Assembly: GCA_965285935.1 (NCBI GenBank)
Contig: OZ260665.1
Span: 53,072,001-53,136,000, forward strand
DNA: 64,000 nucleotides
Reading direction: 5' to 3'
Source: Ophelia neglecta
Lineage: Eukaryota
Part shown: positions 1 through 64,000 of the stretch, piece after piece
Layout of the letters: every line of letters starts with the position of its first letter
Numbering within the stretch: the stretch's first letter is position 1
Notes under the pieces: generated by a model
Databases searched by the model: none
Told to the model about the DNA's origin: nothing
What the model saw: only the letters and a program-made list of their open reading frames with translations
Position numbers and translations under genes: made by a program

Positions 1-779
1 AAAACGGGAAACCAATTGACGCCGCTTTTGCATTGCTTAGGTGCAAAATGGTTTAGGCATACGCCCCATTGATATTTGGCGGATATATTCTTGTACGATT
101 GAATGAACGACCAGACTAACTAGCCGAGCTCAAGTACATATGCAATGCTTTCTGGGCCTTCTTTTTTTAACGATTTATAATTAATACCAAAATGCTGGTA
201 CACAAGAAAGTTTCTTGTGTCCCAGCAAAATGTAATGCCTGAATTAGATAGATACATGACTTCATATGTGGCCTAACCATGAATAGTTTGTCTTATAATT
301 ATAAATAATATGCAGCGTATTGATGTCAAATAAGAAGCCAACTCAGACTAGTGACCAAATTCAGCGGCAGTGCTGCTACATTTCACGTGAAAACGAAAAT
401 TCTGTTGATATGCCAAGAGTAAACGTTGTATCTGCTCTCAACGTATGAATAGTTATTAAATTATCAAATTTCTTTTTTGCCGGATCAGATGGACGTTTAT
501 TTTCATGTTTTCTAACAGGCCTGTATGAAAAGACGACTACCATTTTCGAATAGATAGATGCTATTTTTATCTGCTAGGCCTACATGATGGATCTTTATTA
601 GCCGATTTGTATTGACAAATTAATATTTCTTTTAATTTTATCTGTCATCATTTGAAAGCACATTTGTCTATATATTTTAATACAAACTTCCTCGGGGTTA
701 TTTGAGCTTCTCTCCATAAAGCGACACTGTTGCTCATTGCCGATTATCCGTATTGTAACAGTGTCCCTGAGAACATTGC

Positions 780-1630
780 CAGGTCTGACCCTGTTGCCGG
801 GGGTGCTGATTATACGGGCGTGTGACGGAGCTAACGAGGGATGAGCCGCTCTTCGCTACCACCGGACGCTCTTTCGCTCACACGCCTTTCCTGTCATTTT
901 ATTTGGCCACTTCTCCTGACAAAGCGCGGATAATTGGCCCTCAGAACGATTCTAGGCGGAAATATCTCGCTATTAAGTCGGCAGCAAATCAGTCACGATG
1001 AAAGATACTTTAAAAAACATGTGGCTAAAAAAGAGCCGAGGGACGTTTAGTCTACAGTGAGAACCGTAAGGGCCACGGCGATTGTAGCCACTATGCGCTA
1101 AGACAGCGGCAGAGCCATTCCTCAAAGGCGCGATCTTTACAGGTTTATTGTTCCAGGCTTAATTTGAGATTTCTCACACCCGTCGAAAAATGTCGCACGG
1201 TTTGAGAAACGTTTCCAAACTAAGTATGTTTGCAGGTAACAAAAAGCATTGAAACATCTTTGGTGTATGCTCACAACTTGCCATGTGTCACTTGGTCAAT
1301 TCCCAACGACCTGATTTTGGTGAGCAACCAATAACGGTTTCATTGCTGTTGCTCGGCGGAAAAAATCTTTCGCTCTCAGGAGCGTAATTTCCATCAGTGG
1401 GTTAGCCGCTCAACACGCCACCGCGTGGCTACTATAATACTAACCGCTCTGGTTATTGTTGAGTTGCAATTTGAGTAGGCGTGATGATCGGCCGAGAATT
1501 GCTTGAGTAGAATCTAGCAATTGGTCCAGGTTTCTGATTGCATTGAGTCGCCTACTGACCAGAGAAGCGTTGTTTGACAGTGTTGACCCTAGTTAGATTA
1601 AATGAACAGTGTGTTTATCAACAAACCTTG
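780..1630 (+). promoter_or_regulatory. Putative promoter/5'UTR region of gene 1
   Basis: Locally GC/CpG-richer than the flanks, with several CCAAT/ATTGG boxes (about 902, 934, 1328, 1520), directly upstream of the first coding exon. TSS not determinable. Confidence 0.4.
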
Positions 1631-1715
1631 ATGGTTGTGCCCTAAAGGGATATGTAGCATCCCTGCAGAAGACCAAAGACTCCCAGAAGACCTAAGCGGT
1701 GGAAAAAACATAGTT

Positions 1716-2246
1716 ATGATATCCCAGTGTTCGCCGAGGCGCGGGAAATCAATGTCCAGAAGCATTTACTCCAGTTACGAAAAGTCCCGTGAATCCAGAG
1801 CGATTTGGTTGTTGTATGCCATAGTGACGTCCAGTACTCTCTTTACATGCATCATGGCAAACCCAGAAGGGCTACTCCTAAACCAGGATGTCTACCACAA
1901 AATATACCCACAGTTTGAACATGAAGGCGATAAAAGAAATTACATTCGGCTAGGCTACCTTACCGGGTCACAGAAAAGACCTTGGGATCACTTCTACGTT
2001 AAACCCGGACAAAGCACGTCCGGGGCCATCTCACTGGCCATCCAAGAAATCAACGCCAATCCCCACGTACTGCCGAACCACACCTTACAGTTTGTGATCG
2101 CCGAGACGTACGGAGAGGAGGAGGAAAGTATCAAACAAACGGTACTCTTGATGCAAGACGACATCTCCGCCTACATCGGACCCCAGGAAACATGTGTCCA
2201 CGAGGCGAGAATCGCCGCCTCCTTTAATCTTCCAATGATCTCTTAT
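1716..2246 (+). CDS. rGC gene 1 exon 1: signal peptide and N-terminal ANF-receptor ectodomain
   Basis: Hydrophobic [20 protein letters not shown], then [11 protein letters not shown]...[11 protein letters not shown]...LPNHTLQF...[25 protein letters not shown]; donor GTAAGT at 2247, phase 0. Confidence 0.92.
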
Positions 2247-5200
2247 GTAAGTGTACAAACGTTGTTTTACAGTGCAGTGTATATTTCATATACGGTCCGA
2301 CCCTCCTCATACTCCTCATCTCGCCTCCTCTCTCCCATCCCACATACTCCTCATGTCCCCTTCTCTCTCCCATCCCACATACTCCTCATCTCGCCTGCTC
2401 TCTCCAATCCCACATACTCCTCATGTCCCCTTCTCTCTCCCATCCCACATACTCCTCATGTCGCCTGCTCTCTCCCATCCCACCGACTCCCCATGTCGCC
2501 TGCTCTCTCCCATCCCACATACTCCTCATATCGTCTGCTCTCTCCCATCCCACATACTCCTCTTGTCGCCTCCTCTCTCCCATCCCACATACTCCTCATA
2601 TCGCCTCGTCTCTCCCATCCCACATACTCCTCATATCGCCTCCTCTCTCCAATCCCACATACTCCTCATGTCCCCTTCTCTCTCCCATCCCACATACTCC
2701 TCATGTCGCCTGCTCTCTCCCATCCCACATACTCCCCATGTCGCCTCCTCTCTCCCATCCTACATACTCCTCATGTCGCCTCCTCTCTCCCATCCCACAT
2801 ACTCCTCATGTCGCCTCCTCTCTCCCATCCCACATACTCCTCATCTCGCCTCCTCTCTCCCATCCCACAAACTCCTCATATCGCCTCCTCTCTCCAATCC
2901 CACATACTCCTCATATCGCCTCCTCTCTCCCATCCCACATACTCCTCATCTCGCCTCCTCTCTCCCATCCCATATACTCCTCATATCGCCTCCTCTCTCC
3001 AATCCCACATACTCCTCATATCGCCTCCTCTCTCCCATCCTACATACTCCTCATCTCGCCTCCTCTCTCCCATCCCACATACTCCTCTCCCATCCTACAT
3101 ACTCCTCATCTCGCCTCCTCTCTCCCATCCCACATACTCCTCATGTCGCCTCCTCTTTCCCATCCCACATACTCCTCATGTCGCCTTCTCTCTCCCATCT
3201 CACACACTCCTCATGTCGCCTTCTTTCTCCCATCTCACACCCTCATCATGTCGCCTCCTCCATTCATCCCACCCCACACCTCACCATGTCGCCTCCTTCC
3301 TCCCTCCCTCCTGTTCCACAGCCTCGTGGCTTTTCGACTCCCAGTTTCAAACCATCTGGTTCCGCCAGTGGAATGGAATGACGAACAGGATATAGGCCCA
3401 AATCAAATTCTATCATCTAATTAATTTGAATTTCAGACCGCCTTTGCTTGATGTGTCGTATTAATGCGTATCTTTCGTCATCATCTGAGGCAGGAAAGTT
3501 TGCCAATATATCCCTGGGTTTCTTTTAACATCAAAGATAAGGGGTGACTGACGATAAATTATTATGTATTATGCAACATCCCCTCCGTTTTCCACCTTAA
3601 CTGTTGGTACCTTGAATTATGCTGATAAGGTGTCTATGATTAATAAACTTGTCACATAAATTTTTGATTTGAAGCTATTTTAGGTATTAATTTAACAAAG
3701 TAGTTCTCGTTAAATCAGGGAGAACAAAAACAGATCGGTAATTTCCAAAAGATCCTTAACCTGCAAAACATCATTTACACAGCCTTTTATGTATCTTGTA
3801 ATTTTTACGGTTTCTTTGGAATGACCAATGGGCAGAGAGCTTGACCTACCCACCAGCCCAGAAAAGGTCCTCGTTTGTTCGCTCATTTACTCCGTGCGAT
3901 GGAAGCTTGTGTTGTTCAGTTTATATTCACTCGTAACCCAGTGGCTGCTACAACGAGCTTCCTGTCGTCCATCTACGGCCAGTCAGCTTGAGTTTTCCCT
4001 ACCTAATAACAATGTCAAAAGCCTATGACCCAGAATTTGCTATTAATCACTAAGGTTAATATTATATATGACATGAAATCTAATACTGCGTTTTTCGCTG
4101 ATTGCTTTCATTACGAATTAATACGCGTAGTTCAATCCAGTCAATTCAAGTCCATTGCCACCCAATGTCACCTCAAAAACATACAATACCCGTACGTTAA
4201 TGTTTCGGGGGGTAAACGATAGGTATATCTTTACTAAGTTGTTTTATGAGAGTTTTTATGTACTAGTTTAGAAGCTTGATCGTTTACGGAAATTAAATGA
4301 CACGTGTTAAGCGATATTTACAAGCGAGATGGGTTTATTCCTCTCAGTTGCAAGAATCCATTGCCTCTATTTGGGGCATCATTTGCCATTTTTCTTTGTT
4401 GGCCATAAAACGTCTGATGAGAGATGACAACACCGATGGATTTGTAACCTGTCCGACTAGATCATTGGGGGCATGCAATGCTTGCATCGTATAGACTTCG
4501 AGACCCAAAAGTTCAGAGAATAAAATTTCAATTTAATAATATTTGGGCGTCATATATGTCAAATATGATTCTATATATTAACATAATATTTATATGTCAA
4601 ATACAGATAAGTTTGCATGACAACCCCTGTGGGTTAAATCCTTTATTTGTGGCGCACATATTTCGAATTTTTATTGCCTTCACTTTGTAAAAAGTACATT
4701 AGTGTCAACGTATGTATGCAGCTGTCTAATATGAAGTGGGGAAAAATTTTAAGTAGAACGAATAATGATGATATAGACAATGACATCCTAAATAAGCTTA
4801 AAAAGTGTTGCTTTCACATATATTAACAGTAACGAATATTCTCATTGCAGAATGGCGATGATATTCGTATATTTATAGAATTTATCAAATGATGAACTGT
4901 CAATCTAAATGGGATAAACTGGGAAAAGTCAATGGAATTAATAAGTATTGAAATACTAAAACAAAAGTTTTCTTTCTGATAGCCATTTATAATACCACAC
5001 TCGGTTAAACAACATAATTACATAGGTTACTAAATGACATACGATTCATATGATGATTCCTTCCGAAAATGTTGCACTTTTTAGTTTTAAACCGAAAATA
5101 TTATGTTTTATACTATCTTTTCTTATGAGCTATTGACCTGTTTGACATGTTTTGGCATCGTTTACTGTTGTAGGAAGGCCACATATATTTATCAAAGATG

Positions 5201-8200
5201 CATCCAGCCTTCTGGTCAACGATTCTATCAAACCTAACTTGTCAGCGTTATACCGGGACATAATCTCACTGTCAGACAGTTTAATTGAGTAAAGCCACAG
5301 GGAAGAATGCAATATCAGACAATCTCACAATTGTGTCAGGAAATTTAATTTGTTAAGGCTGATATATAAGACAGCCCGAGAACAAGTCCTGTTACTATGG
5401 GATGCATTTTCATATATAAATTATTTTCGAACTGGGTTGGCTCAGCAAAAAGTAATTTATATATAACTTAACCCAAGTATTGCCCGACATGTCATTCGCT
5501 GATGCCCTAAATCATAAAACTACCCGTTATTCAAGGTTCTATTTCAATACCTTCGGTCAGACGTAAGATCCAGGCGCCAATCTATCCCACACAGACCCGC
5601 ATGCGACCTTTATTCAACTCCCTTTATTTGTGGCGCATTCCCGAGGAGAACTCGACAGAGAAGAATTGGATTCTCGTCTATATTTACGATCACAGCCATC
5701 GCCATTTAATCAGGTGTAATACCGGGATGATCATAGTTTCTAGCGATATAGACGAGTTCTTTTTGCATATGAAATTTCATCGGTAAATTTGCAATTTGAC
5801 TACATGCTATTAAATAAGATATCAAATCGATTTTGGCTATTATTTAAACAGCGGAACACATTTTCCATAGAAGGCTAAAATCCTCTACTCTGTTGTTCTG
5901 TGTTTGCAATATATGTAACTGATGACTGCAAAGGGCGGGCTGGCGGTCTTTCTAATTACACAATGTATTAGATTCCATTTATTTTTTTTCACCTGCGCCC
6001 TCTAACTAAGAGAACATGCACGATTCTATAGGCCTACCCATGTCTACAAAACAGAAAAGCCCATTTATCAACGGAAAATCCGTGAAGAATATCATGGCGT
6101 TTGAGATGCAGCGCGCGTCAGCCACAATACGTAATTTCTTGTAAATTGAAATCCGCGACCTGGCGACCCAGCCTACGTTATTCTCAAGTTGACAACTACA
6201 CTTGTTGAGATGCCGCTCACAACACAACCCATATTCTTGCTGTACACATGTTCGTGTGTTGTAATTAAATTTCCATCTCCCTGGCAATATTGTCGACAAA
6301 GGTTACTGTAACCGCGTAATTAAATGCTTATAAATTCTGTAGGTATTTAATTTACTGCATACCACTTTGTGACCAAATTAAATCGCTTTGCTTCCAGCCA
6401 CCGAGCGACCAGATACCGTCCTTGAATCAAAGCACGAAACCAGTGTTACGCTGGCGGGGCGGACTGTTCTTTTCGAGCCAAACTTAGAAAAAGCCAACCA
6501 GCTCAGCCATGATAAATACGCATCCATTATGTTTGATATTGAATGCAAGCCTGTAGCTGTCACCCTGCATGTATCGAAATAATTCACAGACAAATAATGA
6601 TTAAAAATAAATAACAACACGCATTTATAGTATTGGCTATAAAGTATATGTTTTCTGATATTTTCCAAGCAAGCCATGGCCTGTCAAGTTACCCGTGCTC
6701 AAGCTTGCATAAGCTTGCAATTCAGTTAGTATTTTCCCTTTAAATGCATGTCCATTGTTCACGCTGGACAGTCTTAACGGCCATCTGTCAGCTGTCGTTG
6801 CTTACGCTCAAATTTCGCGTTGCTCCTTGGTTGTCAGCAAGCAAGCACAATGACGGATGGCAGCAGTACGACTTCTCGGCATAGAAGTCGCCCAAATGTG
6901 ATGCAAGTAAAATAAGTGATTCTTTCGGCTATTGCAGTTAATTACCGCGATGTTCTCGCTATCGGAATAACATAGGTTCTGCACTTGTTTTTCCCTGACA
7001 ATTGTCATATCGGTGAAATCAATCGGCTAGAGCAGACAGATTAGGCCTGCTTTGCTGCGTGTCAGCGCAAACATCTCCCCAGTGTCAATTGAACGGGGAC
7101 GATGTAATGGTTAAGCTGCCCCTAAAACATTCGTATCTTTCATGATCAGAGCGTTGTAAAATACCGGATTTAACGTTTGCAATACTTATCCCCCTTCAGT
7201 ATTTTAGGACAACTTTTTAAACGCCTTGATAAGGTAGGACAATTCACCACTAGAAGTGGTCACGTTATTTATACAATAATTCGCCAATACATACGATAGT
7301 ACGGTTATTCCAGGTAACATGGGAGCAATGAAGATAGTACATGTATTTCCGTACAAATGCATTATGATCAAGGTTGCGTCCTCTGCGATGAAGAGTAGAC
7401 TTCGTATTTTATTGAAGTACAACAAGATATATATTAACATACTAAGGCATTGATCCTTCAAGCATTGTGCCTTCAGTCTGAAAGGGTTTATTTAAAACTG
7501 CGCAAATACTATTGGTTTGTGCCCCGAGGTTAGTTTTATCATCAGGCTCAGTAACATTGAGCTTCGTTTCAGGGCCAGATTTGTATTCTGCCAGCCATGC
7601 ACTGAGTAAGAGGGGCTGTGGTCTGGTGGCGTGCTCACGCTATAGGTGCACGCGGATGTATGGTTTCTTGCTGACTGCAACTGTGTGGTTCACTGGGGTT
7701 TACTTTGAGACAAAAATCTTTACCCTGACACTAAGCTCTATTTTCCAAGATGTGGAATATCATGGACCGATGTAGAAATTATTTTGTAGAATAACCATCA
7801 AGTTGAATGTCACAATAAATTAACATGCCCACTTGTCAAATGATAATTGTACTGAGCAGGGTCTAACCTCATCTGTTTGGTTGTTTCCCCGCGGACAGAC
7901 ACCGAGTCTGCAAAATGTCATACAAGCTGAGATTGTCCTTGTCCTCAATGAAACATTTCTTGAGAACCCGAGATACTGTGAGCCAGTCCAATCATTGGGT
8001 CTGGCGTATCACTGTTATATGTACAGACACCCAATTAAATTTTGGCGAAAGGCTTCCAATGTCAATGCAAAAGAATTTACAAAATGGGCTTCCATTGTCA
8101 CCGTAATAGTAATGGCAAAAGAATACATGAAATATGTGATGTACATTTGTATATAAATTCAGAATGTAAACGTATGAGCATAGACTACCAAGGATACGAA

Positions 8201-11200
8201 ATCTCCGTTTAACTCCAGATTGCCTTACTTTTTCACGATTACTGAGTCTTCGCAAGATGTAGACTTTAGTGCCTCATCGTGTCCACTCCCAATCTGTCTA
8301 TTATACTATTCTTTACATTTATCATAGTATTTTTGAAAGATACGACACACAGGGTGCCCTACCCATGTATCCCAGCAGAACTACCCAGCTGTCCTTATTG
8401 ACTGCAGCTTTACCTAATATTACGATGTGCAGCCTGTATAAACTGTCAGTTCTGTAAAACAGATCCTAGTTGAAAACTGTCCAATATTGAAATCCAATTT
8501 CCAGCTTCATGTATTCCTTTAAATAAGTTTTTAATATGACGGTCTCCTTGAGTCCCTTCGTTCCCTTATACATTGTTATAAACAGTGTTATCTCTTTTTC
8601 CTAACTTCATTTGCTTTACATATTCTGGATACCCTGACTTTTACACTTCAAATTCACATGCAGTTACCCAATTTTTATTTTTTGCCAAGCGCTTTGATGA
8701 AGTTGGCGCCATTTAAGTTTTTTTGAGAGGATTCGTAGTACTGTATTCTTGACATCTGCTTCAAGGTGGCCAAGGATTAAATCAAGTATGTTATTCCCTT
8801 GGTGAATGTCCATCTCGGCAAACCAGCATCAATGTTTGTGCTATCACTGCCAAAAAACCTTCCACATATTGCCCCTGTGACCAACGACATCGAAAGTAGG
8901 TAAAAAACATCACAAGAGCTGGATGTGTTTGTCAATGGTTGTCTTTATCACCAAGAAATCAGTGAAAATCAAGCAGACAAAGCTTTGGTAACCTCAACGA
9001 AGGATGATAGAAGTAATGATGGGATTGAATCGTTTGATAACAACTCTGCTGCTGAACAGTCCGGGAAGGACAAATCAAGTCTGATTAGGTCTGAGGTATA
9101 CACTGTACATGAAGGAGCATCAAAACAAACGGTTGGGGTTGTCTCTAATCTTTGCGGATCTGATAAGAAAAAAAACCGACACGTTGTTATCCGAGAAAAA
9201 AGAAACTTAGCAAAGCGGGAAAAACCCACATCAAGGCATTGAAAAAAGACACCAAACAGCCAGACATAGCTACTTTTATATTCACTTATAGCCTACATCT
9301 GGAAAAACACAAAGTAAGGGTGAAAACAAAACACGGTGTGGTGGTTCTATCTTCAATGTGAAGTGGTGAGGGCTTATCTTATATAACTTAGGCAAATGTA
9401 ATGTTTGTACCAAGGGCGCTTAAAATGATAAACCCATCAGTTACATAATATTGTATTCTTCACAGGCCTAAATGCAAACGAAAGGAAGGATACGGAATTG
9501 TGATGGCCATCTAAAAATAACTAACTAGCACGGGAGATCGTTTTGGATTATATTATCATTTCCGATATGTTACCTATTATACATGTATTGTTTCCACTAA
9601 CAGATAGGCTTACCTACTGCAAGTCTACACCCTGTGGATTACAGGATATACTTTAAAACAAATATGGTTACCATTTTAACTCAAACAAAAACAACTTTAT
9701 AACGAATTTGGAGCCTACTTGTTGCTATGTCAGGAATTACCTAAGTTTTGTTAATCTGGTAGCTATTGACGAATTCTATTGACTGAAAGGCGGTAATCTT
9801 GGAAAATGGCCACCTTGCTAAATTTCGTAGTACAGACGTGCCAAGCGTAATAAATTGGGTAGCGGACGAGGAATTGCTATACATATTGCTATTTTTCACT
9901 CCATCCCTCTTCAGTACCCATTCTTCGCACGAACAGGACGTGTTACACAGATTCGTAAACCTTGACCTTAATTGATATGTTGACGTTTTATTGTGAATAT
10001 ATAGGATATATTTCAATGACAGAGGTTCTCAAAACGGAAGCAATATGATGAAAAGGTTTATTTTAGGAACCTTTGGATTAGCGCACTGATTTTATGGCGC
10101 CATTGTCAGTAAAAAAAATGCCAGTCCTCTCGATAGAGACATTAACCACGACTCTTTGTGTCGAAATAAACGACTCGAGAATGCTTAGGGACTTGTCAGA
10201 ATATATTTACGGAGGGTGGAGGTGTAGGTCATACCAGTTGTATGGTTTCCATCAGCGCATAGAAATTGGCCCCTGTAATGAGCAAAGAAAGCTATGTGCT
10301 CCCTATGAGCATCAGGCACAAGAAGGACATCACTCTGGATTAACTTAATAGATATGTGCAACCAGAAGGCATTTTAGAGCAAATCAATGTGACCCAAATA
10401 AGTGTGTACGGAACAAAAATTGGGCCAAAAAGGGGCGTCTGGAAGGAAACCAGAGCACATTTTCAAAGCAGGGAGTTTGTCTTAATAAAGAAAACACAAA
10501 CATACTCTCTGAAGAGATCCTGCTCTGAAGGCTGCACGGTATTGAGGTATCGGGCTCCGAAGTGAAGTGCCCTTAACAGAAAATATGTTCCGAGGATGCG
10601 TCCTCTAAAGAGAGTACACTCTAAAGAATGGGAACTCTAAAGAATATTGCCTATAGAGGGAAGAGCTCTCTGAGGGTTGGGCTCCCAGAGAGAACTGTTG
10701 TGGAATTTTGCGGATTTTGTTTACTAGATGAAAAACATATCCCCGTGCCTCGTCGTTGAATTTATAATAGGACTAGCTACCCCCCTGCTTGTCTGGACCA
10801 TGGAAAACGACGTCCACTCGCTCTCAAGTGTGTTCAGACACATCCCTTGTGATATATTTGGTCCGGTCTATCTATAGTATCTATACTATGTTATGTGGAG
10901 ATGCAGTATCCGCAGAGAAACCACAGTGGGTTCTCCTTTTTTAACGTCACGATCTAGCTGCCTTTGGCCTTCGCTTAATGACTGGAAACATTATACAATT
11001 TCTATCTAGAGTCCGTCTTCCGAAAAGTGCCCTGTTCCTAGGACCGTGTGCGTGAGAAAAAAAGTATAGCGAGTGAGATGAGTAATGGCATGGCCTTTCT
11101 CATTTCTAAATCATAACAACAATTCAAACAAATTAGTGATAAATGTTTCAACCAAAAGATATATGATATACATGTATAATTGTAAGCTCATGTGCCAATC

Positions 11201-14200
11201 TCTGTAGGAGGCCTGGAAAGAGGCTACTGTTTCCCCGTGGGGTAACCAATGTCTCCAGGTACCTAAATAATGACCTCAATATTATAAATATTTGTTTCCA
11301 ATGTTCCAATGTGTCTATTGCTTTCGTAACGGCATATCAATAAAATATCAAATATCTCATTGGAAATAAACAATGGCGTCTCTGTGGATCGTAGCTTTTA
11401 GTTGACATTAAAAGGAAATCGACAGCATAAGTCCCGACTGGTGCTTCTCGATTCTATTGGCTGACTCTTTGCTTTTTGGACGCTGCCCTTGCGTCAAGCA
11501 AGAAATCGCTTGTGGAAGGCGGAAGTTCATCACGATGCACCATCTGGCCTGTCATGCCACAACGCTTCCACCTTTCATGCTTTCCAATTTTGCCTTATCT
11601 TTACCCCAATCAATTATTTTCATTCATCGGACAGATGAAATGAGGACCACTTAACCATTATCTGGCACAGGTAGCAAGTACTTGGCCATTGAAATAAGTT
11701 GGTTTATATCTTATTTCAAAGCCACGAGCTAGGGGCAATATGAGCAAATTTGACACTTTTAAAAGCACATCATCTACCGGTCTACCTTCCTGCAGGAGAG
11801 GGAATTGATGGTTTATAGGGTTTCTCTGTAGCGCGGTATAAATGTTAGCGCTTGGTTCACATCCGTATAGAATGCTTAGCAATGTTGTATAAAGCAGTTA
11901 GCCTGGGGAGAATAGTAACTAATTACGATTCCGAAAATAACATCAGTGAATCTAACATAGAAATTGGGTGGGCGATGAAAGTGTCGTCTGAGTGGGTGGT
12001 CAGGCACGTCGCGTATTGTTCGAAATGAGTGTTTAATATCGATGCATGTTAATTTCCAACGACTGCTTGGAACATATAACATTCTACTGGGAGATGATTT
12101 GCATCCGTTTCTAGCTTTTAGTCACGCGCCAAGTGATGCACTGGGCAGATAGTCCCAGCGTCTTCAAATAATCACATAATCAACTGACACATCTCATCCG
12201 GGCGTGCAATATTTGCAGAAATTACCTCGTCATTGAACATATTAGATGTACAATATGGGTGAGCTAACTTGACCCTATTAATCTGCAGCTATAGTCCCTC
12301 CATTACCTTTCAATGCGGTTTTTATCAATGTTAGCTCTTCCACTGGCCCCTCACCGATAGAATCGCATTGTCGTTTCTCTCCAGGGACTTGTCATTAATA
12401 TTTGCAAATGAGTTAGAAACTATAAAGTTGTTTCGTTTTCCAATGCTGCATCCATTTCAAAAGAGCAGTTGGTAGTAGTTCTAATAGTTCTAGTAGTTTC
12501 GGCTTCCAATGCAGCATTTGATTTAATATTATGTTCATATTGACACCTTCTTCCGGTCTTCTTTGTCTTTAAATTTCTTTTCACATCTATTTCACAAGCA
12601 GATAGTTTGGAGTGAAGGGTTTTTTAATCAGTGGTAACGCAGTGCTGCATGATAAGTAACAACAGGCCTGTATCTGTGTTACAATGCGTTTCTAAGACTC
12701 TGGAGAGGCTGATTTATAACAAGACTCTTGCTCGTTATTGATCATAATAAATCTTTATATAAATATCATTTTGGCGTTCGAGAAAAACATGGCACCAGTG
12801 CAGCACGTACTGTTTAAGTAGACGCTATTCTGCAGGCTAGGCAGGAGGAAGACTTGATTCTGGGAGTCGTCCATAATGAAATCAAAGCTTTTGATATGAA
12901 TAACGTCGTTTTCTTTTGTCGAAATTGGAACAATATGCTGAAAGAGTTGTTGTGCTACCTGGTTTTATTGAACACAACATAGACGGTTTTTGTCACCATA
13001 AACAAGAAAAGTCGAGCACGTAGCGCCGTACTAGCAGTGGTGGTGTGCATAGATGCTACGTGCTTTCTCACTGTCAAATACTAGGCAAAAACAAAGGCTC
13101 AGACCAAGTCTTGGCAGAGAGTTCCTGCTCTAAAAAAAATATCACCGATGCTGCTCACTGCAGTATTGCGAATCTTGTTACTCCTTCCTTGTCTTTTCAA
13201 ATACAACCTTGAGATACCGAGGAGTAAATGTTTTTATTTAGATCATGGTCTGTTCATACCTTTTGATAATGATTATATACATATCCTATAGTATGTATAT
13301 GTCATACAATCATTATTGAACATTACTCGAATGCATTTAGCATTAATACTATTCTGTGCATATAATCAAACACAGTTTTAAAAACGTGTGATTCTCGATA
13401 TTCGTTATTTAAGGCTTAACTTGTTTGTATAGCGTGCATGTTTTGGAGTGATTTTATTGTTTTATTGTATATGGTGAGTCAGAAAAATCGATCAGAATCT
13501 TTTTGCGTGTCTTTCGAACCTAACAAACATATTACATTTTATGTTGGTCTGTTAGAATTCAGTGTTGCACGTTTCCTTATCTACTCTTTTATAGGAGGAT
13601 AAAAACTGGGTGTGATGTCAAAGCATATTGTTATTGGTTTTCAATAACGCCGCCAAGGGTTAACACATTTAGGACACTCTCATATATAAACCTACTAAGT
13701 ATGATCCAGATCATCAACACATAAAATCAACAGACGAAGCGTTTCTTAAAGTTAGGACCTATACGAAATTAGAATATTCAGCAATTTCAAATCGGTAGTT
13801 TATGTATATGTTGTTTAACTAGGGGGCGCTTTTCAAACAGTAGCAAAGCTCACTACAAATGTTGGTCTTCGGGGGCTGAAACCTCCCTCACTAATGTGCA
13901 AGTTATAGTGTGTTATAAGTTATAAACTAAAGTATTACTTGGATAGCCATCGCAGCTTGATATTTATTCCTGTCTTAAACTTGTAGATTGTTTTGACTCC
14001 TCCACAAAGAAAGTTACCACTTAATAAATTTTTAAGATCATACTACTATTTAAGTCTAGTTTTGTTCTAGAAACTAGGATATGGCTCTTATAATCAATAA
14101 TATCTATAAGAATGATTAAACTTAGACTTTAGTATAGAAAGAGCGGAGCTCTGGGTTTGCTTCAGTTGTAACTGGGAAACATGTTAGTTGAATTTGAGAA

Positions 14201-17200
14201 ATTTTCTTGACACGTGTTTAAAACAGCAGTAGGATTTTATCTTTTTGCCAATATATCTTATTTATTCACAGTTATCGCTGCCTGTTCCTTATTTTTCCTA
14301 TTAAGTGTTAGTTCCAGTGTTGCCTTTAGAAGCATTAAAACCAAGTAAATAGTTTAGTTTTATGGGTGTTTCTTCTCATTTCAGTTTTGTACGACCCACG
14401 AGGTTTCAGACAAGAGTTCATTCCCGACCTTTGCTCGCACCAAACCCCACGACTCACAGAGTTCGATGGCTGTCGTCTCCTTGTTGCTGAAGTTCAATTG
14501 GAAGAAAGTGGTGTTTATTTACAACGACAAAATGGTTTTCCTCACCGGTACGCTCCTGAAAGTAAGTTCTTGAATGACTTATACCGTTGTTCATGAAAGA
14601 GGACTTAATGAACAAATCAATTACGAATTTTTCTTTTACGGGACTAAAACTATCTATGCACGCTAGCGATATGACATAAAGAACAGGAAACTACAAACTA
14701 AAATCGAGGCAGGATATTTTTCTCATTCATACTAAAAATATAAATAATAGTAGTAGTAATAATAATAATAATAATAATAATGATAATAATATTAATAATA
14801 CCGTTTGATCGTTATCCTTAGTATTCCGAGTTCAAAGACGCTTTACATTAAGATATGACCGAACAGTTATTGATGCAACTAAAAACAATGCTTTATTAAA
14901 CAGCAGGGTTTTAAAAGAAATGCCTTAATCAAATTAAAACCTTTTGCCATTGAATTAGCCAGCCTATGTAATTTGGTTTTGATTTGTTTTTTGAACAAAC
15001 CTATCGACTCAGCAGGTCTTTGGCTGAAATAGCAGGGCACGAGTAGGTTCGTATCTCTGGCTAGGAGACGTACACAGGGGCGTCGCCATTACAGGCCTTG
15101 TACACTATCAACGAAGGCTCGAAATTAATTCCGGAGTTTTAATGAATGCCAGTGGAGGTCATATATGACCGGTGTAATGTGCTCACACATTTAGATATGA
15201 GGATCTGGCTAAGAGCTAAGCCATTGACACCATCCATCAACTCGATACGTGGGGGCAGAATTTCATGGTGGATTAGATCGAGCAAAAAAAGGATGACTAT
15301 TTTACGGTCACCAATGGATGTGAGTTTATTGCTACGGACACTAAGCAGCGCGGCCTTTGTAGATCAGGCTTATATGCCGATGGAAGCACTCCATAGTGAC
15401 AAATACGTTAAGAGAGAGCCGCGCTGCAACTAGATTCTCACGAGACTTAGACAAAATATGAAAGGTTACTGACTGGCCTATGTTTCTGTAATATAATGAC
15501 ATTCAACCCAGGCTTCTTCGACAGGGGTGACAAAACTGTTATATTTATCTTCTCTTGGGACCATCTCAGACGAGATCGATGAATTGATTAGATTCATGAT
15601 AAGCGCAATGTCCACAACAAGTGAATCCCTGGGAAGCCAGAGCGGCACAGGATCCAGCGAACAGGAATAGGAACAGTTTAATGAATGTTATTTGGGGTTG
15701 AGTTGATCTTTCGCGACTCACACTCATTTGTAAGACTCAATGAGTCCAATACGAAACTACAGGGATAAATGAGCATGCTGGAACTGGAGTTGTTTAAGTA
15801 TGGGAGAGGAGATCTCATTTTCTTTCTCCCTGTACTTCTTGAAGAAAAGAGGGACCCTGTCCACCAGTGTCTGTGGACAGTCGTGATCTGGGGCGAATCA
15901 GGACAGACTTTCCTTACCGATGAGCATTAGGTTTCGCCGCCTACAAAGCTGTTGGATTGATTGCATTGCCAGATGGGCATCTAGACAAATTTATGTCAAC
16001 ATTTAGATCTTGTTTAAACAATGTAAGATCAACGCCAGGCCATTTACGTATTGTCAAAGGCATACGTAGTCGGGTTGCAGAGAACGCCAATATTAATTAA
16101 AACATAAGGTCACGACAGATCAAATGACCCATAGCTGGCAATTGATTATAATTGCCTTTGACCCATTGTTTTGAAAGGTTTGCACTGGTTGCCCAAGTCC
16201 ACCCTCGCAACCCATCTTGGCAACGTTACCAACCACGCTCTCCGATATTTTCACTCTCACAACTCCTCACCTCACTGCTCTATTTTTTCCTTAATTTGGT
16301 TGGCGCCATCCTTCCCAGCAAGCCTCTCGCGGTAAACAAGATAAAAGTCAGATATAAATTTGTCATTGCCATTTACCATTGGCAAATTTGGATATTTTTT
16401 CATTCTAAAGGAGACTTAAAGGAAGGAAGAGAAGTGAAGATGCAATTAAAGCCTCGGGTCAGGTGTTTGGCAGATGTTTATTCTACTCCTCTCATCAATA
16501 GCACACACCATTAACTGTATTCTGGAGAAAGCTCCTCACTTACTCTTCTATCGTCACCTGACACGCGGTAATTGCCAGCTCATGGCGCTTATCGCTCGCT
16601 TTTCCCAGAAAAGGGCCAGTTGGGATTTGTTAGTCGACTAATGTATCGTTCATTTTCTGGCGGAAAACGGTTGATAGCCACCCCAGTAGACCCAAGTCTT
16701 CTCTTAACGGTACAGCGATGACACTTTCTACATTATCACATAAAGGGTAATGTACCGTTAAGATGTTGTAAAGCAGACTAGTCTTTTTCGATAAATTCAA
16801 ACGAAAAAACTCTAGCTGATCATTTGCTTGAATAATTGCTGTTTTCGCCAAGTTAATAGTGGCTTAAAAGTAAAATTAGCATTGGCGTGTGTCTACTGAT
16901 GATCACACAGAATGCAGACCGGGCTAATTAGACACATCAGCTTATATTCAGATTGATGGAAAAAAGTGGTTAGACTGGCCTGATAATATATTAACTGTTT
17001 AATTTGCCTTTCTTAAGTAAAAGTCTTTAAAACGACCCTTATTAATGACCAGTGTTCGAAAGGGACAGAGGCAAAACGGAGAAGATATAGCTGTGTGATT
17101 TTAGTTATTTCAGTGTGCTGGAGCTCAATTAACCAACTTACTTTTGATGGACGTTTCTCAACTCTGTGTTACTGAATCCACACTTGAGGCTAATATAACT

Positions 17201-20200
17201 TCAGTGTATTATTTAATCTTATTCCTTGCTCGCTTAAGTTAGTACAAAACAAAATATTATTTATTTTTGACTTAGGAATTCTAATAAAACACTTAAATCC
17301 CCCATATTAAAGGTGACAGTGGCCTTGTCCATCGTCCTCAATGTTGTCAGCTTGTAAACCGTGACATATTGGATCTGTGTTTGTTTTGGTATCCAATCTC
17401 ATTCTTTTTTCATATTATAGTCAAATTTACTTGACCCAGGTAGCACCGTCAGTGACAAACTGTTCTACCTGGTGCTCTTTAGCCTATGTGCTTAATTGGA
17501 TTCCCCAATATGATCCCTTTATGATACATTTTCTATTCCACAAGGTTGGAATGGCCGTATGTGGCTGGACTTGTTACATCTTGTCATGTTTTTTTACGCA
17601 ATCCGATTGGTCCAGCGTGTCCCATTCATAAATATATTTTTGCAAACAGTCACTGGCCGCCCGGGCTGAAACTATTTCCCGGTAAGTGCAAGGGGTGTGA
17701 AGGTGTATAAACGTGACCTACATTTTTTTAATGATGTGAATAGATAACAAAATGCACACTTGAATTTTTAATTACTTCAGGACTTCAATTAATCCTATCC
17801 TTAAGTCGCTTAAGGTAGCGCAGAAGAAATTACTGTTCAATTTTCGATATACAAATTGAAATGAATCACCTAACACCCCCAGACTAAAGATGACAGTAGC
17901 GTAGTCCATCGCCCTCAATGTCTGTCACCTTGGAAACCGTGACGTATTGAGGCCAGAGTTTGTTGTGGTATCCACGATGTTGCTAAGGGTTTGTAAAACT
18001 TTGTTGTGGTATCCAAGAACGTCGGTAAGGCCTGCGGTTACTTAAACATAAACAAATGACGTGTGACCTGGTGACCTGGTGACCCGATTGTCAGATTTGA
18101 AGGCAATAAATCTACAATGTAGTATTCTGATGTTTCCGAGCTATAGAAAAAAGGGAGAATTCTGATGAACATGTTAATTCTTTCCTTCCTTTTGATAATA
18201 GTAATGTTCATTATAAAACTGTTATATGCTTGAATGTTTTCTATTTGTCATTTTTTCCTGTAAATGTCCCCATGGCCATTAAGCATATTACACTATAGAT
18301 ACTATGCCATGTCTTGTTATTCTTAGCAAGGCTGGCTTATGGAACCCACTCTTCCTGTCCAACATGACTTCCTTTCCCCATCATTTATTATGTAAGTTAA
18401 ATTAAATATCAGGGTCACAGTTAACTGTCGAGTAATTTTTTTTTAGCTGGATATCCAAATTTGAAAAAAATCTAGGATAGCTATGGAAAATACATTTAGC
18501 AATAGTTCAGAATGTTCAAAAGCCTGGCTGTAAAATAGCGGGGGAGGGGGAGGAGGACGTTGGAAAAGTGTAAACGAAAAGTACCTCCAAGAGGGGCAAT
18601 TTATTGTCTTTGGTATAGGGTGCGCTGTTTGCATTAACACGGCTATGGATTAAACGCGGTAGTGCGGAGGCTCTGCGGAGGCGGAGGTCATGGGTATATC
18701 TGAGTGAAACAAAGCAAAAAATCATCGGCAAGGCAATGAATATATCTCAGGGTTAATTTAAGGGTTAGGGAAAGGGTTAGAAATAGGTTTAATAGGTCTA
18801 GCGCTGTGTTCTAATCTGGGAATTTACCTCCGCAAGGCTCCGCGCCTCCGCTTTTAATCAAAAGCCATTAAAACTGGTCCTAGGGTTGGGGGTCGGGTAA
18901 TTTACATGCGGAAATGTAAGACCTGTTATTTGGGATAGTCTGGGAGATTGAGCTCTTTGGTGAAAGTGATGTTCGGGATAGGGGGTATCTAATCGTGGGT
19001 AACTTACCGCCAACAGATGCACGCTGGCATATATGACAATGTAGAGTGGCAATTCGGTACATTTATTACATGGCGATGGCTTTATTTGCCCTTCTATACG
19101 ACATGTTTACACTCGTAATAAAACCGTCTATGGCGTAAAGATAAGACCCCATAGGCCAACACTAAATGTATACACGCCGAACGGCAAGAGTCGATGTAAG
19201 ATGACACTTTACTTAATAGCTAAGAAATAAGGCAGGGGATTGGAAAGAGATTGAACATATTCATTTCGACGAGATTGAATACAGGGGCATGGTCCAGGGG
19301 ATTGTCATCGCCCGGCCAAACACCCGCCTTCCCCGATATGACATGAACAGGAGAATTCAAAGATAAAAAGTCCGCAAAGAGAAAACGAATTTAAATAGGC
19401 TTTAATTCAACTGGTCAAATGAGGAATAACTTTTAATAATAATTTCTAAGGCGCCAAAATTTAAAACCTAAATTATTAGGGTAGGATTCATATTTTAAAC
19501 TAAATTTTTATGTCTACGTTTGTTTGCAGTGATTTAGGGTGATAATGAGTATCTATAAAGAGGAAGAAAAACTCTAAGTACAAATCCAATAGATATAGAT
19601 CTAATAACTAAACTAAATTATGTTATAATGTTCCTCGCCTACAGGTTTCTGACCCACAACTATGACAACGGGAGCTCGTATACTCGGAACAATATTAAAT
19701 TACTCATGGCGACTTGTACTATTATTATGAAATTGTAAAAACTAAATGCCTTTTGATTCCATGTTTTTTAAATTATACATCAGACGCTAACAATATTAAA
19801 GCAATGAATTTCATGTTTGGTTCGGAATGGTAGGCTACCCATGCACAATTTATTTTCCGATTACACCTCAAGAGAGCAGAGCTTTATTCGCAAACTAGAT
19901 CTTGTCCAATGACGAAGCTAATATATAAAAAATAAGCCCAATAAACGTACGCAGGCTTAACCAAAATGGGTTAATCCGTATTTCCTTTAAAATGAATTAT
20001 TCAGTATTTCATTTCCTTTTTTTTTATCAATCGAATTACAATAGTGAACAATTCATTTCTACAGACAAACATAAAACCTGCGAAAATTTCTGGATTTGAA
20101 TTTATATTTAGTTTCGAAAGATTTGTAGGTTAGTTGGGATTGTACCAATGGAACTTTCACAGTACCTTTATCTTCGGATATTCACTCATAGCCTGTATGT

Positions 20201-23200
20201 AATGTTTTAGCTGTTTTAGAAACAATTTCCAGCATGAGTAACAGCTCGGCACTGTCTCTTGCAGCAACAAAGAGTAATGGTGAAGCATCATTGAATATAA
20301 AACCTTTAAACATCTTTTATTCCCACCATGCACGCAAGAATAACACGTCTCTAATAAGATGCCACAAGCGCTGTGTGATGTTAAGGTAAATTCACACGCC
20401 ACATTCCACTTACAGCGTTGACCAGGAACTGAAGGATGCCAATTGCACTATCTTTTTTCAGTCCTATAGAATTGTGTAAAAATCAACATTCAATATCAAA
20501 TCCGATGAACTATGAGTCATCAATGCAGAGACTAAGTTTAAGTTCACTAGTGGTAAATTCAATTCAGTAGATAAAGGCGGCGAAAATCCTATCATGCGAT
20601 TTTCCTCAGTTGAAATTCTTATATACGTAGTAGGGAGGGTAGACATCAGTTTGAGCCGCTGATAAATAGGCGATTGTTTGTGTTTTTCAAAATTTACCAT
20701 GGAACGTCATGTGCATAAGTTTTCTACTATTTAAAAACAATTTGATTTTATTTACATTTTAAATTACAGATAGAGATGTTTATTCTTTATATGGTGTACA
20801 AGTACTTGTATGCCCATTTGTAATTAAAATAATTAATACATTAAATTCAGTAGATCAGTTCAGTCATAATCAAATTTTGTTTAATCGCCAGCACAGGAGA
20901 TCGTCGGAGAAATAATTAAACCATACATTCACAAGCACCGCCAATTCTTTAAACTATATGAACATCCATGTAGGTAAACCTCGAGACAACCAAATGGTCG
21001 TTTAGGACTATAGTTACTTTATTTTTGTGTATAAAAAGTTAATTTTTCCTCGTCAACTTGGAAAGAACTATGGATGTGCTTTTTTTGCTTGTACACATTG
21101 GGCTCTATCACATCACAATCATGCTCGGATATTACTAGAAGGACGTCACAGACACTATACCAACTCCATTCCTAAATTCATTGCCTTTTAACACGTCATT
21201 CTTATGAAAAATATTTATTGATAAATATATGCCGATATATGCGTTACATAGATCTAGAATGATTTATCGGTGACATTATTATTTCTCTGTATGACTTATA
21301 AGCTTTTATATCTATATATACTCGTTGTATCATTGGAGATGCGCTGTTGTCGTGTTTTTGCGTGTCAGTGATTATGATCTAGAACTATATTCGCTCCGTC
21401 TGGGTCTTCTCTTTATCACTGCGCCAGTTTTTCCCGCTCTGAAAGTAATCGACTCCAAATGCGTTCGCGGAGACAACATGATGGTGATGCCGTATAGACG
21501 CTTCCGATCAATCTTGACATTAGAGCTAAGCCTCATTTAAACTATATTCATCTCCACTGCATGGTGTCGTCTTATTGCGTACTATACATAAAAAACAAAG
21601 TGTTTCATAAAGTGTTATAAAGCAAGCCCAGAGGATCAATCTACAAGACCCCCGTTTATATTAAAGATGGAACGGCTGAGTATAATGTCAGGTCACGAGC
21701 TATGGATTTTAATCATGATGGGCTGAAAAATACAGACAGCAAAATCGGACAAAACTTACTCCGATCAATCATACGTGTCATGATTAAATTCCGTGGAGTG
21801 GGTAGATGGATGGTAATGGCGAGGTATTACTGAAACTTAATGCGTAAACATTATATCAACACGATCTTGGTCAGTATTCAGTCCTGCAGCTGGAACGCGC
21901 AAGTTGTTGGAAGAGTCATACCCCCACCCCCTCTCCCTGCTTAATATTCGAACAGCGTCCGGTAAATAATTGTTTAAACGACGATATTTGTGAGATGGAT
22001 CCCTCGTAATGTGAGTTATCCCCGCTGATATGATATATATATTGGCATTGCGAACAAAGTTTCTCTAAGACTTACTGTCAATACAGGAACTCTTGTAAAA
22101 AGTGTTGTTAAAAGTAGCAAAAATCATTGCACATAAAAGAACGTAATGGAATAACTTATAAATATCCATTGTTTATAGGTAGCCGATAACGTTTTGTTTT
22201 ATTGATGACTGCTCAAAAAGACGGTTTTTTTTTTAATTTTCGCGAAGTCAGCTAAAAAAGACACCCTCATTTGCAGGTTTTTGGGGATATGCCAAATGGT
22301 GAAAAAGCAAAACAATTCGCGTAATTGAGAACAACGATGCATATCAACTTGCAATACAGTGTGCGGGTGCTATCGTTTCCTATCTATATGCACCAGAGAA
22401 GGCCAATACGCATACAAACAAGATATTTCCCATTTCGGACTGTTATAATTTATTCTACCATTAAGTGATCATTAACTTAGTAATGATTTATTACGCGTAA
22501 AAATACTAACAAGATATTTTGCATTAGGGACTGTAATAATTTATTGTACCATTAAGTGATCAAATATTTAGTAATGATTTATTACGCTGTACGCCATCAA
22601 CACTGTCATTTGTTCCCGTAGTATAGGCCGAAGGTAGCGTTTGTTCACTTTATACCTATTCGAATGTGTGCGTGTGTGTGTGTGTGTGTGCTTCCCAATT
22701 TTAAAGTTGAATGAATGCATAATTTATCTGATGTAAATATGCGAATACGCATTTTCCCTTAAAATGCCGTTTTTACTTTTGTCACACGTACGGCTTAATG
22801 CGTGCATGCATACTAGAAACCTTTTCTTAAAGTTTAAAAAAAAAAGCTTCGTATGTTCTTTAGGGTAATTATTATGAAATATAAGTATAGGCCTATACAG
22901 GTAAACGTTTTTTTAGTGGCGATGCAAATACTACGTAATAAATATCATACAGGCCTTTATATATTTGTTGTAAATACTTGTTTTTAAAGGTGACATTGTG
23001 GAATGAGCTGTCATAAAAATTAGTAATTCAATTGCTCTATCTTAAATGTGTCTGCTTAATTAATGCAACATCTCAGAAGCGAGAGAAATGTCATATGTCT
23101 CACTAAAGCATAAACGCAATCTGGCTGTCATCTAACTTACTATGTCTAACAAACTTACAAATTCATTTTCGAAGTCAAACACTTTCGATAGGTTTCGATG

Positions 23201-26200
23201 GCTTTCCGTTTTGAAGAGATTTGTGCGGTCGTGAGACTGTCTTGGTTAATAGACAGATCATTCTGTGTGTCAATTTTTATTTAAAAAAAAATAATACAGA
23301 CAATTACTTGTAGCCTATTCGTCTGTGCAGTAAAGGAGGCCAGTTCATTTGGACGTATGTCATCAGTGTGGTTACCCACTTTCAACTATTGACATCCTCC
23401 CCGCCCTACCTCCATGCACCCTTATACCCTCTCCTTTCCAGTGGTACTAAATTTAATAATTCCAGGTAGCATAGAATTATACTGATATGAGGGAATGGGG
23501 TAACTATACACTTCTGAAAGGATCCTAGCTAGGATTATTTTTTTTAAATGTTTAGAATTTTTTGTATCTTCATATCTTCAAATTCTAGTCACAACGTAAG
23601 AGAATCCTTGCATATAGGGCGTGGCATTTGAGAAGTGGGAAAGGCAAAAGGTGTTTTTGAGAAATGGGAATGTGCTAGCTATTTTCTACCGAGGAAAAGG
23701 AACACTGAAATTGACAATTGTGATGGAAGGGGGTATAACTCTCCATTCTATAGCAAGTTGTCTGTCTTTTCTATACTTGTATTACCGATCAAGGCTAGAG
23801 TCCCTTGATGACGTGGTTGACAGGCCGGATTTGGCATCAAGGGAAAAGTTGATTGAGGACCCATATATACCTATAGGCATATAGATCTAATGTCAAGGCC
23901 ATGGTAAAGCTGTTTTATGCCATGATTGATGCCCTTCAAAAACAGATATGATACAGTATAGGCCTATAAGAATAAGGGCTGCGTGTATGATTATTTTTTA
24001 TTTAATCGCAGCCCTTATATACATATAATAAACAAGAACAAAAGTATATTTATATTCAATATATTTCGTGCGCAGCCCTTTCTCAGGGAAAGAGTACAAA
24101 ATACTAAATGATTAAGTGTGCAAATTAAACCTTCAACAATTTTGGAAAATACGCCTGACGCTTTTATGTTAAATATAATATATGAACCAACAAATCTATA
24201 CACAGGCCTATATGTATATATATAAATATACTAGTATATATATGTCTATCATATATCTATCTATCATATAAGACACTAAATGACCCACATGGTATCTATG
24301 TGTCGTTAAGCCCCAAAAATCCAAATCCAAATCTGTCTATCAGTAAATGTAATAGGAGTAAATCAATAAATAATGAAGTCTGAATAAGTGTCGATGGAGT
24401 ATCAATATTTGCTGCCGCTGTCTGACAAACTTTAATATATCCTTATATTTCTCATTTATTTACAAATGTTATGACATATATACAACAATAAACTAAAATC
24501 GTGATTTTCATGACACCATGGGCGTTTCCGAGGGAAGCATCATTTTGCAGTAATTAGTATTTCCAATATTTGGATCGGTATTATGAAGAGATACAGACGC
24601 TCAGCTATATGCGGGGATATCGAATAATTTATTATACATATAGGCTAATGCATTAATTCCATTTTAGGTGCTCGGGAGGTACGGCATTATCATAACTGAT
24701 CAGAAGTCGTTTGATGGTCCATACTTCCCTGATACTGAAGTAAGCGCCTCTCCCTTCGTCAAAATAGTCCATGAAACATATCAGAAAACAAGAGGTAAGT
24801 TCAGATCCGACCATCACAACGTGGTTAAAATGAATATGATGGCCTTGGTTGTAAGACCCATTTCTATTTTGGACGGTTTTATGTTCTGCCCCTGTCTTAA
24901 TACCGTTTTTCCCTTACTTTATCTGGATTTTATGTTTTTTCTATAAATAATGGCCGCCATAAGTGAGTGTGACACTATAGACATCTTTTATGTGACCATG
25001 GCATGGTAAAAGCCCTAAAATGTCGACCAGGTAATCAGATTGTTGTATGTCTATTTGAATCACGCACGAGACATTCAGCCACAATATAGCCGCCCAATCA
25101 CAGTACATGGTAGTCGTTAGCCCGAGGCGGAGAAAATGTTTTAAAATGTCCTCTCTTATTACTTTCTCTGGCCTGGGGCATAGATAAGCACTCATCGAAC
25201 GAAAAGGGTCTTCCTCTTCTGTCTACCGGGGGCCGTATTTTTGTACATACTGTTTTTAATGCATAAAAGGAGCAAAAAACTCATTATAACCAACTTCGTG
25301 GACACTAAATTCCCGCCAGACTGTAGGGCTTCGTTGACCCTTTTACTATAATCACTGCTCCGTGCTTGGTCTTTGGTCTACCTGATGTTTCAATTTTAAT
25401 CAAATGAGGGGAAAAATGTAGCACATTTTCAATTCAAGTTCATTATTTATCGATTAATCATTGTTATATTTTGCGAAGCATTTCGTTATCAAATTTCCGT
25501 TTTAGTTTCCACGAGTCTTATTGAAAATTAAACGTATGCCAATTATACATAAAATGTCGCTAAGACTATTTGGTCTTGTTTTTAAATCATTAACCTGTTG
25601 CATACTTAAGTCGGGATTTTATGATGCAGTATTCTATTTTCCGTTTCAGTGTACGTTATGTTGGCCGAGTTTTTTGAGTTCGAGGGACTGCTGATAGCTC
25701 TGAAGCTAAAAGGTCTGATGGACACAGGGGAGTACATAGTTGTAGGTGTCGACACTAAAGTATACGATGCTTCCGACCCCCAAAAGTACATTGAAGGTAG
25801 GCAGCGCTTTAGATATCATTCTTCTGTCCGACTTGAGTAATAGCTGTGCTGCGATGAGTCTGTGAATGACAGCCACGTGTAATCTTTAATATTGGATTCA
25901 AACATGGCGGGCAACTTTCACAACAGCTATACATATCTGCATAGGTTTACCCATCGCTTATGTTAAAAATATTCCAGTATGATTCTATAACTAAATATTA
26001 CCCGCTGTAACCAATATAGCTATATAAATATCAGATTAATTGTTGAATTATTTAATATGGCCAATTTCATTTAATGCGAGTATTCATTCTTCATGTCATT
26101 ATGTTTTTTTAGGAGTGCTCACCAACACTGCCACAGGAGAGGTCTACTCGGCCTTTCAGGGCTTCCTATTGGTCGTTCAGGGAGCACCAGTGTATCCCTG

Positions 26201-29200
26201 GTTTGAAAACTTCACCAGAGTGGTCAATTTTTACTTGGAAAACACCCCGTTCAACTTCACCAATGCTTTCGCAGACAGAGGTATACTGAAAATTGTGAGT
26301 AACTTAGCATTATTAATAAAAGCATTCCAAGTGGATTCCATTCTGCATTTTAACACGCGAAGGGAAAGTATCCATTAGTATTTGTGATGTTTGGGCATCG
26401 CTCAGCAAAGATGAGAATGGCATCAAATAGTTGACTGGTTTCTGTGTGTCCGGAGATGACTGATCAGTCCTATCCGGGCACGGAAGTACCTCCCACGTGT
26501 TAGACACATCCTTCCATTTCTGCTGCTACGGGGCTTCTTTCCCTCATCTTCCGGACCCCGCGTTTCCTCCTCCACTCCGTCAAGTGTGTGTTTTAAGCAT
26601 TCTTGAAGCCTTTTTTTAGTAGCCGTGTGCCAAGACAGTCTTGCGCTAGGCTCTCCAGTCTTATCGTACCAGAAAAGCAGAGACCTGCAGTCATTCAAAC
26701 AGAACTCCTGCAGTTACCTACTTAACTATTTTGCATACGTACGTTTCCATATTATAGGTCTGAAATAATTATGCTATTAACCTTGTTGACTTACGCTGTC
26801 TATCTGTGTGAGTTGAAAGGTCTTTTTGGTGCTTAAGAGATGTACTTTTTGGATGATTTAATATTTTATTTCACATAACATAATAACCAGGCTTGTGTAA
26901 CATCGTAGCGCACTGACCCAAACGTCGCTAGTGGGTAATTGGTTTTTTAAAAAGTTTCTCATCTTCCCACGTGGCCGTTACTTGTCCCATAATTATTTTT
27001 TGTAAAACATGTTGTTCTATTAGGATAATTTTTGATTATTTTATTTATAAACATTATAAACCATAACATACTATCTACATACAATTATTAAGTCGTATTA
27101 TTTTGTTGTGGTATTATTACCATGATATCGGTTTTCATCGGTTTCATACTACTTAATCAAACAGAATTTCATAATGTCCCTTCATAAAGCCTCCCAGTAC
27201 TTGAATGTATTGTTTATGCTTATTTCGCTCCGATTTAGCTGCGACCGGAAGCTGCCTACCTATATGATGCGGTATGGATCTACGCCAGAGCTGCCCATGC
27301 AGCTCTCCTGCTAGGACAGAGTCCATCCAACGGAACTGCCATCCTCGAGCACATCAAAGGAACAACATACAAAAGTCAGTCTAAGCTTAGTTTCATTATC
27401 TAAAACAAGATTAAAAATAACACTTTCAAATATACTGATCGACATAACCCATTGGTTTCAATATTTATTTTTTATCGCAGGTGCCATGGGTTACTTCACT
27501 CATATCGACGAGCACGGAGAGACACAGGGAAATTTTACACTCCTAGTACGCATGCCTAGTGAAAATGGACAGAAGTACGGCATGTATCCGGTTGGAACCT
27601 TTTTACTGAATCAAAATGATACCAAACTTCCGGTTAGTACTGACACCGATCTTCTGAACATGTAGGATTATATTATACATGTACAATACGCTTTCTTTAC
27701 CATCTTTTCAGGAATAAGTATAAACAAATCAATATCGCATCACTATTTAGTACGATTGTTTTTTTTTATGCTAATTGACGTTATGAAATAGCATATTGTA
27801 CGTACATACTTATCGGAAATTGCTTTTCCCAATGTCTGCGCAGAATTGACAGTATTGTTATTTCTTATCTTCCGTCGTGGCCGAGAATTGATAGAGGATA
27901 GGGTGAAATTCGTGGACAATCACATGGGTAAATGTAAAATCACCAAACTATTAAAGTCCTCCTTTTTGAGAAAAGAAACTGCCAACATTCAACTTGCCGT
28001 AGGTTATGATTTGTCATTTCTTTTGACAAGAGGTCACATCCGACTCGCCTGGTTGACCACTCAGGCGGACCTCGTAAAGTATTTACTAGTAAATTAAATT
28101 AAATTGATTCTATATCTTATCAAGGTGGTTGATATTTAAACATGACTTATTTCGGACTGACCAACTATTTTTCTCACTGGTTATTCATTATATCCTTGAC
28201 TGGTGGCGAGGTTGGTTATTAGGACTGCCTTTGCCAAGCCGTTTGTTAGTGGTATGTTCCTTTGATAGATGCCTTAATACTCACATTGAACGAAGCGTTT
28301 GCGCACGAATACCATGTGGTCTGCTGCCGCCTTGATAAACGTCCCACTTTCATATACCATCCAATTACCTTCATTATGTAATACCTTAAAGCTTTTTGCA
28401 TGCAAAATTTAATTGGATCTGCTTTTGATAGGCAAATGATGTCAGCTACAAGGTAATAATTGGGGATGCACTATTAAGGGTTTCGATATACGAGATTATT
28501 AAAAAGAAACCCCCGGACAAGTTTTTACAAGCAGATTTTCCCTGTAGCGAATAGGCTGCGGCCATCATTAGATTGCCATTCCAGGTGGCTATATTGTGTA
28601 GTCATCTTCACCATGGAGGCTCTGTTAGCAACAATATTAATCACTGTCCTCCCAGGTGCTGAAGCCATGCTAGTATTTACTACATGTGCTAGAATATTGT
28701 CAATGAAGCATGGACGATGCTTTGGATCATATAAAATCATATAGTAACACAGTATACAGTGAAACCAGTGAAATGAGACCGCCCAAGGGACTGGAAATAC
28801 TGGTCTTATTATGGGGATGGTCTGTTTAAACAGGTTATTTAACACTGAAAGTATTCAGTAAAATAATTGGCCTGAATTGCCGGGTGGACTGACTATAGAG
28901 GTGGTCTTTAAGGCAGGTTTTTCTGTATATTTAAGCTAGTCGAGAACCCACCTCACACACCCTTTTCTTGTGAGCAGCTTACTGCAATGCCCGCAGTTTG
29001 CATGATGTTAAATCATATGATGATACTATTGTATCGAAATCATGCTGCCGATAAGCTTCGCATAAAATAACGACATAAAAATTAGGCTATAATTATTCCA
29101 TAGTCTCCAACCGGGCATTTTTCATCTAGCCAGTAACATATTTCCGAAATTTCAAAATTAACAAAATAATCTAATCAAAGACAAACATGCGTGGTACAAA

Positions 29201-32200
29201 TTTCGGTATTGGAATTATTAAAACAGTAATATAATTTCGCAGATGTTCGTCGTTGTGACCATCGGTTCGCAATTGGAAAACCTCTTTCTTGTACTTCCCC
29301 GCAATATCTGATAAATAAATGCGTTCCACGTTGAAACTGACGAAGCGCTGTGACTAATGTCAATAATTGTTTTACATGTCATTGATAGCAAAATGGAATT
29401 CAGCATAAATTAACAACGCAATTTGTTTTACAAGTGTACTGCGCAATAAGTACCATCGTGCACGCTGAATTCGTGAAGTCTATGTTTATAGGAAACCGGC
29501 GGTTACAAACGAACTGTACTAGGTCACCGATTCCTTCTTCACCTCATCATATAGCCTCCCTAGGCCTACATGTTAATTTATCTTTAATGTGAACAAAATA
29601 TAATTTATCTTTAATGTGAACAAAATTTATCTCAAGTGTCATTCAGGTGTTTTCCTCTGGTTTTGTACATTCGACATTTCCAATTTGACACGAAACCAAC
29701 ACTAATGGCCCCACAATAATTAGTTTTCCAAAAAAATAAATTAAAGTACATGGGGGGCAAACACTTCAGTGAATAGAACATACAGAACCAAAGAGTGACA
29801 CCAACCCCTGTATTGTAAATGTCAAAGGTTTTTTTTATGGTACTCTGTACTAATTATTCATTTCAGAAATGTAGATAAATAAGTTAATATACTAAAGGTA
29901 TGAATAATAGTTGGTTTAAAAAGAATAATATTCTGATTGTTCTTATCTTTGTAGTATAATTTTATTTTTAACAGCAACTTCACCTCATAGAGGGCAAGGA
30001 AATCAACTGGATTGGCGGCAAACCCCCAATTGACGAGCCTCCCTGTGGCTTTTTGGGAGAGAAGTGTATACCTGGACCAAGTAGGTGACTTTAACTCCCT
30101 TAAACCATTAAATAGTCTAGTAGCTAGTCTCCAGGAGAAGGCTGTACATATTAAATCTGTGTTCTTGTGCTAGCAATTAATTGTTTGTTGGACTCATATC
30201 AAGCCTCATATCACATTTTCGGGCAGTAAGAACTTTGGTGACACTACTCGAGTACAGATGGGCAGAATGCGGAATCACATTTTTTACACCCTAGCTGGGT
30301 ATCTGGTGTGTTTACTTAATGTTGGTAATCATAATTGTGTTGTGCATTTTGATAAAATGGCACCGTATGTATACGCTGAAAATCTTGTGACTATGGTGCC
30401 TTAGTAAAACAGAACAGGTTCCAAACTCCGATGTGTTGGTTATCAAAACGTCCTAACGACTATATGACTCCTTTGTCCCCTGATTTGAGTAGGCATTCTA
30501 GTTTGCTCAAAATGAAATACTTTTTTGTCAAGACTAATTATTTAATATACAGGGACATTCATCACTTTATATTCCGCAATTTCAGTAACTCCTGTAATGG
30601 TGCTCTAGATTTAAATTAGTTATACTCAATGCCTGGTTTCAGAGACGCTCAATATTTCCTGATTTATAATATGTATTTGTTACGTATGGAAAGTGCAATA
30701 GATTGTTTATTGCAAATATGTAGTTTTGGAGGATGATGAATAGGGAGTTTGGTTTTATTTCTTTTTTCTTGAAATTGTAGTTTATCATAAAGTGAAAAGC
30801 GGCCCGGAAATTGCTTCAAGACAAAGGCTTTTGAAAAATATAAGCCTACGAAAAAATAGCACTGAAAGAACTCTTGGGTACTCTAAAGGTAGACTGGGGT
30901 AGTCCAGCGAGGTCGATTCTCCGGGGTCAGTGCCCAAACAGTGTCCGGCTGTGCATTGCCTATGGCCTAAAACAATTACTTGGTTCCTGGGCAAGAACCT
31001 TTACCTCACGGTGTCTTTCACCACCCTGGAGATGAGTACATGAGTTCCTCACGAGAGAATGAATTAGATGCTGTAGTGCAAAGGTGATTGCTTCTTATTA
31101 TATTACATGCCCTGGGGTGGGGTTGGGGAGAGGGGGGGGGGGGGGAGAGTGCTCAGAAAAGAAATAGAAAGGCATCTTAATATGCCATGAGGGAATTTGT
31201 ACCGCCGTTTGAGCAGGCCTACCTTCGACCAAGACATTAAAAAGGGCTTTTGCACTCGCATGTATAATTGAATGACATGCCTGAAGTCAGGTTCACCGTG
31301 GCTTGCATGCTCGATCTTCTCATCACACCAATATAGCTCTGGTACACGGGGTTATAGGTCGGAGATATAATTTTACGAAATCGACATTGTATTTCATTTA
31401 CTATAAGCACAGAAACAATTATTTTTGTTTAATTGTAATAAACAACGTTAACTACAAATACAAATTATAATATTCCTGACTTTAGGAATACGCTACAAAA
31501 CAGTGGTTTTGGTTTCCTTCTCGGACTGTATCTCTTTTTCATTGGATAAATATGATACCTTTAATCTTGTACAGCGGTTATAAGACTCTCTTCTGTGTAA
31601 TTCAGTATCCAAGTTTTCATAAAATATAATACCCATTAGGATATTGTGAATACACCATGGGCAGTTTCGTCACGTGTGTATTGCTCGTTAGCCACGAAAA
31701 TTACATTTGTTAAAACAACCATTATCACTGAAAATGACGCCATAAGATAATGCCCTGCTGTAATTCAATTTACAGCGTAACATGATGCCATTTTGGGCTG
31801 GTGTTATGAAGCGTGGTGCTGAAAAACACCTTAATGCCATAACAGAAAAACGGTATTCAGATTTTATCACATCTATCACATAATACATGTACCCGTGTAC
31901 GTTTCACTTTTATAATAAGATGAAACTATATTAAACTACTTTCTTAAACGCATTCCGATAATTAGGAATTTACATTATACGATAGTAAACAGTTCTCAGA
32001 TTGCACACACGCGTACACACACACATATACAAATAATAATATTGAACATAGGTACCTGCATGCTTCGTAAAACATCATTCATAAATGAATAGATAATAAT
32101 GGCCTGTGGGCTTGTTGTGCATATTATGATCAATTATGCAAAAAGCGACATGTTTTATTGGAGGGATCGGACCTGAGTGATATTCGTACAGAGTCGAGTG

Positions 32201-35200
32201 CTTAATATGGTCTATAACATCAATAAAGAAGGGAGCGCTTTGCATTGAGTATTAAACCACGTGAATCTCAACAGGTAAAGTTAAAGTATATCAAAGTCTA
32301 CCAAAACTTAAACTAAACATCAGAAGGAATTACATTTATAATGGTATGAAGATGTCATGAAATAATATTCTAATATGACTCAGAGTGTCTTAAAATCAGA
32401 ACATATTTCTGCCTTTTCAAACATATTTCTTTTCGAGGGTAAATAGACAGGTTGCTTAATTGAGGCATATCTCTGTCGTTTAACAGTTCTATTACTCTTT
32501 TATGAGTTGGTTTGGCCCTGGAAAAAGGGTGCACATATAGCACATTCTAATAACGGTCAATATTGGACATACAAAGAAGTTATGTACAACGTCACGTTTG
32601 AAACCTCCGACTGAGCATAGACCGTATACAACCGAAGAGTTTTTTTTTATAAGAACATATCTCGATACCCTGTTCATGATTTCGGATCCAGTATCTTGAT
32701 ACCTCAATAGCGTATTGTTTACCCAGATATCTAACAGCCACTCTGCAGCTCAGAAAGGGATGTGACTCCCTTGGCGAGAGAAACTATATTGTCTGTTTTT
32801 CTTTTCATAACCACCTAGTCTAGAAATAAAACCAATAGGCCGATTGTTTCATTGCATAAGAAATGTGAAAAATATAATGGTGGCCAACAGGTGTGGGTTC
32901 TTACGCTTATATACATATTATGATATTGCGATATTTGCTGCACATTGATTAATACCTAATTCTTTTCTTTCATTGAACAGGTTACACAACTCAAATTGTT
33001 GGTGGAACCATTGGTGGCATTCTCTTCTTTCTGGTTGTAGCAGGCGTGATTTTGTACAGGTAATTGATTCGACTTAGGCAGCAACAATTTACTTTTAGCG
33101 CGTGCTGTTTAAACTAAACGTAAGTAGGCCTAAAAATATAGCACTACATGCTTGTGAGAAGATGAACTGAAGCCACGACGAAGGTTTTCAAAGCAAAAGC
33201 CAGGATCACCCTTTCTTGATGTTGCAAAACGCTGTCTCTTTGGTTTTCAGCGAACCAACTTTTTATGACCTTGTTACTTAATTAATACATCTCAGACTTA
33301 CTAGAACTTGCTACCATCAATTGTTTTCAAACTTCGTAGGGCTGTAATGTATCGAAACATCCGTGCACCTATATAAAATATGTTCAAACTTGAATCGCGA
33401 TGCAACTTCCGGTTTGTCCATTTCCAACAGGTAGAATGCAGGGCTACCTGTCTTGCTAGTATTGAACAAACAAATTTTGACAGACTGAAACGTAGACGAG
33501 TGATTACTGATTGCCGAGAATGAAAGTTATTGTGGTTTTCTGTTGTCGAGATTAACATTTAAGGTAGACAAAACATCAAACGCCAGGCCCACATGATGTT
33601 TCTTTCATAATTATACAATCTATTGTGCAGCCGATAGCAAGATTATTTCCCATCCTGAACAGGAAAACTATTTCTTAAGCGTTAAAATGAAACCAGACGT
33701 GTTTTTGCAGATCTTTAGTAGGAAACCATATGAAAAAGCCAGACGTCTTTTTGATCTGAACATAAAAGACCAAAATACGAATTAAGCAAGAGTAGGAAAC
33801 ATACCATTTCGGATGCCCAATCCACAGCAGTGCCTTTGATTTTAGAGTCTTCATGTCAAACAGATCACCATCATTTACGCCAGGAGACTATTCCTGCGTA
33901 AATAGTGTGGCGTTTATTTGCGCCATTTCTCTTGGATTTATTACTACCTGATCGGGCAACCCATGCATATACTGCACATGAATTCCATATCCTGGCTCAC
34001 GCGTGCTAGTTTATTACAGCCGGAAACTCATTTTTGAAAGTAAAATGTTGCTTTCATCAATCTTCTTTTACTCGGTCATCTTCTGTACTAATCATGATTA
34101 TGTTGTACATTTATTCATAGAAACTGGAAGTATGAACAAGAGTTGGCGAGTCTGTTGTGGAAGATTGATTATAAAGACATCTCTCTCAAAGTCCACCAGT
34201 CTCAGTATGGACAGTATAGTAGTGGCGCTACCTTTAGTGGAGGGGGACTGAGTCGGGTAAGAGGAATTAGGTCACCAGTTAAATACCGGCAAAATAATAC
34301 CAATAAAAATGAGAAGAATGGGTCGGAAGTCTTGCCCGAAAGTCAATGCATCAGTATAAATGAATATAAAAGTCAATTTCCTCGATGTTTAAATGTATTT
34401 TTGATAACAGATGGGTGGTGGTTTACGCGCCAGTATGATCTCACTGGCGTCTCAGGTAGATCTGGATCTCCGCCAGGTGTTTACAAGTGTCGGTACCTAC
34501 AAAGGAACCATCGTCGCCATCAAGCGCGTTAACAAACGCTACATCGACCTGACGAGAAGTGTGAGGAAAGAACTCAAATTGGTCAGTGTGTCCTCATTAA
34601 ATTTTAAATACAGGCCTATAGCGCTGTCTATTTTCTCTCCTACCGAACTCTTTCTTTATTAAATCAAACGTCGCTATCATGACAGTCCATCAGACTTACC
34701 GACCTTAAGAAGCCTTGAAGTAGGGACTGTCATGTGCAAAACCACCTACTTTTTGAAAAAGCAGCACGTCGCTGAGCAGCATTAGCATGGCGGGGACGAA
34801 TGAAGCGGAAAGTGATGAAAAGGAACCGCGGAAGGACGCCCAATTGCTAAACCCTTTTCCCAGTTAATGTCTTTTTAAAAGCTTTAACCCCCCGGATTTC
34901 TTTGCAGATTCGTGAAATTCGTCACGACAATTTGAACACGTTCATCGGCGCATGCGTTGATCCTGGTAACATCTGTATTGTAACTGAGTATTGTACAAAG
35001 GGGTCGCTACAGGACATATTGGCCAACGACGATTTCAAGTTAGACAACATGTTTATTGCCTCGTTGGTCTTTGATATAATAAAGGTTAGTCAGAAAAGGC
35101 TCATGGGCAGTTAATATAAAAGCCGTAGTCCTTCTGGTAGAACACTTTAAGGATTGTTGGTTGGTCTACGTATATTGGTTTATTATATAGTTCTATCTAA

Positions 35201-38200
35201 TATTGAATGCCATTTTGTTTTGCTTAAGGGAATGACCCACTTACACGACTCAGAGATTCGCTCACACGGTGCGCTGAAATCATCCAACTGCGTTGTGGAC
35301 AGTCGATGGGTTTTACGCATCACTGACTACGGCCTTTGGGAGTATAAAGAAGGTGCGGAGCCCGAACATGACTTCTCGGAGCATTCCTATTACCAAAGTG
35401 AGTAAGGTGTTGGTTTTTAATTGGGCAGCATGTTCACTGCTCAAGAGAAAAAAATAAAGTCTAAAGCAAGCCTTGGAGGTCACGTCTTCCAAGGATCGTT
35501 CAAATTGGCTGGTTATTTGCACAGCAATATATACTGACACTGTTATAATGGTGATATACGAGTAAAAAGCTAAGGCCACGATGGTTTTATCAAAGTCGAT
35601 GCCCAAATGTTATTAGAAATATCCTTTTAGTCTTTTATTATATAAACCAGAGCTATCATTTGATCATCTCTCTCTAGTGCAATTCGCCCCAAATACACTA
35701 GCCGAATGCCTAAATGAGTTTCTTGACAGTTATTGCGTTTCACATAAATCATCGGGTTATCAGATGTGGGGTATGTCTGGTGTTATAGGTTTGCTGTGGA
35801 CCGCTCCTGAGCTCCTCAGGGACACGGTGCGTGCCCGAGGGGGAACACAGAAGGGAGATGTCTTCTCGTTTGCCATCATCTTATTTGAAATTCATGGACG
35901 CTGCGGACCGTACGGAGACATAGACCTGACTCCTAAGGGTACATTCTTCTGAACTAAATTAGTGATTTATTATTATTTTCCACAACTTTGCTAGAATGAG
36001 ATTATCAACCAACATAAAGATAATCTGCAGTTGATTTGGCTTCTGGCCTGGCCAAGAGATACTAGTCATTTCATACATGTCTCCATTACTTGTCGTTGTT
36101 CATGCACCAAGTCCAATACAACCATTGTGCTTTTAAACAAAAATTAACCACATTGCATGCCAGGTAAGCTGTGATCACTGTTCGCGTTAGATTGCAATAA
36201 AATTGCGAATCTTTAGTCAGTTTAGAAGAAGACAAATTGTTTTAAGGATTGCACTAGAAACTATCAGATTAAAAACACTTGTTTTTTTTACCACCAATAA
36301 TTGCATTGGTTCTTGTTTAATTCATTATGTACCTGCATGCTCTTTAAGTCTTATATTATGAGAGGTCCGCGCAGTTTTTTTAACCCTTTATGTAACGAGA
36401 TCCTGATTAATTGTCCATTAAAAAAAGCTTCTTGTTGTGGCCTGGGTAGTCTGATAGGTCCTCAAAATGATCCATGTGTATGTAAGTTGAGACTTTGCTT
36501 GGCCCTTATGCAGAGATAATCCAGAGGATGATGAAGAGGGATAGCGGTGACATGCCCTTTCGTCCTAAACTCTCCGCCTTGGGAAGCTCACCAAAGTTCG
36601 TAACTGATTGTATCAAAGACTGCTGGAACACGGACCCTGCTCTTCGACCGGATTTTAAAACCATACGAAGACTACTCAAACCTATGCAAAAGGGGATGTG
36701 AGTAACAATGACGCCCTATTTTCTTTGGTAAATATCGCCAAGAAATATGCAGTGCAGCAAAATTAAAACTACCTTTACTGGCAGATTTTAGAAGCTCAGG
36801 TATTTATTAATAGTTTGAGCGCTAATGGGTATCCGGAAATTATCATTCTTGTAAATGTTTCTGTGAGGTTATCTATAGGAGATAGCAAATCGTAATTCGT
36901 GTGTCCTATTTAGTCGATCTTCTACCTACTTTTCCCCTGTTCTTTTTTTAACAAGTAGGACACACTTTCTTTTATATACACAGTAGCTGTCATAAGATGA
37001 ATTATTTGTTTGGTTTCTCCTGTCGCGAGATGTCTAGATTTCGTATATCTTTGTTACATCCTATCCATTACATATTGTCAGGGTAAAGCCACAAAATTTA
37101 ATACCCATTTGTCTTTCGTCCGAAGGAAGCCTAACATATTTGACAACATGATGGCGATAATGGAAAAATATGCTACCAATCTGGAGGAGATTGTCGAGGA
37201 GAGAACGGATCAACTTAGGGAAGAGAAAAAGAAAACCGAGGAATTATTGCACCAAATGTTACCATGGTATTTGCTCTACAATAAAAATACTGGATAAGCA
37301 TTAAGAAGCAGAATTCAGAAATACGATTTAGCAGTTTGTAATAGTTGAATAGTGCCGTTTTCTTTCTTATTAATCTGTATATGGGAATGCACTGGATGGC
37401 GCCGTTGGTGTTTGGGGAGGAGGGGCGATTTAGGATATTCATTTAAAATCAGTGTATATCTTTTTACCATGCTGTTCATTCAAATATTTTATTTCTAGGA
37501 CGGTGGCAGAACAGCTTAAACAAGGGAAGAGGGTGGAGGCGGAGGCGTTCGACTCAGTGACCATATATTTCAGTGATATTTGTGGATTTACATCGTTGTC
37601 GTCTGAGAGCACTCCGATGCAGGTCCTGCCCCATGCTTTGTGTTAAAAACAATGGGCCTAGACTTAAACATACCATTAGTACCGTCATTCTGCTTGCTTT
37701 ACATGTTTAATATTTATGTATACTAGGCCATATCTTATTTAGTATTTCTTATAGATATTTTTCAATTTACATAGTGAGGCATGTTTCCCTACTTTGTACA
37801 TAAACTTGGAAAGCGTCTTATTGCTGTGACTTTAATTGATATTATTATATGTTCACTTCGGATGCAGGTGGTAGATTTGCTGAACGACCTCTATACAACG
37901 TTTGACTCCATCATAGAGAATTATGACGTATACAAGGTAGAGACCATAGGAGATGCCTATATGGTAGTGAGTGGTCTGCCCAAAAGGAACGGGATACAGG
38001 TAGGAACTACAATAATAGATGTGCTGTGCTCGGTTGTGTCTAAGCACTTTCTCATTTTTCCACACACGCACGGTAGCGGCAGATACGGTAACCGTCATGG
38101 CGAGTCTCTTGAAAAATAGGCCGAAATAATTCCCTTGTTATTTTCATCTTGCTATATAACTCATGCATTGGAATCTTGTTCATGGGTATAGTTTCCCGAA

Positions 38201-41200
38201 CGCGAACCCGTCACTTTTGTTTTGAAATTGACATACAGGAGGAAATGGAGGACTTTGTATTTCTTTATACACTGTCACGAGATACAATATGTATAACGAA
38301 AGACAACTTAATATTGAAGATTCGCATACACAGATGGGGAAATTCTGGCGATATAATCACACTAAAATATTGCGGTTAGCCAATAAAGACATGGTATCTG
38401 ACGCTACCGAGCTCAATTGTGTGGGTGTGGTTTTCATGGTAATCGTGCATTGTACTGAATATGGTCCTAAAGAGTTAACATTCAGAGGGAGGAGGAGAGG
38501 TGAAAAGGCGGGGCGAGGGAAGGGGAGGGGGTCAGTAACCGGTTCTTCCAACTACAAGTTAACAGTAAGGGTCAAGGGGGCTGCATATGGTGGGATCTGC
38601 CCAGGATGATTAAAAACTTGGATATCCATAAGTTTTGCGGCAAAGATCCTCATATTGCACTGAGCCTGTCAAGCCTACTGTACTTATTTTTGGGTTATTT
38701 GTATGTGTGTATATCCAATATAGGCATATACTACATATATACATGTTTTAAGCAATAAGATGATCTGCCCCAAGAGCCAAGCCTTCATCATTAACACCTT
38801 TTCTACGTAATACTTATCATTAAGAAATATTGACTGATTAATTATGCAATACTTAGAGCGCAAGAAAAATAACAGATCGTTCATTCCATAAATGCATGCA
38901 TGTGTAATGGAAAAATAATACTTGTGAATTATTTTTATTCCCTGTACATGCCGGCGCCAGTCAATACATACTTTAAATGCGTGCTCCTTGACAGAGATTT
39001 TGAGTGCAGTAGGTTTCTTGTAATGAACTGAAACCCTTGAAAGCTCAAACGTGTGTTGGACACCTTCTGTAGTCCCGATCCTGTCTTATTAGCTCCATCG
39101 CCGGTGCTGCTGGTGACTTATTTTTGCTTGCCACGTTTCAGCACGCCGGAGAGATTGCATCCATGTCTCTACACCTGCTGCGAGAAATTGGAAAATTCCA
39201 GATCCGGCACAGGCCAAACGACACTTTAAAGCTGAGGATCGGCATACATTCTGGTGAGGCTACTTTGAACAGCATAATGTTCCTATCAATTGAACCTAAC
39301 ATTTTTTTTTAGTAAAATTGTATGTGAGAATAACATATAAAGCACATTAGCCGATTTGAATATTTGGTTCCTGGCACATAACAGTAATATCCAACTGGAC
39401 ACTCAATAAGTTCGTAAAAAAACATGAAACATACGTCCAGGTTCATGTTTAACTGGTTCATAAGCGTACCCATGATTAACTTACTGTTGGTCAAATAAAA
39501 GTCCGCGCCATTGTTTTATGTCTTGATCATTCCACGTTTTATGTTATCTGTCTAGCTGTATCAATGTGGACTTATAATAGAGTCCTCTACAATATCCGTG
39601 GTATATGAAGCCCCGCTTATATATCACAGGAAAACACTATATGTGACCAGGCTGATGTGTCAGCCGTCACCCGAGGCATTGATTATACGTGTATTAACCT
39701 TATACAGAAAAGATTAATATCGGGCGTCTAGCCACTTTTTATTCAGGCATTATTACTTCATAAACTATGATCCTGCCATGTATTTCATAAAGAATTTCAA
39801 TTGGGTCGCCTTCCATATGTCACGAGACTAAGAACACGAAGCCCGCGTAGACATCAACGTATTTTAAAGCTTTTGAGGTTATACATATTGCTTTACTGAT
39901 CTGCTGTTATAGATCAAACTTATTTGTTTCCAGGGCCGTGTGTGGCCGGAGTAGTAGGGCTGAAGATGCCTCGTTTCTGTCTGTTTGGTGACACCGTCAA
40001 CACGGCAAGCAGGATGGAATCCAACGGGCTAGGTATAGTAGTGGCTGAAAGTGTAAAAAGTAGTATAAACCATATCGAACCACACTCCATGTGATGGAAA
40101 TATTAAATACTTTGCCAGGTTTTAATATCATACAATGCATACACTTATTTATCGACATATATTATATGCGCATTAACCCCTCCGCAATGATTTTTTCTCG
40201 TTTGACAGTCATTGACCGAGCAAGACTTATGAAAGCTTTGTTCGTAGTAGTTTTTGTTTAGAATACCCCAGGCCCATATAGGCTATAGCGATGACGGCTC
40301 CTAGTGCCCATTTCATAATTGTGTTTCGCACAATTAACTAATTGGCTGAGTTGTTGAGTTTGTCTGGGAATATGATTCTATGCAGGTCTCTGAGTTTGCG
40401 AAGCTTTTTTAAGCAAAAAAAAAACAACAATGCCTTTCTGAGTTTGTTGTCTTCCAAGCTATGAAACCTCGTAAACGACTTCCGCACTAGGAAACACGTT
40501 CGTCGTTCTTCAATAGCCGAGAGCACTACACTCTTTTTTGTCTTCGTTTTACGAATATAAATGGCATATAATTATTATGTGATCATGACAAACAAGTATT
40601 GGGAATGGGCATATCATTCTTAGTATTGTCTTACCCGTAGGCTATGTTAAGTCTGTCCGAGAAGAATATTTAAGCGTATGAATATCAAAAATCCTTGTTA
40701 TTAGAAGTTGCTTAAAATATTGCTAACACGAAAAGAATTACTTGAGTTAGTCCTTAGTTGGAACTTGAATATTAACACACATGATCAAACCATCCTCAAA
40801 CGCTAAGATTTTACCATCTCAACCACACATCTCGAGTTTCACTGGGGCAAATGGCACTCTGTTGCGGCGAGGTGCAAAACAATGAGCTTACCAATTTAAA
40901 ATAAATGCAGAGGATAATTACGAAGTAGGCCACAGAAAACGACATGTGGTCAACTTAAACGAAATCATTACCCTCACTGTAAGGGCATTTTCAGAGAGGA
41001 ATGACACAAGACTGATTTTATATACATATACAGTTACATTGGTCCCGCACGAGGGTGTCCAGCAAGCTGAAAATTGCATCAGAACAGATACTATTCAGAA
41101 CAGATCGTTAGGATTCCCCTGCCTATCACACTGAGAATTGGGGCTTGTTTCATAAGCTAGGCCGCAAATCTGGTTTACCATCCAGGTTACTCCTAGAAAT

Positions 41201-42236
41201 CTAGGGTAGTGGCTTATCGAAAAGGGTCCCTGTTGGTTAGATTATGTTTAACCGTATAATTTAATTGTCTTCTCATCTCAGCATTGAAAATACATTGCTC
41301 TGAGAACACCCAGCTTTTATTGGAGCAGTTGGGAGGATATCAGCTTGAAGACAGAGGTTTGGTGGCTATGAAGGTGTGTTGAAAACTTACAACAATAATA
41401 ACATAATTTTATATACGAGGAAGCAGCAGGCAATGAACGGAAAGGTTGTAACCAATTGGTATTGTTTTTTCAAATGCGTGAACCCTAATATCAATTGAAC
41501 AAACCTTTACTTTTCATGCGTAAAAAAATAAACACTGATAAGAGCGGACATACGTGTCTTTAGTGTCCACGAATATCAACTTGATAAAACTGCTCTGTGA
41601 TGTTTCTAGGGTAAAGGTAAACTGCGGACATACTGGGTTGTTGGTGAAGACAATCAGTTGGTTAAGGAAAGAAGGATGTCACGTTTGGAGCCCCCTAAGT
41701 CGGTTTGTGGGAATCTCAAAAGTCCTAAGTCCACACCTCGACACAGAGGGGACCGCTCTCCAAAACTACAGAAAATTTCTTCTCTGCCCCTTCTTAAACA
41801 TCAGGACAGCATGGAAAAGGACAAGGAATTAGAATGTTCAGAGACAGAAAAGTTGTTGAACGGGATGATTCCCAGCTCGCCTGGTATAGCCAACTGCGAC
41901 AAAGACTCGCCGTCTACGTCAAGGCCCGGCCTTCCGAGAAAAACGGATGATGATTGGTTCGTTTCCACAAAAAATCGCCGTAGTGCTTCAGTCAAGATCA
42001 AGTTTAATGACGAGATTATCCCGGAGAATGCGGTACTCGGAGACTTCCGGCACAGCGACACCATCTGGGAAAATGGGCGGAGAGAGATTGAAGAGAATAT
42101 TGTCAACATGTGTAATGAAGGATCGCCTTTATTGACATGCACGGAAAATCTCGAAAAAGTCTCGTCGTCTGGCACAAAAGACGCTCATCCCGGTCAGATG
42201 GTCAGACGACAATCAGCAGGAGAAACAAGAGTTTGA
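1716..42236 (+). CDS. Receptor-type (transmembrane) guanylyl cyclase gene 1, 22 coding exons; NPR/Gyc32E/Gyc76C family, most like the CG10738/eclosion hormone receptor clade
   Basis: join(1716..2246,14385..14561,24668..24794,25650..25796,26113..26294,27239..27374,27481..27632,29975..30080,32981..33059,34121..34256,34411..34581,34908..35084,35229..35397,35789..35938,36514..36697,37126..37266,37499..37622,37868..37999,39142..39253,39934..40032,41282..41373,41610..42236) = 3951 nt. All introns are GT-AG, phases match and there is no internal stop. Motifs: [23 protein letters not shown]...FPTFART, YLYDAV, TM helix, [69 protein letters not shown]. Start ATG is 1716 or 1752. Confidence 0.95.
2301..3300. 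repeat. 35-bp pyrimidine-rich minisatellite, about 28 copies
   Basis: Unit tcgcctcctctctcccatcccacatactcctcatg with point variants, decaying after about 3180. Explains the three overlapping S/P/H/L-rich ORFs. Confidence 0.97.
10507..10696. repeat. Degenerate 16-nt periodic array, about 12 units
   Basis: CTCTRAAG-like octamer at 10507, 10523, 10555, 10603, 10619, 10635, 10651, with weaker copies near 10539, 10571, 10588, 10667 and 10683. Confidence 0.7.
14385..14561 (+). CDS. rGC gene 1 exon 2 (ectodomain)
   Basis: ttctcatttcag|[59 protein letters not shown]|gtaagt. This frame is not the one listed in the ORF track. Confidence 0.93.
14745..14800. repeat. (TAG)n(TAA)n microsatellite
   Basis: aatagtagtagtaataataataat... 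read directly. Confidence 0.9.
15010..16140 (-). mobile_element. Decayed L2/CR1-clade LINE ORF2 fragment
   Basis: Minus-strand translation with frameshifts and stops: [15 protein letters not shown]; [11 protein letters not shown]...[13 protein letters not shown]; [10 protein letters not shown]...KHRPVSNLS; SAYKP..STKAALL...[10 protein letters not shown]; GVNGLAL; [14 protein letters not shown]. These match L2/CR1 RT motifs (SCxLDPIP, PLLKKP, YRPVSNL, STETALL, LLDL, YKALNGLAPxY). Confidence 0.85.
17299..17974. repeat. Diverged ~100-bp direct repeat pair (17299-17395 and 17876-17974)
   Basis: ccccc.a..aaag.tgacagt.gc...gtccatcg.cctcaatgt.tgtca.cttg.aaaccgtgac.tattg...gtttgtt.tggtatcca in both copies. 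A third partial copy lies at 18001-18016. Confidence 0.85.
18640..18866. mobile_element. MITE-like element with imperfect ~40-bp terminal inverted repeats and a GGGTTA-rich interior
   Basis: Left ggctatggattaaacgcggtagtgcggaggctctgcggagg vs reverse complement of right end ggctttgattaaaagcggaggcgcggagccttgcggagg; interior agggttagggaaagggttag. Confidence 0.65.
22417..22587. repeat. Tandem duplication, period about 91 bp
   Basis: aacaagatattt..catt..ggactgt.ataattt.att.taccattaagtgatca...ttagtaatgattt.attacgc occurs twice. Confidence 0.85.
22666..22690. repeat. (TG)n microsatellite
   Basis: tgtgtgcgtgtgtgtgtgtgtgtgtg read directly. Confidence 0.85.
24668..24794 (+). CDS. rGC gene 1 exon 3 (ectodomain)
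   Basis: attttag|[42 protein letters not shown]|gtaagt, phase 0 to 1. Confidence 0.9.
25650..25796 (+). CDS. rGC gene 1 exon 4 (ectodomain)
   Basis: tttcag|(V)[34 protein letters not shown]...DPQKYIE|gtaggc. Confidence 0.92.
26113..26294 (+). CDS. rGC gene 1 exon 5 (ectodomain)
   Basis: ttttttag|(G)[21 protein letters not shown]...[21 protein letters not shown]|gtgagt. Confidence 0.9.
26385..26700 (-). mobile_element. 3' end of an RTE-clade LINE (5'-truncated)
   Basis: Minus-strand peptide ...[12 protein letters not shown]...[22 protein letters not shown], the characteristic RTE C-terminal [21 protein letters not shown] motif, followed by a short RTE-like 3' tail (tgatgccattctcatctttgctgagcgatgcccaaacatc). 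Confidence 0.85.
27239..27374 (+). CDS. rGC gene 1 exon 6 (ectodomain)
   Basis: atttag|[45 protein letters not shown]|gtcagt; contains the family YLYDAV motif. Confidence 0.93.
27481..27632 (+). CDS. rGC gene 1 exon 7 (ectodomain)
   Basis: tttatcgcag|(S)[21 protein letters not shown]...[18 protein letters not shown]|gttagt. Confidence 0.92.
28757..28925. mobile_element. Tc1/mariner(pogo)-type MITE with TA target-site duplication
   Basis: TA|CAGTGAAACC...GAGACC at left, GGTCTTT...GGTTTTTCTG|TA at right, with internal ggtggtct-type subrepeats; 169 bp. Confidence 0.72.
29975..30080 (+). CDS. rGC gene 1 exon 8 (juxtamembrane Cys pair)
   Basis: tttttaacag|[35 protein letters not shown]|gtaggt; conserved W..G.PP.D.P.CGF...C motif. 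Confidence 0.93.
30890..31100 (+). mobile_element. SINE remnant with CORE-like central domain
   Basis: ttcctgggcaagaacctttacctcacggtgtctttcaccaccctgg...tacatgagttcc resembles the CORE-SINE consensus (CCTTGGGCAAG.CACTT.ACCTC). An upstream ggtcgattctccgg resembles a Pol III B box. Confidence 0.55.
32981..33059 (+). CDS. rGC gene 1 exon 9 (transmembrane helix)
   Basis: aacag|(S)[25 protein letters not shown](R)|gtaatt. Confidence 0.92.
34121..34256 (+). CDS. rGC gene 1 exon 10 (intracellular juxtamembrane)
   Basis: ttcatag|[20 protein letters not shown]...GGGLSR|gtaaga. Confidence 0.93.
34411..34581 (+). CDS. rGC gene 1 exon 11 (kinase-homology domain start)
   Basis: aacag|[14 protein letters not shown]...[30 protein letters not shown]|gtcagt. 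Confidence 0.93.
34908..35084 (+). CDS. rGC gene 1 exon 12 (kinase-homology domain)
   Basis: tttgcag|[16 protein letters not shown]...[13 protein letters not shown]...FDIIK|gttagt. Confidence 0.95.
35229..35397 (+). CDS. rGC gene 1 exon 13 (kinase-homology domain)
   Basis: gcttaag|[36 protein letters not shown]...YYQ|gtgagt. Confidence 0.94.
35789..35938 (+). CDS. rGC gene 1 exon 14 (kinase-homology domain)
   Basis: ttatag|(S)[10 protein letters not shown]...[16 protein letters not shown]...DLTPK|gtacat. Confidence 0.93.
36514..36697 (+). CDS. rGC gene 1 exon 15 (kinase-homology domain end)
   Basis: atgcag|(E)IIQRMM...PFRP...[25 protein letters not shown](M)|gtgagt. Confidence 0.93.
37126..37266 (+). 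CDS. rGC gene 1 exon 16 (coiled-coil linker)
   Basis: ccgaag|[46 protein letters not shown]|gtattt. Confidence 0.94.
37499..37622 (+). CDS. rGC gene 1 exon 17 (cyclase domain)
   Basis: tttctag|[41 protein letters not shown]|gtcctg. Confidence 0.94.
37868..37999 (+). CDS. rGC gene 1 exon 18 (cyclase domain)
   Basis: atgcag|[44 protein letters not shown]|gtagga. Confidence 0.95.
39142..39253 (+). CDS. rGC gene 1 exon 19 (cyclase domain)
   Basis: tttcag|[13 protein letters not shown]...LKLRIGIHS(G)|gtgagg. Confidence 0.95.
39934..40032 (+). CDS. rGC gene 1 exon 20 (cyclase catalytic signature)
   Basis: tttccag|(G)[32 protein letters not shown]|gtatag. Confidence 0.96.
41282..41373 (+). CDS. 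rGC gene 1 exon 21 (cyclase domain)
   Basis: catctcag|(A)[30 protein letters not shown]|gtgtgt. Confidence 0.94.
41610..42236 (+). CDS. rGC gene 1 exon 22 (cyclase end and C-terminal tail)
   Basis: tttctag|[13 protein letters not shown]...[10 protein letters not shown]; in frame with ORF 41658..42236. Confidence 0.9.
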   Translation, partial: GKGKLRTYWVVGEDNQLVKERRMSRLEPPKSVCGNLKSPKSTPRHRGDRSPKLQKISSLPLLKHQDSMEKDKELECSETEKLLNGMIPSSPGIANCDKDSPSTSRPGLPRKTDDDWFVSTKNRRSASVKIKFNDEIIPENAVLGDFRHSDTIWENGRREIEENIVNMCNEGSPLLTCTENLEKVSSSGTKDAHPGQMVRRQSAGETRV

Positions 42237-43030
42237 AAACACAGCTTGCCTAATAGAAAGATAACTGTCGTCTGAGATAATACTACTCTAGTATCATGGT
42301 GCCAATATCTTTTAATATTATTTACAGGCGTATGAAAAGAAGGCAAAATATCTTATGTTATAGTAGGCGTTTACCGATTTAATGAAATGGCAAATGCATA
42401 ATAGTAGTTTGAAAAAGCGGTTACTTTGATACAGTGGCGTATCCAGCGTATAAACAGATATTTAGGAGAGGAATGGCAAATACTAGTACTACTAGTCTAT
42501 AATACTTAGCGCCTATATCAATGATATGTAAACAATATTGCCTGAAACCCATATAGTTTGTTGAAGTTAAGTGCGGCTAAAACATAGAAATAAATGTATT
42601 TTTATAACTAATCCAAAAAAATATGATGCATATATATATCGTTGTTGTGACCTGGTGACAAATAATAAGTGCCCTTTGACAGCAATCTCCAAGTAGGCCT
42701 ATAAGATTAGTTGTGTATCCGCCTGGGTGAAGTGTTCCCATATTGTGCACAGATGCTCTCTTTGAGGCAGTCATTTCTGTCGTTACTACCTGATCTGTTC
42801 GGTGGTACGTATTTTTATTGCCCGATGTCGATGATGGTCTCCTCATTTTGGTGTAGGCCGTCGTCACCAATCTATTCAATCACCGAATTGCTACAAGTAT
42901 CCCCGAGAATGTAAATTTGGAACATGTTTATAATTTAATTACTCGTTTGGAATTCATCATAACAAATAGAGAAGATATTTTTTATAGATTGGATAACTAT
43001 TTTTCATAAAAAATATATCTAATACTAAAA

Positions 43031-43370
43031 AATAAAAAGTCACAGGTTAGAGCTTAATCATCCTAACAACCTGTCTGCCAGAGAAGTATTTTTCTATGAA
43101 TTGATTATCATGAACTTGATATAATAGTATTTTGCATTGTTTATTGCTTATCATGAACTCATTCTATTTGTCCCATTAAAGTTTGACTACCCTGCTCTTT
43201 GGACTAGACTTTTTCGTTCTATAAGAAATAAGGGATACTGGTGCAAGCTCCAATGATAAATGAAGATAGTTTCCATAAAATGGGCCCCACATCAATCAAT
43301 CAATCAATGAAATCTCGTTCCGTAACTGTAAATCGGTATGTATCTAAAATGAAAGGAATTAATGAATAAA
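43031..43370 (+). promoter_or_regulatory. Candidate polyadenylation signals for gene 1
   Basis: AATAAA at 43031 and 43365 and ATTAAA near 43176, 0.8-1.1 kb after the stop. The AT-rich context makes chance hits likely. Confidence 0.3.
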
Positions 43371-46300
43371 TGGACTGTTAAGTATTTTGTTAGGACTGTT
43401 AGGAAAGAAATTGCAGCAGACGTGATTTGTCAATATACTATATGCCAAAAGAAGCATAAATCCTTACAAAACGCCGCCAGTAGCAATATAAACATCAGAG
43501 TACTTAGTCTAATAACTTATTGAAATGGTCTGCTTTTTGAGGGGGAAACCGTGAGGCGATAAAAACAACAACTAGCGTATTGACTTTGTACGCTTTTAAA
43601 GGCAAAGAAACTTGTCGGGATTTAACATTACAAGAAATAGAGTGATTTATTTTTGTAATCGCTGTCTGACAGAACATTAGCTGCGGCAGATTGGCTAAAT
43701 ATCTAATTACCAGGACAGATGTCTGCCGAAAAGAAAATGATGCATTGCTCAGCCGTGGACTCATTTTATTATAAGTCAGCACACGCCTGTGTTACTGACA
43801 ACTACTATAAATTGTATACATATATTCAATTACTAAGTAGCTTCCCAGCTCTTCCAGGGCAAAGCCACAAACGAAATCTGCCATGAAAACTAACTCGCAA
43901 TTAGTAAAAATATCAGCCACTACAATGGTCCGAAGAACGGGATATTTCCAATATATTGACCGATTTTGGAATTGGAACAAACTGTAACTAAGCCTACTTT
44001 GCCGATGAAAGCTGAAAAAGGTGGCAGCCATAACTAGGTTATAAGGTGATCTAGAAAAGTTTTGGGTGAGCCTGGCATACGGGTACGAAATAATAAATAA
44101 TTCATGTGCGAACCCCTGTAAAACTTCACATCGCATTCACTTATTCACTAGGCCTAAACTTATAGATATGCTAGAGAAGCAGGGAAAGACGAACAAGCTA
44201 AGGAAATCTTAATGTAAGTTGCAGAAATATCAAATAGGGAAGCAGCTAGTATATTATTTGAATAAGTTAGGAATATCAAATGGTGATTTTGACAATTAGC
44301 CAATATCCAATGGGGAAAATGGATCTAATTGGATGCTGCTAGGAATTACCCGCATACTGTTTTAATTCTACGTAGTTCTAATCAATATTGCCATGCTTTT
44401 TGGCAAACCTCTATGGCATAACAGGAGTTATGCAAGCGCTGATATGACGTGTATAAGTTAATCGCACGATAAAAAACACCTGCCTGAGCCCGGCAGACGA
44501 ACGATGACGTATCAAAATATCAAACGCAATTTTCTCTGTGGATTGTTCCTGTCAGAGCGTCCCATGAAACATTTTACAGACAAGAACTTTAGTAGTTTTT
44601 TATGCGTGTACCAAATGTAATTGGATAGCCGTTGACACTCTCCGGGGACATACCATGAGGTTCTCGATATATTTAGGCATGGAAGTTTTAAATTAAATGA
44701 TATTTAGTGCACATATATCAATGCACAGTATAGTATGTTAAATTTTGGAGAACTACTTAAAATTTCTAGGTAACAGCGCCATTTTGACATGTTTAAACTA
44801 TAAACACCTATTTCTCATATCCAGCCATTATTCAGGTAGGCAATTAAACTCTACAGGAGTCTAGGTCAATGCGCCACCTGGTTAATCCTCTTAATTGTTA
44901 AGTTGTTAATCAATCAAGTCCTATGAATTCAAATGAACATGTGTGTTGCCGAGCGCTCCCTGGCATCAAGAAATTGTCTTTGTTTTAGTTTAGCTTCCTA
45001 TTTCACGGTTCCAACATAATTTTGTCACATGATATAACAGGCCCATATATAGTCTTATGGTTTTTGCTGCTACCAGACAGTTCAGCTAGTGCAAGAAATA
45101 CCCCATAGAATGCAAATGTAATTTTCAAAATATATCTACAGGGATGCATATTTGGTGAAATTGCCAAATACATTGCTTTTTCAAATCATGCACATCTAAA
45201 ACCTGCCAACTGCAATGATGTACTAAAGCCGAGATAGTGTTTTCCGGTGTAATTCGGCGTGGGACCTTGTTGTAATGGAGGTACAACTTTATTTGTGAAG
45301 CTAACAAAGGATATTTTTCGAAGTGAGTGCCTTCTATCGGCTATAAAACAGCTGTATTTGTAACAAATATTAGCACACCATTTTTCGAATATTATTGACG
45401 CATATTGAACGAAAAAAAGGAACCTAATTGCCTTAAAACGTTTCAAGGACGCTATGCGGAATGAAATTGTACGGCAAGATCCCAGGGCGTGATTCACATT
45501 TAAACCGTATAATATTTTTAAAAATAAAATCATTTATAAATGCGGCAATTCATCTAACCACGAGATGGCTCCGTTAAAAATCGAAAACCTTTCAAGGCAT
45601 GACTAATAAAACGAGAATTGCAAATAATCTTTACTGGTATTTTCGTCCAAGAAGCAATCACTCTGCACATAGATCCTTTAAAATCTGCTCATCTCGTCTG
45701 CACGTTTGTCCCCTGGTCTATTTCCAGTAATATCCTAGCCGGGTTTCTCTCCTGACATGACTGGAGCTTACTTATATAATTGAGAAGCTGATAAGGATTG
45801 GTTCAATGTTTAGCCAATGTGAATGCATGTCGTTTTTCAATCTGTTTTTGCTCAGGGTTTCCGTGTTGTTATTGAAGCTGTTGAATTGCCTAATACCGAA
45901 ATTGCATTTACTTTATTTATCAATGCTATTTTATTTATACAACGCCATTAAGCTTCGGCAAAACAAAACGACATTCGGGTAAATCCTATATAAAGTAGGA
46001 AGGAAACCTAGTTTAAAATACAGGAACAAGGAGATTAAGTATTTAACTATACAAATGTCGACCATAGTGGACAGTATCCTTTCACTGCCAAAATTCAATA
46101 TTGTCTTAGACGACATAATTATATGTTACCTTCCCACAAAATGATCACGTCATACAAGTTAAGTTACTATGGCAGTAAGACTCTGATCGTAGTACTTCCA
46201 AATCATTTATTCAGGTTCTGTGTTAATGTTTTGGTGTGTGGAAATACATACATGTACATCAGTCTTAATTGTGCAGTCAATTTAAAGTTAAATTTCGTAA

Positions 46301-46699
46301 TCAGTTTTAAATAAAGGCTGAGATTGACATCACCTAATTCTCAGGGACAGTTCATTTCAGACTCTTAAGGAGTATGTAACGTAAAGGGCTATAGTTTCCA
46401 CTACTCCCTGTTTTTAAATCTTGGGTCTAGGTCTCGTCTCGACCGATAGTTCGTAACGAAATGAGGGTAGCACACGAGAGGGATGAAAACGAATGGTTAT
46501 TCCGGTAAATAACGTTGCGATGGCTTTGTTGATGGAGGTACTAATGGCTGGTAACAAGGAACCTAAAGGTGATATTGAAGTAAACTGGCAACAGCACGAA
46601 CAAGGCCAAGGTAATTCACTACAAAAAAAAGACAAAATAACTATATTTTATCGTTGCTGTCATGTCAACACCTCTGACATGCTTTGCGTCTTGTTGTGA

Positions 46700-46970
46700 G
46701 TTTTGATGTAGACTGATGATTCTTTCCTCAGAATGCATGTCTTTGGCATCCACTGATAGAATATTTGATAAATGTACAAAAGGTCGTCTGATGCTGGCCG
46801 GTATGACAGGAGTTGGTAATATAAACTATCATTTAAACCCATTGATGTCAGGAAGATTGTGGTTTGCAGGTTTACATCCCGTCTTTTCTGCACGCCAGTG
46901 AGATATGTCTTCTCGCTATTCCTTTGGTCTTCTTGGACACCTGTACCGCTTGGAAGCTCTGCATTCTAGA
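46700..46970 (-). mobile_element. Possible decayed transposon C-terminal remnant (Cys-rich CXC-like end)
   Basis: Frameshifted minus-strand peptides ELPSGT...WRAE...LPD.NG...PASDDLL.FIK...SGCQ...RKN resemble the LPPT...WR...GW...PAP..LL..I.C.C..GC ending seen in invertebrate repeat ORFs. Heavily degenerate. Confidence 0.3.
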
Positions 46971-47399
46971 AACGTTGTCACATTTATAGTGACTAAGATC
47001 TAAACTCCGAAATGGTTTATATCATTTCTTGTGTTTTATGGTGGTTATTGTTCGTGCCACGGCGTGGTTTATTGGCCTATCTATTTCATCTTTCAATTAT
47101 TGTACTAAACAGTCATGAATATGTCTTCTGCAGGTTTATCTACTGTATATGTCTAAGTTTGCTCAATGGTTTCATGTGTCATACGAGCACGAAACCTGGG
47201 GTGTCAAGGAAATCCAACTTCCTGTTCCGTATATATACCTGGGTCTATTAAGCAGGGAAGACGTATTGTACGTCTCCCCTCACATTCATGAGGAGAGGTT
47301 AAGTGGGTTCCATTTCCAGTTTTGAAAATTGGCAAATCCCGAAACCCTGGATATTTCTTGCCATTACACAAGAAATAGGCAATTACCCGTATTCCGGCA

Positions 47400-48760
47400 T
47401 ATTGAAATAGCGATTGCTTAATAACGAGAAATCAAAAAGAATATTCCCAGGTCACAGATGTCGAAAGTTCTTGGTCCCGAAACACGGCAATCTAACCTTA
47501 ATGGGGCAAAATTAAAAGGTCCACCACGTACAGAGGCGCTTCTGGTAGAATTGAACACAAAGCCATCATTCTCAGCCGCCGTACGGTCTGTCAATATATA
47601 CAACCTGCTGTCGTTCAGGAATTCGATTAGGGCATGGCCTTGCTGGTTCCTGGTTTCAGCAATGGCCAATCTGTTGGGCTATTCAATGTCCAAATCTACA
47701 TTTAGGTCTGCTTTTGTTAAAGTACTGATGTAACCGGATTGATTGACCCCAGTACACATAGTCTCCCAGATTGTGAATACTAGGAAAAAAGTCAACGGAG
47801 ACACTCAACACTAGTAGATATAGTCCAAGGGGACAGTTGTTACTAGGACCAAGTGCCCTCTTGACATAAATGTCCATCGTTAAATATTTAATATCCTGGA
47901 TTGTATTGTCCCCTCTCACAGTCCCAGGGGACTTCTATTTCTTTTAAACCGGCAGGAAAATTGAAGTCGCCACAGATATAAGCCGCATCCACAGAGTTCA
48001 GTCTCATGAACATCTGAGCGAGCAAATGATAAAAGTAGGTCATCGAGTCCCGTCCAGTGGTGGTCAATAACATGCATAAATAATGAAATTGTAATGGGTT
48101 GCCATGTGGCCAAACTCTGCATCCAGAATTCCATAAAAAGCATGCAATAATATTCAAATCAAATCATTCAAACATATGGGATTTAATTTCTTTAAAAACA
48201 TACTCATACAGCGTATCACGATTCAACGGAACTATTTACACCCAGGGACATATAAATTCTTGATTAATTTCATTAGTAGTTCCGTAGCTCTCCATCAATT
48301 AAAAAAAATTCTGCCTAACTGGCATTGTATACTTCACAATAAATGGTTTTTCTCAATCACTAATGTGATCGTGCCAGCATTTGGCATTTATTATATTAAT
48401 ATTTTTAAAGTCCCTTGGGATGGGATGATCTATTCATCCGTGTTCTCAAGCGGCTGATTTTCATTCCGTATGCCATTTACCACGACCACGCCCGCGCATG
48501 CCTTGGCCGCCCCCAACTCCTTCGCAGTAACGAAGTTTATTGTTAAGCATACTCAGGCTTTCCTCAAGGCGCCATAGTTATTATATGTACACTTTCATTG
48601 GATAAATTCCTGCCTTTTTTGTACGTCAAAGTGGAAGTGAGGGGTTGCCAATATGATTAGCTCTGACGGATACATCATTTATCATTTATGTGTTGTTAAC
48701 ACCATTAAGTGCTTTTGATAGATGGACCATTCCTTTACCCGATTAGGTGGTTTATGTGCT
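47400..48760 (-). mobile_element. Decayed LINE: ORF1 end and APE endonuclease fragment
   Basis: Minus-strand peptides AAYICGDFN and RNQQGHALIEFLNDSRLYILTDR...DGFVFNSTRSASV (APE GDFN and N.HG..L..F.....L.ILNGR motifs); Gly/Arg-rich stretch near 48480-48520; abuts the assembly gap. Confidence 0.78.
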
Positions 48761-49080
48761 NNNNNNNNNNNNNNNNNNNNNNNNNNNNNNNNNNNNNNNN
48801 NNNNNNNNNNNNNNNNNNNNNNNNNNNNNNNNNNNNNNNNNNNNNNNNNNNNNNNNNNNNNNNNNNNNNNNNNNNNNNNNNNNNNNNNNNNNNNNNNNNN
48901 NNNNNNNNNNNNNNNNNNNNNNNNNNNNNNNNNNNNNNNNNNNNNNNNNNNNNNNNNNNNNNNNNNNNNNNNNNNNNNNNNNNNNNNNNNNNNNNNNNNN
49001 NNNNNNNNNNNNNNNNNNNNNNNNNNNNNNNNNNNNNNNNNNNNNNNNNNNNNNNNNNNNNNNNNNNNNNNNNNNNNNNN
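48761..49080. other. Assembly gap (320 N)
   Basis: Run of N. Confidence 1.
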
Positions 49081-50379
49081 CAAAATTTATAAATACTATC
49101 AAAATAATAACGCTATTAACAACAAATTTCTCATCATGGGTGATTATTTGAACAAGATACGTTTATAATGTTTATCGGATACTATTTGAATGCTCCAAGC
49201 TCGTACATTCTACATGGTACAGTAACGACGACATAATGACAGAGAGGGACGTTAATTGGAATTATTTTGGAAATGGCATATGAATAAATCCCAGCATGAG
49301 ACAGTTTGTCTCTGGTACTGGCCAGAGCATCCTGCACCGATGAGCTACATCGTATGGGCAGATCAATACTAACCTAATAATAAGCTATCATTGACACAGG
49401 TTCTGATATTGCCGCATAAATGATGAGTATCTCAGAATGCCCCTAATTGGATGGAGAGGAGCCCATAACTAGGGTCAAGAGAAGCCATGTACGCGACCTA
49501 CTTCTCATGGGGTTTCGACCGAAATAACCGGCCGCAAAAGATGTCAATTTTAACACATTAACCTAGCTGATTAACTCGTAAGAAAGTGATATAAATATTT
49601 TCAAAGATTTCTCGACTAATGAAGTTTGACGCCTGACAAAGTGGACGGGAGAGGGTTCTGTACTCAACTTTAAATTGACACAGTATAGTTGTATTAACTA
49701 ACCAACCAACCAATCAGCCTTTGAAGGTCATTAGCTAAGCATAATTCACTTCATCAGAAGGACGAACAGCAGATTATTTACCAAAAGGTCAAAATAAATG
49801 GGCTTTTTGTTGGACGAAATTACCATGTGTCGATATAGGCCCCGTGGTATCGTCTTTGTCATTATGATGACATTAAAACTATTCTTCAATTACTCCTAGA
49901 AATAGGCCTCAGGCAGTGTCCGTGGCCCTTTTATATATACATGTACATGTACTCATATTCACAGAAAGCCCATAGACTCATGCCGTGTCGGTTTTGCTGT
50001 GTTTCATTCGTTCATTAGCCCGATCCTGACTGAGCTATATGGCCGATCTCATCCCAATTCGATTGCAGGTGTGCAACAAAACCACTTATAACAAATGGAA
50101 AAATAACATTATACTAGCAAGACCAAGAAGTAATGCCAATGGATCATCATTATTAACGGAGTTATGTAAATAGTCTTAAATGTCTCATACATATTCTATC
50201 AATATTGTGATTTTATCCGTGTGGCAGCCGATTATGCTCCTGAAGTCGAACGCGTCATTGCACTTATACCATATGTTACCCACACACGGGAAACTCGCGA
50301 TAAATCGTCATCCTTTATATATAGATATATATAGATATATATGCATATAAAACCCTGCTCAGAGGACCCCCTCCCTGAA

Positions 50380-51800
50380 CATGCCAGCCACGTTTCACGT
50401 TAAGCGGATTACGCCGGGACGCTTGGATATGCTATTTTTCAAGTGACTAGTGATTCATTTGGATAGTTTTCCTAGCGGCCATTTCACTGTTAGTGTCATC
50501 TGCAAACCGATTCGGATGCGTAGGACGGGAGAAGATGAGTACACGTTGTGTGATGTGTTTCATGTCACCCTGAGATAGAAAATAGAGAATTCCTGGGAGA
50601 GGAGAAAGATCACGCCAAAGTGGGCAGCACAGGCTTACGTTCGCCAATCCGACACCCTCAGCCCGCTAAAGGGTTGAAACCTGAGTGTTTATATCTGAGT
50701 TGAGGCAACTTAGCGGAAGAGAAGAGCGCATTAAGTTGTTCCTCTACCGTATGCCGAGCCATGCCTAAGGCTCTGGGCTCTTTGCTCTACAATCTGACAA
50801 AGCTCTGGCAAGGAGAAGATGGCGACATTTTAATTCGGGGATTTGGGTTTGGATCATGAACAACGCTGGAGATTTTGTCCCACACTCTCGCTGATGACAG
50901 CGTACGTCCATTTAAATCAATTTGCCGAGCATAGCTCATCCTGTATGTCCCCTAAATAACACGCACTGACCTGCTGACCGGGCCATCGGAAAGAGTGGGC
51001 CGCACGGAAGTCTCGTTTGCATGCTAGATTAGTTAAGAGAGAATTGCGGTCAGAAGTACAGCAATTTCGCCAAATAATTTGAACTTAATGGTGGAGCAGG
51101 TGCATTTAAAAGCGACACGCTTCTATTGCTTTGTCCCCCCGCGCTTGCTCTTTCGACTCTGGGGACTTATGTGGCGAAACATTTAAGGACACACTAATAA
51201 CGAGTGGACTTAAGCTAATAGGCGACTGTAGCAAGTACCACAAGGGCTCTTCACCAGATTGCGCATAAATCAAATCCTAAGCCCTTGGATTCATAGCGAT
51301 GCATTATCAGGAGTCGAAGATGCGCTTTAAAGTGGCGGCGAGCCAGGACCCCGATCCGGAAGTTAGGTATGATGGTTCGGGGAAGACGGACGTGTGATTT
51401 ATCTGTAAAGGTGCCCGCTAAGTTTTTACCATTTCACCTCTTGTGTTTAATGGTCATAGTTAAGAAGCAAGCTATGTAAGAATGTAGTTGTTTAAGACAA
51501 CCCTTACCACCTGTTGGAGCGGTCGATATCACCCTCAAGGCAAGCTTTTGTCAATATACAGAGAAATCAACCATAAAACCAGGAGCGCCGGCAGAGAGAG
51601 CGCAGACGACCGGCCAGTCGCGTCCACAAACGGCACGTCGGAGCTTGTCGCTCGCCTAGCTCTACAGTGGCACTTTGTTTGTCGTTGGTAGACACCTTTC
51701 CAATGGCTTAAAACTGACAAATATATAGCCATGCAGATGATGCATCATATCATCACGAACGCAACTTTATACGTCTTCTAGTGTGAACATCAGATTTAGA
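50380..51800 (+). promoter_or_regulatory. Putative promoter/5'UTR region of gene 2
   Basis: CpG/GC-richer stretch directly upstream of the second signal-peptide exon, similar in character to 780-1630. Confidence 0.35.
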
Positions 51801-51801
51801 T

Positions 51802-52197
51802 ATGGAATTAACTGGGATTTTGTGTCGTCTTATCGTCTTCATGACAGTATTATTCCATCAGGGAATCCTGGCCCAGATGAACTCCAACAAAAGCTTTCTC
51901 ACTGTGGGATATCTGATGGCCGATACCTCGTACAACGGATTCGTTAAGAACAAGCAGGGGCGGGTGATTTCTGGAGCCGTGACTCTAGCTATCCAGGAAA
52001 TACGGAATAACGCTCAATTGTTACCGAACCACGATCTCCGGTTTATATATTCCGATACCAACGCCGATGTATTGAACGGCACCCGGAAACTGACAGAACA
52101 ATGGAAGGCCGGGGCAGTGGCCTTCTTTGGGCCGGAGGACTCTTGTGATGTCGAAGCCCGTGTCGCAGCGGCTTGGAATCTCCCAATGATCTCTTAT
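51802..52197 (+). CDS. Receptor guanylyl cyclase gene 2, exon 1 (partial gene; Gyc76C-like ectodomain)
   Basis: Signal peptide MELTGILCRLIVFMTVLFHQGILA, then FLTVGYL...KQGRVISGAVTLAIQEI...LLPNHDL...AFFGPEDSCDVEARVAAAWNLPMISY|gtaagt. Same intron position and phase as gene 1. No exon 2 (C..FART type) recognised before 64000. Confidence 0.88.
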
Positions 52198-54869
52198 GTA
52201 AGTAAACAATCAAATGGCAACAAGTTAGAATGGGACACGACATCGTCACTTTATCTGTGTGGGTTTTCGTATATTTTATTGATTTAGTAGACAGCTCGAT
52301 ATATTTTCCTACCAATCGCGCATTAAATCCAGGCGTCCAGTATAATTAACGTTTAATCAAGCATAGACCACTAATCAGTGTCCGACTAAAAAGGGGTTCC
52401 ATATAATTAATTTTGCGTTTAAACAAATTTAACGAAGTAAATAATCTTTTCCTGGATATCCTTAGAAATACTTTACTGTACGCTGGTAACTCACCGGAGT
52501 CGCTTTATGTGTTCCAGTAGACACGTCTACAGATGTCAGCGGTCACTTTACTAGGCCCTGCCATTTATAACGTGTGTTATGTTTTAGGAGAAAATTATTT
52601 GAATACCCATTGGATGGGGGGGGGGGAGGTTTGGTGTTTCATTTAATCTGCTAACTTTCTCATTTAAAGTCATCTCAACAATAAAAGTCACAATTCATAA
52701 TCATAAAACCAAATCATTCCTCTTTACTATATGCCTAATAAAAATAAAGACTTAATATAACGATGATTGGATCGATTGTGAGGTTAGCAAGGTTAGAGCC
52801 CTAGAAAGGTGCACCGCTTAGATGCAAAAATTGGTAAATTAGATTGTGAAATTTATGTCGTTCGGTTAGTCTCAGGCTGGCATGTTTTTGCCTTTTTTCA
52901 AGTCGTCCGCAAAGAGATCATGCTATTCTCTTGGATATTGCTCAGATTTAAGAGCACGATAATGCAGAGGCAGAAAAACTGTGCCTGCAAGCCAGCGTAT
53001 AGACCTTATCGACATCCGAGATATGTATGCCTATTAAATTGAATACATGGTTTGTTATAAGCTGTTATTATTATATTGTATTAAATTACTAGAGAGTGGA
53101 CAACATTCTACTGTAGACAATTAGTACATTCATATTAGGATAGTTGGTTGAAGACGTCACCAGCCAAGAGATAATTAGAACATTTCGTGGTTTTATAATT
53201 ATTTTCAAATGATTAACCCTTATGAGAATATGAATACAATTTTTTACCTGCTTCTGTTGTCTATTTTTCTAGCTAGTCTTGCATTTAAAAAACGTTTTCA
53301 CTACAACAAGTTCAATTTTAAGTTACTTTTCAAGTTCTACTTTGTCACCCTTAAAACAAGGATTATGACTTGAGACAACCTACTATGCATGTTGCCTTAC
53401 AACTTATTTTGTTAAAAACAAAATTTGTTTCATGAGAGAGTTAAGATTTTCAAGTATGTTCCGGCGTTGAGTTATATTGCTAACATCTTTTTAAACGTGT
53501 TGGGCAATCTGTCATAGCTGCCCTAAGCTGACCTTAGGAATTTACTGAGCAAAACGGAATAATTTACCAATATGACATAATCGCATATTTGCCCCATATA
53601 GTAGAAATGGTCGTCCACACGTCCACTCAGAAGGTTTTGCCCCCCAAAAATATATGTTTAATAGATTCACGTACATGCATTCCTTCCTTAACTTAATTGA
53701 GATCATTATTTTATTAGCTTGAGCATAACAAATGTAACCGAAATTACGCCCATCTCCCCTATATACATGTATATATCGCATTCTGTTGACCTTGGTTGTG
53801 TCATCTCCCTTGTCTAAAGAAGAATTCCAATTGCAATAGTTATAGCACATTTCAGGATGTTTCCGTCTGTCATAGACAACTGTCCAGCGAGCCTATTCTT
53901 TCTTGGCAATCTTTATACTATCTCGGTATTAATGTTTTACTCGTAAAAAATGATATTCATAAAGTTAAGTTTTCCTCCATAATAGCATATTGTTCGCTTG
54001 AGTAGGTGCTGCTGGTTCGCTGATGGCTTCCTACAATGCTCTTTTAGTTGGTAATGTACATTAATAATCTGTAATCAGTTTCTCTCAACGGCCAACTTCC
54101 GCTAACCTCAATCCGAATTTGCCATAATTTACCAATATTACATAACATCATTTACCGGATACCTACGGAAGTCTGGGTATTTCCTGCAGGGATCTCCAAT
54201 TCAGTACCTAATGCTCATAACATGTGCCCAATCACAAAGTGATTGCTAAATATTATGAGAATTTCTCTCCCTTTGGGAATTATGAATGGGTTATTTGGAA
54301 TGTTAATTGCCGAATATTCCCATATCTCTGCCTAAGGTGATCCCTGTTCCTGATTTGGTGACGTCTGACAGCCACTAATTACATTCATGTTCATTGCACT
54401 GGTGGTTCCGTTGTCTTAATGGCCCCAGAAAATGATCACCACTAATATTCAAGAAGAGTGTAAGAAACACAACTACACAGTAACTACGAGAAGGCCGTCG
54501 GAGTCTTCTCTTGATGGTAGAGTTGATTGTGCTCTGCAGCGGGCAAACACATCCCGGAATTACATTCGAATCAGCTTTTTGCTCCCAAAAAAATGAGCAA
54601 TCGCTCTGGAGATCGAAAAGCTTATGTGAAGCAGACAACAAATCAAACTACAAACATTTGTATCAGTATATGCGGCAACAAACATTATGCACGGACAATG
54701 TTGTTTTCAGTGATAATTAAAGACATGGTTCTATGTAATGTTATTAATTTCTATGGACATGATGACTTCATGTGATGTTATTGTCTGATGGCAATGTAAG
54801 GGGCGTGTAATGCCTCTTCTCTGTGGCATGCAACCATGTTGGCATATATTAAAAGATCATATCTTCTTT

Positions 54870-54985
54870 CTGTCTAGGCGAGTATATATTATGTTTCGTA
54901 ATATGTGTGTATCTGTGTGTTTCAATAATTACTGGTCTGATTTTGATCAAATTTGGCGACAATATAGCCTAGGACATTGCCCGTT
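54870..54985 (+). mobile_element. Possible DINE/HINE-like non-autonomous Helitron fragment
   Basis: gtgtgtatctgtgtgt microsatellite-like block followed by actggtctgattttgatcaaatttggc, typical of this repeat class. Confidence 0.35.
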
Positions 54986-55017
54986 TTCATTTTATTTTCA
55001 TCCTCATTTTCTATATG

Positions 55018-55790
55018 GCCTGGTGCTTACAAAACAGATAGCATTACCGCTTCGTACGATTCTGATTGCAGACCCATTTGGGCAGTAGGGAGACCACACA
55101 AAGACTACACTCAGCTCGTCCGTAGGTTCGGGGGCACCAGCCAATATTATGATAGTGCCTCAAAGATGCTGTCTTCTGCCCCACATAAAATCTTACACCA
55201 CTTACACCAGTTTTGCCACTTCAAAAAAATTTCAAGACGGATTGCCGCAAGATAAGGCATGAAATTCATGCAAAATCTTGTTATGTTGGAGCTAGAATAT
55301 TCTAAAATGGCTGGATTTATACACAGCCGATTCCTTTATTGTAGATAGCAGTTCGCTTTGGTAACATAAGTTAGTTTTAGGTAGAACCATAATGTCTGTG
55401 TAAGGAGAGAATTTTTAAATGCATGTTAAATGGACTTTGCCTTGTTGCATACAGTTATTGCAACTCATATCATCAGATTGTCCGCTTTCTCATGACTGCT
55501 TTCGGCAAAACATTCTTGTTGTTTCTGTTTTATCAGCCACTGAAGTGATTGGCTTAAAGGAGCACATAGTTTTCTCTGCCAAGTTCGCTGGCTACTCTGC
55601 CTTCATATGTTCCTGTGATAGCAGAAAAGACCTTTGACTACAGCCGCAATTCCTCTGGCTCACTACGAGTGAACTGCAGAATAAATTGACGAGGCTTGTA
55701 TGTGCTGCCTACTGCCCAAAAGGGTCTGCAACCGAAAACATTCCCGAGCGCCGATGGTACTTGGTTTGTAAAGGCAAGGCTACGAGCGAC
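55018..55790. repeat. Inverted repeat pair, arms about 90 bp, about 600 bp apart
   Basis: ttgcagacccatttgggcagtagg (55066-55089) vs cctactgcccaaaagggtctgcaa (55708-55731) match 23/24 as reverse complements, with weaker similarity extending outward. Confidence 0.8.
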
Positions 55791-58700
55791 CAACTGCCAC
55801 TTACCCTTTTTGCCCTTTAGCAGCACTTACTAATATTGGGGGTAAATTCAAATGGCGGATGAAACCTTTGTTGAAACTCTACAGTATTTTCTTGGAATTT
55901 AGTGCTTAATCGGCCATGTCTATGATTGCTTCTTTCAAGAACAAATGTGTGTCATTCACGTAGAATACTACAGTTTGAGGACACTTATGGACATTTTAAA
56001 CAATGCCGTTTTACGACTCCTTGTAAACGCTTTAATGGAGCGTTGCGGCTTTGCGGCTAAAGAGCTGGGCTTTTATGTTTGTTGGCCTACAGCTGACGGT
56101 TTCTGGTGATTTTGAATTTTCCTTTTTATCATAGGAATTATACTGTTTTGTTCTTCCACATTATAGCTCCAACTTTGCTTTTGATGAACTAGAATTTTCC
56201 TTTGTGTTCCCTTCGTTTTCAATGGTTGTCTTTTTGAAATGTAAGATGGCCGATATGGTGAATCGAGATAAAATTCCAATATTCTTGAGTCATTTGCACG
56301 TACAAATGTATGATCAGCTACTATAATTAGAAGCCAGTCTGGCTTACAATTGGATATATTGGAATATAATGTCTTAGAAGTAGCAATTTTGTACATTCAA
56401 GATGGCTGCCACCAATAGAAGCACTGAAAATTAGATCTTAGGTTTTTATGGTCACTGTGTCTAAATGAAGCCAAAGCTACATATCTTTTCCTATATTTAC
56501 TAGTTGCCATAGTGAAAATCCAAGGCAGTTATGGGGCCTCTAATCGTAATTTTGATTAACCTATTCTTAATATGTAGGTCATGGCGCTATTTTGAAAATT
56601 TCGAATGATTATTTGTTAGCTGTTTATTATCCGATTTCAAAAGAAAAAAGTCCACTATTAAAAGAATATATATTATTGCCTGCCAAGAGTACATTTGATC
56701 AAAACAATAAGAGCTGACCCACTTTCTATGTGTGGCCATTTTGATCTGTTCAGACGACCATGATTTATAATCCGATGTCAATAATGGAAAGACCACTAAA
56801 GCCAATCAAGATTATTTTTCACCAAAAAAGGCAAAGAAGTAAACAACTTTCAATATTCCCTTTAAGCAATTGCTTGGCAGGGCAAAGATCAACGTTTCCG
56901 ATTGAATACACATTTTATTGAACTTTTTTCTCTTCTTCATCCTCACATCAGACGGCTAGGCGTTATTAGGCCAAATGGGCAAAAGCGGATTGGAGTCAAG
57001 CAGTTTTTTGTTTTGTAAAATGTGCAGAAAGTAGATCTCCTCCAGGATTAGGTACATAATTCTAAGAATGGTCCTTGTTAACCACGATTATACTGTTTGA
57101 TGTTAATCCCATTTTGTTATTTTATAACCCCTGATGAGAACCCTTTCTATGGACTGTGCATTTGACTGTGTGGCGCCTGCCTGCATACTATATACGTCAT
57201 CTACACATTCAATTTAGGCCAAAAAGTTTATAGATGTAGTCAAATAGAATAACTTGAATTGAAGGCAGTGTTTGATCAATCAGTCGCTTATATTAAGCGA
57301 TTGCAGCAAAGCCAAAGTTTAAATAGACCATAATTTCGTTTCTCGCCGAACTATAAGGTCAAGGTTTACAGACTTTCAGAAGTATTCATTCCATTAGGCA
57401 GCATCCAGCACCACACCCTTATTCGACAGAAATGTTTATATTTGCCTTTGCTTCAGTGTTCAGCGCAAGCAACTCCTTAGTACCAGGCTATCACTCTGTA
57501 TTTCTGAAATTATACTATAGCGATCCTTATACTTGCAGAACCAAAGTCACGTAAATAAAGTAGCTACAGAGAAACTTATTGGTTATTAAGTGCATTTCAT
57601 CTTTCGTCTTTTTCGTTTTAAAACCACTAGAAAAATATTGCTCGTAAAAGACTATAAAAGGCCACCTTCACCTTCGGCAACTAAGAGTAAACTAATAAAG
57701 CCGAATGAAAAACGGCTCATTGCCTTTACTTGTTTTATATTATAAGCTATACTTCCTTTAAAACAATCTATATAATAAGAATCAATTAGATGCAAATGTT
57801 ACTGACCGGCATTACCTGTTTGCCATGTTATTTTACGAAGGCGGAAGGTGAAGGCTGTTGTTATTAAAGACTTAAAGGCGGCAGATTATCGAACATAGTC
57901 CGTCCCGCCATGCTGTAAATTTGGTTCTATCGATATTTTTCCAGCTGATCTTGAACCCGCGATGGACACACCAATGGGCATAGGTCTATTTATTAATCCG
58001 ATAATATATTGTAGTTGTTCTGACAAGGCCAAATGCCGGTCTTCCAAGTTGGTTTCTGTGCCCAGGGGATTTCGTAACCTGTAGCTAACCCCTTGATCGA
58101 TGGAAAGTCTGGGTTTAGGCAAGTAGATTAAAACCAGGTGTTTGACCAGAAATATACGGGCTCCTGAACGCCGGACAACTTATAATTCGGTATCAATTCA
58201 CCCTACTTGACCGACTTGAAGGAAGCCTGTTTGTATTGTTTCCGGTTGTCTCGGCCGCTGTTCATGGAGATAGGAGCTTTGTAACCACTAGAGGAAAGAA
58301 CGCTGCTTAGCAACTCACGAAATGAACTTCAAGACGTTGAGTGATCCTGTTAGATTGACTGGTTGCAGTGTAATGTATGGGTGCGTCAGTTGATGCCATT
58401 AATTGGGCTTATAACTACTAATGAACTGAATGAATGAGGCAAAAAGTTAACGTAAATGTCCCTTTGCGGCAATCACAGCAAAAATAAGACGGTGCATGTA
58501 AGTCTATGCCATATCTGGAAGCCATCTGGATTGTTGATTATAAGATTCGGCGAGATTTTCAGTTTTAGGTATAGCATTATCTCCCATCACTGTTAAAATT
58601 CATTAGGTTACGTTATTTGACTGTGTTTGGAAAGCACTTATATAAGGTCCAAAATATTGCCCTAATAAACTATCTGCCGGAAAAAGGTCATGACAGTGTG

Positions 58701-61700
58701 AGTTACAAGGGACTGATAAAACGTGTTTAAGAAACCTGGCAACAGAGCTATAATATAATATCTCTGCTCCCCAACGAACGAACACCATTTTGTGCTCCCA
58801 AACGACCCAACACCATTGTGGCTTGACAGGTTGCTTTAAAAAACATAATCTGGGCGACTTATTGGCAAGTAATTCACAGCCAAGGAGACTAACACTGTCG
58901 TAGACGAGCTTGTTGACGACCGAGGTGACCGTGTTCTTTTGACGCAGAGGCCCTGCATTCCCCATTGTTCTCACACAGAGAAAAGCTTTATAATTATACA
59001 TCCAATGCCTTCTATTAAGAAACAGCCATTAACGAATTAATATCATAATCTTTACAAAATCTCCACAAAATTAATTAATTTAGAAGTAAGAGCTATTCTG
59101 GAAAAGATATCCCTTGGCTTCGTCTCTTCAGGGTAAACCATGTATTAATTACGTATGAAAGCCTTCATGACAAAGGCTGGTCTAAGTATTGTTAATCGCT
59201 AATTAATCTTTCTTTATTTGGTCGCCTTCGATTCCAACAGCTAATATCTTCCGATTCATTCCTAGCCCAAACACAGGTTTATGCCGGCGACAGCATTGCT
59301 TCAGAGATGCCAGGGGCATACAGGATGGAGCATCATGTGTATAATCCATTTCATATTAAAAGATGGCGTGATCAATTCGGTCCAAACTTCCCTTGTTAGA
59401 ATCGTCTATAATAAGAATTATTATCTAAGAGCGCCAAGCTCTTTACCTTTTTTTGGTCTATATCCATATTTAACAGGCGTTCATAATCGATTTGATGTTT
59501 GACGTTACAGTCGAGATATCTAACTGCACGATGGGGTTACGCGCGTTTAGTTCCGATAATCATGGGTTAAAAAAACAAATGGCCTTTTAACTGGCCTGAA
59601 TGATGCTTTAGAATGTTCCGCTTATGGCCTTGTTCCATTCAACGATGCACGTTTCATTAAAAAAAGATACGATTAGAACACGAGAATATCCGGGTTGATC
59701 TGGGATTTCGAATCCTATCACTCATTGTGTGACTAGATGTGCACTCTCAAACAGTCGTCTGAGAATGAACACTCACCTGACATAGCTTGTAGGCCGAGAT
59801 TGGATCTTTTCTTACTCGGTACAAAGACGGAACTTATATACACTAAGCAAAATAATGATTTCTTAAATAATAAAAAGAAATTGTAGATTTCGACTGGGCT
59901 TAAGAAACGTTGCAGCCAGGGGTGGAAACCTAAAACGAATGTTTAGATCCGGGGTTTACATATTTGTCCTATTCACCAATGCCTCTTGGAGTTCTTTCAG
60001 CAACGCTAGAAGAAAAAAGCAATGATATGGCAAACATGCAAAATATTCTAAAGTTTAGTTTAGATTATTGAATTGTAATTATAAGAGAGAATTGCGTTTG
60101 TACCTTTTTTAACGATGTTGTGGCTAAATAGAGTACACGAGAACCAGTCAATGGCTGCTTTCGATGCCATTTTTGCCAGAGTCGCATATGGATAGAACCT
60201 ACAGGGAAACGAATATACATGAACTGAGACAAGTTTTGTTTCCGGTTTGACAGAAATAAAGCAAGGAGCATCTTTGGCAATTTGAGTAAAACTGTCATGA
60301 GATACACGTTTTGGATTTGATCAGACACGTATCCAAAAAACTGCTGTTGCGGAGCTTTTGTTGGCAAGAATCAGACGAAATTAGGAATTGTGTTCTCATT
60401 ATGGCCATGCCTCCGGTGACAATTTGCCTAACATTTCATCAAGAATAGCTTACGAGTATGATATTGGTTTTAAGACGACATTGAAAGAAGAAGGTGGCTT
60501 GCACTATATGACCCACCGGAGGGGATCAGTCTTCGACCAACGACTTGCACTTTTCGTTTATGTATTCTCTATAGTTAGCCAATGAAATTTTAAGTTGAGT
60601 AAACAATTCTAAACGAAGACTAGAGCTACAAACACTCCCGGATAGAGCTAGAAGACAACATGGGCGTAGATAGTTGTTTAATTACGTTAAATTATTCAAA
60701 ATTATACAAAAATCAGTTATTGTAAAGAGCATACATTTAAATAATATGATTCTTGATGAAACAAATTAAGAACAACTAGGCTGGCAAAATGGTAATACGT
60801 TGTTGAACATCTGGAGCAAAGATCTGAAACAAATACTCCCATATGGACAGACCTACATGATATGAAGAACCATGTTTCTTGGAAAGTTGGAGGAAATGAA
60901 GCCAGGCATGTAAGGCCGGCCATCACGGGTTGCCCTTAATTGCCAATCACTTGGAGGTTGGCTTATTAGGTGAACCCATTTACGACACATCGCCTCAGAA
61001 GAAGCACTTATAATACACGGTGGAAGCCATTTCTGATGTATATCGGAATAATAAGTAAACCTTCTCAAAAATATCCTGGTTTATCTGCATAAAATGATTG
61101 GACATGGACAGTGAGGATTAGGGTTTGAAGGGGATGGCGACTGTTGTAAGTGCTTTAAAGACACATTTGTATGAAGGATGGCCAGGAATTGCTGCGAGCT
61201 ATTTTGTATTTTGTTGATCGCGTTTACAACACAGATCTACCAACTACCCCAAGAAAACAATATCCGATTAGCCCACGCCCACAAAGTAAGGTCTTTTGTT
61301 ACGGGTTGCATGGTATTGATTAAACCTCCTGTTACACATTAAGTCTTATTTAAGCTAACCTTTTTTAACTCCGCGGAAAACAAACTAGGCAGTCGACAGC
61401 GGGTATTTGAATGTTCATATATGTTGAATAACCTGTCTGTTCTGCCCACCATATTCTAGGACAGATCTGACATATAACACCGTTTAATGGTGGACAGGGG
61501 GAGTAACACAGAGGTCTGTATATACCACGACTATTGCTAACAATCACGAACTGACACAATCTCCTTAAAAGAGAAGAGGTTCTGTCTTTTTGCGACATAT
61601 CCTTTTCCCACGCTGCGTCACTTGTCTATTATAAAGATGTATTGTATTAAAGGCCATTAACGTAGGAGAGGTGTTACGTCGTAGAATAATGTGGCTTATA

Positions 61701-64000
61701 CACATTAGATATAAAACGCATCTACTGCTTTGCTTCAGAAAAGAATTCCTAAACGGTAACGCCTCTTAATGGGACTTCTAAAAAAAAAGACCGAAAGAAA
61801 GACCGCAACTTAGACTTATTTTGTTCAGTGTGTGCAAGGGCAGGACAATGTAGTTCCCTGACAATGGCAGGTCTTTGCACAGGAACCAGAGGTTCATTGG
61901 GAACACGACCCCTGGGTACAGAGAAGTACGCAAGGAACCTAAAAAACTTTTCTAATGATCGTTTCCGCTGGCACATTTGCGTTGCTCTAACTGCCGTGAG
62001 CACTCCGCTGATTATTAGTAGTTATTGCTAGTACATCTAAGCTTGCAGCTGTAGACTCGAGACTGGTAATAACATGCTTTTAACAACACTCCAGTGCTCG
62101 GCTTCAAAGGAATTCGACTCTTATCTCTGGCACAAGACTACGTCGGTATCATCCCTCTGGGATTTCATCTTGTCCGTGTGCATAAGCTCAAGTCGGTGAA
62201 TTGGCCTAGCCTATTCACTGTCCAATTTCACAACTGTCAGCCCGCGAATTGATTATAACTAACACAGAAGCCAATTTGTATAAAATCAGTGTTATTGTAC
62301 CAAATGTATGTACAAGCATATAATTAACATGCATACATGATATGATTTCACACACACAGACACACAGGCCCACCCCTACCTTCACCCCCCCCCCCCCCAC
62401 ACACACATCTATATATTTATATATCAACCCGAATTATTATCTTATTTTTTGAGTCTGCCACTTCCGCCGAATATCTGCGGGTGTCTTAACCAAGGCAAAT
62501 GAACGCCTACACACTGACCGGTTTCCATGGCGGGCCGAGTCGCTATACAATCACCTTTGATATATAGTATGCATCGCTGCTGGCCGTATTACACTCCTGT
62601 GGAGTGGCCATTTCATATATTATTTGCCAATTTGCAACCAAATTGTCTGCTTAGCTGAAAATCATGCTCAGTCACTTTGATTCATTGCCAGACATTGATT
62701 ATTGCTTACAATGAATGGGGTTCTGCCTCGCTGATATTCTCTCTGACAAAATTGTAATTCGCAAGACTTGTTTGCTAAAAACAAGCATTTTTTCGTTAAC
62801 GCATATGTGAAATGTCAAATCACCTCAACACTTTAAGCGAGGGAAGGTTACAATGAATTTCCCAAAAGAGTGTACACTATTTATCCGGTGAGAAATGCCC
62901 CTTTTGGCTCTGACTTTTGATTGGTACCTTTGTGAGATCAGACCAGATTCTGAGTACATCCATTCAGATAGGGGCTCGAAGGTCTTCCAACCCTATATAA
63001 ATAACATCTTCCTTGACTGAGCCCTCTGTCAACACGACGGTCTGCTAAGCAAGGAAGCAATTATCGCCTTTTCAAACATATTCATTGTCAAAGTACCGAT
63101 TTCTTGGGAGCTTTCTCACCACCCCACAATTAGGTATTTTTCCTGATATATCAAGGAATGCCAAAGGCAGATGTAGGAAGTACGTTTATTTGTTCGTGAC
63201 TCTACTACTCCTTTGCAGCCATGTCATTTTTAATCAGACTTACAGTACGTCACTTCTGAAAATAGCTTTATTGGAGGAAGGAGTCTGCAAAAGGGGAGAA
63301 ATGATGACGTATTTGAATTACCTTGGCCAATAAATATCACTTTCTACAAGATTTTAAACGTAAAGGAAGTCTGATCGATAATTTGATCTGTAGACTTCAC
63401 ATTGATAGAAACCACGATTTTAGTGGAATACTTTTGAATCATATATCTGATCATCAGACGTAATTCCTGGCTTTATATAATACAATTCATTGTGTAATAG
63501 CTCCAAAATTCATTATTATACATCCATACGTCCCAGCATTAGTTAAAATGGGCTTCTGACTTGCATAACCTAATTGATTCAGCTAAATCGGGCATCCCCA
63601 ATTATACTTCTAATATATAGGATGAAATAGTTCAAAATGTTAACAACAAGTTTCTTGCTTCCAAAACATTAAAATTGAACAAAAATATACACATGAAATC
63701 TAATTGGATGACAATACAGACATTAGGTATTCTCAACTGTATTAACTTCCAAGACAAACTTAATAAGCGACTGAATAATTAACCCACCAACTCACCATTC
63801 CATAATACATAAGCAACCAACTTGAACACATTTAACAAAGACAGAGGTGTAAATCTTTTTGAACTTGCCAAATAAATAAACCTATGATATTGTTTGGTAC
63901 GACCAATTGTGTACGCCGAAAAAAAAATAAATATATATTGAAAGTTGGAGAAGAGTTTAGTGCAAGATATTGGCAATTCACACATTTGTTCATGAACAAT

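Follow-up and report, generated by a model that had tools for sequence, protein, structure and literature searches.

A Linked Pair of EHR-Type and Gyc76C-Type Receptor Guanylyl Cyclase Genes, Probably Inherited from a Protostome Ancestor

Introduction

A gene of the eclosion hormone (EH) receptor (EHR) clade and a gene of the Gyc76C clade, both encoding receptor guanylyl cyclases, stand next to each other in a 762 Mb animal genome, and their adjacency was probably inherited from tandem duplications that took place before annelids, molluscs, and arthropods parted from their common ancestor. Both genes begin in a stretch of 64,000 nucleotides (the window, G000:C8:53072001-53136000), where they form the middle of a 188 kb array of four complete receptor guanylyl cyclase genes, the outer two of which were revealed by tblastn. 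Receptor guanylyl cyclases are single-pass dimers whose ectodomain binds a disulfide-bonded peptide; binding activates the cyclase by way of the kinase-homology domain, and cGMP rises. EH sets off moulting in arthropods, and the ITP/CHH peptides govern water balance, sugar, and moulting. The receptors for these peptides were only recently matched to their ligands, and most work on them has been done in Drosophila, where the two genes appear unlinked. Physical adjacency of EHR and Gyc76C across annelids, molluscs, and arthropods is independent support for their orthology and their origin by tandem duplication, and it provides a positional route to these receptors in new genomes.

The genes themselves are additional members of known clades, and nonarthropod orthologues of EHR and Gyc76C have been published (PMC6660194, PMC12611267). 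EH and EH receptors were reported in annelids and molluscs in PMC6660194, and EH with its receptor outside arthropods also appears in PMC5627052. The texts of PMC12611267 and PMC13267572 present protostome-wide Gyc76C and Gyc32E clades, describe the Gyc76C clade as protostome-restricted, and identify Gyc76C as the ITP receptor. The dipteran receptor-cyclase clades are laid out in PMC3863949, and further literature on the known part includes PMC6878697 and PMC4237046. Linkage of EHR and Gyc76C across phyla, with Gyc32E beside the pair in this genome, is apparently unreported. No statement of EHR-Gyc76C linkage was found in full-text searches of the running text of mostly open-access papers, so a prior mention is possible.

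Structure of the Gene Pair and the Array

Gene models were predicted by spliced alignment to homologue profiles over the window and 200 kb on each side (Table 1). A sequence-only reading of the window had described two receptor guanylyl cyclase genes on the same strand about 9.6 kb apart, with an identical exon-1 boundary and strongly diverged ectodomains, and the models bear this description out. Genes 1 and 2 are both intact and run head to tail, with 9,565 bases between the stop of the first and the ATG of the second. Their first coding exons contain every motif that had been quoted, and both end with LPMISY followed by a phase-0 GT donor (2246 and 52197). The two proteins are 35.6% identical in the ectodomain and 53.9% in the kinase-homology domain versus 73.7% in the coiled coil plus cyclase. 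Gene 1 has GT-AG borders at 21/21 introns and a stop at 42236. Gene 2 (23 exons, 1291 aa, ATG at 51802) has only its first coding exon inside the window and ends at G000:C8:53172979. The spacer between them contains a single N run of 320 bases and gave no Pfam match (three ORFs of at least 105 aa scanned) and no Rfam match. A 587-codon frame across exon 1 was rejected as coding because it is a read-through of a 35-base minisatellite.

Table 1. Features of the receptor cyclase array and identifiers of EHR-Gyc76C pairs in other species (plain positions are those of the window)
Feature	Position or identifiers	Strand	Remarks
Gene 1, EHR/CG10738-clade receptor guanylyl cyclase	1716..42236	+	22 exons, 1316 aa; spliced alignment; start codon predicted
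Gene 1 exons 1-11	1716-2246, 14385-14561, 24668-24794, 25650-25796, 26113-26294, 27239-27374, 27481-27632, 29975-30080, 32981-33059, 34121-34256, 34411-34581	+	
Gene 1 exons 12-22	34908-35084, 35229-35397, 35789-35938, 36514-36697, 37126-37266, 37499-37622, 37868-37999, 39142-39253, 39934-40032, 41282-41373, 41610-42236	+	
Near-identical tract common to genes 0 and 1, first ligand-binding exon	1990..2250	+	likely gene conversion
Spacer between genes 1 and 2	42237..51801	.	9,565 bases, one N run; no Pfam or Rfam match
Gene 2, first coding exon	51802..52197	+	signal peptide and ectodomain start; motifs, LPMISY boundary, phase-0 GT
Gene 2, first intron up to window end	52198..64000	+	
Gene 0, tandem copy of gene 1	G000:C8:53042864-53063510	+	22 exons, 1313 aa; fully upstream of window
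TRPV5/6-like open frame	C8:53176195-53178519	+	between genes 2 and 3
Gene 3, Gyc32E clade	C8:53211636-53230732	minus	21 exons, about 1150 aa; tail to tail with gene 2
Pair in Lottia	ESO83952/ESO83957		same scaffold; identifier order
Pair in Patella caerulea	SNE40_019184/019182		same contig; identifier order
Pair in Apis	XP_016766759/757		identifier order
Pair in Daphnia pulex	XP_046437662/660		identifier order
Pair in Anopheles	AGAP012161/012163		2 apart; identifier order
Pair in Culex	CPIJ010082/010083		1 apart; identifier order
Pair in Aedes	AAEL008387/008390		3 apart; identifier order

The locus had been taken for a gene pair. The linkage of the two genes stood, but the pair is actually part of a four-gene array drawn from three clades, with two members outside the window. 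On the upstream side, gene 0 ends some 10 kb before gene 1; on the other side, gene 3 lies 39 kb past the end of gene 2 and is convergent with it. No further receptor cyclase gene was found in the 464 kb examined around the array. Introns of the four genes are GT-AG in 81/84 cases and GC-AG in the other three, and all frames are open. Each protein has two hydrophobic peaks, namely a hydrophobic N-terminus and one membrane span, and full-length alignment to PF01094-bearing homologues indicates an ANF-receptor-type ectodomain. Each also has a kinase-homology domain, a coiled coil, and a cyclase domain; the catalytic motifs [16 protein letters not shown] and CLFGDTVN are present in all four proteins, as is [24 protein letters not shown]. 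We take residues of the four cyclase domains to be the metal-binding Asp and the GTP-selecting Glu/Cys. As predicted from these sequences, genes 0-3 are intact receptor guanylyl cyclase genes. An intron at LPMISY is common to all four and absent from an unlinked receptor cyclase on C7. The same genome has other cyclase arrays on C5 and C7 that appear lineage-specific, and clustering alone is therefore common.

Clade Identity

Three tree analyses agree on the placement of these genes: FastTree with 60 rows, IQ-TREE under LG+G4 with 43 rows and 992 columns (22 redundant rows dropped and 5 added), and a mixture model with 16 rows. Support in the 43-row tree (SH-aLRT/UFBoot) is 99.9/100 for the EHR clade, 99.6/93 for the Gyc76C clade, and 100/100 for the Gyc32E clade; in the mixture-model tree the corresponding values (UFBoot/SH-aLRT) are 100/100, 96/99, and 100/99. 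The Gyc76C clade is anchored by NCBI-named tick proteins and a moth protein, D. melanogaster Gyc76C being absent from the trees, and the Gyc32E clade by Tribolium castaneum Gyc32E XP_015837765. Genes 0 and 1 are sisters that stand beside Capitella ELU09058 within the D. busckii CG10738 clade, and they carry 21 and 22, respectively, of 24 EHR-diagnostic N-terminal residues. Gene 2 is sister to Capitella ELT90006 within the clade of tick and moth Gyc76C-type proteins, grouping with arthropod and lophotrochozoan members, and has all six Gyc76C-diagnostic N-terminal residues. With Capitella genes as the closest relatives, the animal itself is likely an annelid near Capitella. The trees and residues thus confirm the earlier assignments of gene 1 to the CG10738/BdmGC-1 type and of gene 2 to the Gyc76C type. 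Gene 3 is sister to Owenia CAH1794616 and groups with the Tribolium anchor in the Gyc32E clade (CG33114, the orphan GC1); it has one of three Gyc32E-diagnostic residues, a set too small to be informative. Gene-3 exons aligned poorly to a Gyc76C scaffold, and that alignment was discarded.

Origin of the array as lineage-specific sister paralogues, which had been named as a check on the sequence-only reading, was rejected by the AU test. With 19 rows, a clade of genes 0, 1, and 2 was rejected at p 1e-54 and a clade of all four genes at p 3e-5. The trees and AU tests place the clades of the array members as older than the phyla compared. The mixture-model tree does not resolve how the three clades of the array, a fourth clade from lophotrochozoans, and the genes of echinoderms branch from one another, and no gene of the fourth clade (Owenia CAH1795400-like) stood out in this genome. 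Judged from sequence, genes 1 and 2 need not be direct sisters. Two introns are common to genes 2 and 3 but occur in neither gene 0, gene 1, nor the unlinked C7 cyclase, which hints that genes 2 and 3 may be closer to each other.

Linkage in Other Species

Linkage elsewhere was judged by identifier order, not by coordinates or orientation, in 11 species with both EHR and Gyc76C identified. GenBank and VectorBase locus tags are usually positional. In seven of the 11 species, the identifiers of EHR and Gyc76C differ by 1-5: two limpets, the bee, Daphnia, and three mosquitoes (Table 1). A control was available in the mosquitoes, where EHR-Gyc76C is the sole close pair among 15, 15, and 21 receptor-cyclase pairs and the next closest are 157, 419, and 553 apart. 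The mosquito identifiers were taken from Table S1 of PMC3863949. For Apis and Daphnia, EHR was assigned by the present trees, and Gyc76C follows the asterisks in Table S1 of PMC13267572; the Daphnia pulex Gyc76C label is the one given there, the protein's own sequence being outside the analysis. Two cases were left out of the count: Pediculus, in which Gyc76C lies two loci from a receptor cyclase (PHUM100000) without clade assignment, and D. melanogaster, in which CG numbers are not positional.

The remaining species are less tidy. In Patella vulgata and Haliotis asinina both genes are on one chromosome with accessions 826 and about 167 apart, respectively, which indicates that RefSeq order is not strictly positional. 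In the nearest relative, Capitella, the two genes sit on separate short scaffolds of 288 and 95 kb. The D. mojavensis identifiers are 2008 apart, so that the link looks broken in Drosophila. The sequence-only reading had called for microsynteny across phyla, and this was found by identifier in molluscs, a crustacean, and insects but not in Capitella or D. mojavensis. It could be argued that only chromosome-level linkage is ancient and that the close spacing evolved independently or merely reflects how identifiers are assigned, as the distant accessions on shared chromosomes in P. vulgata, Haliotis, and Owenia and the separate Capitella scaffolds would allow. This explanation is improbable given that locus tags agree in five species and that physical adjacency was read directly in the present genome. 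The neighbouring identifiers in limpets, honeybee, water flea, and mosquitoes make it likely that the pairing goes back to an ancestor that worms shared with molluscs and insects. Together with the tree placements and the AU tests, they support the proposal of an ancient tandem duplication kept as a linked cluster. A metagenome scan found two receptor cyclases at 0/77 loci, most of which are too short; at one near-intronless, Gyc76C-like locus (L081), 10 kb of upstream DNA has no second receptor cyclase.

The Duplicated EHR Genes

Identity between genes 0 and 1 is 78%, their dS is about 1.2 and their dN 0.087, and their introns cannot be aligned, which marks them as true, selected paralogues. 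From these sequence comparisons, they are a later, lineage-specific duplication under predicted purifying selection. The exception to their divergence is a tract of about 255 bases in the first ligand-binding exon, picked after inspection, in which 3/79 same-residue codons differ versus 344/768 downstream. Three sequencing runs of a single study gave read contigs in which both flanks run into the shared tract and both genes are present; the entry of both flanks argues against an assembly chimera. The tract was likely homogenised recently by gene conversion, keeping part of the ligand-binding lobe alike, and conversion likely keeps both EHR copies tuned to a single EH peptide. A homogenised ligand-exon tract in a tandem duplicate sets this locus apart from Drosophila CG10738/EHR and Bactrocera BdmGC-1, as does a host that is likely nonmoulting.

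Gene 0 was also considered as a second haplotype and rejected on the dS, the unalignable introns, and the presence of both genes in the read contigs. The same data bear on a broader objection, namely that the array expanded within this lineage alone or was created in assembly, by a misjoin at an N run or by a haplotype copy. An N run does separate genes 1 and 2, and lineage-specific cyclase arrays do appear to exist on C5 and C7. Nevertheless, the AU tests speak against a lineage-specific origin, and identifiers place these two genes side by side in other phyla as well; the objection is largely refuted and must be considered very unlikely.

Ligands

A search for EH-like and CHH/ITP-like precursors, proposed with the sequence-only reading, succeeded for the first and not for the second. 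One EH precursor gene is present on C1: it encodes 81 aa, matches Pfam PF04736 (Eclosion) at 27.1 bits against a cut-off of 25, and is of the six-cysteine type with close likeness to the Capitella EH in the supplement of PMC6660194. A search of the genome turned up no further copy, and a second Eclosion match on C5 is not a precursor. The presence of an EH precursor is a further likeness to the EHR clade of insects, and genes 0 and 1 are probably activated by this EH-like peptide. A complex prediction for this peptide and a pair of Capitella EHR ectodomains, used as a stand-in, gave a median score of 0.17, below the mark of 0.34, and speaks neither for nor against binding.

For CHH/ITP, a PF01147 search of the genome detected no precursor (best E 0.485, under the cut-off), and a search with a CHH/ITP motif gave four matches versus three in the control, none of them a precursor. 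This is a difference from the Gyc76C clade as known for ITP/CHH reception; however, the absence does not count because spiralian CHH-related peptides, reported in annelids in PMC10501145, are too divergent. In the Drosophila assays of PMC13267572, ITP increased cGMP by way of Gyc76C but not of EHR, and one recent assay showed no activation of Gyc76C by NPLP1-VQQ. Of the NPLP1/ITP-type ligands earlier named for Gyc76C, ITP is now the best supported. A CHH/ITP-type peptide is somewhat favoured as the activator of gene 2, and gene 3 would be an orphan receptor, for which its place beside EHR and Gyc76C points to a related ligand. EH and ITP have a common C-X2-C-X12-C-X3-C core (PMC13267572, PMC12611267).

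Origin and Retention of the Cluster

Tandem duplications before the protostome ancestor would have produced adjacent EHR and Gyc76C genes whose linkage was then retained. EH peptide would bind the dimers encoded by genes 0 and 1, and a CHH/ITP-type peptide those of gene 2, with peptide binding leading to cyclase activation and cGMP signalling. EHR and Gyc76C may be held together by cis-regulatory sequences, common to both or interleaved, that would lie in the spacer and in first introns of 12 kb, under a constraint loose enough for the loss in Drosophila. This account of retention, the weakest part of the proposal, is about evenly balanced between being right and wrong.

Ancestral linkage could also be neutral: the pair would then be a leftover of tandem duplication, unbroken so far in several lineages, without shared regulation. 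The pair is broken in D. mojavensis and apparently also at a mite-like locus, and genes 0 and 1 have no alignable noncoding DNA outside exon edges. The roles of the fly receptors are separate according to PMC13267572, with EHR unresponsive to ITP and serving moulting, and Gyc76C serving hindgut water balance. Against these points, the pair is kept in three phyla, and in mosquitoes it survives while all other receptor-cyclase pairs, Gyc32E included, have dispersed, which would favour regulatory constraint over neutral persistence. Neutral retention is a real possibility, if one that we would not expect to prove correct.

The EHR-Gyc76C linkage has counterparts among ancient clusters of paralogous genes. 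Hox, ParaHox, NK, and Wnt clusters are old tandem paralogues that neighbour each other across phyla and were broken up in fast-rearranging lineages such as Drosophila. EHR-Gyc76C is similar in being composed of old tandem paralogues that are neighbours across phyla and apparently split in Drosophila; it differs in that its members are peptide-hormone receptors, for which a regulatory reason for retention is putative. The linkage raises two questions that can be tested, namely what role EH has in nonmoulting animals and whether the two receptors share regulation.

A bolder and rather unlikely extension is that the array is a surviving protostome proto-cluster of EHR, Gyc76C, and Gyc32E, in which the receptors for EH and ITP/CHH, two six-cysteine hormones with a common cysteine spacing, arose side by side by tandem duplication and co-diversified with these ligands, shared regulation kept EHR and Gyc76C together for >500 million years, and the EH signal was coupled to water and ion balance before moulting evolved.

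Tight linkage of Gyc32E, 39 kb from Gyc76C, is particular to this genome; in mosquitoes it is unlinked by identifier. In Owenia, Gyc32E and Gyc76C lie on a single chromosome-length contig, as do Gyc32E and EHR in three Daphnia species, and in D. magna Gyc32E lies 168 loci from EHR.

Likely Gene Conversion and Related Cyclases

The two tandem copies of the eclosion hormone receptor (EHR) gene likely share a gene conversion tract (Table). Exon 16 of gene 1 (window 37126-37266), in which only 4 of 40 codons differ between the copies, may be a second tract. The long open frames that arise from the minisatellite in intron 1 of gene 1 are spurious.

Beyond this genome, Owenia CAH1795400 (P0344) and proteins from Lymnaea (P0166) and Plakobranchus (P0290) form a fourth clade, related to Gyc76C and Gyc32E, that is apparently lophotrochozoan; in Owenia, CAH1795400 shares one chromosome-length contig with Gyc76C and Gyc32E. 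Gyc76C-type genes with no or almost no introns occur in metagenome contigs (loci L079-L086; proteins P0136-P0164) and probably derive from mites.

Elsewhere in the O. neglecta genome, the eclosion-hormone-like precursor is encoded in one exon, with a signal peptide and six cysteines. The extracellular part of the uninterrupted cyclase frame on C1 is of a non-ANF type, and a spliced relative of this frame lies on C5 near 34.18 Mb. The additional guanylyl-cyclase-like arrays are probably lineage-specific expansions. The exons of L026-L028, which lie upstream of the cyclase array, belong to a large gene of the adhesion type.

Table. Features of the window and the O. neglecta genome (G000; C, contig; L, locus)
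Feature	Position	Strand	Remark
Likely gene conversion tract, EHR copies	window 1990-2250 and C8:53043130-53043390		
Minisatellite, 35-base unit, ~28 copies	window 2308-3308		start of gene 1 intron 1
TRPV5/6-similar single open frame, 775 codons, ankyrin repeats	L020:195-2519 = C8:53176195-53178519		between genes 2 and 3
Exons with EGF, HYR, Sushi, ephrin-receptor-like domains	L026-L028, C8:52.87-52.90 Mb	minus	upstream of array
Other ANF-receptor-type ectodomain exons	C8:49687336 and 61140826		same chromosome as array
Eclosion-hormone-like precursor, coding region	L046:1462-1707 = C1:109662238-109662483	minus	
Uninterrupted frame, 771 codons: membrane span, kinase-homology and cyclase domains	C1:59641765-59644077		
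Additional arrays of guanylyl-cyclase-like exons	C5:18.6-19.7 Mb; C7:69.38-69.41 Mb; C2:104.46 and 104.76 Mb
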